Below the pieces are notes generated by a model. The model ran no database searches. It saw nothing but the letters and a program-made list of their open reading frames with translations, and had not been told where the DNA came from. A DNA stretch of 64,000 bases. Origin: a virus. Made by a program: the position numbers and the translations under genes. Position 1 is the stretch's first letter; the number at the start of each line of letters is the position of its first letter. The DNA is taken from the IMG/VR virus record IMGVR_UViG_3300028583_001329; one strand, written 5' to 3'. Positions 1-64,000 of the stretch are shown piece after piece.

Positions 1-6
1 CAGAAG

Positions 7-267
7 ATGTACGCCAACATCGACCCGCTGGTTATTCGTGAAGAGGAAGCAGAAGCTCCTATTCCAAACCATATGTTAGTCACGATTGATAATGATGAAT
101 TCCTCATCCCTATCGAAGATTACCGTGAGCTAATTCAGGTTGATTTTGAGCCAAATGTTAACTGTACGCTTACTATCCAATGGATACGTCAAACACCTAC
201 TAATGATCTCCATCTAGGTATTAGCAGTTTAAATATTGTTAATGATGAAGACAACGACGTGGGTTAA
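7..267 (+). CDS. hypothetical protein (possibly 5'-truncated by the window edge)
   Basis: The frame is open from base 1 and ends just before a bidirectional hairpin at 269-320. No recognisable motif. Confidence 0.5.
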   Translation: MYANIDPLVIREEEAEAPIPNHMLVTIDNDEFLIPIEDYRELIQVDFEPNVNCTLTIQWIRQTPTNDLHLGISSLNIVNDEDNDVG

Positions 268-268
268 C

Positions 269-320
269 CGCATAAAAGCCTAACCACCTAGCCGTGATGC
301 CGGGTGGTTAGCTTATGCCG
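269..320. terminator. bidirectional hairpin between convergent genes, flanked by GCATAA...TTATGCCG
   Basis: Stem CTAACCACC (280-288) / GGTGGTTAG (303-311). GCATAA at 270-275 and TTATGC at 313-318. Confidence 0.7.
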
Positions 321-324
321 TAGT

Positions 325-1464
325 TTATTTATTATACGCTTCGGTGGCTTTAATTGCACCTTTGGTTACGCGATCTAACTGATCAGCAAGACCTGTTATG
401 TAGCGAGATATCTTAACCGCTGGAACAGTTACTGCCGTGTTAACGCGTGCACCTAAGCGCATAAAGCTTTGTGCGTATGCTGAATCGTTAGACTTACTAT
501 CAAATTTACTAATTCGATTTTCTAACGTCTTGCTAACGCCGTTGTCTTTAGCACTATTAAGGTGGTTGTTAAGATTCGCATACGTAGCCTTACCAGCCAC
601 TGCTTCTAACGCCGCCATAGCCTCAGCCGCTGTTGTCATTAGAGAAAGATCTTTATATTCTTTCTCTTCTTTCTTAAAGAAGAAAACAGGTTGAGATTGT
701 CTGAAGTCAACTACTAAGCGAGCATTACCAGGCAGAATGTCTTTAGACTCGTAACCATCACCGTACTTACGCATGGGGATATACTTCATGATTACGTTTT
801 CTACAAGGTCATCAATAGCTTCTTCAACAGCAATGATTGACTTAGCGTCTTCTGCTTTAGTAAAGGCGGCAGCGATCTTTTCACCTTCTGCAGTCAGCGC
901 CTTAGATAGATCGATTAAAGCACGACTCACCTCGACTACATTATCCAGGTTAATTTCATCTTCAATGGCGAGTGCTTCAAGGTTAGCGTCGACGCTGACT
1001 TGGATGTCGGCCTTTTCAAGATCTTTGAATTGCTTCAATCGATTCTTTAAACGCTCCTGCATGTCTTCACCGCGCGAGGCGAGTTTCAAGACCCAGATGA
1101 CTACAGTTGCTACAGCCATTTCAATGGCTTTCTTAATCGCTTTGTAGATACGTTCAATAGTTTCAGTAACCTTGTTTTCAGTCGATACGTCTAATGCCTC
1201 TAAGCCAACTTGATTAGCGAGACCGGTTAACGCAGTCTTAGTTAGAGGCTCATCGTATTGGGCAGGGTCGGTACATGCCGCGTGGATGGCTTCTAAACCT
1301 TTAGCTACACCTAGTAGTGTGTCGGCGTCTTCAAGATGTTGTTCAAATTCCATATCGGTAATTTGCTCATTGATTTCTTCAACATCATAAGAGACAGTGG
1401 ATTCCTGACTTACTACAGGTGCCGGGGTGTTAATGGATAAAAGCGATGAGGTGCGCGTAGACAT
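325..1464 (-). CDS. phiKZ-type inner head (ejection) protein paralog with S/A/G-x-E cleavable propeptide
   Basis: Acidic N-terminal region with VSQE/GLE/VSTE sites, followed by the family helix NKVTETIERIYKAIKKAIEMAVATVVIW. The same pattern occurs in 1474-2520 and 62864-64000. Confidence 0.65.
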   Translation of the reverse strand: MSTRTSSLLSINTPAPVVSQESTVSYDVEEINEQITDMEFEQHLEDADTLLGVAKGLEAIHAACTDPAQYDEPLTKTALTGLANQVGLEALDVSTENKVTETIERIYKAIKKAIEMAVATVVIWVLKLASRGEDMQERLKNRLKQFKDLEKADIQVSVDANLEALAIEDEINLDNVVEVSRALIDLSKALTAEGEKIAAAFTKAEDAKSIIAVEEAIDDLVENVIMKYIPMRKYGDGYESKDILPGNARLVVDFRQSQPVFFFKKEEKEYKDLSLMTTAAEAMAALEAVAGKATYANLNNHLNSAKDNGVSKTLENRISKFDSKSNDSAYAQSFMRLGARVNTAVTVPAVKISRYITGLADQLDRVTKGAIKATEAYNK

Positions 1465-1473
1465 GTATTTCTC

Positions 1474-2520
1474 CTACTTCTTGTCTGGACTTTGGCGAGT
1501 TAGAATACCCAACAGTGACTCCAACTCTAAAATAGTTGTAGTAAAGTAGCCAATGATGGTTCTAGGTGGCTTCTGAAGCATAGCAGCAATGGGTGCAGCT
1601 ATCTTCAATAATTCGGTAGTGACGTCACGATTACCGGACATAATGTCAAAGTCAGTCTTCATTAACTTATCAACTTGACCAGCAAACTCTTGAACGTTCT
1701 CTGTCATCTTCAACACATTTTCTAAATCTAATAGATCAATGGCATCAGCGACCTCTTTTGCTTTAAACGTCATTTCTTTTACTTCAACACCTTCTGTCTG
1801 TAGAAAGGCAAAGTTAGGTACGGGGTGGGTGAGGTCCATGACGATGTGACGGTTACCAGGATAAACATCCTTAGAGGTATAGACATGTTTCTTACCTTCA
1901 AGCTTGTAATGCTTGAGTATGTAATCCATCAAGTCATCTGATAATTTAGTCAGTGCATTAACGTCACCCATCCGTTTCGCATTATTGAACTTGTAAATTA
2001 TCTTTTCGCTTGATGCTTTGATAGAAGGTAGCGGTGCTACTACGGCCTGTAGACGCTTAACAACTTTATCAAGATCAACGGTATCCCCAATTGCCAATGA
2101 TGTCAACTGAGTACCGTAAGGAATAGTGATGTCTATTTCTTCTTTATCCTTAAGCTCTTTGTTGGTTTTCTGAAGTCTGTCTTTTAGTCCACGCAAACGG
2201 TCTAAGACTACTTCAGTCCAACGTACAATGACTTCATAAGCACGTTTAAAGGTAGCTTTGATGGCTTTAATGATACGCTCAATGGTATCTGCCACTTTAT
2301 CTTCTAAAGACACACCGTATGCGGCTATACCTAAAGATTCTATCTGGTGCTCAATAGCTATTTTAGCTACAGGTGAATTCCAGTCATCATGCTCTTTACA
2401 CAGTGACGATATTTGTTCAAGTTGAATACCTATGTTAAACAACGACTGTAGATCGTTATCTAGTGATTCTAACGTGAGTGTTAAGAAAACCATTTCACGC
2501 GATACCTTAGTCTCTAACAT
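1474..2520 (-). CDS. phiKZ-type inner head protein paralog
   Basis: TLE/QLE/VSLE sites followed by DKVADTIERIIKAIKATFKRAYEVIVRW. Tandem paralog of 325-1464. Confidence 0.65.
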   Translation of the reverse strand: MLETKVSREMVFLTLTLESLDNDLQSLFNIGIQLEQISSLCKEHDDWNSPVAKIAIEHQIESLGIAAYGVSLEDKVADTIERIIKAIKATFKRAYEVIVRWTEVVLDRLRGLKDRLQKTNKELKDKEEIDITIPYGTQLTSLAIGDTVDLDKVVKRLQAVVAPLPSIKASSEKIIYKFNNAKRMGDVNALTKLSDDLMDYILKHYKLEGKKHVYTSKDVYPGNRHIVMDLTHPVPNFAFLQTEGVEVKEMTFKAKEVADAIDLLDLENVLKMTENVQEFAGQVDKLMKTDFDIMSGNRDVTTELLKIAAPIAAMLQKPPRTIIGYFTTTILELESLLGILTRQSPDKK

Positions 2521-2641
2521 GACTATTTCTTCCTTAGGTCTATGGTGCTTGAGATCATAGATTATTGAGTCTGGCGTGTCGTATTAGACACTTACCATCA
2601 ACCATTATGACTAACCTTTTTTTAACCAGTAAGTAACGAAT

Positions 2642-4786
2642 ATGATCAACTTCTTATCAGATTATAAAAAATATAAGAATTCTATAGTAGATTTAAATAC
2701 TACTAATGAGTCGTTTCTTAGACTTGCCACTGTATATAAAAAGATGGGAATCGAAAACAACGTCTTTCATCTAACGTTACTACAGCCTGAGCTACAGGGT
2801 GTCGATCCATTTTCAGAAGAGCTAAGCCAAGAGCAGAAAGTAATGATCACCATGGAGTGTAAGTATAACCCATGGTACTTTTTAAGAGAAGTGGTACGCA
2901 TACCGCCCCAATCAGGTAACACGCCCGTATCTTATATTGCCAATAGAGGTAACATTGCTTTAACGTGGTCATTTTTCAACCATATTGATTTCGGTCTCAT
3001 ACAGCCACGTCAGACAGGTAAGTCGGTCTCTACTGACTGTTTGATGACAAACCTAATATATCTATCCATGTTATCATCGCGTATCAACATGATAACTAAA
3101 GATGCTAACCTGCGCTCTGCTAACGTCGAACGTCTTAAACGTATCCGAGACCTATTGCCTCCTTATCTTATTGTTAAAGATAAGAGTGATGCTAATAACC
3201 AACATCTACTTACGTATAACACACTAGATAACACGTACAGTACGGCGGTTGCTCAGTCATCAGAAGCGGCTGCGATTAACGTAGGTCGTGGAACTACTGC
3301 ACCTATCACCCAGGTGGATGAGGGTCCGTTTATTCGTTTCATTGGTTCACTTATACCTGCAGCGCTAGCGGCCGGTACAGCAGCCCGTGAAGAAGCTAAA
3401 CGTAACAACCAGCCATATGGAAACATTTTTACAACTACCTCTGGTAAGAAAGATGACCGTGATGGTAAATACATGTACGACATGCTAACTGGCGGTGCGG
3501 TGTGGAATGAGGTCTTCTTAGATGCTGCAAACATAGAAGACTTCCACCGCTTAGTCAGAATGAACTGCACTAACCATAAAGTTATCATTAATGGCACTTT
3601 CTCACATCGTCAATTAGGTAAGAGCGACGACTGGCTATATCGCGCTATTGCTAACGCTAACGCCAAAGGTGAGGAAGCTGACCGTGATTTCTTTAACCGT
3701 TGGACTAGTGGTACGCAACGTTCACCGCTTACTACTAAACAGAATAACACCATCTTTGAGTCAGAACGTGAACCAGATCATACTGAAGTTACAGATGAAG
3801 GTTACATGATACGTTGGTACATACCTGAGTATCAAATAAACCAACGCATGGCGACAGGTAAATACGTAGCGGGTATGGATACTTCAGAGGGTGTGGGTCG
3901 AGATTCGATTACCATGGTAGTATTAGACGTTAGAGATTTATCTGTTGTTGCCGCAATGGATATTAACGAAGCTAATATTATCCGCTTCAGTAAATGGGTA
4001 AGTTCATTCCTTATCGCTTATGAAAATGTAACGTTGGTTATTGAGCGTAAATCAACCGGGGTTGTTATTATAGATGCATTGATGATTGAACTCCCATCAG
4101 TAGGTATTGATCCCTTCAAGCGTTTATATAACACCATCGTCCAACATCATCTGGAACGTAAGACAGATTACGATCGTATACTTAAAGATACACGCTATCG
4201 CGATGAATCGTTCTACATCAGTCATAAGACAGACTTTGGTTTCTCTACTAACGCAAAGAGCCGTGAGTTGCTATTTGGTAACGTATTGCAAAACGCAGCG
4301 ACCAATGCGGGTCACCTTGTAAAAGACACTACATTGTCAAGTCAATTACGTGGGCTAGTAGAGAAGAATGGTCGAATAGACCACGAAGCATCGGGCAATG
4401 ACGACTTGGTTATTGCTTGGCTATTATCGGTATGGTTTGTTACATTCGGTAATCACCTTGACTTCTACACTATCGATCCAGGTCAGTGTATGATATTAGT
4501 AGGTGAGCGTTCTGGCAATGGCGATTATGATCGTGCTATTGCTGAAAAGAACAACCGCACCCGTAGCCGTATTGACCAGGTGCTAGAAGAGATAACCCTT
4601 TGTCAATCAGGCTTTAAACTTGCCCGTCTGGAGGCGGAACTTAAACAACTTACCTATCAGACCAAATCTGATGGGGGTGAGATACTAAGCTTTGATGCGT
4701 TAATGAAACAAGCTAATGACCGCAAGAAAGCTAAGCGCTCGCAAACTAAGAACACCAGCAAATCTAGGGAACTACTATTCTGGTAG
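2642..4786 (+). CDS. terL: terminase large subunit (phiKZ gp25-like)
   Basis: Walker A QPRQTGKS, motif GRGTTAP..VDEGPF (Walker B), nuclease-domain GMDTSEGVGRD and DDLVIAWLL. 714 aa. Confidence 0.9.
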   Translation: MINFLSDYKKYKNSIVDLNTTNESFLRLATVYKKMGIENNVFHLTLLQPELQGVDPFSEELSQEQKVMITMECKYNPWYFLREVVRIPPQSGNTPVSYIANRGNIALTWSFFNHIDFGLIQPRQTGKSVSTDCLMTNLIYLSMLSSRINMITKDANLRSANVERLKRIRDLLPPYLIVKDKSDANNQHLLTYNTLDNTYSTAVAQSSEAAAINVGRGTTAPITQVDEGPFIRFIGSLIPAALAAGTAAREEAKRNNQPYGNIFTTTSGKKDDRDGKYMYDMLTGGAVWNEVFLDAANIEDFHRLVRMNCTNHKVIINGTFSHRQLGKSDDWLYRAIANANAKGEEADRDFFNRWTSGTQRSPLTTKQNNTIFESEREPDHTEVTDEGYMIRWYIPEYQINQRMATGKYVAGMDTSEGVGRDSITMVVLDVRDLSVVAAMDINEANIIRFSKWVSSFLIAYENVTLVIERKSTGVVIIDALMIELPSVGIDPFKRLYNTIVQHHLERKTDYDRILKDTRYRDESFYISHKTDFGFSTNAKSRELLFGNVLQNAATNAGHLVKDTTLSSQLRGLVEKNGRIDHEASGNDDLVIAWLLSVWFVTFGNHLDFYTIDPGQCMILVGERSGNGDYDRAIAEKNNRTRSRIDQVLEEITLCQSGFKLARLEAELKQLTYQTKSDGGEILSFDALMKQANDRKKAKRSQTKNTSKSRELLFW

Positions 4787-4836
4787 TCCCTACCATCATT
4801 TAAACCTTTACCAAGTTAAATAAAAAAAGGATAACC

Positions 4837-5874
4837 ATGAACTTACTTAACGAAGTACGTATTACCATTGACCGCAATCGAGAAGAGACTGTTGATATCT
4901 GTAAGAAAGAAGCTATCTACAAACCGCATTTACGCCTACTGGTATTAATGCGTCAAGAGCAGGGTATCATTGAAGATCCATCGATGAGTGATATTGACCA
5001 GTGTCTAGTGATGGATAAGATGTTCTTTGAACGTCATCTTAAAGATATCAAGATCAATTCAGATCGAATTCTAACGCATCTAGCAGAAGTCCACAAGTCC
5101 AAGTGGTACCTTCGTCTGCCTAGTTGGTTAGATATCCCTAGAATGCTTGTCGTGGCCGATAAGGAGTATAACGACCAGGTTCGTATGGACGTTCAAACTC
5201 CTTACTTTGAGTTAGAACAAATCCCAAGTCTATCTACCGTTATCTCACACGTTCAACCGTCTAACTACCATGTCGAAGATGTATTGACGCCGTTTGGTGA
5301 GGTAAAGACTACAGTTAAGATCACACCACCTCTTGATCTTAGCCAGATCTTGTCTATCTTCCATACAGTGTCGACGCTTAAATGTGAATATACAAAAGAG
5401 CCAATTGGAAACCAGGGTTTATCTCTATCTCAGGAAGAGCTTAACTTTATTCAAGATGGTACAATACCAGAAAACATTAGCGTATTACGTGAACTAGCTA
5501 CAATAGCTACATCGGCAACACCATATACAGCAAGTTTGTATTTCTTCTTACGTCGCTTTAAAGCACTAGACGATATAGACGCATATCAGCTTATTAGCTA
5601 TAAGAGTCAGTGTATGGATAAAGACGCTAAAGCGGCGATCATGGTGCGCGAGAAGAATAAGACATTCCTTACATCGCGTCAAATTAAGAATGCGCTTAAG
5701 AAGCTGTGTGCTCATTACACCTTTGCGGCAGACATTGATCAGAAAGCGCTATTTGCCCAGGATTACGAGATGTTCAATACACTTCGCTTCCACAACAAAC
5801 CATACGAGGCATTGTTAGAGTATCATCGTGAAACTGATTACCTAACTGAAGCCTTAAAGCGTCAAGCAGCATAA
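4837..5874 (+). CDS. hypothetical protein
   Basis: 345-aa ORF with an AAGGA SD. No recognised motif. Confidence 0.6.
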   Translation: MNLLNEVRITIDRNREETVDICKKEAIYKPHLRLLVLMRQEQGIIEDPSMSDIDQCLVMDKMFFERHLKDIKINSDRILTHLAEVHKSKWYLRLPSWLDIPRMLVVADKEYNDQVRMDVQTPYFELEQIPSLSTVISHVQPSNYHVEDVLTPFGEVKTTVKITPPLDLSQILSIFHTVSTLKCEYTKEPIGNQGLSLSQEELNFIQDGTIPENISVLRELATIATSATPYTASLYFFLRRFKALDDIDAYQLISYKSQCMDKDAKAAIMVREKNKTFLTSRQIKNALKKLCAHYTFAADIDQKALFAQDYEMFNTLRFHNKPYEALLEYHRETDYLTEALKRQAA

Positions 5875-5878
5875 CAAC

Positions 5879-5927
5879 GGCATAACCTACCTCTACCCGC
5901 GATAGGTAGAGGTAGGGTCTTTATGCC
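5879..5927. terminator. bidirectional hairpin with GGCATAA...TTATGCC flanks; 31-nt core identical to 60830-60860
   Basis: CCTACCTCTACC-CGCGATA-GGTAGAGGTAGG at 5886-5916, between convergent genes. Confidence 0.75.
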
Positions 5928-6425
5928 TTATTGGTCAAATATCTTTTTAAAGTACTCCACATAGACTGAGTCGTAGCGGGTACCGGTTATTTGATTTTCT
6001 AATCGTTCGTACGCGTTGTGTTGTTGGGGGGTTAACGTACGATAAGTTAATGCCTGGATAATATCTTTATCGCTTATAAGACGACGAAGGTATACAGACA
6101 CGAACTGTCTTCTTAACGGATCATGTAAAGGTAGTGTGTAGAGAACACCGATAAACTCCATCAACGTCTCATCGTCAAGTAGCTGGATTGTCTCATAGGG
6201 GATTTCAATTCCCCGGTGCAGCCACTCAACAAGTTTAACAAACGGGACCTGCTCCCCGTAGTAATGATGGATCTTATCCTGCAATGCATCTAAGCCTTCA
6301 AGGTAGGCCCTAGGTGGTTGTTTAAATGTTTTGTTTTTATACAACCTATATACATCACTAGCATAAACCGTTATAAGTACATGCAGACTAAACATGGTGA
6401 CGACCCCTGGTGGGCTGTTAAACAT
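5928..6425 (-). CDS. hypothetical protein
   Basis: 165-aa ORF directly downstream of 6429-7640 on the same strand. Confidence 0.55.
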   Translation of the reverse strand: MFNSPPGVVTMFSLHVLITVYASDVYRLYKNKTFKQPPRAYLEGLDALQDKIHHYYGEQVPFVKLVEWLHRGIEIPYETIQLLDDETLMEFIGVLYTLPLHDPLRRQFVSVYLRRLISDKDIIQALTYRTLTPQQHNAYERLENQITGTRYDSVYVEYFKKIFDQ

Positions 6426-6428
6426 ATA

Positions 6429-7640
6429 CTAGTCGTAATGCTTCATGGTCAGAGATCTAAGAACAAGATAAAGCAGGATACCTGTTCTAACACTTGCCTT
6501 TACAGACGCGTTACGTGAATCAACCGCATCTTCAGCAATCTCACCAGCCAATTCACGGATCTCCATGAGGTCATCTTGCACACTACGTGAAGACATGTAA
6601 ATGGCTCGCATCTTAACTAACACTAGTGGTAGATTGGTAATATCCACCTTATTCTGTTGTAGATAGTGGAACGCGTGAATGATGGTTTTATCCAACAACG
6701 GCGTAATGACCTTATCTTTACTATCTGAAACATTGTCACTCATATAACGCAAGCTATTAACCAATTGCTCAGGCGGCATCGTATGGATAGCTTTAGCAAT
6801 GATGTCTACTAGCTCTTGTTTAATGAACGTCTCATCGTCACTTATTATGCGGTGTAGGTATTGTCTAAAACGCGTATAGTCATTGCGCTTGTCTTTTACA
6901 ATACTCTCGCCATCAATATCTACAGAAGAAGAGACCGTAGTGATCTTAGCATCTTGCTCTCTAACTTTATGGAATACCTCAACAACCGCCTTAAATACCT
7001 CACGTATACGTGACTGTATATCGTTAACCATATACACCACAGCATCGTCAGGTGCAAACGTACGGTAAGTATTATAGTGGATGCCTGTCTTAGCCAAGAT
7101 GCTCTCAGAACGGTCTTTAACCAACGCACCCCACGAACCATGAACCTTTAATGAGAATTTCTTAGACAAACTTGCATATGTCATCATCGCTACACTCTTA
7201 TCGGCGGGGTAGCGGAAATAGTGACTCATTAAAGAACTCAGGAACTTATAATGAAGCATGCTTAGTAGCGCAATTTGAACTTGTTCTTTCTCTTTACTAC
7301 TTACATCACTTTCTTCAAAACGATGCAGGCACCAGATAATAGACAGGTTAACTAAGTCGCTACTCACCTTAAAGCTAGTATCGATAGAGTCCAATGAATA
7401 AACATCTGCTTTAAGTGCTACTTCATCAATCTGTAATACTTCATCAAACCACGTAATTTTGTCATCGTTGGTATAACGAATAGGGTAGACGCCAATCAGC
7501 GCATCCCCAAAGAAATTAATCGAATCGTCTGTCTTAGTTACAAACCCATTGACATAGCCGATGATACGTCTAACTAGACCGCGATTAAAGACGACGTCTT
7601 GACCGATGTCATTAAAGACGGTTTTAAGTGTACCTGCCAT
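6429..7640 (-). CDS. conserved chimallivirus virion structural protein (phiKZ gp32-like by position)
   Basis: 403 aa, AAGGA SD, located between terminase and phuZ as in phiKZ-like genomes. Assignment rests on synteny and recalled similarity, not a search. Confidence 0.5.
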   Translation of the reverse strand: MAGTLKTVFNDIGQDVVFNRGLVRRIIGYVNGFVTKTDDSINFFGDALIGVYPIRYTNDDKITWFDEVLQIDEVALKADVYSLDSIDTSFKVSSDLVNLSIIWCLHRFEESDVSSKEKEQVQIALLSMLHYKFLSSLMSHYFRYPADKSVAMMTYASLSKKFSLKVHGSWGALVKDRSESILAKTGIHYNTYRTFAPDDAVVYMVNDIQSRIREVFKAVVEVFHKVREQDAKITTVSSSVDIDGESIVKDKRNDYTRFRQYLHRIISDDETFIKQELVDIIAKAIHTMPPEQLVNSLRYMSDNVSDSKDKVITPLLDKTIIHAFHYLQQNKVDITNLPLVLVKMRAIYMSSRSVQDDLMEIRELAGEIAEDAVDSRNASVKASVRTGILLYLVLRSLTMKHYD

Positions 7641-7762
7641 ACGGGTATCCTTTAATTATTTAATAGAAATATACGGAGTAATCATAAAAATACACCTTCA
7701 ACGTATATCTATAGGGTAGTTAACGCTATCTAGTGTTGAGGAAATTTGATACAGGAAGAAAT

Positions 7763-8089
7763 ATGTCAGACCCAGTAGAACGTATACATAAAGCGCTAAA
7801 AATAGTTGAAAAGCAAACGGCAATCGTACCGCAAGAAGATATTACGTTTGCAATACTTCGTAACGTGGATAGTAAGTTTCACGACCACGTGTTGGAATCA
7901 CAATTAGGACTCGGTTCGGGTGTGGGTTATAGAAACCAAGAAAGACTCGAACAAGCCGGTTGGATTTTTGAAGATTTTAAGATCATCACTACAAAAGGTA
8001 AAGTCAATATACCTTACTTAGTGGGTAAAAAACGTAAACAAATCAAGAAGTTATTAGCTTCTGTTGATGACGATCCAAAAATAGTTTAG
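7763..8089 (+). CDS. hypothetical protein
   Basis: ATG at 7763 has an AGGAAG SD and is preferred over the track start at 7733. Confidence 0.55.
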   Translation: MSDPVERIHKALKIVEKQTAIVPQEDITFAILRNVDSKFHDHVLESQLGLGSGVGYRNQERLEQAGWIFEDFKIITTKGKVNIPYLVGKKRKQIKKLLASVDDDPKIV

Positions 8090-8161
8090 CGGTCAATTTA
8101 GACAAATACTATACCCCGGGGTTTTAAAAACCCCCTGTAGTTTTTGGTGTGGAGAGGACGC

Positions 8162-8698
8162 ATGACAACGATAGTCTGGGATGGACAGCAGTTGGCTAGT
8201 GATAGCCAGTTGACTGTGAATTGGAATGTAATATCACAAGAACCTTTTATCAAGCTACAACTCTTAAAAGGGATCTTTATTAATCCGGAGACTAAGGAAG
8301 AAGATAACTTAGTAGGTATGGGCTTTTCAGGTGACGCTGCCCAAATCTATCCATTTAGAGACTGGCTATTAGCTGGTTGTAAGCGAGAAGAATACGCAGA
8401 AGAATTTAAAGAATGCTGCGTCATTCTAGTATGCCGTAATTCAGTATGGCAATTTCACTACAGTCCCGACCCGCTACCGGTCAGGAACACTGTAGCAGTT
8501 GGATCAGGTTGCGATTTTGCAACATCTGCATTATCATTAGGTAAGACAGCGCCAGAGGCTGTAAGACACGCTATTAAGCATGATGTTTATAGTAGTGGAC
8601 CAGTGGTATGCTTAAGTATTGACGAAGCGGGAAAACCTTTCCTCCATCATTACAACGATGATGTTTCGTTAGAAGCCACCGCCTCTTTGGCGTGGTAG
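8162..8698 (+). CDS. proteasome-beta/HslV-like Ntn-hydrolase (threonine peptidase fold)
   Basis: ATG 8162 follows SD GGAGAGGA and gives MTTIVWDG..ASDSQ (Thr1). Also present: K near position 30, GFSGD, AVGSG, and C-terminal DVYSSGPV, all matching proteasome beta-type motifs. Confidence 0.75.
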   Translation: MTTIVWDGQQLASDSQLTVNWNVISQEPFIKLQLLKGIFINPETKEEDNLVGMGFSGDAAQIYPFRDWLLAGCKREEYAEEFKECCVILVCRNSVWQFHYSPDPLPVRNTVAVGSGCDFATSALSLGKTAPEAVRHAIKHDVYSSGPVVCLSIDEAGKPFLHHYNDDVSLEATASLAW

Positions 8699-8742
8699 AT
8701 CCAATCTTTTTTTAAATTAAAATTATAAAACGGTAGCCGATT

Positions 8743-9345
8743 ATGCAACTTAATACGTTAATCAGTCAGGAAGTCAGAGTATGTCATACCCCAGAATCAG
8801 TAGATGTGTTTCAGGGGGAGGGGTTGAGTGTAAAACACCTTATGCATTTAAACAAAACGGATAGTTACGTAGACCAAGCAATTATGGTCTTAGTTTACAT
8901 GCAGGGTAGTATTGTGCCAATGTACGTCACAATGTTTAACCATCCAACACACAACGTTTTTGAAGAGAAATACCAATTCAATAACTTAGTTGAACATATT
9001 AATCAAGGTTATAAACAAAGTCATGACCTGCTTGTTATGTTAACGACCACGGAGCCTTTAAAGGTTATTACGCAGGGAAGCCAGCTTAAAGTTAAGTCTG
9101 GTGATGTGGATGTTGCTATCTTCACTAACAACCCGGTGGATGATCAGGATCCAGTAAATATACCTAATGTCAAGGGTGCATTTTATCTTGCTAACTTGTT
9201 CTTTGACAAATGTGGTTTAGATGATCATATCAGACAACAGTTTCTAACTACATTGTTAGAGATGTTATCGTTTGATAGAACTGGACGTCTAGATCGCCAT
9301 GCTAATAGCGTTAGACCTCTGTCGGGTACTATTAGATTACACTGA
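8743..9345 (+). CDS. hypothetical protein
   Basis: 200-aa ORF ending before a hairpin-TTATGCCG. Confidence 0.55.
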   Translation: MQLNTLISQEVRVCHTPESVDVFQGEGLSVKHLMHLNKTDSYVDQAIMVLVYMQGSIVPMYVTMFNHPTHNVFEEKYQFNNLVEHINQGYKQSHDLLVMLTTTEPLKVITQGSQLKVKSGDVDVAIFTNNPVDDQDPVNIPNVKGAFYLANLFFDKCGLDDHIRQQFLTTLLEMLSFDRTGRLDRHANSVRPLSGTIRLH

Positions 9346-9354
9346 TGTAATTTA

Positions 9355-9422
9355 GACCACGTGGCATCTAGCACGTGGTCTTATGCCGTCACGGCATAGA
9401 GTAGGCCCGAAGACCTACCCTA
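9355..9422. terminator. two back-to-back hairpins, each followed by TATGCCG on its own strand
   Basis: Plus strand: GACCACGTG/CACGTGGTC (9355-9380) then TTATGCCG. Minus strand: GTAGG/CCTAC hairpin (9401-9418) followed by CTATGCCG (CGGCATAG at 9392-9399). Confidence 0.7.
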
Positions 9423-9426
9423 GAAA

Positions 9427-10212
9427 TTAAACACCTGAAGATGTTAGTTTGATATGGCGATGATAGGTTTCGTGGTCATCCATCATCAGTATCTTTTTCA
9501 TCTTCGTATCGCGATATTCGGTATACAGTTCTTCCGCATCAGCATAACCTTCTACAATATCACGGTAAATGCCCAATGACATTCCACCATGTAGCCTGGC
9601 AGTATCAATACTAATAATAGACTGATTGTAGATGTAGCTCTTTACTGCAAACTCTACTAGTTTAGTAAACGCGGGAATGGTACGTGGGTTGAGGTTTTGC
9701 ATGTCAGGGTCGTTACTTACCACACAGCGTAAGACCGCGTTATTACTTAGAACACTCTCGGCTTCAACATGAATAGTGTTCTCATCAATCAATGTTACAG
9801 ATGATGTGCTATTTGTTTCATAGCCGTTGGCGGCGTCAATGATGTTAAGCGATTCTCTAATCATAGACGAACTAGTAGTATACGTGCTAGTTGCTTCGTT
9901 CTCATTAAACCCAAGACTCATCACAGAGATAATGCTACGGCCTTGTGTGGCCGTTTTAGGAATAACGTAGACCTGGTGGCTTCCGTCATCGTAAGTCTTC
10001 TTAGCAGAGCGTAGAGAGAGCTCTATCTGTATACCACCTACTAAATTACAATCTACAAGAACACGAGGTTTAACTACCTTAGCGATGATCTGAGATTCAA
10101 CGGATACCGGATAGTTGATAGTATTAAAACGTTTGTCTATAAAGACCTGACGTAGTATTTCCGCTGGGATTTTAAATGTGCAGTCCTGTACGGCTTTTTG
10201 AATGGGGCTCAT
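9427..10212 (-). CDS. conserved chimallivirus protein, probably virion structural
   Basis: 261 aa, divergent from phuZ, a position typical of the family. No catalytic motif. Confidence 0.45.
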   Translation of the reverse strand: MSPIQKAVQDCTFKIPAEILRQVFIDKRFNTINYPVSVESQIIAKVVKPRVLVDCNLVGGIQIELSLRSAKKTYDDGSHQVYVIPKTATQGRSIISVMSLGFNENEATSTYTTSSSMIRESLNIIDAANGYETNSTSSVTLIDENTIHVEAESVLSNNAVLRCVVSNDPDMQNLNPRTIPAFTKLVEFAVKSYIYNQSIISIDTARLHGGMSLGIYRDIVEGYADAEELYTEYRDTKMKKILMMDDHETYHRHIKLTSSGV

Positions 10213-10395
10213 GGTTATATCCCGTTAGCTGTAGATGACATATGAGTTAATTAATACATTTTCCGTTTATTTATGAAGACCTAGTACTGTGGTAAGCATT
10301 AAACTAACAAATGTATATCTCATAGTCGAGGGGGTTATTAAATTTGTATTCACTTCATACTTTATCGAACAATCTAGGAATAAGAGGCGATTTTA

Positions 10396-11361
10396 ATGAG
10401 TAAACACACCTTAAGAATCTACGCGGCAGGCGGCTGCGCGACTAACTTAGCGAAGCCCTTTGTTGGTTTAGAATCGTCTGACATCTACGCCGATATCGAT
10501 CCTGTTTTTGTAGACACTAGCATGTCTAACATCGAAGGACCTATCACTGAAGAAATGTGCTACATCCTACCTGACGTAGATGGCTCAGGTAAGGTACGTC
10601 GTGAAAACCACCAACGTATCTCTGATTCAATCAAAGACATCGTGTCAATTCACCCTCCAGGTGACTTTAACATTGTTATGTTCTCAGCCGCAGGTGGTTC
10701 AGGTTCAGTAGCTGGACCATTGATTGCTCGTCATCTTCTTGAAATTGAAGCACCATTGATCTGTATTGTAGTGGGTTCTACAGACTCTGCTATCACGTGT
10801 ACTAACACACTTAATACACTGAAATCATTAGATAGCATCTCACAAGCTGCAGAGCTACCTATCACATTGTTCTACGAGGAGAACGGTGCTGGTGTTAAAC
10901 GTTCAGAAATTGACAAGCGCGTCAAAGGTGCTATCGGTTCTATCAGTGCTTTGGTATCTGGCAACAACCGTGAACTTGATACTAAAGACATTTCAACATG
11001 GGTGTACTACAACCGTGCGTCTAAAGTTGAACCACAGTTAAGTCAGCTATCTATTCTTCGTGACAACACAGCGGTAGAAGGTCTTAATGAACCTATCTCT
11101 ATTGCTTCATTGTTAGCAGACCCTGACACGGAGATGCCTGAAGCTGCGCCCGATTATCAATGTATCGGTTATCACCGTGATCAGTCTGGTGAGGTCCCTG
11201 ACATGCACCTTGTGATTTCTGTGAACGGCATTGAGCGTATCTACGAAGGTATTGCTAAGGCGCATGGTACTTACGAGAAGTCTACGTCTAAGCGTTCTCT
11301 AGACAGAAAGACTTTCGTTGGTGGTGGCGATCAAGTAACTAAAGATGGCATGGTACTGTAA
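10396..11361 (+). CDS. phuZ: PhuZ phage tubulin (spindle)
   Basis: N-terminal IYAAGGCATN, VDTS, tubulin signature SAAGGSGS, and C-terminal polymerisation tail ending DGMVL. Confidence 0.93.
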   Translation: MSKHTLRIYAAGGCATNLAKPFVGLESSDIYADIDPVFVDTSMSNIEGPITEEMCYILPDVDGSGKVRRENHQRISDSIKDIVSIHPPGDFNIVMFSAAGGSGSVAGPLIARHLLEIEAPLICIVVGSTDSAITCTNTLNTLKSLDSISQAAELPITLFYEENGAGVKRSEIDKRVKGAIGSISALVSGNNRELDTKDISTWVYYNRASKVEPQLSQLSILRDNTAVEGLNEPISIASLLADPDTEMPEAAPDYQCIGYHRDQSGEVPDMHLVISVNGIERIYEGIAKAHGTYEKSTSKRSLDRKTFVGGGDQVTKDGMVL

Positions 11362-11375
11362 GTACCCATCCAGAA

Positions 11376-11412
11376 CGCATACCGCCTCCCTGATGGGGAG
11401 GCGTCTATGCCG
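11376..11412 (+). terminator. hairpin + CTATGCCG after phuZ
   Basis: CGCCTCCC-TGAT-GGGGAGGCG then TCTATGCCG. Confidence 0.7.
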
Positions 11413-11428
11413 CTTGTCAGTATTTTTC

Positions 11429-11442
11429 AGACCTACATTACT
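11429..11442 (+). promoter_or_regulatory. putative early (virion-RNAP) promoter AGACCTACATTACT
   Basis: Variant of the repeated AGACCTATATTAC motif, which contains the phiKZ early consensus TATATTAC. Confidence 0.6.
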
Positions 11443-11481
11443 AGAGCAGTATAAGTAATATTACAGTGTGGAGATCGTACA

Positions 11482-11829
11482 ATGACAGTGCCTAACTACT
11501 TCCTGTTCGATATAACAACAGCCCGTGAAATCGCAAAGCCCTTCATTATAGATTTACAAAAACATCTAAGCGGTAGACCAGAAGTCGATATTGACAAAGT
11601 ATTAAATCAGTGGTTTGCCGAACGCCTAGTAACAATGGGCGTATTACATCATGACAACCCAATTGAAACTGACATGCCCCTAGGCGTAATCCTTTTCCTT
11701 AATAGCCTACCTGACGTTATTAAAGGTTCAGTTGATCAACAGCTCTTTCGTGCCGTAAGTAATCACTGGCATCCGGACACATCAGTTAAAACGTATATTA
11801 AAGACCAGACGTTGGTCATTAATGCCTAA
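11482..11829 (+). CDS. small protein, tandem array member 1
   Basis: GGAGA SD. N-terminal strand YFLFDI and C-terminal hairpin TYIKDQTLVINA. Confidence 0.65.
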   Translation: MTVPNYFLFDITTAREIAKPFIIDLQKHLSGRPEVDIDKVLNQWFAERLVTMGVLHHDNPIETDMPLGVILFLNSLPDVIKGSVDQQLFRAVSNHWHPDTSVKTYIKDQTLVINA

Positions 11830-11844
11830 AAGGACCTACCCCCT

Positions 11845-12447
11845 ATGGCGATAAGTATAATACTCCCTTTACATGAATTTATAGATAACGTAGTACTACG
11901 TTCATCGCTGTTCTTCTATAACGTTGATCGCCCTAACCCGGTCAAACGTAACCACGCTAAAGCTATTGTTCATCAACTGGTTGACGATGCGTTAAGTCAT
12001 TCATTTGCATGGGCACCAAGTGTCGATAAGACATCGGGTCTGTTGGAGGAATTCTACCCGTGGATGACAACACATCCGGTATTTGGATCACGCTTCTATC
12101 AGCAATGTATAGACCCGGTTGACGCTAGGCTAACTGAGATCTTAGGTACTTATGTAACGTACAACACACCTGACGTATGGAGCGTGAGAAAAGATGGCGA
12201 TAGTATCGTCCTAGAAAACCTAGGTTCTCACATGAACAACGCTGCTCAAGGTTTTGCTGATAAGTTACAAAGCCTACTTCAAGAAGAATACGCAACGCGT
12301 TTAGGTTCATTACCAATACATCGCAATAATGCAACTACGGGTGATGATCTTAAACATCAAGTAGACTCTACGTACGGTGACCTGACAAACACCGTATTGC
12401 GTTTAATGGTTGACAAAGATCTTAATTTGACAGGACAGCCCCAGTGA
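11845..12447 (+). CDS. small protein, tandem array member 2
   Basis: AAGGA SD. ISIILPL at the N-terminus and WSVRKDGDSIVLEN hairpin, plus a C-terminal extension. Confidence 0.65.
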   Translation: MAISIILPLHEFIDNVVLRSSLFFYNVDRPNPVKRNHAKAIVHQLVDDALSHSFAWAPSVDKTSGLLEEFYPWMTTHPVFGSRFYQQCIDPVDARLTEILGTYVTYNTPDVWSVRKDGDSIVLENLGSHMNNAAQGFADKLQSLLQEEYATRLGSLPIHRNNATTGDDLKHQVDSTYGDLTNTVLRLMVDKDLNLTGQPQ

Positions 12448-12908
12448 GCCAGATCTCTATCATAGTTAGTTTTGATGATGTACATTCGCTGTGTTTTAAA
12501 TACTTAGAACCTATTATAGGTGGTGCGTATTTACAGTGTATGGACTATACATTGGTATTGGATTATGAAGTAGAAGTGTTTTTGCTTGGTGAAAACAACC
12601 GCTATATGGTTGGTGAAGATGTGACCGAGTCGTGGCTAGAAGAACTATGTCCAATGCCTGATATCCGCAGTGCGTTAAAGAAAGATATACGACGCTCTGT
12701 ACAAGGCATCATTACCCGTATCTTAGGCGGTGATAAAATTAGCAACCACCATTACGAGTATCAGCGTCTAGGTGACCAGTTTGAATATCTCATTGTAGAT
12801 AAGGGTGATGTCAGAGATGCCGAGCTCGAAATGCTACGACGTTCAAATGACGAGCTTAAACAGAGAATACAGAATATGGAGGAAGGTTGGTGGGTCCAAG
12901 ATACCTAA
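12444..12908 (+). CDS. small protein, tandem array member 3
   Basis: GTG start overlapping the upstream stop (GTGA). ISIIVSFDD ... EYQRLGDQFEYLIVD. Confidence 0.6.
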   Translation: MSQISIIVSFDDVHSLCFKYLEPIIGGAYLQCMDYTLVLDYEVEVFLLGENNRYMVGEDVTESWLEELCPMPDIRSALKKDIRRSVQGIITRILGGDKISNHHYEYQRLGDQFEYLIVDKGDVRDAELEMLRRSNDELKQRIQNMEEGWWVQDT

Positions 12909-13270
12909 TATTAGATATCTCGCATGCGCGTGCTACTGAGAATCATTTAAACGGTTCCCTTGCAACTTACAATCTTAAGTTCACAGATTTATTAACAATG
13001 ACAGTTGAGGCATTGACTAACCTTGAAGATTATTACACCAACGATGAAAAGGTCACCGATTACGGATTGATGTATCGGTGCCTTAATCAATACAACGACA
13101 GACATCGTAAGGAGTACACCTTTGAGGATATTCATGACATCTGCACGATAGCGCTTAGAATATACAAGACCATTTACCCGGCCATTGGTACATTCTTTCA
13201 GCGATATACGTTCAGTAGACTTATTGTCTCTCAGTGTCTTGGAGATGACCTATATGTTGAGTGCTGTTGA
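12887..13270 (+). CDS. small protein, tandem array member 4
   Basis: GGAGG SD at 12878 (start probably GTG 12890). YLILDIS ... VSQCLGDDLYVEC. Confidence 0.6.
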   Translation: MVGPRYLILDISHARATENHLNGSLATYNLKFTDLLTMTVEALTNLEDYYTNDEKVTDYGLMYRCLNQYNDRHRKEYTFEDIHDICTIALRIYKTIYPAIGTFFQRYTFSRLIVSQCLGDDLYVECC

Positions 13271-13664
13271 ACCAGAAGATAAATTCTTCATCATTGACGT
13301 TAGGCAATATATGTTAAAGCTTGATCAGCAAGATGTCCAAGCACTTAACAACATCAAGATGAATTATCATGATGTATTGCTTTTAGCAGCGACTAGTGCA
13401 TTAACTAGTCAGTTTGATAAAGTCAAGGTCAAGGATCACGTAGAAGGTGAGCTCTACACATTACTTGATGAATATGATGAGCTGGGTGTGTCGGCCGATA
13501 ACTACCATACGTTTATGCATGTTATCAATATCACGCTACAAGTAGCATGGCCAATAACCCAGTCTGTAGATAATCTACAACGTAACATTCCCAACATCGA
13601 GTTTGTAGATGTTAATATAGTGGGTGATACTACTGTTGTTTACACATACCACATGGTGGGATAA
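13254..13664 (+). CDS. small protein, tandem array member 5
   Basis: ATG 13254 with GGAGA SD at 13241. FFIIDVR ... VDVNIVGDTTVVYT. Confidence 0.6.
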   Translation: MLSAVEPEDKFFIIDVRQYMLKLDQQDVQALNNIKMNYHDVLLLAATSALTSQFDKVKVKDHVEGELYTLLDEYDELGVSADNYHTFMHVINITLQVAWPITQSVDNLQRNIPNIEFVDVNIVGDTTVVYTYHMVG

Positions 13665-13675
13665 GAGAATATACA

Positions 13676-14047
13676 ATGATAGTGATTATCGATTTACCTA
13701 TGGATAGGCCGCCCTATCCTCCTGATCCCTCGCTGACAGCCGCAGATATAATTGAAGCGGCTACTGCGTTATGGGTTAATCAATTCATCGATGATGATAA
13801 CTTTGATACACACACGGTTGATCAGGTTGTTGATCATATCTGTAGCCGTATGGGTTTGAGTAGCGGTAAAAGTGAAGTACAGGAAATGATGTGTCATTAC
13901 GTTAATGACATTATACTGGAGACCTACGAAGCGGTGGACAAGTCTCTACGCCGCATCATGACAACCTTTGGCAATCGGCCATTGATTGACTACGTAGGTA
14001 CTAGCTTCCCTACACTGCTTGTCCAAGTTCATCTAGATGACCGCTAA
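13676..14047 (+). CDS. small protein, tandem array member 6
   Basis: MIVIIDLP ... IDYVGTSFPTLLVQV. Confidence 0.6.
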   Translation: MIVIIDLPMDRPPYPPDPSLTAADIIEAATALWVNQFIDDDNFDTHTVDQVVDHICSRMGLSSGKSEVQEMMCHYVNDIILETYEAVDKSLRRIMTTFGNRPLIDYVGTSFPTLLVQVHLDDR

Positions 14048-14393
14048 TATACTTCTTTTGGACTGTAGTAATTTACAGTCCATTTATGACGTTATGATAC
14101 CGATATGGCGTTATGAGACTAGACGTCCTATCCCCGCGTCGTTAGATAGCTTAACTTCTGAAATAATTAACTACTATAAAACCTATAGGGTTAAACCCGC
14201 TACGAGTTACACATCAGTTGCTAGTTACCTACAGGAGCAATATGAGTTCCCGGTAATAACGCCTATTGTGGAACCTCACTTTGCGGCCTTTTGTAAAGAA
14301 CTTTATAAATACCATAAACTAGCATTTGTATTGAGCTGTGACTATTACTATATATGTATCAAGCACAATACCATGTATTTAGAATTGGAATAA
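14037..14393 (+). CDS. small protein, tandem array member 7
   Basis: Overlaps the upstream gene. ILLLDCS ... YICIKHNTMYLELE. Confidence 0.6.
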   Translation: MTANILLLDCSNLQSIYDVMIPIWRYETRRPIPASLDSLTSEIINYYKTYRVKPATSYTSVASYLQEQYEFPVITPIVEPHFAAFCKELYKYHKLAFVLSCDYYYICIKHNTMYLELE

Positions 14394-14396
14394 GTT

Positions 14397-14783
14397 ATGG
14401 ATAATAATCATCAGCCCTACCCACCTACCAGTCCTGTGGTGTATATTGTCTCAGCAGAGCGTGGTGTCAAACGACTGTATGAGGCTATATCAGCTGAGGA
14501 AACCGTCGTTGAAGATTTTAAGAGACTAATAGCTATGGCTGTTAACGCAGCTTCGCTATCAGTAAACGATGTGGAAAACAATCGCCATAATGCTATAAAC
14601 GATTACCTCTATCCATTGCAACTAACCGTCCGTGAGAGAGAGAATTACATCGCTCACCTGGACGTGTTTATTCAGGATCTAATAACAGGCTTTCACCAAC
14701 TTGGTATACGTGATCTAGGAGGTGTTGAGTTTGTCGGATTTGATGGGATGGATATTGTCGTTAATGTCTATGCGCAGCAATAA
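14397..14783 (+). CDS. small protein, tandem array member 8
   Basis: VYIVSAE ... VEFVGFDGMDIVVNV. Confidence 0.6.
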   Translation: MDNNHQPYPPTSPVVYIVSAERGVKRLYEAISAEETVVEDFKRLIAMAVNAASLSVNDVENNRHNAINDYLYPLQLTVRERENYIAHLDVFIQDLITGFHQLGIRDLGGVEFVGFDGMDIVVNVYAQQ

Positions 14784-14804
14784 TAACAAAAAGGAGCACG
14801 TGCA

Positions 14805-15149
14805 GTGCTTAAATTTATGATCCTAACCTTAGATAGCTTATCGGGGTTAATTGCTAGATACAGTGAAGAGATGAACCCAGATTCACCTGTCGTTAATAAT
14901 GAAACGCTGCATTGGTTAAATTCAGATATTGATGATTTGATTCAAGGTGGGTTTGAACAACAAACAGACGTCGTACACGCCACGTTAACGTCGATCATTG
15001 ATGATGTAAGCCGATACCTTAATAGATACAACATTGAGGTAGCTGATTTTAGAACAATAGAAATTGTCAATCGCGACGGTACAATACTAATTTATTTTGG
15101 AGAGTTTAGTTATGGTGATATTCCCAAGTCACAATGTAAGCATACGTGA
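14805..15149 (+). CDS. small protein, tandem array member 9
   Basis: AAGGAG SD with GTG start. FMILTLDS ... IEIVNRDGTILIYF. Confidence 0.6.
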   Translation: MLKFMILTLDSLSGLIARYSEEMNPDSPVVNNETLHWLNSDIDDLIQGGFEQQTDVVHATLTSIIDDVSRYLNRYNIEVADFRTIEIVNRDGTILIYFGEFSYGDIPKSQCKHT

Positions 15150-15522
15150 CGTTGTTAGCTTCTCGCTATATGACAATACCACAATAGGTACTGTCTTTAG
15201 CAGAGTGCGTATTATTGGGGTGGTTGATTACGATACCGCCTCTAACGCCATCGATCCGGTAGCGCTACACGAGGATATCATCACTAACCTACCTGAAGGT
15301 AGCGTTGATGACCCTACGGCGTATAGCTACTTAAAGGTACAGATGGAAAATGGCAATAAGACGTTTATCGGCATGCCGTGGGTCAACATGTCGACCCTTG
15401 AACGCGTTGGTAGTAGTAAGCTGCAGTTTACTATCGATGATGTTAATAGCGATGACGTCCCGCGCATCCTAGCTGCGTTAACCTCAAATGGCTTTACTGT
15501 ATCGGATACTAAGATCTTATAA
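15112..15522 (+). CDS. conserved chimallivirus protein upstream of DNA polymerase (phiKZ gp49-like by position)
   Basis: ATG 15112 with GGAG SD. Beta-rich, ending in IGMPWVN...LQFTIDDV...ILAALTSNGF. Confidence 0.55.
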   Translation: MVIFPSHNVSIRDVVSFSLYDNTTIGTVFSRVRIIGVVDYDTASNAIDPVALHEDIITNLPEGSVDDPTAYSYLKVQMENGNKTFIGMPWVNMSTLERVGSSKLQFTIDDVNSDDVPRILAALTSNGFTVSDTKIL

Positions 15523-15560
15523 TACAAAGGTAAACTTTTACAGACCTCTGTTTATATAGT

Positions 15561-15662
15561 ATGAACGTTGTTGAGTTTGAGACCCTCCTCAGTGTTCTTG
15601 ATCTTGAGCCAGAAGATCGATCCCTAAAGGTAGTCACGCACCTTTATATTTGTCAAACGTAG
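15561..15662 (+). CDS. putative 33-aa small ORF (or sRNA) missing from the ORF track
   Basis: ATG 15561 to TAG 15660-15662 reads MNVVEFETLLSVLDLEPEDRSLKVVTHLYICQT and is followed directly by a hairpin-TTATGCCG. No SD. Confidence 0.3.
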   Translation: MNVVEFETLLSVLDLEPEDRSLKVVTHLYICQT

Positions 15663-15669
15663 TGTTTAC

Positions 15670-15713
15670 CCTTCCTACACCTTTCCTCTAGGGTGTAGGA
15701 AGGTTTTATGCCG
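15670..15713 (+). terminator. hairpin + TTTTATGCCG
   Basis: CCTTCCTACACC (15670-15681) / GGTGTAGGAAGG (15692-15703). Confidence 0.7.
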
Positions 15714-15787
15714 TCTTTTTTTGTTTTCGTTTTTTACACCCTCAACCAATACCATGAGCAGAAGAATTAACTAAGACGAGTGTCAAT

Positions 15788-17923
15788 ATGGAAAACCCAT
15801 TTGTTCTCCCTACCCAAGAGTATGGTCGAGATTTGAATATCCTGGAACGTTACTATCAGGATACCGCAAGATACCTAGCCTTAGAGACAGGTCGTTCACA
15901 TGACGAGTGCTACCAGTGGGTTAAAGAAACCACCCACCCTTCAAGCGGTAAGTTGCCTTTAAAAGATCCAAAGGTGCTAAGCCTTAAACGAGACAAGCCA
16001 GGTGAGCGTGATAAGTGGGAAACTACATTCCTTGGCTACCTTCAAAAGGTGAACAACGAGAACTTAATCATCAGCCCTACACTAGCAGCATATAGACACC
16101 CTGATCAGCACGAGTCTATACTTGCTAAGTATATCCGTAAGAACGTAGATAAGCGTAATGCTGTTAAGAAAAAGAAATTCCAGTCTACGATGGCAGGTAA
16201 TGATGCTGAGGCTGGCTTTTACGACATCCTGCAATCTACATTTAAAATCAAGAACAACTCAGTAAGTGGTGGTCATGCATCAGCTTTCACACCGCTGTAT
16301 AACAAATCAACCCACTCTACACTAACCTCTACCTGCCGTTCGGCTACCGGGTATGCCAACGCCAACAACGAACGCTTCCTATACGGTAACCGTCACTATT
16401 ACGATGTGGATGTGGCAATCCAGAACATCATCTCAATAATCAACAATAGTGACTATAAGACAATAGCAGAAGCGGTAGAGAAATATAATCTACACGTCCC
16501 TAGTGTAGAGGAAGTCTGTGAAACGATTAAATATTCAACAGACCTATACTGGCGTAATCTGCAGTGGTCTAACCGTATCCACAGTCTGATATCTAAACTG
16601 TCTGATATGGAACGTGTGGCTTATACTTACACGGGTAATTTCTACCATCTACGTGAATTAAACCCAGAGTTCACTAGAACGTTCCTAGATCGTTTTACTA
16701 CGTGCTCAGACACCACGATAGACAACCCAGAAGCAGTCATCAGTGAGATGGATGGGGATCTTGAAGCGTATGTAGGCATTCTGCATGCTCACGATTTAAA
16801 GAATAAACCCATCTTTAAAATCAAAGAATCTGAACCTGAGACTTATGCACACATTGCTAGTTCAGTTAACAATATCTTTGACTTACTGAAAGAATATACA
16901 GTATTGTTTAAAGCGTTCTGGGTGACCCTCAACCCGCCCGCATCGGTAGCGGTATTACCCGATGCTATACGTCGTGGTGTATTGGTGTCGGATACAGACT
17001 CTACCATCTTCACTGTTCAAGACTGGACTATGTGGTATAAGAATGGCGTGGTTGATTTCGATGCTAAAACAACGAGTGTATGGGCGTTTGTTGTATACAT
17101 TGCCCAGATGACTACCATGCATCTGCTTGCTTTGTTGTCATCTAACATGGGTGTGGCTAAGCCTGATTTGTATAAGTTATCAATGAAGAACGAATACATG
17201 ATGCCCGCGTTGTCATTGACAAGTCGTGCTAAACACTACGCCTATTACATTAGTGCGCAGGAAGGTAACGTCTATAAGAAGATGAAAACGGATATCAAGG
17301 GGGTTGAGCTTAAATCTACTAAAGCCCCTAAAGAGATCATTGAAAAGCTACACAAGTACATCATGAAGCCGATGGACTGGACGTTGGAAGGTAAGAAAAT
17401 CCCTATTAAAGAAATGATGCAAGAAGTTGCTGACCAAGAGCACGCTATCATTGACAGCCTTAATCAGGGTAAGATCGATTATCTAACCACCGCCGGTATT
17501 AAAGCTGCTGAGTCGTACGCTAACCCACAAGGATCTAATTACATCTATTACGATTTCTGGAATACTGTCTTTGGTCCTAAGTATGGTGAGGTGCCACCAC
17601 CACCGTATAGCACGGTAAAGGTATCGCTAAATGCTACGTCTAAGACAAAGGTATCAGAATGGATACGTAGTATCAAGGATGTTGAATTAGCAGAACGTCT
17701 TGAAGACTGGATGGGTAAGAATAACAAACTAGCAGGGATAACGCAGTTCTTAATCCCCATGGATGTTATTAGTACCAAAGGGATGCCTGAAGAAATAATC
17801 CAATGTATGGATATACGGAAGATTGTGTTCACCACCATGGCACCATTCTATCTGGTATTGGAGACGTATGGGGTGTATATGAAAGATAAGAATATCACTA
17901 AGCTTGTTAGCGATATCATGTAG
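15788..17923 (+). CDS. family B DNA polymerase, catalytic (motif B/C) half (phiKZ gp50-like)
   Basis: Motif B-like Q..FKIKNNSVSG and motif C VLVSDTDSTIF. 711 aa. Lacks the exonuclease and motif A, which lie at 60878-62791. Confidence 0.85.
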   Translation: MENPFVLPTQEYGRDLNILERYYQDTARYLALETGRSHDECYQWVKETTHPSSGKLPLKDPKVLSLKRDKPGERDKWETTFLGYLQKVNNENLIISPTLAAYRHPDQHESILAKYIRKNVDKRNAVKKKKFQSTMAGNDAEAGFYDILQSTFKIKNNSVSGGHASAFTPLYNKSTHSTLTSTCRSATGYANANNERFLYGNRHYYDVDVAIQNIISIINNSDYKTIAEAVEKYNLHVPSVEEVCETIKYSTDLYWRNLQWSNRIHSLISKLSDMERVAYTYTGNFYHLRELNPEFTRTFLDRFTTCSDTTIDNPEAVISEMDGDLEAYVGILHAHDLKNKPIFKIKESEPETYAHIASSVNNIFDLLKEYTVLFKAFWVTLNPPASVAVLPDAIRRGVLVSDTDSTIFTVQDWTMWYKNGVVDFDAKTTSVWAFVVYIAQMTTMHLLALLSSNMGVAKPDLYKLSMKNEYMMPALSLTSRAKHYAYYISAQEGNVYKKMKTDIKGVELKSTKAPKEIIEKLHKYIMKPMDWTLEGKKIPIKEMMQEVADQEHAIIDSLNQGKIDYLTTAGIKAAESYANPQGSNYIYYDFWNTVFGPKYGEVPPPPYSTVKVSLNATSKTKVSEWIRSIKDVELAERLEDWMGKNNKLAGITQFLIPMDVISTKGMPEEIIQCMDIRKIVFTTMAPFYLVLETYGVYMKDKNITKLVSDIM

Positions 17924-17931
17924 GAGGATGT

Positions 17932-18321
17932 GTGGCAGATAATTTTCTAACATACCCTAGCCATAGAAAAGGAAGCAGTATCAATAAAGTACTGTCTTCT
18001 TTTAAAGCAGGTCAACGAGTCATTGCTGTAGTTGATATTACAGAGGGTGAGTTCGATATGCCCTATGCAAAGGCAAATGATGTATTGCGTATTAAAACAA
18101 TTCATCTAGACGGTAGAGTAAATCCTATCGAGGTCTATCATGAGCTTGGGGCGGAAGAATATAGAACAGCACTGGAGATACCTGAGGGTTTAGATTACAG
18201 CCTTGAGGATAAAGCGTTCTTTGTTAGCGAGCGGGAGATAGCCGCTACAGTTACCAACCCGTTTATGGATAGGCTTCCACCTACAGGCGGTCGATACGTT
18301 AACCCAGACTATCGTAAGTAA
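17932..18321 (+). CDS. hypothetical protein, possible SH3-like beta-barrel
   Basis: GGAGG SD with GTG start. Pattern KAGQRVIAV...KANDVLRI...IEV...FFVSEREI. Confidence 0.5.
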   Translation: MADNFLTYPSHRKGSSINKVLSSFKAGQRVIAVVDITEGEFDMPYAKANDVLRIKTIHLDGRVNPIEVYHELGAEEYRTALEIPEGLDYSLEDKAFFVSEREIAATVTNPFMDRLPPTGGRYVNPDYRK

Positions 18322-18325
18322 GACA

Positions 18326-18372
18326 GCATAACTAGGAAGATCTAGCATCGTGCTAGATCTTCCTGTATGCCG
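18326..18372. terminator. bidirectional hairpin with GCATAA...GTATGCCG
   Basis: 14-bp stem AGGAAGATCTAGCA / TGCTAGATCTTCCT between convergent genes. Confidence 0.75.
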
Positions 18373-19461
18373 TTATATGAGGAGTTTAAGTCCCTCAAGC
18401 TCTATCTCTAAAAGATCCCTAATAACGCCGTGAGGAGCGACCAGTGTGGTCTTATCGCTACGAGCTCGTCTTAGTTCACGTTTGAGTGCATTTTCAAAGT
18501 CTCTATCCTGACCTTGTTGTGTAGTTAGATACCATGATGTAGCATGTTTAATCCAAGGTAACCATATCAGCCAAAGTATCCAGCTTACTTGTCTGGTACT
18601 AACTAAACGGTTAAATGGTAACGCATCTCGCATGCGTTGATCTAATCGTAATGGTACATTGTCTAACACATCATCTATAGACGCATTCATTCTGATTAGC
18701 TCATCAACAACATCAGGGTATTCTTTATCAACGCTCCCATCAAAACTAGGAATAGCTAGAATAGGCTTAAGTGCACTTTTGGTTTGTGCTTCCCCAAGGT
18801 AGTGGCGTAAGTAACGGTTCATTAAGCTAATAGATAACTGATGATCTAACATATTTACTAATACGTACTGATAGACAAATTGATTAGTAGAACCGCGTTG
18901 GTCTATAGGCTTAAGGTTTTCATAATGCGCCCATGTTCTGTACTGGATAGCAAGTAATGGGATGTCTATCGCAATGACACTATATCCTACTTCTTCGTGT
19001 TGTTTTTGTCCGTCGGGGAGGTTCAAGTTTAAGTCACTGCTAGGATGATATAAGACACGCACTGCGTTGGCATTAGACCAATCAGCAAGTAAACCATTAC
19101 TGGCCCACTGTGGTCGCGTTAACGTTGTAGCTACCAGGATGTCTACGATGTTACCACCATAAAACTCACCTTCCAAAGGTGGGTATGTAGATATCTCGGT
19201 ACTAATCTGCTGACCATGTGCAATATCAGTTTCAATGTCTTCTAGGTAATCGTAATAGCGCATCATGTTCATTGCGTTCATGGGCGGTAGGCTATCTAGA
19301 AGCTTAACAAGGGGCTGGGTGTCTTTTAAACGTCGAGGTGCGCTTATTGCCTTGGCTTTAACACGCTCTAAGGCTTTGTCTAATCCGCGTTGGGCTTGGA
19401 AAAGACCCGCAAAAACCTTTTGGTTGCGGTTAGGGGAATCTGGAGTAAAAAGCCGTTGCAT
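18373..19461 (-). CDS. conserved protein between DNA polymerase and chimallin (phiKZ gp52-like by synteny)
   Basis: 362 aa, on the opposite strand between pol and chmA, as in phiKZ-like genomes. Confidence 0.5.
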   Translation of the reverse strand: MQRLFTPDSPNRNQKVFAGLFQAQRGLDKALERVKAKAISAPRRLKDTQPLVKLLDSLPPMNAMNMMRYYDYLEDIETDIAHGQQISTEISTYPPLEGEFYGGNIVDILVATTLTRPQWASNGLLADWSNANAVRVLYHPSSDLNLNLPDGQKQHEEVGYSVIAIDIPLLAIQYRTWAHYENLKPIDQRGSTNQFVYQYVLVNMLDHQLSISLMNRYLRHYLGEAQTKSALKPILAIPSFDGSVDKEYPDVVDELIRMNASIDDVLDNVPLRLDQRMRDALPFNRLVSTRQVSWILWLIWLPWIKHATSWYLTTQQGQDRDFENALKRELRRARSDKTTLVAPHGVIRDLLEIELEGLKLLI

Positions 19462-19601
19462 GGGTCACCTGTGGATGAGTGAAGTGATGTAAAGTTTTAA
19501 TGTTTTCGAGTCATACTATAGAGACAGGTAGCTGTCAGTGTACTTATACTTGGTATAGGTGCCTAACCTGTGTCCCTCTGTGAGGCGATTCAACCTAATT
19601 A

Positions 19602-19616
19602 AACACCTATATCATT
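19602..19616 (+). promoter_or_regulatory. putative early promoter of chimallin, AACACCTATATCATT
   Basis: Variant of the (G/C)ACCTA(T/C)ATTA motif, about 75 nt upstream of the chmA start. Confidence 0.5.
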
Positions 19617-19690
19617 CTAGTGGTCTATCCAGGAATGGAAGATCTATTAGCTAATTTTAAGTTTGACAACATAATAAAAGGTATACCATT

Positions 19691-21559
19691 ATGGCTGTAA
19701 ATAAAGATAACAAGTCTACTCCGTCTAACCCTGCTATGGCAGAAGCAATGAAAGAGTCAGGCGCGCAGCAAAGCCGTTCAACAAACCAAAACCAACCCAA
19801 TCGAGGAAGAAACGTGGAAGGTCCAAAATCCCTAGCCGGTCTTAATTCTTTATTCAGCAACCCAATGACGCGTAGCACTGCAGGCGAAGTCACTGGTGAG
19901 CTAACTCAAACGCTTCGTAAGATCCTATCTTCAGAGCGTAACAGCGTACTTGAGAAAGTAACGATTGAACCTGTGGACGGCGATAGCCATTCACTAGCCC
20001 TTTCTGTAATTGTATTACAGTTCCCATTCAACGAGCACGTTGCCTGCTATACCTACATTGTAGAAGGTTCTGGTGACGGTCTTGCAGATCGCGTTCCAAC
20101 TATTGCTGGACAGCAAGTAAACATCAAGACTGTTCCTGGTGACGTATACGACGATAACATGTGGGAACAAGTTAGCATGTATCTTCGCAGCAAGTACGGT
20201 AACGAGCGCAGCTTCATCGATGTTGGCGCTAACGTAATTCCACGTACAGTTACAGCTGACCATGAGAAAGAAATCCGCAGCCTATTATACTTCGGTATCA
20301 CTGCGTGTTACACTACTCTACTTAAAATCAATGGCGATACCAGCAACAGCATTAGCGTAGCTGATATCAACACCGGTGACGTGCTAGCAGCGCAGCTTCG
20401 CTACAATCCAGGCGACACGCAAACTGCTGCTGGTCAGACTGTACGTTCAGATCTATCTATCGCACTTCGCGGTATCATGCAAACAGGTGAAGCGGTATCT
20501 GCTAAGCAGACTATCCCACTAACAACTGTTGATGGTTACATGGATCTAACTTACGTTCCACGTCAGCAACAACAAATGGCGTATGGTCAGCCTGTTGATC
20601 ACCGTCAATACGTACCGCGTCTAGTAATGACTAACGTATCTTCTGGTCTAAGCGTTAACACGCTAGAGCTTGAACTACTAGGTCTTTCTACTACGGTACT
20701 AGCAGCCCAGCACCACGCATGGGTTAAGTGCTTCAAGCCTGTATACGGTGCCAGTAAGAATGACATTCATGACATCGGCGCACTAGGCTTTGAAGTTGAC
20801 TTCGCAAACAATGGTGAGTACGGTCGTATCTCTACTAAGAGCGATTCATTCTCAGACCAAAGTCTGTTCGAGCTAGTACAACGCAGCATGTACAACGAAG
20901 TACTGTTCTCTTGGGATATCCCTGAAACCGGTGACCTAAGCTGGTTACAAGAAACGTTCCTAGCCGCAGCGGCTGGTAACAGCAAAGCAATTAACACTCT
21001 GTTCAATGCAGCAGATACGTTAACTGGCGGTGCGTTTACTCGTAACTACGACGGTGCTCCTCCTCTAATGAGTGAGATTACTCGTGTACATCTTGGTACT
21101 TACCTAGATGAAAATAATACTCCACGTGATCTACGTGATCTTGATTACCTAGCGATGCTAAACATCTACGGTGATAAAGACCTAGGTCTAGTTGAAGCAT
21201 TTGGTAACACTTACGACCAGACTGATCGTCCTCAAGAACTACGTCTGGCAGAGCGTGCTAAAATCATCGAAGCTACACTAGGTGATACAGTAACCATCAC
21301 TGGTTACGCACGTCGTGTTACATTCAATCCTAAGTTCATCGAAGCGCTTGCTATGGCTTGTGCAGAAGCTGGACTTAAGATCCGCCCTGAGGGTATCTAC
21401 GGTAACGACATGGGTGCCATTCGTGGTAACACGTCAGCTGTTGGTATGGGTATTGGTCAAAACGCCGGTGGTGCTGTCTTCCAACAAGGTGGTGCTAACT
21501 GGGGCGGTTCTGGTATGGGTTACGGTGCTCGTAACTCTGGTGGACTGTGGAACCGCTAA
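19691..21559 (+). CDS. chmA: chimallin, the phage nucleus shell protein (phiKZ gp54 / 201phi2-1 gp105-like)
   Basis: 622 aa with disordered N-terminal arm and Gly-rich C-terminus. Lies between the DNA pol block and nvRNAP beta'N, the diagnostic position. Strongly biased codon use suggests high expression. Confidence 0.85.
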   Translation: MAVNKDNKSTPSNPAMAEAMKESGAQQSRSTNQNQPNRGRNVEGPKSLAGLNSLFSNPMTRSTAGEVTGELTQTLRKILSSERNSVLEKVTIEPVDGDSHSLALSVIVLQFPFNEHVACYTYIVEGSGDGLADRVPTIAGQQVNIKTVPGDVYDDNMWEQVSMYLRSKYGNERSFIDVGANVIPRTVTADHEKEIRSLLYFGITACYTTLLKINGDTSNSISVADINTGDVLAAQLRYNPGDTQTAAGQTVRSDLSIALRGIMQTGEAVSAKQTIPLTTVDGYMDLTYVPRQQQQMAYGQPVDHRQYVPRLVMTNVSSGLSVNTLELELLGLSTTVLAAQHHAWVKCFKPVYGASKNDIHDIGALGFEVDFANNGEYGRISTKSDSFSDQSLFELVQRSMYNEVLFSWDIPETGDLSWLQETFLAAAAGNSKAINTLFNAADTLTGGAFTRNYDGAPPLMSEITRVHLGTYLDENNTPRDLRDLDYLAMLNIYGDKDLGLVEAFGNTYDQTDRPQELRLAERAKIIEATLGDTVTITGYARRVTFNPKFIEALAMACAEAGLKIRPEGIYGNDMGAIRGNTSAVGMGIGQNAGGAVFQQGGANWGGSGMGYGARNSGGLWNR

Positions 21560-21580
21560 GTTAAAATTAGCTAAGTAGTT

Positions 21581-21619
21581 AGAAAGAGGGTCTTCGGATC
21601 CTCTTTCTTTTTTATGCCC
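21581..21619 (+). terminator. UUCG hairpin + U-tract + ATGCCC after chmA
   Basis: AGAAAGAGGGTC-TTCG-GATCCTCTTTCT then TTTTTATGCCC. Confidence 0.8.
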
Positions 21620-21644
21620 GTTTATAATAAAATAAGGACTTTTC

Positions 21645-22163
21645 GTGACAAAGCCTATGGTAGAATCAATTTTAACAATAACAACACCTCGCCCATCAGA
21701 TATCAAATTACTTGAAGAGCAGCAGGGTATTATTCTCAAACCCATTGTCGGCTTTAAAGACGCCTGGGTTAGTCGATGTGGTAAGGTCGTTAAGCTACAC
21801 TACCCGCTAACAGGTGATGCGTGTTATTACTACGCCACCCTCACGGTGCGCCGACAAGATCAACGTTTGATGGTAACGCTCAAAAGTAGCGAAGGCTCTA
21901 CCATGCGAACGCTATCTGGTTTAGTGGCTCGCGCCTATCTTGAAGCACCTAAAGACCCCTCGCGTTTTGATCTAATCAACATTGATGAGGACAGAAGTAA
22001 TTGTCATGCTGATAACCTAGCGTGGCAGCTTAAATCACACACCACCAACTATTATTACGAAGTGAAAGACACTCGTGATGGTTCAGTTATGGAGTTTGAT
22101 ACTAAGAAAGATTTTCATGATTGGGTAAATAAAACGTTTACGTTTAACAGAAAGAAAAGGTAG
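21645..22163 (+). CDS. HNH-endonuclease-like protein with degenerate active site
   Basis: SGLVARAYL...LINIDEDRSNCHADNLAW aligns to the HRLVA..F...VNHIDG.K.NN...NLEW consensus with both His replaced. Confidence 0.6.
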   Translation: MTKPMVESILTITTPRPSDIKLLEEQQGIILKPIVGFKDAWVSRCGKVVKLHYPLTGDACYYYATLTVRRQDQRLMVTLKSSEGSTMRTLSGLVARAYLEAPKDPSRFDLINIDEDRSNCHADNLAWQLKSHTTNYYYEVKDTRDGSVMEFDTKKDFHDWVNKTFTFNRKKR

Positions 22164-22215
22164 GATTTTACAGGGGTGAGTAACATTATGTTTATTATCT
22201 AAATGTAATATGCTT

Positions 22216-22229
22216 AGACCTATATTACT
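22216..22229 (+). promoter_or_regulatory. putative early promoter AGACCTATATTACT
   Basis: Contains the phiKZ early consensus TATATTAC, upstream of nvRNAP beta'N. Confidence 0.7.
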
Positions 22230-22271
22230 AAAAAAGAATAAGCCCTTAACAAATTAAAATAAGGAGAGATC

Positions 22272-23840
22272 ATGCAGGCTGATATCAGTGCGGCGGCTGA
22301 GCCAATTACTGCATCCATCGATCAACTTAAAGGTCCTCTTAGTTGGAACTACGAAGATCGACAAGGCGGCGTTTATCTGGCGCTAGAAGATCATGATAAG
22401 ATCTTTAATAACCTGTCCAATCCCCCTATCATTGTCAATGACGTCAACACGCTGTCTCAGGAAGACAAACAGAAATTCAATGACCTAATATCTACGCGTT
22501 ACGAGGGTGATTCATTGTCTATCGTACCGTCGTGTGATTGTGGTGAATTATCAGGCGGTTATAACTTAGGTAAGGTTTGTGGTGTCTGTCAGACTGAAGT
22601 CCAGCAGTCTACAGAGAAACGCATCGAGTCTACGTTATGGATGAAAGCACCAGATGGTGTTCATGGGTTTATTAATCCTAACGTCTGGTTGATGTTTGAG
22701 AAGTATTTCTCAAGTAAGCAGTTGTGTCTTGTCGAGTGGTTGTGTAATCCTAATCTACGTTATGATAATGAGAAGAATGAGTCATTAAACCGCTTGAAGC
22801 GTTATAACTTTAAACGTGGTTATAATAACTTCATTGAAAACTTTGACACAATAATGAATGCGCTGTATGACATATTTGCTATACACAAGCGATTAGAGAT
22901 ACAAGACTTTAAAACCACGATGCGTAAGTATAGACATTGTCTATTTAGTCAATACGTACCGGTGCCTTCTAAAGTTGCATTCGTAACAGAGAAAAACGAT
23001 TCAACCGTTACCTCTGATACACAGACGTCGTTAGCGATGGATGCTATACGTACTATGTCGTCTATCAAACAGGCACTACGTCCTCTTATGCCTAAGCAGT
23101 TAGAGAACCGTACCCTTAAGTGTGTTAAACAGCTTGCTGTCTATTATGAAGAAACCTACAAGACACGTCTTGCCTCTAAAGATGGTTTCATTCGTAAACA
23201 CATGATCTCAGGTAGGTTACATTATACGGCACGTGCTGTTATTGTATCGTTAAGTGAACCCCACGAGTATGATGAGCTACATCTTCCATGGGGGTTATCG
23301 GTAGGACTACTACGTACGCACCTGACTAATAAGTTGTTAAAGTTAGGGTATACACCTCGCGCTGCCGCCTGTCTATTACAAGAGTCTATTAGCCGCTATC
23401 ATCCACTTGTAGATACGCTGTTAAATGAACTTATAGACGAGTCTCCGTGTCTATCGGAAATTGCAGAACACGAACTTACCGTGCCTAAGAAGAAAGGTCT
23501 GTATGTTATCATCCAACGTAACCCATCTTTACATAGACTGTCAGCACAGTTCATGCGGGTTACTAAGATCATTAAAGACCCTAGTATCCAGACTATATCA
23601 ATGTCGGTATTATCATTGACTGGTCCGAATGCTGACTTCGACGGCGACGCTTTGAATATTCTCTTAATCACCGATAAAGAGATGATGCGTAAGATGTATA
23701 GACTGTCACCCCATTATGGCATTTTGTCGCTTCAAGAACCATCCAAGGTCTCTGGTTGCGTAGGTATGCCTAAACCGGTGGTAAGTACTATTGATAACTG
23801 GTTGAAGAAAGGCCCTAAGGTTAAAGAAGAGGCGGTCTAA
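22272..23840 (+). CDS. rpoC: non-virion RNA polymerase beta' N-terminal/catalytic subunit (phiKZ gp55-like)
   Basis: Zn-binding CDCG..CGVC, GRLHYTARAVI, QRNPSLH, and catalytic GPNADFDGD. Uninterrupted. Confidence 0.92.
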   Translation: MQADISAAAEPITASIDQLKGPLSWNYEDRQGGVYLALEDHDKIFNNLSNPPIIVNDVNTLSQEDKQKFNDLISTRYEGDSLSIVPSCDCGELSGGYNLGKVCGVCQTEVQQSTEKRIESTLWMKAPDGVHGFINPNVWLMFEKYFSSKQLCLVEWLCNPNLRYDNEKNESLNRLKRYNFKRGYNNFIENFDTIMNALYDIFAIHKRLEIQDFKTTMRKYRHCLFSQYVPVPSKVAFVTEKNDSTVTSDTQTSLAMDAIRTMSSIKQALRPLMPKQLENRTLKCVKQLAVYYEETYKTRLASKDGFIRKHMISGRLHYTARAVIVSLSEPHEYDELHLPWGLSVGLLRTHLTNKLLKLGYTPRAAACLLQESISRYHPLVDTLLNELIDESPCLSEIAEHELTVPKKKGLYVIIQRNPSLHRLSAQFMRVTKIIKDPSIQTISMSVLSLTGPNADFDGDALNILLITDKEMMRKMYRLSPHYGILSLQEPSKVSGCVGMPKPVVSTIDNWLKKGPKVKEEAV

Positions 23841-23856
23841 ACGCCTCTTCTTCTAT
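23824..23856 (+). terminator. hairpin overlapping the beta'N stop, followed by CTATG
   Basis: AAGAAGAGGCG / CGCCTCTTCTT, then CTATGAGG. Confidence 0.5.
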
Positions 23857-23865
23857 GAGGTTATT

Positions 23866-24723
23866 ATGGAAGTTAAAAATGAAGTAACGTCGTTAGAAGT
23901 AGAAGAGTTACCCGAAGGGTACGCGGACGATATGTTATTAGAAAAATACCATACCTACCCTATAATACGGGACGAGTTTAATATTATTCGTTGGGTACCG
24001 CTTAAAAGTCTTTTACCACCACCATTGGATATGTTAGATATTCCGTTTTCAAAACTAATACGGGATTCTAATTTAAAAGATAATGAAATATGTAGAAGAT
24101 TAGCCGAGAGGTTAGATGGTCGGTCTTTGAGTAGTTATGGTGATGCTTTTAACATGGAATGTAACAGAGTATCCGATGACTCATTTACCCCGCCAACTAG
24201 GGTTGAATTTCTCAATGCGGTATTTGATTTTATTGACGCTATTGCTTCTACTAAAAGTATAAAAGATATCAAATCGCAGAATGACATCTTCTTACCCATT
24301 GCCGATGCAATATTAAGAAACCACCTAGGGGATGTTAATATACTAGAAGATCATCCAGATGACCTGGGAAGGCTCGCAGAGGTGGTTTATGAAGGCTGTT
24401 GTGTTGACTTCTATGCGTTATTGGGGCGTTTTATGGACGTCCTACAACAAGGTAAGATAATGATACTTTATCATGTCGGTGAATACAGCTTCACAATCAC
24501 ACTCGCTGCTGAATTGATATCCGGTCTAATGCACAAGTACGTGCGGAATGGTCGGGTGGTTTCGGTTCCAACAACAGGTGAGATTGTTGGTATATGTGTG
24601 GATAACGAACAGGTAAAATATTATCTAAAGACCGCTATTTCCTATATAGATGAAAATATAGGTAGAGAAGGTGAGATAAGTTTCATTAACTCGCTTGATG
24701 TTAGAATGGCGCTATCAATTTAA
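23866..24723 (+). CDS. hypothetical protein
   Basis: 285-aa ORF with GAGG SD. Confidence 0.55.
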   Translation: MEVKNEVTSLEVEELPEGYADDMLLEKYHTYPIIRDEFNIIRWVPLKSLLPPPLDMLDIPFSKLIRDSNLKDNEICRRLAERLDGRSLSSYGDAFNMECNRVSDDSFTPPTRVEFLNAVFDFIDAIASTKSIKDIKSQNDIFLPIADAILRNHLGDVNILEDHPDDLGRLAEVVYEGCCVDFYALLGRFMDVLQQGKIMILYHVGEYSFTITLAAELISGLMHKYVRNGRVVSVPTTGEIVGICVDNEQVKYYLKTAISYIDENIGREGEISFINSLDVRMALSI

Positions 24724-24885
24724 TTACAGGTTCGACTTGTATCTTAGGTAGCTCAGAAATTAAACGTTACGCGTTTAACAAACAATAAAAGGATTGGCGT
24801 GTAGAATGGGTCTACATGCTTTATTAAAACCTAATGCGGTAATTGCTCTCATTGAGAGCTTCGCATTTAAAATGGAGTCATTATA

Positions 24886-25320
24886 ATGACACGTAAGAAA
24901 AGTATCTACACTGTAGATCAAAAGAGACAACTCACCACTACACGTATGCTAATACGTCTAGCCATGCAACGTAAAACTATTTACTATAGTGAGTTAGCCG
25001 AACGCTTAGGGTACAATGTGCCAAACATGGCGTTAGGTAAGGTATTGAGCCCGACGCTTGAGCGGGTTAACCAGTGGTGCTGGGAGCGACAGCAACCATG
25101 GCTTACCGCGTTAGTCGTTAGAAGCTCAGGGAACCATACAGGGCTTCCTGGTGAAGGTTTCTTTAATGAGATGCAAGAGCTAGGTGCGTATACCCCTGAA
25201 GTTGATACCCATAAGGCACGTCGTACTTGGGCTGAACCGTATATTAAGAGTATATGGGATTTCTGGGGTCCTGATGATGCTGATATCTTGTGTAAAGCAC
25301 GTGTACTGTCACCTAAATAA
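24886..25320 (+). CDS. putative winged-helix DNA-binding protein
   Basis: TIYYSELAERLGY...LGKVL...PWLTALVVRSSG..GLPGEGFF, a pattern recalled from a widespread bacterial wHTH-like family. Confidence 0.45.
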   Translation: MTRKKSIYTVDQKRQLTTTRMLIRLAMQRKTIYYSELAERLGYNVPNMALGKVLSPTLERVNQWCWERQQPWLTALVVRSSGNHTGLPGEGFFNEMQELGAYTPEVDTHKARRTWAEPYIKSIWDFWGPDDADILCKARVLSPK

Positions 25321-25330
25321 GGAGTTGATT

Positions 25331-25837
25331 ATGGATTTTGATAAAGGTATTGAAGCAGTTGAATTTATTGCGTCACAAAGAGAAACAGAGGGTAATGGTC
25401 TATACCTTGCTCATCTGTTAGCAAGGCGTGGATACATCTTTCCTCTAGATTCCTCGTTACTGTATCTGGCTACTAACAGTGATTGGACAGTAGCGCATGA
25501 AATGGCGCGTGCTGGTTTTAACTTCCCCGAAGACCATCCAGCAATGGGTCGTACTAACGATTTAGGGGAAAGCGTGGCAATGACGATGGCGGAGAGAGGC
25601 TATGTCTTTCCATTGGACAGTGCGTTTCTTACTTCTGCAAATAAAACAGGCTGGACCATTGCACACACTCAGGCTACTAATGGTTGGGTTGTTGATGATA
25701 TTGACATCCTATCCTTAAAGGATGATGTAGGAGTTACCGTCGCTCACCAGATGGCGCGATGCGGGCATAACTTTCCAGATGGTCCAATCTTGGACTTTGT
25801 CGATAATGCTGGGGTGACCGTAGCAGACTTAATGTAA
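25331..25837 (+). CDS. ankyrin-like tandem repeat protein (about 28-aa units)
   Basis: Five full repeats of G-x-[TS]-[VI]-A-H-x-M-A-x-x-G-[FY]-x-F-P plus a partial sixth. ATG 25331 has an AAGGAG SD. Confidence 0.7.
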   Translation: MDFDKGIEAVEFIASQRETEGNGLYLAHLLARRGYIFPLDSSLLYLATNSDWTVAHEMARAGFNFPEDHPAMGRTNDLGESVAMTMAERGYVFPLDSAFLTSANKTGWTIAHTQATNGWVVDDIDILSLKDDVGVTVAHQMARCGHNFPDGPILDFVDNAGVTVADLM

Positions 25838-25849
25838 GACAATGTAACA

Positions 25850-25881
25850 ATGGCTGTCCCTAGGGACAGCCATCTATGCCG
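25850..25881 (+). terminator. hairpin + CTATGCCG
   Basis: ATGGCTGTCC-CTAG-GGACAGCCAT-CTATGCCG. Confidence 0.75.
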
Positions 25882-25912
25882 GATTCTTTTTTTATCAATA
25901 TAACCTGATTAC

Positions 25913-25926
25913 AGACCTATATTACC
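25913..25926 (+). promoter_or_regulatory. putative early promoter AGACCTATATTACC
   Basis: Contains TATATTAC, 31 nt after the preceding terminator. Confidence 0.7.
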
Positions 25927-25949
25927 AACGTGTTAATAAACTATATATA

Positions 25950-26357
25950 GTGAGAACACCCATGTCTGTTATTGATAATTTACTTACGTCGTTTAAACGC
26001 CGCACCTTTAAACGTAGTGCTCGCACCCACTTACCCGCTATGAGTTACATTGTAAATAGCGTCAACTATGACGTTAGTAACGTGGTAGGTCATTTTACTG
26101 TTGATACCGTGGTGTATTTAGGAGACAGCAGTATAAAAGAGACAGTTGATGTCTTTAGCCCAGAGACCCTTACATTAGAAAACGACCCCCTAGATACCTA
26201 TGGGTGGTTAGTAAGTTATCTCCAAGCATACGTTAGACGCGACCCTGCTATCCTGATTGTTATAGACAGACTTATGGATCAAGAAAACCATTCTCGATTT
26301 GTTAATCTGTGTAACGCCTATTCGGTTAAATTACTTATCCGAAAACCCATCATTTAA
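25950..26357 (+). CDS. hypothetical early protein
   Basis: ORF just downstream of the early promoter motif. Confidence 0.55.
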   Translation: MRTPMSVIDNLLTSFKRRTFKRSARTHLPAMSYIVNSVNYDVSNVVGHFTVDTVVYLGDSSIKETVDVFSPETLTLENDPLDTYGWLVSYLQAYVRRDPAILIVIDRLMDQENHSRFVNLCNAYSVKLLIRKPII

Positions 26358-26380
26358 AGTATAAATAGAGGAACCCTTTT

Positions 26381-26788
26381 ATGATAGATTTATCTCAACC
26401 GTGTGTATTGAACATCAGCTTTGCAAGTCTGCTAAAGCGTCTTGAGTTTAACACACCTATGGGTTGGATAACCCAACCTACCTTTAACATCAACCTACCT
26501 TACCCGGTAGACCTTAAAACTATCGGTGTGTATATCGAGCAAACTATGCAGAAGGTAGAAGCGGTACCGCTGGCTAACGATGCAGCATATCAAGAAATGG
26601 CAAATCTGGCTAATGAACGTCTTGAGAAAATGGCGCTTGAGTTTGACCGTGAGGAGCTAGTAAAGAATCTTGAAGCGCAGATGGAGTTAGAGTTAAAATC
26701 TCTTCGGTTAATATATGAAGTAGATGTTAACCGAACGGGTATGATTATATCAATCGAGATAGCATCACGTGATGATTTAGAAGAATAG
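26381..26788 (+). CDS. hypothetical protein
   Basis: GAGGA SD, 135 aa. Confidence 0.6.
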   Translation: MIDLSQPCVLNISFASLLKRLEFNTPMGWITQPTFNINLPYPVDLKTIGVYIEQTMQKVEAVPLANDAAYQEMANLANERLEKMALEFDREELVKNLEAQMELELKSLRLIYEVDVNRTGMIISIEIASRDDLEE

Positions 26789-26796
26789 TCTTTTTA

Positions 26797-26821
26797 AGCT
26801 AGGTGGATTATCCACCTAGCT
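26797..26821 (+). terminator. hairpin terminator
   Basis: AGCTAGGTGGA-TTA-TCCACCTAGCT followed by a T-rich tract. Confidence 0.65.
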
Positions 26822-26861
26822 ATTTACTATTTATTTTTTTGATATTCTTAAGGTAATTACA

Positions 26862-27947
26862 ATGAAGACAGTAGCAGGCGTTCTGCGGAGCGGTATACGT
26901 GAAGAAGAAATAAGTGTAGAAACATTCAACGATATTGCTATATCGCAAGAAGTACTACATGAGCACGAGCTTAATCTATCGGATTTTAACGTCTCAGAAG
27001 AAGGATTAGTTGAACGCCTTAAGTTGATTAAAGAAAGCTTAGGTTCAAATATCCGTTTCATGACCGGTAATCTAACACAGCATATTAAACATGCTAAGAA
27101 GTTAGAAGATCGCCTCTCTCTGATTCAAGGAGAAACAAAGGGTGAGATAAAGGCCAAGAGTGAATTGGGCTTCATTCTACCCAAAGACGGTACTGTTGAT
27201 AACGTAATTGATCAATTTGCGTACTTAACAAGCCTGGCAGAAGACATTAATACAGTGACGTCATCTTTCTTAAAGGCCGGTGCTGTTGCGAGTGACAAAG
27301 CGCTAGTTAGCAATCTAGCATTAATCTTTGGCGGTTATGGTATTGCTATAAATAAAGCGGTAGTACTTTCTAAAGGTGACGAGTTAAAAGACTTCCATAA
27401 GCTGATAAAGAATATAACAAGTGCTTTGGATTTAAAACCTTTAAAGAAAAACATCACTAAAGAAATGGAAGTGACTAAGCATGGGGTGGTTGGAGTAGCG
27501 CCACTGCTTGCTAGCGATAGAGTGTTGTGTATGAAAGAATATGGTACGTTAGACTCTTTAGAGCTAGTGCGCTATTTCGTTGGTGTGGCAAACAACCTTA
27601 AAGGCTCAGCACCTACAACAATGCCCGCTCTTACCAAAGCAGAATGTCTAACAGTGGTTAAGGCTGTCAAAGAGAGCCAGAAAGACTTAGAGGTTATGAT
27701 TAACTCACTAAGAGAAGTATCAAAGAATCTGATACCTGCTCTTCACGTCTATGAGAACAATAGTATCTTGGAAGTGGCGTTATCAGGTATGGTTGACCGC
27801 GTTAACGTTAAAGGTGAATCCGGTAGTCTAATTCGCTTCATCTTGAAGGGTTGTCAGGAGCCTGCGTTGCGCTACGTTAATCTTTATAACCGTATTGCTG
27901 GTCTGATGTTGTCTGTTGTAGAAAAATCTATAAAAACAGCTCTCTAA
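26862..27947 (+). CDS. inner head protein paralog (phiKZ-type)
   Basis: Acidic propeptide-like N-terminus with ISVE, ISQE and VSEE sites, followed by GLVERLKLIKESL. Confidence 0.5.
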   Translation: MKTVAGVLRSGIREEEISVETFNDIAISQEVLHEHELNLSDFNVSEEGLVERLKLIKESLGSNIRFMTGNLTQHIKHAKKLEDRLSLIQGETKGEIKAKSELGFILPKDGTVDNVIDQFAYLTSLAEDINTVTSSFLKAGAVASDKALVSNLALIFGGYGIAINKAVVLSKGDELKDFHKLIKNITSALDLKPLKKNITKEMEVTKHGVVGVAPLLASDRVLCMKEYGTLDSLELVRYFVGVANNLKGSAPTTMPALTKAECLTVVKAVKESQKDLEVMINSLREVSKNLIPALHVYENNSILEVALSGMVDRVNVKGESGSLIRFILKGCQEPALRYVNLYNRIAGLMLSVVEKSIKTAL

Positions 27948-28016
27948 GCGCATGGAAGGCTAGACAGTAATCTAGCCCTCTTTTATTACTAAGTTCCAAA
28001 ATGAGAGGAAGCTTAA

Positions 28017-28430
28017 ATGGACAAGTTCAATATACATGGAATCTTTGAAGCCCTTTGCTTTAACCCGTCGTATGAAGAGGCAGCTGGTATCACGTATCAT
28101 GTAGGCTTAATCATGGCGGCTAAGGAAACAACCTTTAGAGGTGCGGAGACGCTACGTAGCGTAGTGCATGACGGGCCGTTAGATAGCGAATCAGTACCTA
28201 GCAAGGTAGAGCAGGGTTGGTTGCTTGAAAAGGATATGGTAGAGCAAATATCAGTTGACGGCAAACAAGGTTTTCAAAGTGCAACACCTAAGGGTCAGGC
28301 TGTCTGTAAAGTCTTAGATGTTGCTAAGCACTTAAGTGAAATACGACCTATCGATGTTGTACGTGCAGTTAATACCTATTTAAAAGAACCATCGTATGTA
28401 TATACCCCTAATTTAAGTAAGGAATGTTAA
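28017..28430 (+). CDS. hypothetical protein
   Basis: GAGGA SD. Contains GPLDSESVPSK...GFQSATPKG, which is possibly wHTH-like. Confidence 0.55.
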   Translation: MDKFNIHGIFEALCFNPSYEEAAGITYHVGLIMAAKETTFRGAETLRSVVHDGPLDSESVPSKVEQGWLLEKDMVEQISVDGKQGFQSATPKGQAVCKVLDVAKHLSEIRPIDVVRAVNTYLKEPSYVYTPNLSKEC

Positions 28431-29248
28431 CGATGGTTATCCCAGGTAAACTCTCTTTAAAGACACTAGCAGTTATTGCCTCGGTGGAAGCTAAAGCTGA
28501 AAGTAAGTCTTTTTTTAATCGAATCCCTCAGTTCTTAGAACAGTTACGTGAAAAGGTTGCAAGCGACATCACTATGACTAAAGGGGAAAGTCCTAGTGAG
28601 CAGCTAAACCCGAAAGCATTTACTAAGATGCTTAAGGATGTCAACTATGCGACGATCTCAGAGCTTGCTGTTTTTAGACCAACAGGCATGCGTGGTGGTT
28701 ACCAAGACTACGTAGAGATGCTAGCTGAGTTTCAAGAGCAAATTGGTGGAATTGAAGAGCGCTTACTTACACCATTAAAACGTACCGTTGCGCAAATGCT
28801 AGTAGAGCCTAAACGTCTATCTCAGGCGTTCCCGGTTAATTATAAAGTGGTTGACATAGAAAAGCTTCAGAAGTTATTTAACAAAGAAGTAGATCTTCAA
28901 GACTCAGGTGACAAGATTGCCTATAGTGATGCAGTTAACCGTAATAAAGACTGGGAAGGTATTGTATCTACAGTAAACCTGTTAGATGACCAATATCAAA
29001 GAGAACCTAATAGTGATATCTTAAAATCAGTAGGTGAGTTAACAGAACACATCAATCTGTTGATCCAGCGTATCAGCGACCAGCCTGACGTTTATGTAGT
29101 TAAAGGTACGACTTTATCTGCACTGGTAGATGCTACCTATCAAGCAGCTAAGGAAGTTGAGCTCTACGCTGCACATGGTTTTAACCTAGCCACTACTAAG
29201 AAAGCATTAGTTGACAGCTATCGTCAAGTTAAAGAAGCTATCGAGTAA
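28424..29248 (+). CDS. conserved probable virion (head) protein
   Basis: ASVE site followed by an amphipathic FFNRIPQFLEQLREKV helix. AAGGA SD. Confidence 0.5.
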   Translation: MLTMVIPGKLSLKTLAVIASVEAKAESKSFFNRIPQFLEQLREKVASDITMTKGESPSEQLNPKAFTKMLKDVNYATISELAVFRPTGMRGGYQDYVEMLAEFQEQIGGIEERLLTPLKRTVAQMLVEPKRLSQAFPVNYKVVDIEKLQKLFNKEVDLQDSGDKIAYSDAVNRNKDWEGIVSTVNLLDDQYQREPNSDILKSVGELTEHINLLIQRISDQPDVYVVKGTTLSALVDATYQAAKEVELYAAHGFNLATTKKALVDSYRQVKEAIE

Positions 29249-29255
29249 AGTACTG

Positions 29256-29289
29256 CACCTAGAGTCATCCGACTCTAGGTGTTATGCCG
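29256..29289 (+). terminator. hairpin + TTATGCCG
   Basis: CACCTAGAGTC-ATCC-GACTCTAGGTG-TTATGCCG. Confidence 0.75.
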
Positions 29290-29492
29290 TCGTGTAAATT
29301 TATACACCGGAATGAATATAATATGACCTACCCTATGACATCACTAAACGCATTGCCTGCTTAGACAAGCATCTATGCCCATATGCCATAGCGTGGAAAA
29401 AAGCTATTCAACGTAATTTCAACTATACATTATCTAATGGACTAAACTAACATGCCATCGTCTTAAACGAGAACATTACCAAAGAGGTTAAC

Positions 29493-29951
29493 ATGAAAAA
29501 TACATTTAAACCGATCCTTCAAGATCACAAACAAGTTAGTACTTTACTTTCGTCATTACCTAAAGGTGACGACAGTGATGCAATACATATCCAGGCCCTC
29601 AACCCTGAAACAATGAACAGAGGTCCGCAAGATGTTGTTATTATTTGCGATGCAGTAGGTTACACAGATGCGTTGATAAACGCGTTTAAAGGTTTACATG
29701 GATTATTTACTCGCCATGTTCCTCTCACTGCACGTGAAGTAATGAGTGAAATCAACAACACCGTTAATCCGGGCAAGTTGAACTTCACATTCCTACCTAT
29801 TGATGCTAAAACCATCACTCAGCAGGAATTCATCGAAGCATTGCATGCTAAGGCCATTGATAGTCAGACTAAAGATCTGCAGTTAGTAACTATCGATTAC
29901 TTAAAACAATTAGACGAAAAAGATATGGCATTCATTTTCAAGAGTGCCTAA
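29493..29951 (+). CDS. hypothetical protein
   Basis: GAGG SD. Preceded by the promoter-like CAACTATACATTATCT at 29420-29435. Confidence 0.55.
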   Translation: MKNTFKPILQDHKQVSTLLSSLPKGDDSDAIHIQALNPETMNRGPQDVVIICDAVGYTDALINAFKGLHGLFTRHVPLTAREVMSEINNTVNPGKLNFTFLPIDAKTITQQEFIEALHAKAIDSQTKDLQLVTIDYLKQLDEKDMAFIFKSA

Positions 29952-29986
29952 TAGATGGGGTGGGGTGACCTGCCCTATCTATGCCG
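29952..29986 (+). terminator. hairpin + TATGCCG
   Basis: TAGATGGGGTGGG-GTGA-CCTGCCCTATCTA-TGCCG, with G-U pairs. Confidence 0.65.
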
Positions 29987-30064
29987 TAAAGGACACGCTA
30001 TCAAAACTTACATGCTAGCGTTACTTTATGAAACCCTTTAACCTAAATTTCAAGGAGCTAATCT

Positions 30065-30676
30065 ATGCCTGTGATTATAGAAGGCGGCGACGAAACATTC
30101 AGAGCCGTGGCCTATACTCCACCAAGCCCGTCCCTAACCGGGTTCTTATCTCAGCAACTAGATCAGTTCTCAGCTCAGATTCACCAAGGTGCACAACACT
30201 ACGTTGATCTAGCACGCCAGACTTTTGACTCATTTAACAGTTCAGAAGCGATGCGGTTAGCTAAAGCAGTACGGCGTAAGGTAGACAGCCTGTGGACGCG
30301 GGAAGGTATTTTTGCAATGACTGATATCGGTCAAATACAAAATGCCAACTTGACCATGCAGCGGTGGATTATGGCAGAGCCAACTATTCGTAACATGTAT
30401 CATCAGCAGCGTTGTGAGGGCTTTGCTGACAGCTATGTGGATATGCATCCAGGGGATGTGGGTGAGAGCCATTACGATTACCGCAGGGTAATGGACGGCT
30501 TAGTCGTAGAGCAAGAAGACGAGCTAGTAAGTGTCCAATACTTTGATGAGGTTCATGACGGAGACGAGCTTGATATTGACGAGCAGGTAGCCATCTTACG
30601 TACTTGGGATAGTGTCAAAAATGCTATTCACGAGAACAAAGAAGATCCTACCAGTCCCTTCAATGCGAGCCTGTAA
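30065..30676 (+). CDS. conserved chimallivirus protein
   Basis: AAGGAG SD. Part of the conserved block upstream of SbcD. Contains MQRWIMAEP and YDYRRVMDG. Confidence 0.55.
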   Translation: MPVIIEGGDETFRAVAYTPPSPSLTGFLSQQLDQFSAQIHQGAQHYVDLARQTFDSFNSSEAMRLAKAVRRKVDSLWTREGIFAMTDIGQIQNANLTMQRWIMAEPTIRNMYHQQRCEGFADSYVDMHPGDVGESHYDYRRVMDGLVVEQEDELVSVQYFDEVHDGDELDIDEQVAILRTWDSVKNAIHENKEDPTSPFNASL

Positions 30677-30686
30677 TGATAAATCT

Positions 30687-30714
30687 AAAGATGGACTTCG
30701 GTCCATCTTTTTTT
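30687..30714 (+). terminator. canonical intrinsic terminator (UUCG loop + U-tract)
   Basis: AAAGATGGAC-TTCG-GTCCATCTTT-TTTT. Confidence 0.75.
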
Positions 30715-30730
30715 GTTAAGGATACTAGCA

Positions 30731-31132
30731 ATGTCACAGAAAGTCCTACCCACCCTTACGGTTGATGGCTTTGTAAAAACAGTCCCTCAAACGTGCGACT
30801 ACCTTTTGGCTTATTTCTTCTTAAGCCAATACTCTCAAAGCAATATGTATTATGGTAAAATATCGTCACTGGCCTACATTATACAAGAACACGGTCATGA
30901 CGAGCAAACCATGCTATTGCGTATTCAAAGTACATTGACAACACTGTTTAATCGTTACTTTGATTCAGTAGAAGCCTCTGCAAGTATAGACAGAGATAAG
31001 GATAACGCTGCGCAGTATGAGATTATAACGAATCTAAACGTACGGCGCGGTAATGTTAGTTATAGCGTAGGGCGACAGGTTAGTCTAATTAACTCTGTAG
31101 TACAGAAAATCGTGGAATTAAATAATGGATAA
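30731..31132 (+). CDS. conserved chimallivirus protein
   Basis: ATG 30731 with AAGGA SD. LPTLTVDGFV..DYLLAYFFLSQYSQS. Confidence 0.55.
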   Translation: MSQKVLPTLTVDGFVKTVPQTCDYLLAYFFLSQYSQSNMYYGKISSLAYIIQEHGHDEQTMLLRIQSTLTTLFNRYFDSVEASASIDRDKDNAAQYEIITNLNVRRGNVSYSVGRQVSLINSVVQKIVELNNG

Positions 31133-31694
31133 TTCAAAATCAAAACAGCAAGAGATTAATGACAATATTTTGCTAAACAGTCACGTGCGTGACGCCATGA
31201 AGGTGTTGAACGAAGCAGCGGAAGAACACCCTACCATTGAGTTGGATTTGTTTGTTCGTACTTTCTTACCTGCCATAGGTCAAGAACATGACGAGGCGTT
31301 AAATATGGGACCGTGGCTAACAGTAGCAAAGAGCCCGTACAATCCAGTTGATGTTGTTAGCAATGGACAAGTGGTCTTTACTGTACCACCGTTATTAAAT
31401 CGACGACACACCCGCATCAACGAGCGTAGTCAAGATTCATTAACTACCCTTGCTGTTGTAGCCCAACAGAAATCAGATGCGCATCCACTTATGGGTCAGA
31501 CTTATCTACGAAACGGTCTGATGAACTACGTAGGTAAAACACGTGTTAATCCTAACGCATTGGCAGAGTGGAATCGTGTATTGACTAAATATGGATACGA
31601 GCCAATAGAGACAGAAGCCGTACCCGAATCTGTTAAGCCTGCCTCTGTATCAACTGCATCTCTGTACGACCCTGATGATGTGGATGAATTATAA
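31125..31694 (+). CDS. conserved chimallivirus protein
   Basis: Overlaps the upstream stop. Contains WLTVAKSPYNPVDVV..GQVVFTVPPL. Confidence 0.55.
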   Translation: MDNSKSKQQEINDNILLNSHVRDAMKVLNEAAEEHPTIELDLFVRTFLPAIGQEHDEALNMGPWLTVAKSPYNPVDVVSNGQVVFTVPPLLNRRHTRINERSQDSLTTLAVVAQQKSDAHPLMGQTYLRNGLMNYVGKTRVNPNALAEWNRVLTKYGYEPIETEAVPESVKPASVSTASLYDPDDVDEL

Positions 31695-31707
31695 GGATGT
31701 ATAGCCT

Positions 31708-32853
31708 ATGCGTAGCAAAGGTAAACACTTAGAGATAGCCTGTCTATCCGATATACACCTAGGACATGGTCTAGTCCCTACCAGCGATATTATCAATCGA
31801 CTGTATAAAGCACTACCTAGCAATGCTGAGTCTGATAAACTAGACATTATATTCCTTGCAGGTGATGTTTTTGATAAGCTGTTATTCCTACCTGACGCAC
31901 CAGTATTAGATATTCAGATTTGGATAGCTGATTTGTTTGAGTTGTGTCACCGCCACAATATCGCACTTCGGGTATTAGAAGGCACGCCTAGTCACGACCG
32001 TGGGCAGGGTAAGCAGTTTGAAATGATTTACTTGACGGTAGGGTATGATAGGGATGATAAGTTTGTTGACTTTAAATACGTTCCTACATTGTCGATTGAA
32101 TACATTGAGTTATTAGATATTAATGTACTCTACGTTCCAGATGAGTGGGACCATGACCCTGATATAACCTGGGAGTCGGTAAAAAACTTGCTGAAAGATC
32201 AAGGGTTAGAGCAAGTAGACTTTGCAGTCATGCATGGTAACTTTGAGTATCATTTACCCGACCACCTGAAAATACCCTGCCACCAATCAGAGCGTTATCT
32301 AGAAGTTGTTAAACATTATATCTTCATAGGTCACTTTCATACACACAGCGTGTATGATCGCATCATCACACAAGGGTCGTTTGATCGACTAGGTCATGGT
32401 GAAGAAGAACCTAAAGGTCACGTGAGGGTCAGGGTTAGCGAAGACGGCAATCACGATCGTGTTGAGTTTAGAATCAATCATGATGCCACCATGTTTGTTA
32501 CTATAGATGCAACCGGCATGGATGCAGCTGCGGTAATTAACAAAATCAAAGCACAAGACAACCTACCTAAGGGTAGTCACGTGCGTATTCAATGTACTAA
32601 CGATGGCGATGTTAAAAATGCCATTAGTACGCTTAGGGAACATTTTCCACACTACACAATAAAACTAAAAGTTGTCAGTGAGGAGAAAGTCGTTAACAGT
32701 GACGTTACAGGGTTAACCGCTAAGTATGAAGCGGTGGAAATATCATCTTCTAACGTCACTAAACTATTAGAAGAAAAATGCATAACCATGGGATTAGATA
32801 CTAACCGTATTGAACAGGTTAAAGCATTGTTAGATAGAGTACAAGCCCAATGA
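31708..32853 (+). CDS. sbcD: SbcD/Mre11-like metallophosphoesterase nuclease (phiKZ gp65-like)
   Basis: Motifs SDIHLGH, AGDVFD, GTPSHD, MHG, GHFH, and QGSFDRL..GEEEPKG. Confidence 0.88.
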   Translation: MRSKGKHLEIACLSDIHLGHGLVPTSDIINRLYKALPSNAESDKLDIIFLAGDVFDKLLFLPDAPVLDIQIWIADLFELCHRHNIALRVLEGTPSHDRGQGKQFEMIYLTVGYDRDDKFVDFKYVPTLSIEYIELLDINVLYVPDEWDHDPDITWESVKNLLKDQGLEQVDFAVMHGNFEYHLPDHLKIPCHQSERYLEVVKHYIFIGHFHTHSVYDRIITQGSFDRLGHGEEEPKGHVRVRVSEDGNHDRVEFRINHDATMFVTIDATGMDAAAVINKIKAQDNLPKGSHVRIQCTNDGDVKNAISTLREHFPHYTIKLKVVSEEKVVNSDVTGLTAKYEAVEISSSNVTKLLEEKCITMGLDTNRIEQVKALLDRVQAQ

Positions 32854-33389
32854 AACCAGAAACAAGATTAAAAATAGCCCTTCACCACACTATCATTACG
32901 TGTTCTAATTTTAAAGACAAAGATATTGATAAAATCCTTATCATGTTATCGAATTGGGACCTTGAAGTAGGTAAGCCGGTAGGTGGCGTTTACAGCAAAG
33001 TAGATGCCCTATTCCAAAAGACATTCCCAACCCCCGACTCGCTTGTTGAGTTTGTGGTGTCGGTAGAATACGGGTACATTAACCAGCACAATCTAAATCA
33101 CTACAGAAACATCATTGAGTTCTTAATGAGGACGTATGGTGAGTCTTTAGAGAGCATGACTGAAATCAAAACGTTTCTTAAAGTCATTGAGCGTAAAGCA
33201 GAAGGACCAAGAGAAAACTACTGCTGGGATAGTGAGACAATCCTACTGGATAAGCCTGCTTATAAAAGCGAGATAGGGTGGTTGTTGTTAGGACCTGGAT
33301 TTAAATTGCGCCAGGGCCAACTATCTAAAGAAGCAATGCATGCGCGTATAGATGCGTTGCTAGGAGAAAACAATGGATCTAACACGTGA
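32850..33389 (+). CDS. hypothetical protein
   Basis: ATGA overlap with sbcD and overlap with the downstream gene. Confidence 0.55.
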   Translation: MKPETRLKIALHHTIITCSNFKDKDIDKILIMLSNWDLEVGKPVGGVYSKVDALFQKTFPTPDSLVEFVVSVEYGYINQHNLNHYRNIIEFLMRTYGESLESMTEIKTFLKVIERKAEGPRENYCWDSETILLDKPAYKSEIGWLLLGPGFKLRQGQLSKEAMHARIDALLGENNGSNT

Positions 33390-34173
33390 GTTAGGTGAGT
33401 ATGGTATTAACATAGGTACGTCAGTTGCTTTAGAGGAAGGTTTTAGTCAACTAGAGACATTCCCTAAAACCTTTTGGGTAAACATACGTACCTTGCTCAG
33501 AAACACCTACGGTGCTATCAGCGATAACGTGGGTATTAGCGACATTGCTTTAATTGAAGCGATGGATGAAGAAATGGAAGGATTGGAAGCCGCCATTGTT
33601 GCATTGAGTAAAGAACAAACCTCAGTGGTATTCTACCATACGTCACATGCGACAATAGATAAACAGTTTCCTAAAGCTCAGCTTAAGAAGTTAAAGACAC
33701 CTGGACAGTTGCAATATCGCGTCATAGAACGTTCAGTGTGTAAGAAGCTTCTTTCGCAAAACACTAACATCCGCCAGTTTGACGTTGCTGTAAGAGGTGA
33801 CAGATCAACAGCCATGATGTTAAGTCATTACCCTATCGACTTGTTATCCCACACTTACTTTGATCGCCTAAGTCTTATAGAGAGCCATACAGGTGCGATA
33901 AAGAAAAAGGACAAATGGAATACCAAGTTGACCGGAGGTAAGCAGTTAACTCACATGCCTTTCAACAGCATGACGTTACAGGTGTATGGGGATGGTGCAA
34001 CTAATTTTAACACCATGCCACATCGTATTAAGGTCACGCTTAATGAGTTAGCTAAGGAGAAACGTTGGCACGCGTTAACTACCAAAGATAAAATGCTGTA
34101 TGATATCAACACCTTAACGGATAAGATAGCAGCCAGTTTTTACAAGCAACTGCTGGCTGTGAGTGTCAGATAA
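33373..34173 (+). CDS. conserved chimallivirus protein (phiKZ gp66-like by synteny)
   Basis: AGGAG SD. FWVNIRTLLRN and LLSHYPIDL..LIESHTG. Immediately upstream of ChmC. Confidence 0.55.
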   Translation: MDLTRELGEYGINIGTSVALEEGFSQLETFPKTFWVNIRTLLRNTYGAISDNVGISDIALIEAMDEEMEGLEAAIVALSKEQTSVVFYHTSHATIDKQFPKAQLKKLKTPGQLQYRVIERSVCKKLLSQNTNIRQFDVAVRGDRSTAMMLSHYPIDLLSHTYFDRLSLIESHTGAIKKKDKWNTKLTGGKQLTHMPFNSMTLQVYGDGATNFNTMPHRIKVTLNELAKEKRWHALTTKDKMLYDINTLTDKIAASFYKQLLAVSVR

Positions 34174-34226
34174 TACATAGACCAGCAATAACATGAAGAC
34201 AAATTAGCCCATAAAGGAACCCTCTA

Positions 34227-34928
34227 ATGGCCGATAATAACTTTCGCCGTCCACCTCGCAAGAAGAATGTGTTGGACGAGACAAAACTACGCCTTAGCGC
34301 CGATCCCGTATCTGGTTCTAAGCGTCGCCCTTCTCTTGCGTTTAGTGTGGTAAAGAACAACCCACGTATTGACATCTATACCAATGTAGAGGGTGATAAG
34401 AACAACGGTAACATCCGTGCAGCAATGGACGCGCCAGTATTCTTTGCTCTAATTGGATTGGTTGAAAAGGCCATTGAATCAGAACCAGGTCAGCGTTTTG
34501 TAATTCAAAACAAGAACTATAAATGGTTCGGCCAAGGTAAGAAATCTGATGCACCGGTAAACCTAAGCGATACCTTAGTAGGTAAGGATGCTGAAGGTCG
34601 TATCTTTATCAGCGTTATTGATAAAGAAGATAATAGCCGTCCTAAGATCAAGTTTATCTTTAGCTCAGGTTACTGGCATGACTTATTCCATGGTGATGGT
34701 TCACCATTTAGCGAAGCGGAAGATAGCGTACTGTGTGCCAAGGCATTTACTGAAATGCTTAAAGGTCTAGTACCGTTAGTTATGGCTAACGAATATACTC
34801 CACCACCACCTCGCGATCAACAAGGTGGATCTGGTTATGGCGGCGGTAATAAAGGCGGCGGCAATAACTACAATGGCGGCGGTCAGTCTTCGTCACCAAC
34901 CATTGACTTTGATGATGATATCTTTTAA
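34227..34928 (+). CDS. chmC: ChmC-like nucleus-associated RNA-binding protein (Whirly fold, disordered tail; phiKZ gp67-like)
   Basis: Located directly before the gp68-like subunit. Basic N-terminus, beta-rich core, and Gly/Asn-rich tail ending IDFDDDIF. Assignment rests on synteny and architecture. Confidence 0.7.
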   Translation: MADNNFRRPPRKKNVLDETKLRLSADPVSGSKRRPSLAFSVVKNNPRIDIYTNVEGDKNNGNIRAAMDAPVFFALIGLVEKAIESEPGQRFVIQNKNYKWFGQGKKSDAPVNLSDTLVGKDAEGRIFISVIDKEDNSRPKIKFIFSSGYWHDLFHGDGSPFSEAEDSVLCAKAFTEMLKGLVPLVMANEYTPPPPRDQQGGSGYGGGNKGGGNNYNGGGQSSSPTIDFDDDIF

Positions 34929-34947
34929 TCATCACGGTTAATTATTT

Positions 34948-34979
34948 AAAAGGTAGGCGCTGGCCTACCTTTTATGCCC
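34948..34979 (+). terminator. hairpin + TTTATGCCC
   Basis: AAAAGGTAGGC-GCTG-GCCTACCTTTT-ATGCCC. Confidence 0.75.
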
Positions 34980-34992
34980 ATTAGTGTATGCC

Positions 34993-35015
34993 AAACAACT
35001 TAACACCTACATTAT
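34993..35015 (+). promoter_or_regulatory. putative early promoter; 23-nt exact repeat with 39816-39838
   Basis: AAACAACTTAACACCTACATTAT upstream of the gp68-like gene. Confidence 0.65.
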
Positions 35016-35054
35016 TTAATCGAACCTTTCCCCTAACGATCAAAAGAGGTATAT

Positions 35055-36617
35055 ATGAAAATCACTATTGCACAGCGCAAGCCAAACGGAATAGCGTCTG
35101 TACTGACTAGCCATGGTGATCGTAGTCATGAGTGGATGTTAAGCCCGTATGAGCGTACGTCCTTTCAAAACCCTGATAACATTTTCAACAATGCCAATGC
35201 GTACTTAGAAAAACTAGATAAAGAAACGCAGCATCGCATTTGGTCCATCTATGACGATATCTATTTAGCATTTGAAGAAATAGAAAACATAGATGTACTT
35301 CAAGAAACAGTAACGGAACTTGTAAACCGGTTATACTCATTTATTGACGTAGATGCGCTGCGTCTATGGTGTAACCTCTACGGTGTGTATAACATGCCGC
35401 CTGATCTACAAGATACGTATAGTGAGGGCTTTACACGAGAACTTACTTATCTAAGAAGTGACTATAAAGGTCTATTGTTCTTAACTACCGCATTGCGATA
35501 CATGGTGCCTATTTGGGGTGAATACATTAAACGTAATAAGGCAGAGATAGGTACGGCATATAAGGAATACATGGCAACAGCGTTAATAGGTCAGTCTGAT
35601 TTATACGAGACACCTGAGATCGCCCGACTAATCGAATACATCGAAGCACGTATCGGTAACCAAGATACATTGAAGCCTACTACCATACATGGTGGTCTAG
35701 GTAGCGTGCAGCAGACAGATTGGTTATTGTCACGTACTCTACTAGGTCGTATTGCTGTAGCGGAAACTGATAAACCCGATGGGTCTATCATCTCTACTAT
35801 CTATAACGTTATTACCAATCTCATTGAGAACATGGATAAAACGTTTGGTTCAGGTGGGATGATATTAGACATAGATCGTTATCGACCTAAGCGTGGTGAG
35901 GAGCGTGAGGATAATGATTCAGTTGCAGAGAACCTGCAAGTGTCGCAGCGTGTATCAGATGTACATCCTATCATAGCCGAGACCTATGTATCTAAGTACG
36001 TGGACATGGCTAAGGAGCTTTCTCCAACAGTACCGATACGGTTGGTAAAGGAATGTGTAGTAAGGTTAACCAAAGCGGACGATTTAGACATTGAACCGTT
36101 CAGAGTTAACCTGGTGGCGATAATTGCATCAGAGGCAGTCTCTATACGTTCTCTGCATTCACTACACCACCCGGAGTTATTGCGACTAATAGGTGTTGCA
36201 CAGGCTATATTGATCCATCATGGATTTGATGATCTAGCCCATGTGTTAACAGCCCGTTGTCAGCCGCAAGACCCAACCATTATTAAAGGTGATACGTATA
36301 GTAATAATACGCGTTCACGACTTACTAAAGACAATGTAGATGCGTTGATGAGACTTTATCCACATTACAAGTTAAAGACTCGTCCAGGTGAACGTAAGAA
36401 AACAGATTGCGAGGGTGTTGAATTTATAGAGGGATTCAATAAACATACCCAAGCGTACGATTGGTTCTACAATTCACCTGACACATTGTTACAAAAGTCT
36501 ACCCCGCCAGCAGTAAATGGCAAACCGTTATTGATCTCTACAGATATTAGAAACCAACTGGCTAGTATGCTTCTAACATTCTTAGATCGACCGGTACAGT
36601 CTGAGCAGACTGTTTAA
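35055..36617 (+). CDS. non-virion RNAP sigma-like specificity subunit (phiKZ gp68-like)
   Basis: 520 aa in the conserved ChmC - gp68 - PicA - gp70 - beta - beta' order. Contains LRYMVPIWGEYI. Confidence 0.75.
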   Translation: MKITIAQRKPNGIASVLTSHGDRSHEWMLSPYERTSFQNPDNIFNNANAYLEKLDKETQHRIWSIYDDIYLAFEEIENIDVLQETVTELVNRLYSFIDVDALRLWCNLYGVYNMPPDLQDTYSEGFTRELTYLRSDYKGLLFLTTALRYMVPIWGEYIKRNKAEIGTAYKEYMATALIGQSDLYETPEIARLIEYIEARIGNQDTLKPTTIHGGLGSVQQTDWLLSRTLLGRIAVAETDKPDGSIISTIYNVITNLIENMDKTFGSGGMILDIDRYRPKRGEEREDNDSVAENLQVSQRVSDVHPIIAETYVSKYVDMAKELSPTVPIRLVKECVVRLTKADDLDIEPFRVNLVAIIASEAVSIRSLHSLHHPELLRLIGVAQAILIHHGFDDLAHVLTARCQPQDPTIIKGDTYSNNTRSRLTKDNVDALMRLYPHYKLKTRPGERKKTDCEGVEFIEGFNKHTQAYDWFYNSPDTLLQKSTPPAVNGKPLLISTDIRNQLASMLLTFLDRPVQSEQTV

Positions 36618-36653
36618 ACCCCCTTTTAAAAAATAACTACGTAAATAGGAAGT

Positions 36654-38150
36654 GTGAAAATGCTACAATCTAACATGACAGTACAACGTTTGATGTTCTT
36701 CGAGATGGGCAGCTACCATGCGTTAGCTCTCCGCCCATACCAAACACACACGGATGCTCAGTCTATAGGTATTTTCAATGACGTGACTAACGGTGGTACT
36801 AACCTAAGTACCAATGCAGTAGCGCAAGGCTGTGATGGCTTAGTAAGACCATCAGCACAGGCTGCTGGAATGGCAAACATAGCAGGAGGATGGGATGAAC
36901 GTCGCTTTGTATTCCTCATGCATGTCTCTTTTGAGAAAATGGGTGTCACTATTTATCAAGTATTATCTGGTTACACTGACCGTTTTGATCTTAGTCTAAA
37001 TGGGACATTGAGCCCTGACATGATGCTGCACTTCAATAACTCTGTTGAAATTAGACAGAGTGCTATATTAGGTGCAAACGGCCGACAAATGCAAATGTCA
37101 GTACGCGATGCGTCACACATCCTTACAGATAGCGTTGGTGGTGTTAACCAAAATGGATATCCAGGAGGCTGGGGTGCAGGTACGCAGAGTCTGAACTATT
37201 CGTGCAGCATGCGTCCAATGGATATCTTCCATAGAAGTGGAGTTCCTAGTGTGCTTCACGAAAGCTCTTATACCAACAATGCTGTTGATGGTCGTGTGAG
37301 CTTCCTACAAGGACCTAAGAAGAGCCGACGCTCTAACTCATCAGCCCCTGTGTATCTAAGTCGTCTGCTAACTGCACAGCAAACAGCAGAAAGAAACAGC
37401 TTAGACGCAATGGACGATGACCAAACGATCCACAACGCAGCAGCGGGTCAGGTAATTGAGCAAAGCATGATGGATGATGGTTTCATCTCAACACTAGATA
37501 ATCACAGCCAGATCATGTCAACCGCAGCAATTAGTTATGGCGAGTTATGCTCATTTAACCCCCACGTAGATGGTATTACTCAAGTTATTAAACGTAAAGC
37601 TGGTGCTCCAATGCGTCACGGTCGTGATTCAAACCACTGGAACGGTGCTAACAATGAAACACTTATTGCTACAATCCTAAGTCACTCAGTGCCTGCGCTG
37701 ATGCTAGATCTGATGCTATTAGGTGTAGAGTTTACAGCAACTAACAGTACAATAGATAGCGATTACGCAGTTGCCGTAACTGGTGCTAACAGTTTTGCTG
37801 AAGGTATCGACTTGCAGCCATATGTAACACGTTTCATTGACCGTTTGAAGTTTGAGATACTATCGGATATTTCGCGCCGTAACCGCATCTCATTTGGCAT
37901 CCACATGCGCTGTGATGTGGTAGCAGACACAACCATAGATATCACGTTAGACGGCAATACAGAGCGTTTCACGATGCCTAGCTTCTGCGATGCATTAGCA
38001 ACACCTGTATTTACCACACAACGTACCGATCTAGATAACGTTGCTAACGACATTATGTCAATTAGTAACAACCTAGAGGCCACGGCAGCAATGCACTACG
38101 ACCATGGTCAATCGCCTATAGTAACCCCCTTTGACAATCAAGGAGTATAA
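36654..38150 (+). CDS. picA: PicA/Imp1 nuclear import factor (phiKZ gp69-like)
   Basis: About 498 aa directly after gp68 (ATG 36660 is the likelier start). Contains ANIAGGWDERRFVFLM and CSMRPMDIF. Confidence 0.72.
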   Translation: MKMLQSNMTVQRLMFFEMGSYHALALRPYQTHTDAQSIGIFNDVTNGGTNLSTNAVAQGCDGLVRPSAQAAGMANIAGGWDERRFVFLMHVSFEKMGVTIYQVLSGYTDRFDLSLNGTLSPDMMLHFNNSVEIRQSAILGANGRQMQMSVRDASHILTDSVGGVNQNGYPGGWGAGTQSLNYSCSMRPMDIFHRSGVPSVLHESSYTNNAVDGRVSFLQGPKKSRRSNSSAPVYLSRLLTAQQTAERNSLDAMDDDQTIHNAAAGQVIEQSMMDDGFISTLDNHSQIMSTAAISYGELCSFNPHVDGITQVIKRKAGAPMRHGRDSNHWNGANNETLIATILSHSVPALMLDLMLLGVEFTATNSTIDSDYAVAVTGANSFAEGIDLQPYVTRFIDRLKFEILSDISRRNRISFGIHMRCDVVADTTIDITLDGNTERFTMPSFCDALATPVFTTQRTDLDNVANDIMSISNNLEATAAMHYDHGQSPIVTPFDNQGV

Positions 38151-38152
38151 CC

Positions 38153-39373
38153 ATGAGCCGCCTAATAAATCTTTATAAAACCATACTGACCTCGGCGGGT
38201 CTTGAGTCTGATGCGCAAGGACGTATCTATCAAAAGTTAGCAGGGGAGTCGATCCCCTGTACAGTAGGTGAGAAATCGCTATTGCTGCCAACCAAAGAAG
38301 TATTGAAAGATACGGACTGGACAAGCGCTATTGCATTTCATCCACTTAGTGAGAACGTGGCTCGTGGTGAGTCACCTATTATCAAGAAGCTTAAAGAGCT
38401 ACTACTTACGCGTGCTACTCGTGTATTAGATGGTTTAGCGTTTCAACTGCTATCAATGGCGGCGAATACGCAAACGCATGAGAAGTTCTCACCGGCACAA
38501 CTTGAATACCTGACGTACCTTAAAGATGCAGATGGTAAGATGGTAGATGCTTATCGCAAGATGATAGGTTCGGTGACCATTGATGGCAAGCACCGTTTGA
38601 TTAACATGTACCTAAAACGCTCAGGTACACTTAACGGTACTAAGTACGCCCGTCTTTGTATTACCAGCTTACCAATACTGGATAAGTCTGATGAGAGTGA
38701 ACGAACGCTATTTGGCCATAAGGTGAGAAAACGTGACTTTACCTCTATCCCTCAGTTATTTGAATACATCCTACCTGGTGTTAACGAAAACGCATACAGC
38801 TACGGTACGCATAACAAAACGGCACCTTTCTTCCATGCGCTAATGCTAAGCTACCTTAACATCGCTAAACAACTTAACCAGCGTGTTGAGATGTTTAAAG
38901 AGCATCTAGTAGATGTGGATGACTTGCTAATTGATGTAAGCTTTGAAGCTGAGATGGGTTGCCTATCAGACATGCGTGATGAGATTCCACCACTAGAAGG
39001 TAATCAGGGTGATGTTGAAAATAAAGCCCCAGACACTACAGCTAGCGTGGCTACGCCTGGTAATGCACCAGCATCAACACCTAAGCCAGTAGAATCTAAA
39101 CCATCGGCTCCTGCTAAGTCAGGCGGTGCTCGTGAATGGAATACCATATCAGGAAACCGTGGTCATGGTAACGGCTACCAACCAGCAAACACTGGATGGA
39201 GTAATGCAGCGTATGCGCCACCACCAAGTGGTCGTGCTGCGGCAATGCAGAAACAACGCCAGGTTGCTTACAACAATTCACCTTGGAATCAGGGTCAGAA
39301 TGCTGGATGGGGTAACCCGCAGCCACAGAACACAGGTTGGAACCAAGGTGGTTACAACGGTGGTGGCGTTTAA
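38153..39373 (+). CDS. conserved nucleus-cluster protein (phiKZ gp70-like) with low-complexity G/N/Q/W tail
   Basis: Follows PicA. Contains AIAFHPLSENVARGES. Last about 85 aa are prion-like. Confidence 0.6.
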   Translation: MSRLINLYKTILTSAGLESDAQGRIYQKLAGESIPCTVGEKSLLLPTKEVLKDTDWTSAIAFHPLSENVARGESPIIKKLKELLLTRATRVLDGLAFQLLSMAANTQTHEKFSPAQLEYLTYLKDADGKMVDAYRKMIGSVTIDGKHRLINMYLKRSGTLNGTKYARLCITSLPILDKSDESERTLFGHKVRKRDFTSIPQLFEYILPGVNENAYSYGTHNKTAPFFHALMLSYLNIAKQLNQRVEMFKEHLVDVDDLLIDVSFEAEMGCLSDMRDEIPPLEGNQGDVENKAPDTTASVATPGNAPASTPKPVESKPSAPAKSGGAREWNTISGNRGHGNGYQPANTGWSNAAYAPPPSGRAAAMQKQRQVAYNNSPWNQGQNAGWGNPQPQNTGWNQGGYNGGGV

Positions 39374-39381
39374 ATAATAAA

Positions 39382-39431
39382 GACGGCATAAGTAGAGGGG
39401 TCAAACCCTCTACTTGTCTTTTTTTGCCGTC
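39382..39431. terminator. bidirectional hairpin between convergent genes
   Basis: AAGTAGAGGG/CCCTCTACTT stem with U-tract on +. GGCATAAG on the left reads CTTATGCC on -. Confidence 0.75.
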
Positions 39432-39467
39432 AGGCTGTCGATTTTTACATAGTAAACAGATAATATG

Positions 39468-39803
39468 TTAAACTCTATTAGCTAAATGCATAGACTTTAA
39501 ACGTTCTATTTCTTCTATAGCAGGCATGATAACCGTGTTCTTGTCTTTATAGTCACTAGGGTGCTCATAGCCGTTTACACGCAGCATGATCCAATGGTAC
39601 TTAGTGGCTACATCTAACTCTAACATAAGACCATAGAAGTCGGACTCCTGTCTATATACACGGTGTTCGTCAATCACAGCAGTTTGGGTCTTTTCATGAT
39701 TACGTAGATGCTTTAAATGCGTTTCAATCATGATGCGAAAATCAGGGTCGTAGTAAACATCAGCGCCATTAGTTCGCTGTAGTTCATGAATTTTTAACGT
39801 CAT
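39468..39803 (-). CDS. conserved small protein, possible LysM-like tail/baseplate component
   Basis: ATG 39803 with AGGAG SD. DFYGLMLEL...HWIMLRVNG..HPSDY...VIMP resembles LysM/T4 gp53-type folds. Confidence 0.45.
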   Translation of the reverse strand: MTLKIHELQRTNGADVYYDPDFRIMIETHLKHLRNHEKTQTAVIDEHRVYRQESDFYGLMLELDVATKYHWIMLRVNGYEHPSDYKDKNTVIMPAIEEIERLKSMHLANRV

Positions 39804-39815
39804 CGAGCTTCTCCT

Positions 39816-39838
39816 AAACAACTTAACACCTACATTAT
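39816..39838 (+). promoter_or_regulatory. putative early promoter; 23-nt exact repeat with 34993-35015
   Basis: AAACAACTTAACACCTACATTAT upstream of nvRNAP beta. Confidence 0.65.
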
Positions 39839-39884
39839 CTTAGAGCAACAAATAACATAAGCCCTTTACATAGGATAATTAACC

Positions 39885-41945
39885 ATGTCCAATAATAATA
39901 CATCCGAATTACATCCGGAGTTAATGGGTCTAGGTAATAACTTAGATTCATTTGGTAAACATAACTCAGCCTCTCGTAGAAAGATGTTCTCATCTCACTT
40001 GAGTCAGGCATTGGTTATTGAGGGTTCGACCCCTAAGCGCATTCAGACAGGTGCTGAGCGCGAGCTTGGTAAATACACTAAAGCTATAAAGATGCCGGTT
40101 GATGCATCTATAATTAAAGTCATTCAGCGTTATCCTCGCCGACCAGGTGCTGATTCTATCAAAGAGAACCCAGCCACGGCTATTATTTACGAAGATGTCA
40201 ATACACAGGAAGTTGATATCTTGATGGTTGAGAACTATTGTTCCGATCATAACACGTTTGGGTTTCAGTATTACTCCACACCAGCAATGGAGAAAATCTA
40301 TCCAGGAATGCAGGTTCCTAAGGGTACAGTACTTGCTAAATCCAAGTCGCTTAAGGATGACGGTAACTATGCTTATGGCTTAGAAGCAAACGTTGCCTAT
40401 ATGTCTTTACCGGCTACCATTGAGGATGGTTTTATTATCAGTGAGTCTATGGCGGAAAGACTTACTACTACCATGACCGGTTCTCGCGTAGCTAGCTGGG
40501 GTAAGGAGTATTACCCGCTTAACTTATACGGTGATGAAAACAACTACAAGCCATTCCCAGACATTGGTGATAAAATACGTGAAGATGGGCTATTGTTCGC
40601 TCTGCGTAAATACGATCCAGCACTTGGGATGGTAGAGATGACACCTAGGGCGTTGATGACACCAGACTACACGTATGATAAACTAACGTATGTTTCACCT
40701 GCAGCGGGTGCGACGGTCTATGACGTCGTGGTCGATATGGATCACAACCTACCCTATAGCATCACGCCTGTAGGGATGAATGCACAGCCTGATAAGTACA
40801 TGCGTCTGCGTGATCAGTTCTACGAATCTATTTACAATGAATATCGTCGTCTTGCCAAACATCGTGGTAAGGGTCTTCAATTGTCAGGTAGATTTACTAA
40901 CTGGGTAACACAGGCCATTGCTAATAAGCCTAATGCTTCACCCCATAAGGTCACACGTAAGTATCGCTACACCCCACTTGACGATCGTCGCGTAGAAATT
41001 AAATATGCGAAGAAAGTAAAAGCTACTAAAGGGTTTAAGCTTACTGATAGTTCAGGAAGTAAGGGCGTTGTAGTAGAAGTGTGGTCAGATAGTCAAATGC
41101 CTGTGGGTCAAAATGGTCTACGTGCAGATGTTATCATGGATCCTATCTCGCCGGTTAAGCGTATTAACTTGTCTCAGCTATACGAGCAGTATGTTAATGC
41201 AACTAGCCATATGGTGACATGTGTAGTTAGAGATCTAATGGCTAATGGTGAGCATCAGCAGGCATGGGAGTATTTGAAAGAGTACTACAGTGTGGTATCA
41301 CCGCCAATGATTCAAACTATCAACGAGGTGTTAAACAACGATCGCCGGATAGCTACGCATTTAGACATCATTGCTACTGAGGGTATTTATCTCTACCTTC
41401 CTGTAGATAGCATACACATTGGACCTAAATTAATCCAAGACCTCCGCACTAAGTTTCCAGTGGATATACAGCCGGTTACTTATTCGCCTGATGGTGTTAA
41501 CCAGGTCACTACAATTGATCCTGTATTAATAGGGTCTAAGTACATGATGTTATTAGAAGCAGCGCCAGATAACTGGTCATCTGTATCTACCGCTAAACTA
41601 CAGCATCATGGTTTACCTGCTAAAGCATCTAAGAGCGATCGCTATGGTTCACCTAACCGTGAACTACCTGTGCGTATCATGGGTGAGGATGAAGTTAGAC
41701 TACTTAATGCTGCTCTAGGGTCTGACGTAACGGCTGATCTATTAGATCGCTCTGCATCCCCAACCACACAGAAAGCTATTATTCGTTCAATATTAAACTC
41801 CGATAAACCAAGCAATGTTGAAAGTAACGTTAATCGTCGCAAATTCCCAATGGATAACGCGCGACCATTGGTATACGTTAAACACTTATTAAGTTGCGCG
41901 GGTGTTAAATTTGTAAGAGGGACGTACGATCATGAGAAAGTTTAA
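39885..41945 (+). CDS. rpoB: non-virion RNAP beta subunit, C-terminal part (phiKZ gp71-73-like)
   Basis: HNSASRRKMFSSHLSQ, G.EANVAYM, GFKLTDSSGSKGVV, ADVIMDP.S..KRIN, and RIMGEDEVR. Intact, no intron. Confidence 0.9.
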   Translation: MSNNNTSELHPELMGLGNNLDSFGKHNSASRRKMFSSHLSQALVIEGSTPKRIQTGAERELGKYTKAIKMPVDASIIKVIQRYPRRPGADSIKENPATAIIYEDVNTQEVDILMVENYCSDHNTFGFQYYSTPAMEKIYPGMQVPKGTVLAKSKSLKDDGNYAYGLEANVAYMSLPATIEDGFIISESMAERLTTTMTGSRVASWGKEYYPLNLYGDENNYKPFPDIGDKIREDGLLFALRKYDPALGMVEMTPRALMTPDYTYDKLTYVSPAAGATVYDVVVDMDHNLPYSITPVGMNAQPDKYMRLRDQFYESIYNEYRRLAKHRGKGLQLSGRFTNWVTQAIANKPNASPHKVTRKYRYTPLDDRRVEIKYAKKVKATKGFKLTDSSGSKGVVVEVWSDSQMPVGQNGLRADVIMDPISPVKRINLSQLYEQYVNATSHMVTCVVRDLMANGEHQQAWEYLKEYYSVVSPPMIQTINEVLNNDRRIATHLDIIATEGIYLYLPVDSIHIGPKLIQDLRTKFPVDIQPVTYSPDGVNQVTTIDPVLIGSKYMMLLEAAPDNWSSVSTAKLQHHGLPAKASKSDRYGSPNRELPVRIMGEDEVRLLNAALGSDVTADLLDRSASPTTQKAIIRSILNSDKPSNVESNVNRRKFPMDNARPLVYVKHLLSCAGVKFVRGTYDHEKV

Positions 41946-43908
41946 TGTAAGAGAATTACAAAAGCTTAGCTCTGAAGAAATGTGGGCGATGGACGACGAA
42001 GTATTTACTATTATCTTTGACGATGGTGAATTAGTTACCTCTACCCGTCCTACCATTCTAAGTCATTACTACTGGGAGATGCAACGTCATTTCCCAAATG
42101 CAACTATACTCAAGCGTCATCATATCGGCAACGGCCATTACACCCCTAAGCTCCATGAGGAAATCTTAAGTAATGTGTTGTTCGATACGTATTATGCGTT
42201 GAATGAAGTAGTTGACATCATGCTACTCAGTCGTATTGCTTATGAGATTACTAATAAGCTCTACAACGATGCGACTAATCAATTAGCTGGGTTTGTATCA
42301 ACGGTAAGTATTTTAGATTACATTGAGATACACAACCACCCAATAACCGCAAAGGTTAGGGATGAATTTAGACCCAACGAACGGGCTATTGAGCGTGGCT
42401 ATGAGCAGATTAAAGATCTACTGTATAAGAAAGAAGAAGAACTACCTAACAACAACGTTGCTGGGTTCTGTCATTCTAACGTCTTAAGTGTAGGTCAGAT
42501 TGTTCAGTCGGTCGCTGCACGTGGGTTTGTAACAGATATTGATAGTCATATCCCACCTAACCCAATTCCAACTAGCTACACAGAAGGGATGAATACGCTA
42601 CATGATTCGATGATTGAATCACGTTCAGGCTCCAAAGCATCGTTAGCACAGAAAGATCCACTGCAGACCACGCAGTATTATAACCGCCGTATGCAGTTGG
42701 GTTGTGCGATAATACAAAATCTTCATAAAGGGGATTGTGGAACAACGCGTACCGTGAAGTTCCGTGTATTGCCGCAAAGTGTCAAGGTGTTGGTAGGTAA
42801 GTATTACTACGACAGTGACAACGAGCTAAAAGTATTCATGGGTAATGAAGATCATCTGATCGGCGAGACGATTAAACTGCGTTCACCGCTGGCGTGTGAG
42901 CATCCAGACCCTTACGGTATATGTAGTAAGTGTATGGGTACGGTGGCGGCATCTGTTCCACCAGGTGCTAATCTAGGTCACGTAGCGGCGGTAGAACTAT
43001 GTGCGGTTATCTCGCAAAGCGTACTCTCTATTAAACACTTAGAGGTAAGCTCCGTTGCCATTGAGATTAGTCTAGATGATCACCATCGTCGTTATCTGCG
43101 CCTCAATGCTAAAGGTGATAAGGTATTCATTAGAGATCAAGACCGTTACGACCGTATGGAGCTGGTGCTTAACCACAACGATGTTAAACATATTGGCGAT
43201 ATCAACACAATTGAAGATATTACTGATTTATCATCGAGCCGTATTTCATCGTGTCGTGATATTGTACTTAATGGGTATCGTGGAGATGAGTTTGAAGATG
43301 TGTTATTGTCTGTGTCATCAGGTAAGAACTATTCTTCATTATCAGGTGCAATGTTAAACTACCTAAAAGAACATGGTTGGTCTCTAAACGAGAAAGGGTT
43401 CTACGTATGTGACCTCAGCCATTGGGACTTCAATGAGCCTGCATTTATTCTTCCAATGAAACACATGAACATGTTGGAGTACATGGACGTTATTAAGACG
43501 TTCATTGAGTCATCAAGTTCTCAGGAAGATAAGAGTGCAAGCATGTCTAGCCGTACAACGAAGAAGCCTAAAGACGATAAGCGTAGCCGTATCGTTAATT
43601 GTGATTCAGTGTCACAGGCTTTGATGGACTTGCATGTGTTGGTGTCTGAGAAGTTGGGTGTTAACGTGGTGCATCTGGAAATTATCATCCTGTCAATTTT
43701 AGCACGCGACCCTGATCGTATGGATCACCGTCTGCCGCGTCCTCAAGATCAAAAGGTCTTTGGAACGTATAAGCAGAATATGGAACTTAGATCGTTAACA
43801 GGCCAGGCTGCATGGATGAACCAGGCGCAGATGATGATATCACCAACGTCGTTTGCTCTGACTAATCGACCTAAGCATCCAATGGATACGGTGTTCATGG
43901 GTAAATAA
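41932..43908 (+). CDS. rpoC: non-virion RNAP beta' C-terminal subunit (phiKZ gp74-like)
   Basis: QSVAARGFVTDI, ESRSGSKAS, DCGT, Zn site LRSPLAC..ICSKC.G, and SQSVLSIKH. Confidence 0.88.
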   Translation: MRKFNVRELQKLSSEEMWAMDDEVFTIIFDDGELVTSTRPTILSHYYWEMQRHFPNATILKRHHIGNGHYTPKLHEEILSNVLFDTYYALNEVVDIMLLSRIAYEITNKLYNDATNQLAGFVSTVSILDYIEIHNHPITAKVRDEFRPNERAIERGYEQIKDLLYKKEEELPNNNVAGFCHSNVLSVGQIVQSVAARGFVTDIDSHIPPNPIPTSYTEGMNTLHDSMIESRSGSKASLAQKDPLQTTQYYNRRMQLGCAIIQNLHKGDCGTTRTVKFRVLPQSVKVLVGKYYYDSDNELKVFMGNEDHLIGETIKLRSPLACEHPDPYGICSKCMGTVAASVPPGANLGHVAAVELCAVISQSVLSIKHLEVSSVAIEISLDDHHRRYLRLNAKGDKVFIRDQDRYDRMELVLNHNDVKHIGDINTIEDITDLSSSRISSCRDIVLNGYRGDEFEDVLLSVSSGKNYSSLSGAMLNYLKEHGWSLNEKGFYVCDLSHWDFNEPAFILPMKHMNMLEYMDVIKTFIESSSSQEDKSASMSSRTTKKPKDDKRSRIVNCDSVSQALMDLHVLVSEKLGVNVVHLEIIILSILARDPDRMDHRLPRPQDQKVFGTYKQNMELRSLTGQAAWMNQAQMMISPTSFALTNRPKHPMDTVFMGK

Positions 43909-43927
43909 AACAATAAAGGAGGGCATC

Positions 43928-46489
43928 GTGCCAACTCAGTATTACGCACATGTGGATGTAAAAAGTCACCATGTACGGTTCCACACCATGATGCCAGAGT
44001 GTAAACGCGCCCTCTATGATTATTGCGAGCGGTTAATCGATTATGACCAAGGGTACGATCCTCGTACCCACAGTTACTATAAGATACCTAAGCGTGTCTT
44101 TGCCGCATCACCGCATGATCGTAGAGAGTTGCGTTTCCATATTAACCAGTATAAAGATATACTTACACACCTTAACGTAAAGGGAATCAAAACCGAACAA
44201 TTATTAATTGAGCATTTTACTCCGGTAGAAGGTGATGATGTTACTAGTTTTGTAATAGATGACGACATTCAACCTTACGAGTACCAATTGCCAGTTATTG
44301 ACCATTTCCTTACACCGGGTGTAAGTAAGATAACCAATGCGCCAACGGGTAGTGGTAAGATGCAACCATTAGACAGTCTAATTAAGATACCTGGTGGTTG
44401 GAAACGAATGGGAGATATACAGGTAGGAGATAAGATCACAGCACCTGACGGACACGACACTTTTGTAAATGGCGTATTCCCTCAAGGGAAAATGCAGATT
44501 TATAAGGTTACGTTTGCAGATGGTCGGTCAACTGAAGTTGGAGGTGAGCATCTTTGGAAGATGTTTATTGCTAACTACCATGATGTCGATAAGCGGTGGC
44601 GTATAGGTGATACCTTTGAAATGATGCGTGAACTTAAACGCTCACAACCTAGAGTGTATATACCGTTAATTCAACCTGAACAGGGTAGATACAAAGAACT
44701 ACCCATTCATCCATGGACACTCGGCGCTATGTTGGGCGATGGTTGTTTTACTACTACTGTCCCTACGTTCACGACGACCTATGTGGATGTCTTCCATAAG
44801 CTGTCGACTTTATTACCAGAACACGTTACATTAAGTTGTGGTGCAAATGGGCGAACTATTGGCTTTGGAAACAGCCATGTGTTTAGAGATTACTTTAAAC
44901 ACTTAGGATTATGGGGTTGTCGTTCTGCTGATAAATTCATACCTAAGATGTATTTAGAAGCTTCTGTAGAGCAGCGTTACGCGTTACTTCAAGGTCTGAT
45001 GGATACAGATGGGGGTATTGATGTCAATTCATCCATGGACTACTCAAGCGTATCTGAACAACTAGCCAAAGACGTTCAATACTTAGTCAGAAGTCTAGGA
45101 GGTATTGCAAAAATATCTAAACGTCAAACCTACTACACCTACAAGGGAGAAAAGAAACCTGGACAGCCTAGCTTCAGGGTTAACATTCGCCATCCTAAAC
45201 CATCTTCACTCTTTACTGTACCACATAAGCTCGAAAGGGCTAATGATGATAATCAGTATTCTAAAGGATTGAAGTTAAAGGTTGTAAGTGTAGAACCATC
45301 CCGAATGGCTGAAGCACAGTGTATATCGGTTACACACAAAGATCATCTTTATGTGACTGATGATTTTGTGGTTACACACAACACCATGATGTCTTTATAT
45401 TCCACATGGATGATAAAGAAAAGAACCATCTTGGTTGTGCCTGCTAAGTACATCACCGAAGGTAAATGGATTGGTGATATCACTAAGACATTAAATGTAC
45501 CTAGGGAAAAGCTGTGTGTGGTGAAAGGATCTAAAGCCATGCGGACGCTTATCGATTTAGGATTAGCAGATGCCTTGGAATATGATTTTATCATTATATC
45601 AGCGACTACCATGTACAACTTCTACAAGGCGTATGAGGAAGGAAAGCTGGAGGAAGAAGGGTATAACTGCGACCCCGATGAATTGTACACGGTTACTAAA
45701 ACAGGACTACGCGTAATAGATGAAGTACATGAGAACTTCCATCTCAACTTTACGCAGGATCTGTACGGTCATGTGGCTAAGACGATTTACATGTCGGCGA
45801 CGTTAGTTTCTGATAATGCTTTCATTAATTCAATGTTAGAAGTTGCCTATCCTGTTGGCGAACGTATAACACCGGATTATGATGGCAAATATATCGCCTG
45901 TACAGCCCTCACATACCGTTGTAACAAGGTAGAGCTACTATCGCATAAGCGACGTAAGATGTACTCTCAGATGCTCTTTGAGGCGTCTATATTGAAGAAG
46001 AAGTTTCGTAGTGAAGCTTACGCTGAAATGATCTATGATATCGTGCTTAATGAATACATCAGTATCCGTGAGCCGGGGCAAAAGATGATGATCTTTGCTG
46101 ATACCATAGAGATGTGTACCTATCTAACATCGTTTATAAAGCCACGTTTGACTGACTTAACTGTCAATAGGTTTGTGGGTGAGGATCCAGATGAGTATCT
46201 TTATGAATCTGATGTAATCATTACTACACCTAAGTCTGCAGGCACTGCGGTAGATATCAAAGGGCTTAAAGTTACCTTACTGACATCTGCAATTGGCTCA
46301 CGTCAATTAAACGCGCAGATACTGGGTCGTTTGAGAAAGCTAAGAGGCTTTAAAGATAACGTACCACGTTTCTTTTACTTAGTTTGCGAAGATATAGATT
46401 CTCATGTTAAGTACCATGAAAGAAAACTTGCTACTTTCTCAGATAAAGTTAAAACTCACCGTACGCTGCAAACTGCGTATGTGCTATAA
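43928..46489 (+). CDS. SF2 (UvsW-like) helicase precursor containing an intein (phiKZ gp75-like)
   Basis: Walker A APTGSGK/T is split by the intein. Also IDEVHE, MSAT, TAVDIKGL, and QILGRLR. Confidence 0.88.
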   Translation: MPTQYYAHVDVKSHHVRFHTMMPECKRALYDYCERLIDYDQGYDPRTHSYYKIPKRVFAASPHDRRELRFHINQYKDILTHLNVKGIKTEQLLIEHFTPVEGDDVTSFVIDDDIQPYEYQLPVIDHFLTPGVSKITNAPTGSGKMQPLDSLIKIPGGWKRMGDIQVGDKITAPDGHDTFVNGVFPQGKMQIYKVTFADGRSTEVGGEHLWKMFIANYHDVDKRWRIGDTFEMMRELKRSQPRVYIPLIQPEQGRYKELPIHPWTLGAMLGDGCFTTTVPTFTTTYVDVFHKLSTLLPEHVTLSCGANGRTIGFGNSHVFRDYFKHLGLWGCRSADKFIPKMYLEASVEQRYALLQGLMDTDGGIDVNSSMDYSSVSEQLAKDVQYLVRSLGGIAKISKRQTYYTYKGEKKPGQPSFRVNIRHPKPSSLFTVPHKLERANDDNQYSKGLKLKVVSVEPSRMAEAQCISVTHKDHLYVTDDFVVTHNTMMSLYSTWMIKKRTILVVPAKYITEGKWIGDITKTLNVPREKLCVVKGSKAMRTLIDLGLADALEYDFIIISATTMYNFYKAYEEGKLEEEGYNCDPDELYTVTKTGLRVIDEVHENFHLNFTQDLYGHVAKTIYMSATLVSDNAFINSMLEVAYPVGERITPDYDGKYIACTALTYRCNKVELLSHKRRKMYSQMLFEASILKKKFRSEAYAEMIYDIVLNEYISIREPGQKMMIFADTIEMCTYLTSFIKPRLTDLTVNRFVGEDPDEYLYESDVIITTPKSAGTAVDIKGLKVTLLTSAIGSRQLNAQILGRLRKLRGFKDNVPRFFYLVCEDIDSHVKYHERKLATFSDKVKTHRTLQTAYVL
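44360..45382 (+). mobile_element. 341-aa class-3 intein with LAGLIDADG homing endonuclease
   Basis: Starts MQPLDSLIKIPGGW, has block B EHLW, LAGLIDADG boxes LGAMLGDG and LLQGLMDTDG, block F AQCISV, and ends VVTHN followed by Thr+1. Confidence 0.9.
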
Positions 46490-46498
46490 GGAGAGATC

Positions 46499-46603
46499 AT
46501 GCCAACAACAGGTAGTAGTAATCGTCCCTATAAGACAACCTCAAAACAATTAAGTCCCAAGGTGCTAGCCATGCTTAACCGTAGACTTAGAAAGTTAAAG
46601 TAG
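46499..46603 (+). CDS. 34-aa basic small ORF missing from the ORF track
   Basis: AAGGAG SD overlaps the helicase stop. Reads MPTTGSSNRPYKTTSKQLSPKVLAMLNRRLRKLK, then a hairpin at 46611-46640. Confidence 0.5.
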   Translation: MPTTGSSNRPYKTTSKQLSPKVLAMLNRRLRKLK

Positions 46604-46610
46604 ACGTATC

Positions 46611-46642
46611 TAGGCTCGCCTCCTTTTGGGGGTGAGCCTATG
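46611..46642 (+). terminator. hairpin ending in TATG
   Basis: TAGGCTCGCCTCC-TTTT-GGGGGTGAGCCTA-TG. Confidence 0.55.
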
Positions 46643-46660
46643 ACCTATAAGGAGTTTTTT

Positions 46661-47485
46661 ATGTTGTATCATCTTGTTAATGGTGAGCAGGTTTCAGATC
46701 CTGAACCGTTCCCAGGTGAAGACATCTGTGTAATGATGATAGACAGTGACGTTTGCAAAATAGAAACCGTACCCTTTAATTCATTATTTACCATTGATAA
46801 CTATAACGGCCTCTATACGGTTATAAAAGTAAATGAGGTAGCCGCTATCTCCCAGGTAGAAGGTATTGCTATACCTGATAAAATTTACGATGTGATGCAG
46901 TTAGATGATCTAGTTACTGTACTTTACATGTCGGGTAATGAAGTAAGGTATAGAAAACTAATTATAAGTGACTCTTATTCCGAATGTATGTTGCTTAAAG
47001 ACGGGTTGGTGGCGCTAAACAACCAACCGTTTCCTACTTTAGAAACAGTAGATAGCGTTAGAGTATATAAGCGATTAAATCATGATGGCTTTACGTCACA
47101 AAGCTTTAAGTTATCTACTAAAGAACGAATCAGCGATAACCACCCATTGCGTCCACGTGGGATAAATTCAATCACGACCTATCAGGATGGTTATATAGTA
47201 GATGTTGAGTTTACTAATGGAATCAAGGCTTATAGAAGAGAATTGATTGTTTACCCTAACCATAAAACTAATAAAGTACATGCAAGTATGGAGGAGATGG
47301 TGTCGTGGCAGTCTGACTACATATATAAATCTAATTTAGCTTCTGTTAAGGCGCACGGTATGGCGGTGTTATTCACCTATGCAGATATAGATGCGAAAGG
47401 AAATATTAATACTAATTCATTTAGACTAGAATATGTCATAGAAGGTCAGGTATTTGTAAAAGAGTTTAATACAACAACGTCTTGA
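46661..47485 (+). CDS. hypothetical beta-rich protein
   Basis: ATG 46661 with AAGGAG SD. Confidence 0.55.
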   Translation: MLYHLVNGEQVSDPEPFPGEDICVMMIDSDVCKIETVPFNSLFTIDNYNGLYTVIKVNEVAAISQVEGIAIPDKIYDVMQLDDLVTVLYMSGNEVRYRKLIISDSYSECMLLKDGLVALNNQPFPTLETVDSVRVYKRLNHDGFTSQSFKLSTKERISDNHPLRPRGINSITTYQDGYIVDVEFTNGIKAYRRELIVYPNHKTNKVHASMEEMVSWQSDYIYKSNLASVKAHGMAVLFTYADIDAKGNINTNSFRLEYVIEGQVFVKEFNTTTS

Positions 47486-47533
47486 CGGCATAGAGGAAGA
47501 GCTAGCGCTACGCTAGCTCTTCCTCGTTATGCG
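47486..47533. terminator. bidirectional 15-bp hairpin with GGCATAG...TTATGC
   Basis: GAGGAAGAGCTAGCG-CTA-CGCTAGCTCTTCCTC between convergent genes. Confidence 0.8.
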
Positions 47534-47543
47534 CTTTCTTTTT

Positions 47544-47954
47544 TTATTTAAATATCTTACCTAACAGCATCTTAATGGCAACCATCAGGATGTTGTTAAT
47601 TAAATAGCCACTGAAGTGATGAGACATCTCGTCTTTCTTCAGCCATTTCAAATAAATATTGTCAATGGCCTCGCCATCGTATTCTAACACTAAATGACCA
47701 ATGTAATCTTTCTCGGTCAAACATCGCCAGAACTTAGCCTTAAACAACAATATACCTGTCCAGAACTTCCAATAGCTCTCCCCACAGACGTACCACCATA
47801 CAGTAACTGCAAAATCATCACAGTCACCACGATAGTGTCCGGATTCATCCATCTCTAATATACGCCAACTGTCAACCTTAGAGTCGTATTTGTATTTAAA
47901 ACGATTAATAAGGTTTTGAATTTTACGTTGCGCTTCTTCACTAATACGCGGCAT
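47544..47954 (-). CDS. transglutaminase-like cysteine protease (BTLCP/C93-like)
   Basis: DSW...GDCDDFA...GHLVLEY...IDN gives a Cys-His-Asp triad pattern. Confidence 0.7.
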   Translation of the reverse strand: MPRISEEAQRKIQNLINRFKYKYDSKVDSWRILEMDESGHYRGDCDDFAVTVWWYVCGESYWKFWTGILLFKAKFWRCLTEKDYIGHLVLEYDGEAIDNIYLKWLKKDEMSHHFSGYLINNILMVAIKMLLGKIFK

Positions 47955-47967
47955 GTGTGTTTCCTCG

Positions 47968-48273
47968 TTATAATAATTCTAATGTTAATTCAACATAGAT
48001 ACCCGGTCTATGACTAGGTATCTGACGTATCCATTTTAATTCAGGTGTTCTTAACATCGTTCCCAAAGTAATAGGGTCTTCTGTTAACAACTCTTTAATT
48101 AAGGTGCTTATATAGAACTGATCACGTATAACAATCCAACGTTTAACGTGTAGCTCTATCATAGAACTTAGTTTACCTATAGGGTCGGTTACTAGTTCAT
48201 CTTTTTCAAAAAACTGACGGTGGGTGCGTACTTCTTTAGCACCCTTTAACTCATAATCGAGTTTAATTTTCAT
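47968..48273 (-). CDS. hypothetical protein
   Basis: 101-aa ORF in the minus-strand operon. Confidence 0.5.
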   Translation of the reverse strand: MKIKLDYELKGAKEVRTHRQFFEKDELVTDPIGKLSSMIELHVKRWIVIRDQFYISTLIKELLTEDPITLGTMLRTPELKWIRQIPSHRPGIYVELTLELL

Positions 48274-48286
48274 TTATCTATTCCAA

Positions 48287-50287
48287 TTACCAACTTAACG
48301 ATGCAGTACCACTATCCTTGCTACTCGATGCTACGAGTGGGACGACATCACCCTCAGTTAATGATTCCATATTAACTTCTAAAGTTTCACCCATGAGACG
48401 GTCTACTTCCGCTTTTGACCATTTCATTATGTCAAGATTACGTGTACTTAAATTTTGCTTATCACCCGTATCTAAAAGAATATTGATAACGTAAGTTTGC
48501 GTATCCTGCCCAAGACGATCAACCCGACTCACTGCTTGATTTTTCTCATAATCTCTAAATGGATTGTTAAGAAACACCACCGTATTAGCACTGATGACTG
48601 GGATGGCGGTGGATAGGGATTTAAGTGTAGCTACCAGGGGATTGACTTTAGAGTCATTGTCAAACCTTTCCATGATGTTAACAATGTTCTTGTTGGTATC
48701 ACCGTATACGATAGCGGGTTTATAAGTCGGCTTTAAATGTTCGACAGCAATATCTACGACTTCGACAAAACTAGAAAAGATAAGTACTTTCTTCTTACTT
48801 GCTTTAATTATACCATCGTAGTCAACAACCTTGGCAATCTCTTTAAAACACTCTATACGTCTTCTACCTAAAACCCGACCTAGCGCCTCACCACGAATTA
48901 CCAACTCCACATACTTCACCACCCCTTTCACCCGTTTAAATTCTTTACGATTTTCAGCAGATAATCTAGGATATATAACACTATCTTCGTAAGCGTTGAC
49001 GTCCCTTATCAATTCAGCTAAAGGGCGATAGTCACTGGTGGATTTTAATACGTCTATCTTTTGAAGATAATTATTAAAGTCGCTACGTTCACCATCCCGA
49101 AGTGTTTGTTCAAACACAGTCAAAACCTTCTCAAAATCCTGAAGGTACGAGTTGTAATGTTCCTTATAGAAGGCAAGTCGTTCGGTAATGAATTCTAACA
49201 TTTCCTGTTTGACGTGCTCCAACGTAAAACGATCAGAATCCTTTACTTGAACTTTGATATCTTCTTCAATCGGATCATCAGTTCTGACTACAGTCTTATC
49301 AACATTGAATACACTCTTACCTATTCTTCTGGCAAGTATGTCATTAGCTCTTGATGAACTTACACCAAAGATACCTTTGAATCGCTTCTCGACCTCTGGT
49401 GTAAACAAGGGATCACAGGCTCGTAAGAAACTAACCATCTCCGTCGCTAGTGCCTTAAATGGCGTGCCTGACGACCAGAGTATATGCCGACATGCAGTCT
49501 GCCTGCATAACTCAATAAAGGACAACGTCCGCGCCGAAGTAACTTCATTGAAATGATGGCTCTCGTCAAGGTCAATGAATACGTCTTTTCGCTTGAAAAT
49601 GTCGACATTATTTAACAGGACGGGTAGTGCCTCGTAGTGACAGATATAGTAATCCATACCTTTGGGTGGTGGTGTGCCTGAATCGGACAACCAGCATTCC
49701 TTATCACCCTTAACGTATTTTTCAATGTTATCTAACCATACCTCACGTATCGCGTTTTTAGGACAGACTATTATCATCGTGTCTAACTCCAACAACCCAT
49801 GGAGTAAAAGACCTGAGAATGTCTTACCCGACCCAGGTGGAGATGCCAAGTAGTAGCCGTTAAGACCCATCTTAACGGTATTGATGGCATAGCTCTCAAT
49901 GAAGCTACTTTGATGGTCAAGCGGTTTAAGATTGAAGTTTCTAAGACGTCTGTAATTAACAACATCACCCACCTCCACCTCTCTACCAAGCCAGGTGTTT
50001 TCTTTAAGTAATTCCATTATCTTTAGAATAACACCCCTTGACAGATAAGTCTTACTTTGCTCAGATAGTATATCAAGAGCATTGTAATACTCATAGGCAA
50101 AGAACGAATCTAGACTTACTTCCGCTGCGCCTTGACTAATAAAAAGATTATTAGGAATTCTAACACTATTCCACATATTCTTCATATCTGAAACAACGGC
50201 TCTAGTTTTAATCCCGGAGACCGTTATCACCCCATCCTTTTCTTCCACACTAATGTGGCCTATAAGTCTCTGTAAAATACTTATCAT
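48287..50287 (-). CDS. SNF2/RAD2-like SF2 helicase, probably virion-associated
   Basis: ASPPGSGKT, DESHH, SSGTP, LIFSSF, and QAVSRVDRLGQ. Co-operonic with virion RNAP beta'C. Confidence 0.82.
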   Translation of the reverse strand: MISILQRLIGHISVEEKDGVITVSGIKTRAVVSDMKNMWNSVRIPNNLFISQGAAEVSLDSFFAYEYYNALDILSEQSKTYLSRGVILKIMELLKENTWLGREVEVGDVVNYRRLRNFNLKPLDHQSSFIESYAINTVKMGLNGYYLASPPGSGKTFSGLLLHGLLELDTMIIVCPKNAIREVWLDNIEKYVKGDKECWLSDSGTPPPKGMDYYICHYEALPVLLNNVDIFKRKDVFIDLDESHHFNEVTSARTLSFIELCRQTACRHILWSSGTPFKALATEMVSFLRACDPLFTPEVEKRFKGIFGVSSSRANDILARRIGKSVFNVDKTVVRTDDPIEEDIKVQVKDSDRFTLEHVKQEMLEFITERLAFYKEHYNSYLQDFEKVLTVFEQTLRDGERSDFNNYLQKIDVLKSTSDYRPLAELIRDVNAYEDSVIYPRLSAENRKEFKRVKGVVKYVELVIRGEALGRVLGRRRIECFKEIAKVVDYDGIIKASKKKVLIFSSFVEVVDIAVEHLKPTYKPAIVYGDTNKNIVNIMERFDNDSKVNPLVATLKSLSTAIPVISANTVVFLNNPFRDYEKNQAVSRVDRLGQDTQTYVINILLDTGDKQNLSTRNLDIMKWSKAEVDRLMGETLEVNMESLTEGDVVPLVASSSKDSGTASLSW

Positions 50288-50298
50288 GCCCGTATAAC

Positions 50299-51564
50299 CT
50301 ATTGTATAAAATCTAAACCCTGAAGCTCTTCTGTTTGAATATTGCTCTGGTGAAACTTACTTAAGAATAACGAAAGAAAGGCACTACCTGTAGCAGATGC
50401 AAGTAACGACAACGCTTTATCGTTATCAGCAATAGCATCACCCATACACACTTTACAATAGTCGGTGAAAGGTACTTTACACGCCATGGGACTTCTAAGT
50501 GTAAGTGTCTTACCGATGCTTGCTTTTAATGCAGCTTCACTTAAGGGTTTATCAGGTGCTGATACCAGACGACGACCCACAAACGCTTTGTAGTTCATGT
50601 TGGTAATAGCCATTGGCATGCCTACTTTATCCTTACAGTCGTCTTGAGAGATAAAGCTATTTTGGAATACACGAGTGATAGTTTTAACAGCCTCACCACC
50701 TAGCGCCGTCTGTGTAGAACGCGCGTAAGAGCCATCACGCAATGAGTTGATTAATGCAGGGAGATCTTCAACGTTCCACCCATCTTGCAGCGAGCGAGGG
50801 ATAACGTCGATCTTAGATGGGTCTTCAAACGAGGACTCACCACCATGCATTATATACGCCTGCTTACGAGTAACGTTAAATGCTTTAGCTGACTTATAGA
50901 AGCCTGACGATGGATCATCTTTGATATACTCGCGGTCCATGTCAATGAGTTCTTTCTCAATCTTAGCAATAACTGCGGGGTTATCTAACTCATCTTTGTG
51001 TTGCTTAAGCAATTCGTCACGACGTTTAACAATTGCCGGGCTTGTGGTGATAGATTTCTCAGAAGCAGACGGCACCCACAGTGATGTTAACGATGAAAGA
51101 AAGTACAGCTGTTTGAAATAGACAGAGACTTGTTCAGGTGTGATGATATCATCTTTAAGCGCTACTGCTACCTGGTCTCCTACCTTACCTGCTTTAACTT
51201 CTTCGTTGATATAAGGAATTACATCCCCAAAGGGATACGACAATAGCATAGCGTTGGCTAGCAGTCGACCTACTGTTGTTTCTGTCTTACCCTTAATGTT
51301 TTTAAGGGTATCCTTTTCAACAGTTATTACATCACTTGCTGTGAATAAAGGTTGATCTTCTTTATAGCCAACTACAGGTCCAGCGATGCTACCTTGTTCG
51401 TCGATGTAGTGTAATTCACCTTCCACATCTAATAACATACCAACGTATTGAGATTCACGTGGTTTAGGTGAGAAGATGCCAAATACACTTAAATGCCAGT
51501 GTTTTTGTATAAAGGCATTGTGCTTGATAGCAAACGCTAAATAAGTGTTTTTATCTATACTCAT
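50299..51564 (-). CDS. virion RNA polymerase beta' C-terminal subunit (phiKZ gp80-like)
   Basis: RDGSYARSTQTALGGE (bridge-helix-like), DDCKD, and Zn site LRSPMAC...CKVCMG. Paralogous to 41932-43908. Confidence 0.85.
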   Translation of the reverse strand: MSIDKNTYLAFAIKHNAFIQKHWHLSVFGIFSPKPRESQYVGMLLDVEGELHYIDEQGSIAGPVVGYKEDQPLFTASDVITVEKDTLKNIKGKTETTVGRLLANAMLLSYPFGDVIPYINEEVKAGKVGDQVAVALKDDIITPEQVSVYFKQLYFLSSLTSLWVPSASEKSITTSPAIVKRRDELLKQHKDELDNPAVIAKIEKELIDMDREYIKDDPSSGFYKSAKAFNVTRKQAYIMHGGESSFEDPSKIDVIPRSLQDGWNVEDLPALINSLRDGSYARSTQTALGGEAVKTITRVFQNSFISQDDCKDKVGMPMAITNMNYKAFVGRRLVSAPDKPLSEAALKASIGKTLTLRSPMACKVPFTDYCKVCMGDAIADNDKALSLLASATGSAFLSLFLSKFHQSNIQTEELQGLDFIQ

Positions 51565-52418
51565 TGTATACGTCCCGGATAGATAGTTTGATTAAGTTCA
51601 CGCATGATTGCGGCGGCTAACACCTCGTCACCAATTTCGGTATTGACAAGTAATTGTGTCGTCTCTTGAAGTAGATGATCTTCAACATCGCTAATCAAGA
51701 CACAGCCATAGATAAGTGCGGCGAGAGGAACAATAGCTTTAGATTCTATTAGAGTATCTACGGTGCTATTGGCATGTAGCCAGAGTGTGTCTAAAGGCAG
51801 ACCGTAATCGATGCCGCGTTCTAACATGCCGCGTAATGGGTTAGCTGGATAAGTCGCTATAGGGTGGATCTCATAGCGCTGTTTAGCGCGTTCTTTAGTA
51901 GCAGTAGTATTTACGATTAAGTTATCAATCTTACCATTGGCTATCTCTACCAAACGATCCATTAACGCTTCATCAACATGCGTTACTGCTTGCGTTACCG
52001 TCGACCAGGTAACTACATCACCCTGAGTACTTACAGACTCTACCAGCATGGCTAGAGCTTCTATGTTATCTTCACTTCCCGTCAATGTGTCGATAATCAT
52101 TTGCGCATCTTCAATTTGAGGAAGTAACCACAACGTTTCCAAAATAGCAAGGTAAGTAAAAGAATCTGGTGACTGTTCATCATCTACCACCACACCATGG
52201 CTGGCTAGTAGGTTGATCAGATACTCGTTATACATCAACGTCACTTCATCAATGATGTACGTATTCGTCTGTGTGTTGTTTGCCAGTACAAACGCATCGA
52301 TGGTTTCAACAAAACCGACCACTTGCATGTCGAAGAATAACTGATTGCATCCTATATAGAATGCCTGACGCGGTTCAGGTAGGGTGGATGTCAGGGCATC
52401 GGCGTCGGTTATATACAT
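51561..52418 (-). CDS. conserved chimallivirus protein
   Basis: 285 aa, ATGA overlap with the vRNAP gene. Confidence 0.55.
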   Translation of the reverse strand: MYITDADALTSTLPEPRQAFYIGCNQLFFDMQVVGFVETIDAFVLANNTQTNTYIIDEVTLMYNEYLINLLASHGVVVDDEQSPDSFTYLAILETLWLLPQIEDAQMIIDTLTGSEDNIEALAMLVESVSTQGDVVTWSTVTQAVTHVDEALMDRLVEIANGKIDNLIVNTTATKERAKQRYEIHPIATYPANPLRGMLERGIDYGLPLDTLWLHANSTVDTLIESKAIVPLAALIYGCVLISDVEDHLLQETTQLLVNTEIGDEVLAAAIMRELNQTIYPGRIQ

Positions 52419-52519
52419 GGTATCTACCTTATGTAATGGTTGCTACGTTAATTAATACAGCGTCTTGTAATTATACAAGACGTGTTATTCATATTTTATC
52501 AGACAGGAATATAAATAAA

Positions 52520-53086
52520 ATGGCCAAGTCCCCAAAGAACCAACGTAAAAATAAAGCACCAGCGAAGTCTACTGCAAAGAAAACGGACGCGTGGGCTGAG
52601 TTAAGATCACTAAGTGGTGCAGCGTCAACTATGCTGGCAGCGGCTACTCAAGTATCTCAATTATTTAAAAATCCAGATGCGCTTCGTAAGGTACAGGATA
52701 AACAAAAGCTTAACGCGCTAGGTCGCGTTCTGCTCAACGACCTTACTAACTTCAATACACGTCTTACTGCCATTCGCGATAGACATATTAACCGCGAAGC
52801 TCCAAAAGATGAGATGGAAGCAAACTTCATTGCAATTGATATTGGTCAAGACTACCAACAGTGGATGGAGGATTATAACACCGTTGTACCTATTACCACG
52901 GCACAGATTTTAGAACTCACCGAAGGGCGTTCGGTAGAGGAAGTCGAAGAAAACGCTAATCAGGCTCGTGTTGAGATTGAGAAGCAGAAAAAACAACCAG
53001 CGGTCAAACAACGTCGCTTAGGTGCTACAGCCACACCTAAGAAAACGTTAGACCTGATGGCAATGGCTAAAGGAGGTAGAAAGTAA
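52520..53086 (+). CDS. conserved helical protein with basic termini
   Basis: ATG 52520 with AGGAA SD, preferred over the track start at 52271. TAATG coupling to the next gene. Confidence 0.55.
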   Translation: MAKSPKNQRKNKAPAKSTAKKTDAWAELRSLSGAASTMLAAATQVSQLFKNPDALRKVQDKQKLNALGRVLLNDLTNFNTRLTAIRDRHINREAPKDEMEANFIAIDIGQDYQQWMEDYNTVVPITTAQILELTEGRSVEEVEENANQARVEIEKQKKQPAVKQRRLGATATPKKTLDLMAMAKGGRK

Positions 53087-54642
53087 TGAGTCATGACGAA
53101 CAAGATCCTCGTAACGTAGATCACAATGAGCAACCAAGAACACGAGTAACTGACCACTACGACCAACATGAGTTAGGTCAGGCTGAAGAACCAGAAGAAA
53201 CGATAAAGCCCACCTTTACACAAACAGGCGATTATAGTACGCCGTTAGATGAGTCTAAGAATACCGATGTTCCACTGGCTCTTCCCAGCGCCAACATGTC
53301 TAATATGTTTGATGTCTTATCTGACATGGCAAAGGTGTCTGTATCATCTGACTCAGCGCAGTTATGGAAAGATACGCTAGAGCTTAGTCTAGGTGAAGAC
53401 ATCATGCCTTACTCTAAAATGTTTGCTAAGCCTTTCTTTGAAGAGAGATTAGCATCTGAGGGCAGTGATTTTAGACAATACGTTGATAGCGACTCTGGGC
53501 GTTTGTCTGCTGTTAAGCCTAGGATTGGCAAAACAAACCCAGGCGGTACCATTAGTGGTGAAGCGGCTTTATTGAAAGTTAACGCTATGTTAACTATGGG
53601 TACGTCGGTTCAGATACCTTTGTGGCATTCTGGTATGTGGGTCAGTATCAAAGCTCCCTCAGAAGGCGCTCTAATTGAGTTAGACGAACGTATTGCTCTT
53701 GAGAAAGGAAAACTAGGTAGGAGTACACGCGGTACCGCTTTTAGCCACTCAGGCGTTTATATACGCGGTCACCTATTTAACTTTATTATCGATCACATCT
53801 ACGATTGTAATGTTAAAGACTGGAATGAGCAAATGTTACGCGAGAATATCTTAGTAACAGACTACTCATTGTTAATATGGGGGCTAAGTTGTGCAGTCTT
53901 CCCTAAAGGTTATCCGTTTACTCGTGCCTGTATGTCGGACATTAGCGAGTGTCAACACGTCATTAAAGAAACGTTAAACATTCCTAAGCTATTATGGACT
54001 GATAACAGTGTACTTAGTGAGAAACAACGTACTCATATGGCGCAGCGTAGTAGTAAGGTAACGCTGGAACGTGTTAAGTGGTATCAGGAAGAGTTTACAC
54101 ATCCTAATGCAAAAGCACTTCGTATAAATGCAGCGGTAAGTATGGATCTTCGTGTGCCTACTATGCTTGAGACTATCTCATCAGGTGTGCGTTGGGCAGA
54201 AGACATCGAACGCATGACTGAAGAAGGGTTAGGTAAAGACATCAAATATGAGAAACGTGCTCGCTATATGCAAGAACAGAGTAAGTTGATCATGTTACGT
54301 CGTTACTCACATTGGGTAGGTCGTTTTGTGATAGGCGAGGGTGATGATGCTGCTGTTGTAGCAGGAAACGATCGTGAAACTATCGATAAGCTTTGTGAAC
54401 AACTGTCTGCAGATACGGATACTATCAAGACATTCAGAAACCACATGCAAACTTTCATTGACAACGCAGCCTTTAGCATTGTAGGTATTCCTACTTACAC
54501 ATGCCCATCGTGCGGTGGTGAACAGAAAGATGCGCATGGTCGTTCGCCTTATCTAATTCCACTTGAGATTGAACAGCTTTTTATTATCCTCGTAGCGTTC
54601 AAACGGAGCAAGAGGATAAACGAGCGCAGCGAGGTAGATTAA
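53086..54642 (+). CDS. T4 gp26-like tail/baseplate-hub assembly chaperone with C-terminal CxxC
   Basis: CAVFPKGYP..RAC and C-terminal YTCPSCGG...LIPLEIEQLF, resembling the T4 gp26 family end (CxxCG...FF). Confidence 0.5.
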   Translation: MSHDEQDPRNVDHNEQPRTRVTDHYDQHELGQAEEPEETIKPTFTQTGDYSTPLDESKNTDVPLALPSANMSNMFDVLSDMAKVSVSSDSAQLWKDTLELSLGEDIMPYSKMFAKPFFEERLASEGSDFRQYVDSDSGRLSAVKPRIGKTNPGGTISGEAALLKVNAMLTMGTSVQIPLWHSGMWVSIKAPSEGALIELDERIALEKGKLGRSTRGTAFSHSGVYIRGHLFNFIIDHIYDCNVKDWNEQMLRENILVTDYSLLIWGLSCAVFPKGYPFTRACMSDISECQHVIKETLNIPKLLWTDNSVLSEKQRTHMAQRSSKVTLERVKWYQEEFTHPNAKALRINAAVSMDLRVPTMLETISSGVRWAEDIERMTEEGLGKDIKYEKRARYMQEQSKLIMLRRYSHWVGRFVIGEGDDAAVVAGNDRETIDKLCEQLSADTDTIKTFRNHMQTFIDNAAFSIVGIPTYTCPSCGGEQKDAHGRSPYLIPLEIEQLFIILVAFKRSKRINERSEVD

Positions 54643-54701
54643 TCTCTCCTCGTTTTGGGCTTGAGCGTGAACAAAACGCTAACTCACCGTTAAACCAAGC
54701 A

Positions 54702-55118
54702 ATGATGACGTTACCTGTCTTAGATAGTATTGGGGCCCAGATAGCGTTAACAGAGGCTTACGATCACACTTACGGTATCTTCAACTATGATGGCATCGAT
54801 TATAATCCTTTAAGTATTGTAGCCATGCATCCGGTAGAGGATACCCTTAAAGTGGGGTTGAAACCTTTCATGATTAAACGTTTTAGGATGTATGACATTC
54901 ACAAACGTTATGGCTTGTCGTTAACGGAGCTTCTTGCCTTACCTCGTGATACGGTTACTGATATATTTGATGATGCTGCTAAAGCCATTGCTGAAGAAGA
55001 AGAGCAGATGCAGGAGATTCAAAATGAAATGCGTGAAGCTATTAACGAGCAGAAGGCAGCTAAGCGTAAAACCATGCGAGCTCAGAAACAAAAGAAAGTA
55101 AAGAAGGCTGGGAAGTAA
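54702..55118 (+). CDS. T4 gp51 / tail chaperone C-segment-like protein; frame open from 54573
   Basis: KRYGLSLTELLALPRD..IFDDA..IAEEEE resembles the TAC-C/gp51 signature. No SD before ATG 54702. Confidence 0.5.
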   Translation: MMTLPVLDSIGAQIALTEAYDHTYGIFNYDGIDYNPLSIVAMHPVEDTLKVGLKPFMIKRFRMYDIHKRYGLSLTELLALPRDTVTDIFDDAAKAIAEEEEQMQEIQNEMREAINEQKAAKRKTMRAQKQKKVKKAGK

Positions 55119-55135
55119 TTCCTGGCCTTATGCCG
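55104..55135 (+). terminator. hairpin (stop codon in loop) + ATGCCG
   Basis: AAGGCTGGGAA-GTAA-TTCCTGGCCTT-ATGCCG. Confidence 0.65.
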
Positions 55136-55196
55136 TTTCGTCTATAATTACGTCGTGGTGTAACTATATAGAGGTAAAAGGTGAGATAATAAAACA

Positions 55197-55649
55197 ATGA
55201 TATTAGAATTTGTACATGCAGATTTATTTCAATTAGAAGCAGACACCATAGTCTGTCCTGTGAACTGTGACGGGACCATGGGGAATGGATTAGCGTTAGC
55301 GTTTAAATTCAAATACCCAGATGATCTGTTTAATCAATACCACTACTTGTGTGGCGAGCGTAAACTCAACCCAGGTCATAGTTGGCTTTATCGTCATCCA
55401 TATAAAAACGTATTGTGCTTTGCAACTAAAGACAGATGGCGTAATGACTCTAAGTTAGAATGGATATCTAGAGGACTTTATGCATGTTTGGATAATCTCC
55501 CACGTTTAGGTGTGAGACATATCGGCTTTCCTTTATTAGGATGTGGTAAGGGTAATTTAAACAAACATGATGTGATTGAGTTATTTAGAGAGGTCTTTGA
55601 TCCTGATATGGTAGAAGGGGTCGATTTAAAAGTCACGGTATGTTTATGA
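55197..55649 (+). CDS. macrodomain (ADP-ribosylhydrolase / Appr-1''-p processing, DarG-like)
   Basis: DLFQLEADTIVCPVNCDGTMGNGLALAFK.KYP, FATK..WR..SKLEWI, and IGFPLLGCGKG.L. Confidence 0.85.
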   Translation: MILEFVHADLFQLEADTIVCPVNCDGTMGNGLALAFKFKYPDDLFNQYHYLCGERKLNPGHSWLYRHPYKNVLCFATKDRWRNDSKLEWISRGLYACLDNLPRLGVRHIGFPLLGCGKGNLNKHDVIELFREVFDPDMVEGVDLKVTVCL

Positions 55650-55677
55650 TCAATTAACAGAATATAAGGAGCACGCT

Positions 55678-56976
55678 GTGTCTATTTTAAACCCAGCTGT
55701 AGCGGCAAGGATGGTAGAGATCATCGAATTAGATACTATTATGGTCTCTGTGGAACGCCTGACGTTAGACGTTGAGGGTTTCTTTAAAACCATTACCGAT
55801 CACTTCGATCGATTAGTTCTATTAGATAGAACGGTTACTGCTTTAGAAGAAAACAATGAAACAACTGTATCGGCAGAACACTTAGAGTATTTTCGCTCAC
55901 TAGGTATAACCGAAGAGACAGTGAGTGTTGAAAGTATACGTAATCAAGTTAAATCCCTTTGGAAAGGTATCGTTAAATACATTGTGGAGGGGATGAAGAA
56001 AGTAAAACTTTGGGCTAAGAAAATAGCACTGGCTATACCTAACTTGCGTAAGTTAATCGAATCTGTCAGTAAACTAGACCGTGATCGCCGCTACAACGAA
56101 GTCGTGTCTTTACGTGATGAATTAAACTACCTAGGTGGTGATACTATCACTCGTGATCAATTGTTAAAAGACTTTAACAATACCGTTGTCATTATGCGTG
56201 ATTGTTTTGAAGTGGATTTCCCATCTGTACTTAGCAGCGTTGAGAATACCTCTAATATCCTTAAGAACATTCCCATTGTTTTCAATAAAGGCATTGGTGA
56301 GTACGGTGACGCGGGGTATAGTGAATTAAGAGACATGATTAAATCGCTATGGACTACGTGTCATATTGCACCTGACGTAGGTGAATCTAATCCACCTAAT
56401 GGGATCTGGCACGAGTCGCTTAAAATACGCGGGATTACCAGCGATAGCCATTTAACTTTTTCCCCTAGAGCTGTTCCAGTAGTAGGAGGTCGTTATCCCT
56501 TAATGCGTTACCCACGTTTTAATAAGGAGCCAGCTCACGCCGCAATGTTGAAAAACCTCCCTACAGTGATCAACTACTCGCGTCTAGGTACAGCGCATCT
56601 GTCAAGTACGCATGTAGATGTCTATAGTAAGACAGCTAATACTTCAGGTGACGCTGCGGAGATAGATGCGCTCACCGGCGATCAAGTAACTGAGGTGTGT
56701 AGAAACTGCCTAGCGATATTGGACTCATTTGAAATCTACTACGAGCAGTTTGATGAGATTGAGAAATGTAAAGAAGATCTCATTAGAACAGGTAATAAAG
56801 CGATAGGTATTATTACTGATGAAGAAGATGAAACGCGTCAGTCTGTTTCTGAGTTCATTAGGAACGTAGTGAGATTTCAAGCCGTGAGATTAGACAAACC
56901 GTATGTATCACTTATAGGTCATGGTGTAAGATCCATGTATGCTCTAATGTCATACTGTCAAAAATCATTAGCCTAG
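55678..56976 (+). CDS. inner head protein paralog (phiKZ-type)
   Basis: AAGGAG SD with GTG start. VSVE, ALE, VSAE and VSVE sites followed by SIRNQVKSLWKGIVKYIVEGMKKVKLW. Confidence 0.65.
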   Translation: MSILNPAVAARMVEIIELDTIMVSVERLTLDVEGFFKTITDHFDRLVLLDRTVTALEENNETTVSAEHLEYFRSLGITEETVSVESIRNQVKSLWKGIVKYIVEGMKKVKLWAKKIALAIPNLRKLIESVSKLDRDRRYNEVVSLRDELNYLGGDTITRDQLLKDFNNTVVIMRDCFEVDFPSVLSSVENTSNILKNIPIVFNKGIGEYGDAGYSELRDMIKSLWTTCHIAPDVGESNPPNGIWHESLKIRGITSDSHLTFSPRAVPVVGGRYPLMRYPRFNKEPAHAAMLKNLPTVINYSRLGTAHLSSTHVDVYSKTANTSGDAAEIDALTGDQVTEVCRNCLAILDSFEIYYEQFDEIEKCKEDLIRTGNKAIGIITDEEDETRQSVSEFIRNVVRFQAVRLDKPYVSLIGHGVRSMYALMSYCQKSLA

Positions 56977-56999
56977 TTTTAATCTACCGGAGTACTATT

Positions 57000-57230
57000 A
57001 TGGAAGCATTTCTATATCCTATTTTGTTTGCTATCAGTAAGAAACTTATCGCAGCAGCGTTAGTGTTGATCTTTTGGTTTACGTCTTTACGTATTGCAGA
57101 TAAATTATTGGACATCAGGTTCAAAGAAGAGTGGGACTTGATCGAAGATGACAAAGCAAAGGTGAGTTATTGGAATACGCGGATGATTGCGTTTGCCATT
57201 ATGTTACTGGGATGCTTTGCCCTAGTATAG
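57000..57230 (+). CDS. small two-TM membrane protein, holin candidate
   Basis: 76 aa with hydrophobic segments LIAAALVLIFWFTSL and MIAFAIMLLGCFALV, directly upstream of the SLT gene. Confidence 0.5.
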   Translation: MEAFLYPILFAISKKLIAAALVLIFWFTSLRIADKLLDIRFKEEWDLIEDDKAKVSYWNTRMIAFAIMLLGCFALV

Positions 57231-57239
57231 GAGGTCATC

Positions 57240-57971
57240 ATGCGTTATTTGACCATTATACTTGTTATCCTTCTATGGGGGTGTGGGGAATCTATCCCAC
57301 CCCCTGATACAGATAAGACCGAACCTTTACCTGTGGAGATAGTTGAAGAGGTAGAGGTTGTTGAAGTCGAAGAGCCTGTTGAAGAACCCGATCCTATTGC
57401 GGAAGAAAAGGATGAGATTAAAGAGAACACGTACCAAGTAGTAGATGCCAGCAAGTTAAAAGGCTTGCAATCTATTAAATACGATCTTTTCTTTAAATCA
57501 GCCATGAGTTGGCATATGCCTCAGATAGACTGGCGTTGGCTCAAAGCTCAATGTTGGCAGGAAAGTCGTTTTAATCCTAAAGCGGTTAGTCCGGTCGGGG
57601 CTGGCGGTGTGTGTCAGTTCATGCCAGGGACATTTGACGGGGTTCCCGAATCTGTTAAACAGGGTAGGGATGTGTGGGATGCACGTACTAACATCGAAGC
57701 TGGTGCGTGGTATATGAATACCCGCTATAACTTCTGGACGTCACCCCGCCCTCAGTTAGACAGGATATGGTTAGCCCAGGCGTGTTATAATGCTGGTTGT
57801 GGTCATGTACTTAATGCACAAAAAGCATGTGGCAATCCAAGCGGTTACAATGACATTATCAAGTGCTTACCGCAAATAACCGGTAAGCACTCTAAAGAGA
57901 CTATTAGTTATGTAATATTAATTGATGGTTTTAGAAAGGAATTAGGGGTGCCTGACCCTATCAGTTATTAG
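57240..57971 (+). CDS. SLT-family lytic transglycosylase with lipoprotein-type signal peptide
   Basis: MRYLTIILVILLWGC, then an acidic Pro-rich linker, then AQCWQESRFNPKAVSPVGAGGVCQFMP and ACYNAG (SLT motifs I-III, catalytic Glu). Confidence 0.85.
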   Translation: MRYLTIILVILLWGCGESIPPPDTDKTEPLPVEIVEEVEVVEVEEPVEEPDPIAEEKDEIKENTYQVVDASKLKGLQSIKYDLFFKSAMSWHMPQIDWRWLKAQCWQESRFNPKAVSPVGAGGVCQFMPGTFDGVPESVKQGRDVWDARTNIEAGAWYMNTRYNFWTSPRPQLDRIWLAQACYNAGCGHVLNAQKACGNPSGYNDIIKCLPQITGKHSKETISYVILIDGFRKELGVPDPISY

Positions 57972-57996
57972 GAGGCTTCGGCCTCCTTTTATGCCG
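57970..57996 (+). terminator. UUCG hairpin + TTTATGCCG
   Basis: AGGAGGC-TTCG-GCCTCCT-TTTATGCCG. Confidence 0.75.
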
Positions 57997-58058
57997 TCAG
58001 AGAAAACATTATCTCTTAATTACATAGACAGTGATAAGTGATTACAAAGTAGAATAAC

Positions 58059-58574
58059 ATGATTAAAGATACTATCAACGCATTCATACAAGACTATAAA
58101 CAGCTGATGGATGTGCAAGATAAGACGCTTAGGCATTCTAAGCGTCTAGTAGAAGCTATTAGCAGACACCCGGTGGAAATACAAAGTACATTGGAACTTA
58201 TCAATTCAGGGGATTGTGGATTAGCGGCGCTAGCTATAGGCATACGTCTAAAGCGTGCAGGTTACAATGTATCGTTCTTTGAAAACTCACAACACGCCTA
58301 TTTTGGCGTAGATGGTTATTACTACGACACGCTTATACCAGAAGGAACTGACGACCATAAAAAGATGTATGGCTACACCGTAGATAAGCCCGTTAAAGAA
58401 CAAACCGTTAAGCAAATGCATATGTCCTTTATGCCATACGACAGCATAGGTGAGGGTATTGCTAATTACTTTTTAGTTAAACATACACAGATGCGCTATC
58501 CGTATAAGAGTCTAGATGCTAGCGTGCAAACACGTGTTATAGATGGGCGCATTAAAGAGTACCCTGTAGTCTGA
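58059..58574 (+). CDS. hypothetical protein, possible papain/transglutaminase-like fold
   Basis: NSGDCGLAALAI...HAYFGVDGYYYD gives a Cys-His-Asp spacing. Confidence 0.45.
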   Translation: MIKDTINAFIQDYKQLMDVQDKTLRHSKRLVEAISRHPVEIQSTLELINSGDCGLAALAIGIRLKRAGYNVSFFENSQHAYFGVDGYYYDTLIPEGTDDHKKMYGYTVDKPVKEQTVKQMHMSFMPYDSIGEGIANYFLVKHTQMRYPYKSLDASVQTRVIDGRIKEYPVV

Positions 58575-58677
58575 TAGTATGATTGAGTTTAAACCAACCA
58601 AGTCGTGTACGAATAAATGACTTATTGTCTATTCTATGCACAACTTCATCCATCCCATCTAACAAGGTGAAAGAAAT

Positions 58678-59442
58678 ATGACTGACCAAAAAACTAAGCG
58701 CCAATCATCACGCCGTGGCGCTGCTAAGAAGACAACGGCAGCTCCTGCTCCATCTAAAGCAGAACAAGAAAAGGTAGAGGCTGCTAAAGAAGCAGAAGCA
58801 AAACAACAGCAAGCTGACGACAAGCCAGTCGATCCGGCGGTAGTTGAAGGTTCTACGGAAGTTCAAGGTGCGCAAACACCAGAGACTGGTGAGGGTGAAG
58901 AATCTGACGGCGCTGATAAAGGCGAGACTCAACCTGAAGCATCTCAGGATGACCAAGCTAAAGATCAACAGTCTGAAGACAAAGCTGAAGAAAAAGCTAG
59001 CTTTACCATGCCTGAAGGTCTGTCAGCGCAAGCAGAAGGCGCTGTAGCGGCTGTTGCTACCTATGCTGAGAAAATGGCTAAAGGTCGACCAATGTCGGCA
59101 CTAGAAGGCTCTCAGCAGCAATTGCTTCTATACCGTGCTATCCAGCGCATCTTAACCTTGGACGGTAAAGAACTATACGCCAGCCTTAACAGCGTACTTG
59201 CTATCATCAACGAAAACCGTGATAGCGCGTTCCACGAAAAACGTTTATATCGCTTCATTGACCAAGTTAAACTTTCTGGTCAAGATCGTAAGTGTTTTGA
59301 GCGTCTACTTAACCTTTTCATTACGGTATGCGACCCAGCCACCCGTGAACAAGCGCTTAAGCAGACTGACCTTGAACTGGTTGCCTCTACACTTCGTAAC
59401 GGCGAAAAAGAGCAGAAGTTGATTGCTTTCTTTGGGAAGTAA
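58678..59442 (+). CDS. conserved chimallivirus protein with low-complexity N-terminal half
   Basis: A/E/K/Q-rich region of about 105 aa, followed by a helical domain (KGRPM...QQQLLLYRAI...LNLFITVCDP). Confidence 0.6.
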   Translation: MTDQKTKRQSSRRGAAKKTTAAPAPSKAEQEKVEAAKEAEAKQQQADDKPVDPAVVEGSTEVQGAQTPETGEGEESDGADKGETQPEASQDDQAKDQQSEDKAEEKASFTMPEGLSAQAEGAVAAVATYAEKMAKGRPMSALEGSQQQLLLYRAIQRILTLDGKELYASLNSVLAIINENRDSAFHEKRLYRFIDQVKLSGQDRKCFERLLNLFITVCDPATREQALKQTDLELVASTLRNGEKEQKLIAFFGK

Positions 59443-59469
59443 TTAACCTTTGCGCACATGCGCCCCACT

Positions 59470-59508
59470 CCACGGCCAGTCCCTCCAGGCTGGTCGTGGT
59501 TTTATGCC
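59470..59508 (+). terminator. hairpin + TTTATGCCG
   Basis: CCACGGCCAGTC / GGCTGGTCGTGG then TTTATGCCG. Confidence 0.7.
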
Positions 59509-59532
59509 GTCTAGATGATAGTAAAAGTTTAT

Positions 59533-59546
59533 AGACCTATATTACT
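59533..59546 (+). promoter_or_regulatory. putative early promoter AGACCTATATTACT
   Basis: Identical 14-mer to 22216-22229. Contains TATATTAC. Confidence 0.7.
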
Positions 59547-59605
59547 ATTGTGACTCAATGCCCTTATTGAGTAGCGCTAAATAACTAATATAAGAGAATT
59601 AACTA

Positions 59606-59983
59606 ATGAAAAACAAACTAGACGTTTTAAATCAATACCACAATAACTACTGGGTTAAATATAAAATTGGCCAGGCGTTAATTGATGCTGGTGAAGTCCA
59701 TTCCATGGTACATACACGTCTTGAAGGTTTACGCTCTATTTTCCAAAGTATAGGTCACCCATACGCTACCCTAGCCGTTGCTTTCTTTGACCGCTATACT
59801 TGTATCCTTAAACGTGGGTTAATCGAGTTAGGTAATCAGCCTGGCGCTGTCAGTGAACGCGCAGGTTATATGTCTGATATTGAACAGCAATTAATTGATC
59901 GCATCGTCCAAGCAGTGGATGAGGGGATTGGCGAGCAGCAAGCATGTGAATCTATTATCCATGCATTATCTTTTAATCAATAA
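59606..59983 (+). CDS. hypothetical early protein
   Basis: First ORF after the early promoter motif. Confidence 0.55.
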   Translation: MKNKLDVLNQYHNNYWVKYKIGQALIDAGEVHSMVHTRLEGLRSIFQSIGHPYATLAVAFFDRYTCILKRGLIELGNQPGAVSERAGYMSDIEQQLIDRIVQAVDEGIGEQQACESIIHALSFNQ

Positions 59984-59998
59984 ATCGAAGGACTGTTA

Positions 59999-60487
59999 AT
60001 GGATAACCACATAGTTGACATTACGGGAAAAAACCATAACCCCGATGAGGTAAGTAACGTCGGTAGAAAGAAAGAGCTGGCAATGGACCTAGGATCACTT
60101 CACGATAACCTAGCCAGTCCGGTTCCGTTCTTTATCCATTGCGTCTATGAAAGATCCATCGATAAGAAAACTACCAAGCCCTTTAAGCTTTCAGCTTTAG
60201 ACTGTCTGGATATAGCAGCTTTAATGAAAGACAAAACCGATCTCACTGATAAAGAGTTGTTATCATTTGTAAAAGGTGTAATAGGGCTTTATAATTCTGA
60301 CTTTACGTCCCTGATGCTAACAATAGGCTATGGGTGGGTTGAAGGTAGAGAACTCGTTATTGATACCTTCAATAGCTATTATGAGATAACAGGTGCTGAT
60401 CTTATACCTAATACCGGAGAAACCCTGGTTTTTGGTAGTTGGGATATACCTGATGATGCTATTACGGTAATCATCCCACTAGACTAA
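59999..60487 (+). CDS. hypothetical early protein
   Basis: AAGGA SD, 162 aa. Confidence 0.55.
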   Translation: MDNHIVDITGKNHNPDEVSNVGRKKELAMDLGSLHDNLASPVPFFIHCVYERSIDKKTTKPFKLSALDCLDIAALMKDKTDLTDKELLSFVKGVIGLYNSDFTSLMLTIGYGWVEGRELVIDTFNSYYEITGADLIPNTGETLVFGSWDIPDDAITVIIPLD

Positions 60488-60531
60488 TAACCTTTTTGTA
60501 ACCATGTGTATATATTTGAGGAATCTATAAT

Positions 60532-60813
60532 ATGCCATCAGCAAAAGAAGTAGTAGAACGCGCTAAGCGTTGGAGAAATGCCACTGTCGTCTTTGATGAC
60601 GATAATTTTAGCGTGGTAGAAGGTGAGTATCGTCACGATGACGGTAACTGGTCTAAGACAATGGGCGTACGGTGGAACGGCGAGGCCGATGGTCCTGGAT
60701 ATCCAAAGTTATTTGGAAACGGTGTATTCATGGTTGTCCCCGATTGGATGGCACCTGCCATTAAAGAAGCTTGTGTTGAATACATCTTCACTAGTGTAAA
60801 AGATACAAATTAA
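60532..60813 (+). CDS. hypothetical protein
   Basis: GAGGA SD. Contains GVRWNG..GPGYP..FMVVP. Confidence 0.55.
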   Translation: MPSAKEVVERAKRWRNATVVFDDDNFSVVEGEYRHDDGNWSKTMGVRWNGEADGPGYPKLFGNGVFMVVPDWMAPAIKEACVEYIFTSVKDTN

Positions 60814-60819
60814 AGTAAC

Positions 60820-60868
60820 GCATAAAAACCCTACCTCTACCCGCGATAGGTAGAGGTAGGCTATGCCC
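60820..60868. terminator. bidirectional hairpin, 31-nt core identical to 5886-5916
   Basis: GCATAAAAAC-CCTACCTCTACCCGCGATAGGTAGAGGTAGG-CTATGCCC. Confidence 0.75.
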
Positions 60869-60877
60869 TTTCTTTTT

Positions 60878-62791
60878 TTATCTGTTTACAGGATGTTCAA
60901 TCCCTTTCTCTTTGGTAAATTCAGCAAGTAGCGTATTCATACTCGGCATGGATAACACTTCCCTACACACCTCTACTGCATTAGTCTGAGCAGCCGTCAT
61001 GTTAATAGCAGCACGTCTATATACATCTTCACTCTTACCTTGTATACGACAAAACTCTAAGATAGTAGTCTCACGTGAGGCGTTAGTAATGATGCCGATG
61101 TTTGGATAACCTGCTGCAACGTCTAAGTCAGATACTGCAACAGATAACCCTGTTTCAATGGACGGGTCTTCTTCTATAAGGTTAAGACCACGCTTGTGAA
61201 TCAAATGACTAGGTAGGGTACAGATCCATCCTTGTAGTGAGGGTAGTAGATGATCTACCTCAGCTACCATCTCATTACTCGTTGAACCCATTACCTTGTT
61301 CTCTTCTTCTTCACAGACGAAATGTAAATCATCAGCCAAACGTCTAGGAGTAGAAGGAAACTTAATAATATCAGAGTGACCTAGCAAGATGCGCATCTTC
61401 TTAATATCAGTCTGGTCCTCATCTAGCAACTCAACGGCAATGCAGTCAAAGGCGTTATAGATAAGGTATTCAGCAGGGTAGTTAGTCTGCATGAATTGAT
61501 GCCATTCTAAACCTTTGTATGCATCAGCTTCTTCAAACTTCAATTTAGATAAGTTCAGATGCCTACCTAAGATAGCATCTAAGCTATAAGATGGTTGTTG
61601 GGCTTCGGTTACACGTAGTTTCTTATAAAGACACATAGAGTCAATAAAGTAAAAGCTAGCAGGTGCTATGACGCTATGCCATAAATCTGCAACGTGCTGC
61701 GAGTAGGTCTTACCATCCGCCTTGGTCTTCTGTAATTGCCCTTCTTTATACTTAAAGTATTTGTACTCAGGTGGGATCTTAGGATCACTGAAGACGTATG
61801 CAGGATCTTGATTGTGACGCTTGCACGACTCTATCATCTTTGGAATATCAAAGTTCATGTTCCATATTAAGATAAAATCAGGACGCCACGCATGTGCCCT
61901 ATCTAATAGCGCTTTTGTTACACCAAAGTCATTATCAACAACTTCAATTTCTAACTTGATGTTGCGTTCTTTCTTATACTTTTCCAAATAAAGATCAAAC
62001 AACCCATCCACGATAGAAACCGCATCTCCTTGTATTCTGTCAGCGAAGCGTTTAGTTACTGCAATGAACACTTTATCTTTCATGGTTAATGAACCAGATA
62101 TAATAGGCTGTTCGTAAGGTTTGCGCTCTGCCTGCAAGCTAACAATTTCATCACGTGCTAGTTTTAACTGCTCGCTGATACGCTTGGCTTGTTTAGCCCC
62201 TTTCTTATCTTTATTAGCTTCTTCAAGCTGCATACGCATGAAATCCATACGACGCTGTACTTCACCTATCTTATCGTCATACTTAAGACACATGGCTTTA
62301 TCATCTGGATGTAGATGATCAAAAACAGTATTGGTTTCTAAATCCAGTACCGCGTTGTCAGCGTCATAACGTGCATCGTTATACTCCGGGTAGTCTTTCA
62401 TGTATTTGTGTTTTACTAACACAGTAGGCATGATATCCGTACCGTAAACATACGGACTTTGGTTCAACATACCCAAATGTCCCATACCTGGCGTTCTACC
62501 CAACGCCATCGCGACTTTATCAGCTAGCAGTACTTGAGTAGACTCATAGCGCTGGACACGGTTACGTTCTTCCCATTCTTTTTTCTCGTGATGCGTCTGA
62601 TAGCCCTCTCGTGTAATATAGAAGGCTTTCTTTACATTAATCTTCGGTACCATGCGCGATATGCGTCTGCCATCTTTTAAATGTACACGTTCTTTTACTA
62701 ACACCAAGTCATCGCGACGTGTATGTTGATTGACAAAATAATTAGCGTGAATACATTCAATTCCAGCAATATCGTCTTTTGTTATACCCAT
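60878..62791 (-). CDS. family B DNA polymerase, 3'-5' exonuclease + motif A half (phiKZ gp82-like)
   Basis: ExoI AVLDLET, ExoII WNMNFDIPK, ExoIII IYNAFDC, and motif A SDLDVAAGYP. ATG 62791 with AAGGAG SD. Confidence 0.85.
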   Translation of the reverse strand: MGITKDDIAGIECIHANYFVNQHTRRDDLVLVKERVHLKDGRRISRMVPKINVKKAFYITREGYQTHHEKKEWEERNRVQRYESTQVLLADKVAMALGRTPGMGHLGMLNQSPYVYGTDIMPTVLVKHKYMKDYPEYNDARYDADNAVLDLETNTVFDHLHPDDKAMCLKYDDKIGEVQRRMDFMRMQLEEANKDKKGAKQAKRISEQLKLARDEIVSLQAERKPYEQPIISGSLTMKDKVFIAVTKRFADRIQGDAVSIVDGLFDLYLEKYKKERNIKLEIEVVDNDFGVTKALLDRAHAWRPDFILIWNMNFDIPKMIESCKRHNQDPAYVFSDPKIPPEYKYFKYKEGQLQKTKADGKTYSQHVADLWHSVIAPASFYFIDSMCLYKKLRVTEAQQPSYSLDAILGRHLNLSKLKFEEADAYKGLEWHQFMQTNYPAEYLIYNAFDCIAVELLDEDQTDIKKMRILLGHSDIIKFPSTPRRLADDLHFVCEEEENKVMGSTSNEMVAEVDHLLPSLQGWICTLPSHLIHKRGLNLIEEDPSIETGLSVAVSDLDVAAGYPNIGIITNASRETTILEFCRIQGKSEDVYRRAAINMTAAQTNAVEVCREVLSMPSMNTLLAEFTKEKGIEHPVNR

Positions 62792-62863
62792 GGGTGAAGG
62801 CTCCTTAATTAACACGGCTATACTATTTCTATGACGTGTTATTAATAAAATATAGGATTGACC

Positions 62864-64000
62864 GTGAGAAAAGCATTATTAGATAATTTATTAAACGAGC
62901 AATCTAACGTTGCCGTTGAGTCCCCATCTAAGGGCGAAGTATTGTCACTACTATCAGAGGCAGCATTCACCAATGCAGAAGTTGCATATATGGGTGTGGA
63001 AGATAGCCAGTTTGATATTGAGAGGCTAGTAGATATCGCTGTAGGTCTTGAATCCATTAATGAGTCTCTCCCTGTAAATGAGATTGACGATGTGGTGTTG
63101 GCGGGTGTAAACGCCGTAGTGGGCGAGGTTGGTCTAGAGGCCAAGAATGTAGTAGAGGATATAAAAGAAACCATACGCCGAGTTTGGCAGGCTATGTACC
63201 GGGCGGTGCAACATGCAATGCGTCAGGTACGGGCCTGGTTGCGTAAAGTTTTTGATAGCACCAAGAAATTCAAAGAACGTGTTGAGTATACAAGACGTAA
63301 CTTAGAAACTTTGGGTGAGGTGAAGGATGATAAGCCTATAACCGCGCCAGTAATATCTGCAGCCTTGGATATAGAAGGTAACGTAGATTTAAATCTAATC
63401 AAAGAGCGTATGGCGGGTGTTACTCCACTATTTAATACCAAAATGGTTGGAAGTATTGAAGCTATTACCGTCATGGTTGAAGGTCTAGCAGACATTGACG
63501 TTAAGAATACGGTTTTTGATAGAAAAACCGTAACCAATTCAGCGTATGAAATATTGAATAAAATACATCAAGTTATAGGTGTAATCGTTCTCAGTAAAAA
63601 GAAACTACCTGTTAAAGACTTAATCGTTAATCAGCTTTTCCCTTATCGACCCGTCGTCCAGGGTTTTATGGAGTTCTTTGCTAGCCCTACCCAGATACAC
63701 AGTACTGAAACATTACCGGGAAATAAAGCAGTATATGTTTTATCCAGTGATGGGTTGCGTGATAACGAACGTATTCAGATTAAGGTAGGTGATTTAGGTG
63801 CTATGGCGAGGTTGGGTAGTTTATCTTTAATTAATCCTAAGTTTAAAATTAAAGAAAATAAACTTCCTGTTCTAACCAAAGCCGCCATGGTAGATGCCTG
63901 TGATTATGTCACGACGCTTGTAGATAATATCATTTATTTTAATGATTATTATAATAAACGTTCAATCAAAAGTATAGAAAGTATGTTTGACGCGGTAGAT
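62864..64000 (+). CDS. inner head protein paralog, 3'-truncated by the window edge (not in ORF track)
   Basis: GTG 62864 after an AGGA SD, and the frame appears open to 64000. Reads MRKALLDNLL...GLESINE...VGLEAKNVVEDIKETIRRVWQAMYRAVQHAMRQVRAW. Confidence 0.7.
   Translation, partial: MRKALLDNLLNEQSNVAVESPSKGEVLSLLSEAAFTNAEVAYMGVEDSQFDIERLVDIAVGLESINESLPVNEIDDVVLAGVNAVVGEVGLEAKNVVEDIKETIRRVWQAMYRAVQHAMRQVRAWLRKVFDSTKKFKERVEYTRRNLETLGEVKDDKPITAPVISAALDIEGNVDLNLIKERMAGVTPLFNTKMVGSIEAITVMVEGLADIDVKNTVFDRKTVTNSAYEILNKIHQVIGVIVLSKKKLPVKDLIVNQLFPYRPVVQGFMEFFASPTQIHSTETLPGNKAVYVLSSDGLRDNERIQIKVGDLGAMARLGSLSLINPKFKIKENKLPVLTKAAMVDACDYVTTLVDNIIYFNDYYNKRSIKSIESMFDAVD

Follow-up and report, generated by a model that had tools for sequence, protein, structure and literature searches.

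The window, by which we mean the whole 64,000-nucleotide stretch analysed here, sits in the 190,650-bp genome of an uncultured nucleus-forming phage. The phage encodes a nuclear-shell (chimallin) protein (PHROG match 1.5e-102) and has PHROG matches to three RNA polymerase (RNAP) beta-type subunit families, its beta-like subunits being split. The nuclear-shell protein and the split RNAP subunits together point to a chimallivirus genome with its own virion (vRNAP) and non-virion (nvRNAP) multisubunit RNAPs. The phage is a deep-branching chimallivirus, very distant from phiKZ (chimallin identity 30% or less), and a megablast search with 10 kb of the window gave no match among GenBank phages.

Gene ends in the window carry hairpins that are followed directly by a short tail with the core TATGC(C). 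A preliminary description had listed 17 (T/C)TATGC(C/G) sites and two CTATG-only variants. All 19 are present at, or within 1–2 nt of, the positions it gave, each directly after an inverted repeat. In detail, the site at 18365 actually reads GTATGCCG, that at 59501 was off by 1–2 nt, and only a weak hairpin (−3.5 kcal/mol) precedes the motif at 29373. At convergent junctions the putative terminators are two-sided. The site at 267–321 consists of CGCATAAA, a hairpin and TTATGCCGT on the plus strand, with TTATGCGGT on the minus strand. Further two-sided sites lie at 5877–5929 (TTATGCCGT on the minus strand, TTATGCCTT on the plus strand), 18323–18373 (GTATGCCGT plus, TTATGCTGT minus), 47485–47535 (CTATGCCGT minus, TTATGCGCT and then a T-run plus; the strongest stem, −28 kcal/mol) and 60817–60869 (CTATGCCCT and then a T-run plus, TTATGCGTT minus). 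Between the convergent genes at 39383–39430 the minus strand has a hairpin with TTATGCCGT, and on the plus strand the shared hairpin leads into CTTTTTTTGCCGTC, a variant with a T-tract that retains GCCGT. Two separate hairpins at 9354–9421 point inward to back-to-back tails, TTATGCCGT at 9381–9389 on the plus strand and CTATGCCGT at 9391–9399 on the minus strand, just as had been proposed. Many convergent sites are two-sided, with GCATAA to the left and TTATGC to the right. The two-sidedness noted previously stands, except that a hairpin, and not a GCATA copy, begins at position 9355.

Only one site at a tandem junction, at 11374–11413 between two plus-strand genes, also carries an antisense copy (CTATGCCGC plus, GTATGCGTT minus). 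The one-sided sites, all on the plus strand, are found at 15670–15714 (a 14-bp hairpin, TTTTATGCCGT, then a T-run), 21581–21620 (TTTTTATGCCCG, downstream of the chimallin gene), 23824–23861 (the variant tail CTATGAGGT, after the RNAP beta-like gene at 22272–23840), 25850–25882 (CTATGCCGG, then a T-run), 29255–29290 (TTATGCCGT), 29953–29987 (CTATGCCGT), 34948–34980 (TTATGCCCA), 46612–46646 (the variant CTATGACCT), 55104–55136 (TTATGCCGT), 57970–57997 and 59470–59510 (both TTTATGCCGT). A promoter-like motif, separate from the tail, lies downstream of three of these: GACCTATATTAC about 35 nt beyond the site at 25850–25882 and about 30 nt beyond that at 59470–59510, and ACACCTACATTA downstream of 34948–34980.

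A strong hairpin (−13 kcal/mol or better) ending 0–4 nt before TATGC was found at 46 sites genome-wide, and these include 41 of the 94 occurrences of TATGCC. Such a hairpin precedes 15.3% of TATGC and 43.6% of TATGCC, against about 1% (0.3–3.9%) for 13 control pentamers. When the words downstream of perfect-stem hairpins (n = 170) were ranked de novo, TATGCC came first, with 30 occurrences where 0.42 were expected. The motif scan that had been suggested as a check thus places the combination of hairpin and (T/C)TATGCCGT far from chance. Genome-wide, 34 of 45 TATGCCG are intergenic, though intergenic DNA, as defined by crude gene calls, makes up 6.5% of the genome. Conservation extends beyond the TATGC(C) core first described, which itself holds: the consensus of the tail is YTATGCCGT, and its final three letters are C in 41, G in 36 and T in 39 of the 46 sites. 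We also considered whether the ATG of the tail might start a mini-ORF and rejected this, the open frame having a median of 14 codons compared with 16 for all ATGs.

Stems of the hairpins are 9–14 bp long; a logo made earlier with G-U-permissive 8-bp stems was too noisy. That many sites lack a U-tract was borne out, since no run of at least four T follows the tail at 38 of the 46, and a scan of positions 1–20000 with the canonical terminator consensus detected only 2 of roughly 11 sites. The stems had been called unrelated, which is right for most of them. Eight convergent-junction sites nevertheless fall into two families of near-identical cassettes of ∼45 bp (A and B, four copies each), which occur in either orientation without homology in their flanks. 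The sites at 5877–5929 and 60817–60869 belong to family A and that at 267–321 to family B.

The placement of the sites follows the ends of genes. A site is present at 16 of 19 convergent and at 0 of 18 divergent junctions, and at 19 of 135 tandem junctions on the plus strand and 2 of 23 on the minus strand. Of 23 tails at tandem junctions, 22 point the same way as the upstream gene, in agreement with the earlier observation that the motif there is mostly one-sided, on the downstream side, with 11376 as the exception. An early-promoter-like motif, GACCTAyATTAC, follows 20–40 nt downstream of many tails. At four tandem sites the next start codon is just 18–32 nt away; this leaves little space for a further promoter, so that read-through or restart must serve those four genes.

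The signal is of a known kind, a version of the stop signal already mapped experimentally in phiKZ. Mapping of phiKZ RNA 3′ ends by ONT-cappable-seq gave 61 terminators with a motif consisting of a stem-loop and 5′-YTTATKYYGT-3′ (Putzeys et al., 2024, Microlife, PMC10914365), and every letter of our tail logo is compatible with this degenerate consensus. The preliminary description had regarded the motif as a candidate phage-specific code; it is not novel, having been published for phiKZ and 201phi2-1. In both our phage and phiKZ, members of one family with two multisubunit RNAPs of their own, a hairpin is followed directly by (T)TATG-Y-Y-G-T, and the sites are found between genes, past gene ends, with two-sided pairs where genes converge. 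A TATATTAC-type early promoter a few tens of nucleotides downstream is likewise common to both, and the layout of terminator and then TATATTAC is seen in the published phiKZ flanks. The tail is stricter and GC-richer here (TATGCCGT in most sites), whereas phiKZ has TTATGTYGT, often with T-runs, and the genome of our phage is only 190 kb. The stems also differ. They are diverse here, with the CCTCC/GGAGG type in only a few, and do not follow the C-rich/G-rich phiKZ consensus (CCYCCCC…GGGRRGG), which we take as a trait of the phiKZ lineage and not as a defining feature because RAY and LucasX also have the tail.

Using the transcription termination (TTS) and start site (TSS) coordinates of phiKZ in Table S4 of the preprint (10.1101/2023.10.13.562163), we placed the published TTS on the phiKZ sequence, where they fall within the T to Y positions of TTATGYY. 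Some of these 3′ ends are just 1–4 nt into the tail, near the stem, and GCCGT is mostly downstream of them. The ends have a resolution of ∼2 nt and are possibly trimmed, so that polymerase release and later processing are indistinguishable from their positions. For 201phi2-1, terminator motif A (n = 59; also in A/B combinations) is said by the authors to resemble the phiKZ motif strongly, co-occurring motifs give elongated stems and 15 terminators are bidirectional (Poppeliers et al., 2024, Microb Biotechnol, PMC11512511). The elongated stems fit the GCATAA…TTATGC framing at our convergent junctions, and the tail presumably corresponds to motif A.

The perfect-stem word test was extended to relatives, an energy-threshold scan being uninformative in the GC-rich LucasX and RP12 (background 9–11%). 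In phiKZ, LucasX and RAY the word most enriched behind hairpins is the tail signature, which was absent from a Bacillus relative in the same test. The RAY tail is TTATGCCGT, identical to the form found here. At orthologous sites of uncultured relatives TATGCC(G)T is kept, stems have been replaced or carry compensatory pair changes, and divergence is seen in the 3′ flank. The counterparts of the site at 29953–29987 have other stems and an identical tail, those of 34948–34980 keep the tail with a compensatory stem change, and those of the variant site at 46612–46646 carry the full TATGCCC. It is the tail (TATGCCGT), not the stem, that is the conserved part across Pseudomonas, Erwinia and Xanthomonas phages and the lineage studied here.

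Taken on sequence grounds, these sites are very probably the main transcription terminators of the phage, of a type that phiKZ-like nucleus-forming phages (Chimalliviridae) have conserved. Termination in this phage is inferred from the homology of its signal to that of phiKZ. This agrees with the terminator or 3′-end reading proposed before: the sites come after gene ends, are absent from divergent junctions and match the phiKZ motif with its mapped RNA 3′ ends. That the tail confers specificity for the phage polymerase, as was also suggested, would be a stronger claim; 201phi2-1 terminators were active with the host polymerase in vivo as well. In the mechanism we envisage, the 9-nt tail YUAUGCCGU would come right after a nascent-RNA hairpin with a 9–14 bp stem, in place of the bacterial U-tract, and both the virion and the non-virion polymerase would end transcription within or just past the tail. 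Where two genes converge, a single palindromic cassette with a tail for each strand would stop transcription in both directions. Owing to the weak UAU stretch the hairpin might be able to strip the hybrid, and a pause or fork element formed by the G, or by GCCGU, may compensate for the absent U-tract.

Canonical intrinsic (Rho-independent) terminators share with these sites a GC-containing nascent-RNA hairpin just after the gene; moreover, the proximal UAU pairs weakly and the conserved tail fills the 7–9 nt of the usual release. They differ in that a U-tract is missing here in 38 of 46 cases, the distal GCCG would give a strong hybrid and the tail sequence is fixed, whereas canonical intrinsic terminators do not need a fixed tail sequence. 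The phiKZ terminator signature is extended here to a very distant uncultured chimallivirus, and may be of use for annotating operons in uncultured jumbo phages and for designing terminators for phage-polymerase expression systems. It also raises the question of how these polymerases terminate without a U-tract signal and why the promoter core TATG recurs in a stop signal. Within the literature library searched, no mechanistic study of termination by nvRNAP or vRNAP was found.

We consider it unlikely that the sites are instead RNA 3′-end processing or stabilizing elements, at which an endonuclease or RNA-binding protein of host or phage would recognize UAUGCCGU in a read-through transcript and the hairpin would shield the new 3′ end from exonucleases. 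Such a reader would explain why the tail, unlike a U-tract, is sequence-specific; 3′ ends near the stem, some 1–4 nt into the tail, are what trimming predicts, and GCCGT, mostly downstream of the phiKZ ends, could be recognized in a longer precursor. We know of no nuclease with the specificity of the tail, which counts against this. ARNold, in addition, classes most phiKZ sites with the motif as intrinsic terminators and read depth falls across them (PMC10914365), and in uninfected host cells, with the host polymerase in vivo, the 201phi2-1 terminators shut off a reporter placed downstream of them (PMC11512511). ChmC, the only chimallivirus RNA-binding protein studied by eCLIP, was rejected as a reader of the tail, its published eCLIP being motif-free with binding near start codons. 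A DNA-level element unrelated to transcription, whether a palindromic mobile repeat or a site for nicking, recombination or packaging, would account for the two cassettes that recur four times each in either orientation without flanking homology, but is extremely improbable: the majority of stems show no sequence relationship to one another and vary through compensatory substitutions, and phiKZ RNA 3′ ends map at the element. The sense rule at tandem junctions (22 of 23) and the avoidance of divergent junctions tie the element to transcripts.

The tail shares four identical letters, on the non-template strand, with the phiKZ late promoter core 5′-TATG-3′, whose G is +1 (Yakunina et al., 2015, PMC4666361; structure, PMC12809450), and phiKZ 3′ ends cluster around the T/G of late starts. 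The preliminary description had accordingly offered a terminator fused to a late start as its alternative. Here the TATG of the tail would be the nvRNAP promoter core and the polymerase would stop and restart on the spot, which would suit the four tandem sites just 18–32 nt ahead of the next start codon. As a general case we regard this as very unlikely. A late promoter lies upstream of, and points into, the gene that it drives; no divergent junction (0/18) has a site, and at 16 of 19 convergent junctions TATG faces the 3′ end of the opposing gene. A separate promoter-like motif follows many tandem sites, and the published phiKZ tables list no TSS at six checked tails, the next TSS being about 50 nt downstream. 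The tail differs from the late promoter in its stop-type rules of position and orientation, its CCGT continuation and its need for a hairpin; candidate promoters without a hairpin read cTATGA here, not TATGCCGT.

Within the terminator reading, one possible elaboration, which we hold to be rather doubtful, is that the tail is read on non-template DNA by the beta-lobe pocket that recognizes the late-promoter TATG, so that one device marks both starts and stops. With the TATG-reading pocket in the core subunit GP123 and a permanently built-in sigma-like subunit, the reader would travel with the elongating enzyme. Capture of TATG, together with the GC-rich GCCGT at the downstream fork, might then make the polymerase pause when its active site stands at the U/G step, the point where phiKZ 3′ ends cluster and late transcripts start, after which the hairpin would release the RNA without a U-tract. 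If true, a single recognition device would serve starts (TATGA, no hairpin) and stops (hairpin and TATGCCGT). Were TATG alone to pause the polymerase, sense-specific avoidance inside genes would be expected. Compared with synonymous-codon shuffles, TATG is depleted within genes on both strands (ratio 0.80 sense and 0.72 antisense; rank 16 and 14, respectively, among 256) with no strand asymmetry, and this two-strand depletion fits avoidance of the promoter core at least as well.

The window corresponds to positions 38537-102536 on one contig of 190,650 bp. PHROG searches assigned its large ORFs to terminase, DNA polymerases and helicases, and matched 19691-21559 to the nuclear shell protein (E 1.5e-102) and 22272-23840, 39885-41945 and 41932-43908 to families of RNA polymerase beta-type subunits. 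Because the nuclear shell protein and three RNAP beta-type subunit families are among these matches, the phage is, judged by its sequence, a nucleus-forming virus of the phiKZ kind (Chimalliviridae). At 190.6 kb the genome of this chimallivirus lies under the usual 200-kb 'jumbo' line. The phage is remote from everything in GenBank: megablast with 10 kb of the window gave no hit among GenBank phages. No deposited phage has a chimallin with more than 30% identity to that encoded here (best, Xanthomonas phage LucasX), and the close relatives are uncultured IMG/VR contigs only, with RNAP subunit identities of 79-100%.

The preliminary description proposed that intergenic hairpins followed by TATGC(C) mark transcript 3' ends. 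All of the hairpin + TATGC sites it listed are present in the sequence and its slips are small: site 18365 exists but actually reads GTATGCCG, the coordinate of site 59501 is off by 1-2 nt, site 29373 has only a weak hairpin, and a hairpin does begin at 9355 but there is no GCATA copy at that position. A crude gene prediction for the complete genome (196 ORFs) leaves 6.5% of the DNA intergenic, and this remainder holds 34 of 45 TATGCCG and 45 of 94 TATGCC words, nearly all intergenic copies being directly preceded by a 9-14 bp stem. For an unbiased word test, the 15 nt surrounding the 3' end were collected from each of the 170 perfect-stem hairpins; the top hexamer was TATGCC (30 observed vs 0.42 expected), with TTATGC, ATGCCG and TGCCGT ranking next. 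The converse test gave the same answer: a hairpin at least as stable as -13 kcal/mol precedes 15.3% of TATGC and 43.6% of TATGCC words, compared with 0.3-3.9% for 13 control pentamers, TTTTT among them. Alignment of 46 sites on TATGC yielded the consensus YTATGCCGT (the 'tail'), whose final three positions are C in 41, G in 36 and T in 39 sites; no conservation was found past the final T in these sites. The sites indeed mostly lack a U-tract, as a run of at least four T follows the tail in only 8/46, and a consensus terminator scan of 1-20000 recognised just two of those lying there.

Sites occur at 16/19 convergent junctions, at 0/18 divergent junctions and at 19/135 '+ +' and 2/23 '- -' tandem junctions. 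In 22 of 23 tandem cases the tail runs in the same sense as the gene before it; the sole exception is an antisense copy at 11374-11381, which bears out the earlier observation of two tails at the 11376 junction. At convergent junctions the left-hand GCATAA and the right-hand TTATGC are reverse complements, so that each strand reads its own hairpin and tail, as had been described. This placement follows the rules of stop signals and not those of start signals.

The signal itself is of a known type, already published for phiKZ, in which 133 termination sites were mapped by ONT-cappable-seq (Putzeys et al., 2024, PMC10914365). The phiKZ tail, YTTATKYYGT, contains YTATGCCGT letter for letter. The 201phi2-1 study (Poppeliers et al., 2024, PMC11512511) describes a terminator motif (n = 59) that 'strongly resembles' that of phiKZ, elongated stems arising from co-occurring motifs, 15 bidirectional terminators and eight terminators active in uninfected host cells. 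We placed the phiKZ termination sites (TTS) from Table S4 of the preprint (10.1101/2023.10.13.562163) on the phiKZ sequence; their 3' ends are located within the tail, at the final T of TTAT, at the G or 1-3 nt further on. For six of these tails, searching that supplement gave only TTS and transcription-unit rows and no start site (TSS). The next TSS lies ∼ 50 nt downstream of the tail (e.g. T011 at 23552, P012 at 23599), and in the published flanks an early-promoter element follows the tail after some tens of nt (GATCTATATTAC, ATATATATTAC), a layout also present in this genome. The observation is confirmed, and the junction rules and the match to the phiKZ motif support its reading as a terminator; the sites are most likely the main terminators of the phage.

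At orthologous sites in the IMG/VR relatives the tail is kept while stems drift or are replaced. At the ortholog of 39383-39415 (- strand), the stem changes from AGTAGAGGG/CCCTCTACT to GGTAGAGGGG/CCCCTCTACC and GATAGAGGG/CCCTCTATC, with two pairs altered on both sides and 100% of cells still paired; TATGCCGT is invariant while the 3' flank diverges. Site 34948-34980 behaves in the same way, and where 46638 has the CTATGACC variant, relatives carry the full TATGCCC. Elsewhere in the family, the highest-ranking words behind strong hairpins are again TTATG and extended forms of it: TTATGT in phiKZ, TTATGCTGT in LucasX and TTATGCCGT, identical to that of this genome, in Erwinia phage RAY. Ralstonia phage RP12 gives a weaker signal. 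After hairpins of the chimallin-encoding Bacillus phage vB_BspM_AgentSmith (79772-121382) the TTATG tail is absent and T-runs are found instead. The tail may be confined to the branch infecting Gram-negative hosts.

The preliminary description also considered a terminator fused to a late promoter. This violates the junction rules and disagrees with the phiKZ TSS tables, although it may still hold for four tandem sites located 18-32 nt before the next start codon. The orientation rules likewise contradict a DNA-level mobile element, for which the sole hint is the presence of two families of near-identical, two-sided cassettes of ∼ 45 bp (CCTACCTCTACC... and CCTAACCACCTAGCCGTGA...). Each family occupies four convergent junctions in either orientation with differing loops (window 267-321, 5877-5929 and 60817-60869; genome 3874-3913, 105815-105866, 133689-133730, 177575-177618 and 181720-181762). 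No flanking homology was detected among the copies, which were either copied between sites or converged on an optimal design. An RNA processing or stability site is a conceivable alternative to termination, but no reader of such a site is known, and eCLIP of ChmC gave no motif. A mini-ORF reading of the tail was rejected.

For termination, the hairpin would fold in the nascent RNA and the tail would fill the 7-9 nt where release normally occurs, its proximal UAU pairing weakly, like a short U-tract. Weakness of the hybrid would not account for the conserved G and GCCGU. GCCGT coincides with the mapped phiKZ 3' ends or lies downstream of them, and it is kept where a T-run replaces UAU (CTTTTTTTGCCGTC, 39388-39430, + strand). 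This suggests that GCCGT may act at the DNA level as a pause or fork element instead of belonging to the released RNA; TTATTTGCCG, noted for Goslar-like phages, counts toward the same reading. Bacterial RNAP, whose preferred pause position is a pyrimidine(-1)/G(+1) step and whose core recognition element reads non-template bases near the active site, offers a precedent. As the few T-tract-type terminators keep GCC(GT) directly after the T-run (CTTTTTTTGCCGTC, CTTCTTTTTTTTGCC; window 39388-39430 (+), genome 18269-18320 and 158248-158300), GCCGT resembles a distinct element that is independent of TAT.

The word a(G/C)ACCTAyATTAC has 14 intergenic copies, all on the + strand and mostly 25-110 nt upstream of a start codon (three exceptions are 14, 73 or more nt off this range, or have no nearby gene). 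Several sit 20-40 nt past a tail; promoter-like copies within the window are at 11432, 22219, 25916, 35006, 39829 and 59536 (+). Because it resembles the phiKZ TATATTAC element that follows terminators in the published flanks, it is probably an early (virion RNAP) promoter. TATG is the core of the phiKZ late promoter, with G as +1 (PMC4666361). The beta-lobe pocket recognising TATG is part of a core subunit, GP123, and an elongating enzyme therefore carries its promoter reader along. Without a hairpin, cTATGA or TATGA recurs 30-70 nt before start codons (e.g. 1474, upstream of a - gene, 2642 and 30065), and CTATGA is enriched in gene-upstream segments (11 vs 2.1 expected). We regard these as candidate non-virion RNAP promoters distinct from TATGCCGT tails, so that start and stop contexts would differ after the G. 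If TATG paused elongation, genes should avoid it in a sense-specific manner. Relative to synonymous-codon shuffles, TATG in genes is underrepresented in the sense direction (0.80, rank 16 of 256 tetramers) and also in antisense (0.72, rank 14), with no strand asymmetry, which gives the pausing idea no support. TATGA is the ninth most depleted pentamer in genes and its complement TCATA is depleted too; the depletion of TATG is at least equally consistent with spurious promoter cores being avoided. Separately, in intergenic DNA of the whole genome the palindrome TAATTA(A) is enriched upstream of genes (27 vs 3.4 expected), and genes are depleted of AATTA; this enrichment may stem from stop codons that overlap where genes end (TAATTAA) or from a middle-promoter element similar to phiKZ AAanTTAC.

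Follow-up and report, generated by a model that had tools for sequence, protein, structure and literature searches.

With moderate confidence, we read nine small genes lying behind the tubulin gene of an uncultured jumbo phage as an ancient, diverged operon of paralogues built on the fold of the phiKZ import factor Imp2, several members of which are probably cargo-specific adaptors; this reading draws on structural models and on analogy. On this view most members, if not all, are very old copies of a single small acidic alpha/beta fold that have diverged far from one another. The fold would begin with an N-terminal strand whose final Asp caps a helix, continue through three or four bundled helices and close with a C-terminal beta-hairpin, which presumably forms a sheet with the first strand; some members (g2 and g3) carry added tails.

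The array and its setting

Nine plus-strand open reading frames of 114–200 aa occupy positions 11482–15149 of the window (the whole 64,000-nucleotide stretch of DNA analysed), between the phuZ and DNA polymerase genes, and are separated by gaps of 3–21 nt or overlap by 4–26 nt. The coordinates, lengths and tight packing given in an earlier note on this DNA were borne out with one amendment: the fifth gene most likely starts at ATG 13245 (139 aa) rather than at TTG 13185, because its relatives begin there. All nine frames are intact and of similar length in the related uncultured contigs L002, L003, L005 and L006, the first of which is nearly identical. The encoded proteins, small and acidic, are 38–74% identical to those of the relatives, against 85–87% for the adjoining PhuZ. 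These are genuine genes, all nine, and they evolve fast. The features of the region and its surroundings are as follows.

10396–11361, + strand: phuZ, phage tubulin (phrog_4733 'tubulin PhuZ', E 2.6e-89)
11382–11403, + strand: stem-loop 3′ of phuZ, CGCCTCCC..GGGAGGCG then TCTATGCCG; invariant in five related contigs
11431–11441, + strand: promoter-like motif ACCTACATTAC, 40 nt upstream of g1; invariant in relatives
11482–11829, + strand: g1, 115 aa, pI 5.6; orthologues 68–74% identical
11845–12447, + strand: g2, 200 aa; predicted fold core with two additional C-terminal helices; assigned to the phiKZ gp43 family
12444–12908, + strand: g3, 154 aa; fold pattern with a C-terminal helical tail; orthologues 60–61% identical
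12887–13270, + strand: g4, 127 aa; assigned as paralogue of g5
13245–13664, + strand: g5, 139 aa; assigned as paralogue of g4
13676–14047, + strand: g6, 123 aa, pI 4.3; orthologues 56–64% identical
14037–14393, + strand: g7, 118 aa; best model of the fold
14397–14783, + strand: g8, 128 aa; predicted element order as in g7
14805–15149, + strand: g9, 114 aa; final array gene, in the position of phiKZ Imp4
15097–15522, + strand: SH3 protein associated with phage DNA polymerases, phiKZ gp49 homologue (PF20287 SH3DP, E 5.5e-30); final gene of the putative operon
15670–15703, + strand: strong intrinsic terminator closing the putative operon, 14-bp stem then TTTTAT
15788–17923, + strand: DNA polymerase, phiKZ gp50 homologue (711-aa frame); downstream neighbour
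19691–21559, + strand: homologue of the nuclear shell protein ChmA (phiKZ gp54 against this genome, E 6.9e-42)
34287–34895 (match coordinates), + strand: ChmC/Imp6 (phiKZ gp67) homologue, E 3.8e-33
36675–38090 (match coordinates), + strand: homologue of the core importer PicA/Imp1 (phiKZ gp69), E 1.1e-42, 30% identity over residues 15–513

Encoding ChmA, PicA/Imp1 and ChmC, the genome is by its predicted gene content that of an uncultured member of the Chimalliviridae, the nucleus-forming jumbo phages; the best GenBank phage match of its phuZ reaches only 41% identity. A block of small genes on one strand, between phuZ (or a gp42-like gene) and gp49/DNA polymerase, was found in the 17 GenBank chimalliviruses examined, and the order SH3DP followed by polymerase recurs in the chimallivirus loci examined. 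The loci compared for synteny were those of RTH11, Eowyn, phiKZ, SL2, Goslar, Ea35-70, PhiPA3, FLC1-1B, SNUABM_37, RisingSun, PS119XW, RSF1, KpLz-2_45, EL, BUCT660, Psa21, 201phi2-1, FBKp24 and FishSpeaker.

The operon would comprise the nine genes and the SH3 polymerase-associated gene, bounded by the promoter motif (11431) and the terminator (15670). Of the 'one early promoter' proposed in the earlier note, the single promoter is plausible: the motif 40 nt 5′ of g1 is a repeated one, and its consensus, ACCTA[CT]ATTA[CT], has 7 matches in the window where 1.7 are expected and 16 copies genome-wide – all on the plus strand, the latter mostly 24–60 nt upstream of open reading frames. An AT-rich box, TATAAGTAATATTAC, was set aside: it is unrepeated in the window, the true repeated motif lying 10 nt upstream of it. 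Sigma-70-like promoter matches were fewer than in shuffled sequence. The stem-loop after phuZ, whose flanking coding DNA has diverged among the related contigs, is probably a terminator, though it lacks a T-run.

A shared pattern and distant homology

The common pattern described in the earlier note – an N-terminal strand, often followed by Asp, and a C-terminal hairpin – is indeed enriched in the array when compared with the 88 other proteins of 90–220 aa encoded in the same genome. At least four of five residues are hydrophobic somewhere within the first 20 in 9/9 array proteins as against 24/88 (Fisher p 3e-5), and a hydrophobic N-terminal stretch followed by Asp is present in 7/9 versus 0/88 (p 3e-9). 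Over the final 32 residues 8/9 versus 29/88 show a hairpin-like pattern, and the N-terminal and hairpin features are combined in 8/9 versus 8/88 (p 7e-7). The strand with its Asp recurs in 30 of 122 array proteins taken from 19 other loci in 17 chimalliviruses, again compared with none of the 88 (p 1.5e-8). The hairpin, which the earlier note describes as terminal, is not so in g2 and g3, where (as AF2-predicted or motif-assigned) it is followed by an extra helical tail. As to the Asp itself, a helix cap fits better than a catalytic residue, because it is unlinked to other conserved acidic positions and is sometimes replaced by Asn or Glu in orthologous sequences. A PIN or Rossmann-like fold, to which the hhhhD start had pointed, was rejected, no family or fold of that kind having matched.

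That pairwise identity is not obvious, as had been remarked from the sequence, was confirmed by an all-against-all BLASTP of the nine proteins, which gave no match. A single pair, g4 and g5, is homologous by direct sequence comparison: g4 matches the L006 orthologue of g5 (phmmer E 8.7e-5), and the two profiles align end to end over 114 columns (hhalign P 4e-4, probability 35%). Among array pairs other than g4/g5 none exceeded the best decoy, g6 and g7 giving a weak in-register hhalign alignment of 78 columns. Taken as a set, array profile pairs scoring at least 18 numbered 9 compared with 1 in reversed-sequence decoys, and alignments of at least 50 columns numbered 6 compared with 1; the Mann-Whitney p was 0.012. 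We infer a common origin of all nine genes.

Predicted folds and the arrays of other phages

AF2 models were built for g1, g2, g7, g8 and g9 from read-through fusions, with alignments of 5–8 rows. The predicted order of elements – strand, three to four helices, hairpin – is common to g7, g8, g2, g9 and g1, with fair confidence for g7 and g8 only and a pLDDT of about 40–60 for g1, g2 and g9. The g7 model (pLDDT 70–87) has E4-9, H11-28, H36-49, H58-69, H79-98, E102-109 and E112-118; that of g8 (pLDDT 60–77) has E14-19, four helices, E107-116 and E119-128 in gene coordinates. At low confidence, g9 (pLDDT ~40) shows a strand, three helices and a hairpin, and g1 three helices and a terminal hairpin, the N-terminal strand not being formed. 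The single-fold family of the earlier note draws support from this element order in the five modelled members, from the homology of g4 and g5 and from the similarity in excess of decoys, the models speaking with fair confidence for two members.

The fused models also bear on the notion, compatible with our preferred reading, that the nine proteins form one hetero-oligomeric complex rather than acting singly. To this we give a very slim chance: co-transcription and overlapping stop and start codons favour matched amounts, and the edge strands of small sheets could conceivably pair between subunits, but the pTM of 0.32–0.38 means that no confident packing between domains is seen, phiKZ Imp2 and Imp4 differ in cargo, and three neighbouring phiKZ genes are dispensable where others are not.

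Fold searches of the PDB (Foldseek, VIA-align wide) returned no convincing match, and the ESM Atlas no match. In BFVD both models matched mostly small chimallivirus proteins that map to the same array slot, entries being assigned to arrays by gene number or, mostly, by phage and length. These were PhiPA3 039 (gp43 family) and 044 (Imp2 homologue); an SL2 protein of 178 aa, with the length and position of gp47; PS119XW 264 aa and 201phi2-1 276 aa, called Imp2 family by phage and length only; Eowyn proteins of 187, 131, 118 and 116 aa; Goslar 325 aa; and EL 119 aa. The matches are weak (E 3e-4 to 0.1, target TM 0.37–0.57). That they are chimallivirus array proteins and not random small proteins tells against the view that the nine are unrelated, their strand–helices–hairpin layout being a common small alpha/beta build reached independently or favoured in the operon. 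We think this view highly unlikely: the want of significant similarity between most array pairs and the low-confidence models for three of the five members modelled are in its favour, but it must also contend with a strand-and-Asp pattern confined to the array among the small proteins of the genome, with end-to-end homology of g4 and g5, and with weak similarity that rises above decoys.

Profile and model comparison place g2, which lies close to the start of the array, in the phiKZ gp43 family. It aligns with that family over 91 columns (hhalign score 34.3; decoy maximum 25.3), its profile finds Eowyn gp075 (hmmsearch E 0.0016; best decoy ~0.03), and the top BFVD match of the g1–g2 model is the Eowyn 187-aa protein (E 3e-4). 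Elsewhere g8 aligns with RSF1 ORF006 (hhalign score 34.4, probability 73%), and weak in-register alignments join g3 to Eowyn gp076, third in its own array too (score 25.6, 89 columns), and g9 to the gene that ends the array in Ea35-70 and in SNUABM_37 (83 columns). Between window families and those of other phages' arrays, 16 matches scored at least 22 as against 5 for decoys.

The weak matches follow array position at one threshold (rho 0.60, p 0.014) but not significantly at the others, so that their collinearity is suggestive at most.

Wider searches did not extend these families. Iterated hmmsearch, run on 172 array proteins together with decoys, gained no further members at E < 1e-3; the nine profiles found no clear match among the L007 and RTH11 frames; Pfam and PHROGs gave nothing significant for the array proteins, and megablast no match among GenBank phages. 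A word-indexed search of 5.8 billion proteins with g1 recovered only the same four lineages, and HMMER with the g5 profile, run exhaustively over 1.84 billion representative proteins, recovered only the clade of g5 itself and one false match (P0009, a 2,827-aa cadherin-like repeat protein in which 14 short matches were summed). A scan of metagenomes with a PhuZ alignment found no intermediate relatives, and for that reason the array alignments could not be deepened.

Nuclear import and the phiKZ block

In phiKZ, imp2 (orf47) and imp4 (orf48) encode cargo-specific import factors: Nlp1 requires Imp2 for its import, and Imp2, reported as conserved in Pseudomonas phages only, itself enters through Imp1; host TopA requires Imp4; and gp43–46 have no reported part in import (bioRxiv 10.1101/2024.03.27.586873). 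Transposon data for phiKZ show no insertions in orf43, 47, 48 and 49, while orf44, 45 and 46 tolerate them.

Because they are located where phiKZ keeps Imp2 and Imp4, the nine genes are good candidate import factors. By analogy with these two proteins, several of the nine would probably be cargo-specific adaptors, each of which would bind one client for presentation, at the ChmA shell, to the importer PicA/Imp1, and the rapid divergence of the array would track changing clients. The panel of nuclear-import adaptors imagined in the earlier note finds its backing in position (the slot shared with imp2 and imp4) and in predicted fold (the Imp2-family matches). The import role may not reach the whole array, because, of about seven phiKZ block genes, only two have a link to import and three can be dispensed with.

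It is against this background that we weigh a single fold family whose main job is other than import – replication or nuclear accessory factors, or proteins of early host takeover or anti-defence, each with its own host target to bind. The operon is shared with the polymerase-associated SH3 gene and lies immediately 5′ of the polymerase gene; the array proteins diverge fast and are acidic, traits usual in proteins whose binding partners change; and gp43–46, three of whose genes are dispensable as noted, have no import role to their name. Yet the sole block members of known function are import adaptors, and the block sits at one place in the 17 chimalliviruses examined, unlike typical mobile anti-defence islands; we judge such a family unlikely.

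A bolder extension of the adaptor reading, possible though somewhat doubtful, is that in all nucleus-forming phages the block in its entirety makes up a single expandable family of client-specific PicA/Imp1 adaptors. It would be the phage counterpart of the karyopherin-adaptor repertoire, each paralogue licensing the entry of one class of phage or host cargo to the nucleus; the order of paralogues would predate the radiation of the Chimalliviridae, and Imp2 and Imp4, at present believed to occur in Pseudomonas phages only, would simply be the two members of the family characterised so far.

Imp1/PicA uses several cargo-specific surfaces; to our knowledge the accessory factors Imp2, Imp4, Imp5 and Imp7 have been identified in phiKZ alone, and published descriptions confine them to Pseudomonas phages. 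If the block is one ancient fold family that includes Imp2, each chimallivirus would carry 6–11 candidate adaptors, whose rapid divergence would account for their having escaped sequence searches, and cargo selectivity would become directly testable in Goslar, RAY, PCH45, phiKZ and others. The nine window genes, until now 'hypothetical', can be placed in a defined and conserved block with a candidate role, and their predicted fold, for which no convincing solved relative was recovered, is a worthwhile structural target.

The array is the local version of the chimallivirus block represented in phiKZ by gp43–gp48. Block and array have the same place, strand and tight packing, the same neighbours (phuZ, a gp42-like virion gene, SH3 gp49, polymerase, a gp52-like gene and ChmA) and proteins of similar size (about 115–200 aa). 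They differ in gene number, nine in the window and about seven in phiKZ, and in the gp42-like gene, which precedes phuZ in the window, Eowyn, Goslar and the Erwinia phages and follows it in phiKZ. Except for g2, which corresponds to only the N-terminal half of the 357-aa gp43, the array proteins showed no sequence similarity to those of gp43–gp48.

Comparison of the array with Imp2 (phiKZ gp47, PhiPA3 gp044) by phmmer, iterated hmmsearch and hhalign gave nothing above decoys; distant homology is still possible because these alignments hold only 3–5 rows. The PDB has no entry for phiKZ gp47 or gp48. Imp2 nevertheless occupies the same genomic slot as the array, and Imp2-family models are among the best Foldseek matches of both window models (E 5e-3 to 0.1, target TM 0.30–0.46, one query being of low confidence): the SL2 178-aa protein, identified by phage and length only, at probability 1.0 and target TM 0.46, and PhiPA3 044 at probability 0.82 and TM 0.40. 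Imp2 is longer than the array proteins, with an N-terminal extension of ~28 residues, and its sequence has their layout – a strand (FVVINISD), helices, and a hairpin close to the C-terminus. For Imp4 (phiKZ gp48) no sequence link to the array was detected and no BFVD match was assignable to its family; like g9, it comes last among the small genes ahead of SH3, is of similar size (127 aa versus 114 aa), and has the sequence layout of g9, with VFIVF near its start and a terminal hairpin, VLITVP..GVVVLLDE.

The block between phuZ and the DNA polymerase gene

The window lies within a 190,650-bp metagenomic virus record with direct terminal repeats. To judge from its gene content the phage is a member of the Chimalliviridae, with homologues of PhuZ (the phage tubulin), ChmA (the nuclear shell protein), PicA/Imp1 (the core nuclear importer) and ChmC/Imp6. 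Megablast against GenBank phages returned no match and the closest GenBank PhuZ shares 41% identity with that of the window; on such comparisons the phage is remote from every cultured phage.

Features of the window around the small-gene block and the nucleus genes
8162-8698: HslV-like peptidase gene, just 5' of phuZ
9427-10212, minus strand: 261-aa gene directly ahead of phuZ, apparently a phiKZ gp42-like gene
10396-11361: PhuZ (phrog_4733, E 2.6e-89)
11382-11403: stem-loop in the phuZ-g1 spacer
11431-11441: promoter-like motif ACCTACATTAC in the same spacer
11482-15149, plus strand: nine small ORFs, g1-g9
15097-15522: gene after g9, SH3 protein associated with phage DNA polymerases (PF20287, E 5.5e-30)
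15670-15703: terminator with a 14-bp stem, between the SH3 gene and the polymerase gene
19691-21559: ChmA (against phiKZ gp54, E 6.9e-42)
about 34287-34895: ChmC/Imp6 (E 3.8e-33)
about 36675-38090: PicA/Imp1 (E 1.1e-42)

The nine tandem plus-strand ORFs that the earlier note had placed behind phuZ are indeed there (114-200 aa), separated by gaps of 3-21 nt or overlapping by 4-26 nt; g5 most likely starts at ATG 13245 rather than TTG 13185, because its orthologues begin there. That all nine are intact in four further lineages of uncultured relatives (L002, L003/L005, L006), at 38-74% identity as against 85-87% for PhuZ, indicates genuine, rapidly evolving genes. The encoded proteins are all acidic (pI 4.3-5.9). 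At L002 14385-14410, on a contig almost identical to the window, g9 is one base out of register with g7-g8 when compared with the window and contig L001, so that the spacer between g8 and g9 differs by a 1-nt indel.

Among related contigs the spacer between phuZ and g1 (11359-11481) has changed less than the coding DNA on either side of it, with no variation in its stem-loop, TCTATGCCG or ACCTACATTAC. The 190-kb genome has 16 copies of the motif ACCTA[CT]ATTA[CT], every one on the plus strand and mostly 24-60 nt 5' of an ORF start (window 11431-11441, 22218, 25915, 35005, 39828 and 59535, plus ten others in the genome). A stem-loop ending in TCTATGCCG often precedes it, as if terminator and promoter made up one cassette. 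Spacer motif, stem-loop and flanking terminator together make the array and the SH3 gene look like a single transcription unit driven by a phage promoter of its own. Early promoters of phiKZ contain TATATTAC, a lead by which the array promoter may be 'early'.

Annotations of an HslV-family peptidase occur at the position of the window's HslV-like gene in Pseudomonas phage EL (gp015; L026 2677-3225) and Shewanella phage FishSpeaker (L031 2397-3005), which makes it a recurring chimallivirus gene and not one peculiar to this genome. The gp42-like gene stands before phuZ in the window, Eowyn, Goslar and Erwinia phages, and after it in phiKZ, PhiPA3, 201phi2-1 and the distant relative L007, where the counterpart of the 261-aa gene (14637-15434, minus strand) has a translation similar by eye in ORF listings. 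Between phuZ and that gene L007 carries a 340-aa ORF (13563-14585) with two GIY-YIG-like segments (YVIHH..KVYVGTS and YVIYHP..QFYIGST), possibly a homing endonuclease; in Psa21 an annotated GIY-YIG endonuclease opens the array (L028 2803-3453).

Sequence likeness among the nine proteins

The claim that pairwise identity is not obvious was borne out, in that BLASTP among the nine gave no matches; nor did Pfam and PHROGs searches of them. The pattern described in its place, a hydrophobic N-terminal strand often ending in Asp and a terminal hairpin, goes beyond chance when the nine are compared with the 88 other proteins of 90-220 aa in the same genome. At least four of five hydrophobic residues within the first 20 occur in 9/9 versus 24/88 (Fisher p 3e-5), the same followed by Asp in 7/9 versus 0/88 (p 3e-9), a pattern resembling a hairpin within the final 32 residues in 8/9 versus 29/88 (p 2e-3), and both features together in 8/9 versus 8/88 (p 7e-7). 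By the same crude sequence pattern, strand plus Asp is present in 30 of 122 proteins from other phages' arrays, against 0/88 of the comparison set (p 1.5e-8). The Asp is retained in orthologues, with Asn or Glu occasionally in its place; such replacements suit a residue capping the helix that follows the first strand better than a catalytic one. Within g3, residues 113-127 (window 12780-12824), the second hairpin strand (FEYLIVDKGD), resemble the N-terminal strand and Asp of g4 (RYLILDISH; hhalign 18.9), and are followed by a tail of helical, coiled-coil-like character, in the way that helix 1 follows the N-terminal strand.

Profile comparison drew upon 172 array proteins from 22 chimallivirus loci, the nine window families being compared with all 112 families and with reversed copies (decoys). 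The top decoy score, 25.3, was exceeded by g8 against RSF1 ORF006 (34.4), g2 against the phiKZ gp43 family (34.3, 91 columns), g2 against a Klebsiella-phage family (27.3), g4 against g5 (27.2) and a few borderline pairs. The g4-g5 relationship was also found by phmmer (E 8.7e-5 in the 172-protein set, with small orthologue alignments) and by hhalign, which aligns 114 columns end to end (5-121 with 14-130; P 4e-4, probability 35%) and sets RYLILD against KFFIID, and the GDD turn at the terminus against GDT. These two would be the most recent duplicates among the nine, and g2, by its profile match, is a gp43-type member.

At scores below the decoy maximum real pairs generally outnumber decoys: 9 to 1 among the nine at scores of at least 18 (Mann-Whitney p 0.012 for scores among the nine), 6 to 1 for alignments of at least 50 columns among them, and, against other phages' arrays, 16 to 5 at scores of at least 22 and 29 to 14 at scores of at least 20. 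Long alignments within the array join g4 with g5, g9 and g7, and g6 with g7. The top weak matches often fall at equal array positions (g1 matching a first gene, g2 second genes, g3 a third, g8 a second-last and g9 a last), a correlation significant at one threshold only. Sequence alone thus proves one paralogue pair (g4/g5) and one orthology (g2 with the gp43 family), and hints at more. When the g5 profile was run through an exhaustive HMMER search, the only finds were its own clade and a single repeat artefact: P0009, a 2,827-aa cadherin-like protein (E 1.9e-14), was rejected as a homologue, its score being the sum of 14 short repeats of the unit G-Y-F-A-I-D..V-T-L-T-Q-A-G-V-D-A-I-N.

Predicted folds

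Structures were predicted with AF2 from read-through fusions of genes in a common frame, the alignment being made up of orthologue rows.

Predicted elements (E, strand; H, helix)
g7: pLDDT 70-87; E4-9, H11-28, H36-49, H58-69, H79-98, E102-109, E112-118
g8: pLDDT 60-77; E14-19, four helices, E107-116, E119-128 (gene coordinates)
g2: pLDDT about 55-60; E4-8, four helices, E110-117, E120-128, two extra helices (gene coordinates)
g9: pLDDT about 40; strand, three helices, hairpin
g1: pLDDT about 30-55; three helices and a hairpin, lacking the first strand

The single-fold family proposed in the earlier note is upheld in part: element order is the same in the five proteins folded, g1, g2 and g7-g9. 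The fold is without a solved relative; Foldseek of the models against the PDB gave no match at E <= 0.001, and a search of the ESM Atlas gave no matches. In BFVD, a collection of predicted viral protein structures, both models searched matched mostly small uncharacterised chimallivirus proteins, and every match that could be identified was a member of the same block. PhiPA3 039 and 044 were identified by name. Mapped by phage and length were Eowyn 187, 131, 118 and 116 aa (gp075, 074, 079, 083), Psa21 305 and 129 aa, PS119XW 264 aa, 201phi2-1 276 aa (gp79), Goslar 325 aa (gp237), FBKp24 167 aa, EL 119 aa, Ea35-70 127 aa and SL2 178 aa. These matches score modestly (E 3e-4 to 0.1, Foldseek probability 0.8-1.0, target TM 0.37-0.57); such enrichment of predicted structures for one genomic slot would be hard to get by chance. 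That nine unrelated proteins came by a similar build through coincidence, as the silence of BLASTP might suggest, we regard as improbable. The nine probably constitute one fold family, and the operon would then hold old, highly diverged copies of a single small acidic fold. Within an incomplete literature collection we found no publication describing the block in this way.

The slot in other chimalliviruses and a proposed role in nuclear import

The order phuZ (near which lies a gp42-like virion gene), 3-11 small genes, SH3 gene, DNA polymerase, gp52-like gene and ChmA was found in the 17 GenBank chimalliviruses examined. The small genes of phiKZ in this slot are gp43-gp48, and g1-g9 are the window phage's version of that block. 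In phiKZ transposon data there are no insertions in orf43, 47, 48 and 49, and 6-11 sites in each of orf44, 45 and 46 (supplement of PMC12676376); the phiKZ block is therefore a mixture of essential and dispensable genes. A complex of the nine with one another, for which their tight packing in one operon might speak, seems very improbable beside such a mixture. A family of this kind could instead serve other partners, as replication accessory or host-takeover proteins; the adjoining SH3 and polymerase genes are consistent with this reading, which we think unlikely in view of the import genes in the phiKZ block.

Judged by position and predicted fold, the most likely role of several members would be that of client-specific adaptors in PicA-dependent entry to the phage nucleus. 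That most members work chiefly in import is a tentative proposition, and we lean slightly towards the family claim and the import function combined.

In phiKZ two genes of the block have a function: orf47 is imp2 and orf48 is imp4. Import of the RecA-like Nlp1 depends on Imp2, which in turn enters via Imp1; import of host TopA depends on Imp4 together with Imp5; and both Imp2 and Imp4 are termed cargo-specific adaptors, conserved in Pseudomonas phages only (bioRxiv 10.1101/2024.03.27.586873; 10.64898/2026.09.21.753271). The strand and hairpin pattern of the nine is visible in Imp4, with VFIVF near the start and a terminal hairpin, and in Imp2 behind an N-terminal extension. Finally, phiKZ gp47, PhiPA3 044 and the SL2 178-aa, PS119XW 264-aa and 201phi2-1 276-aa proteins form one phmmer family (Imp2), and members of this family are among the BFVD structural matches to the window models.
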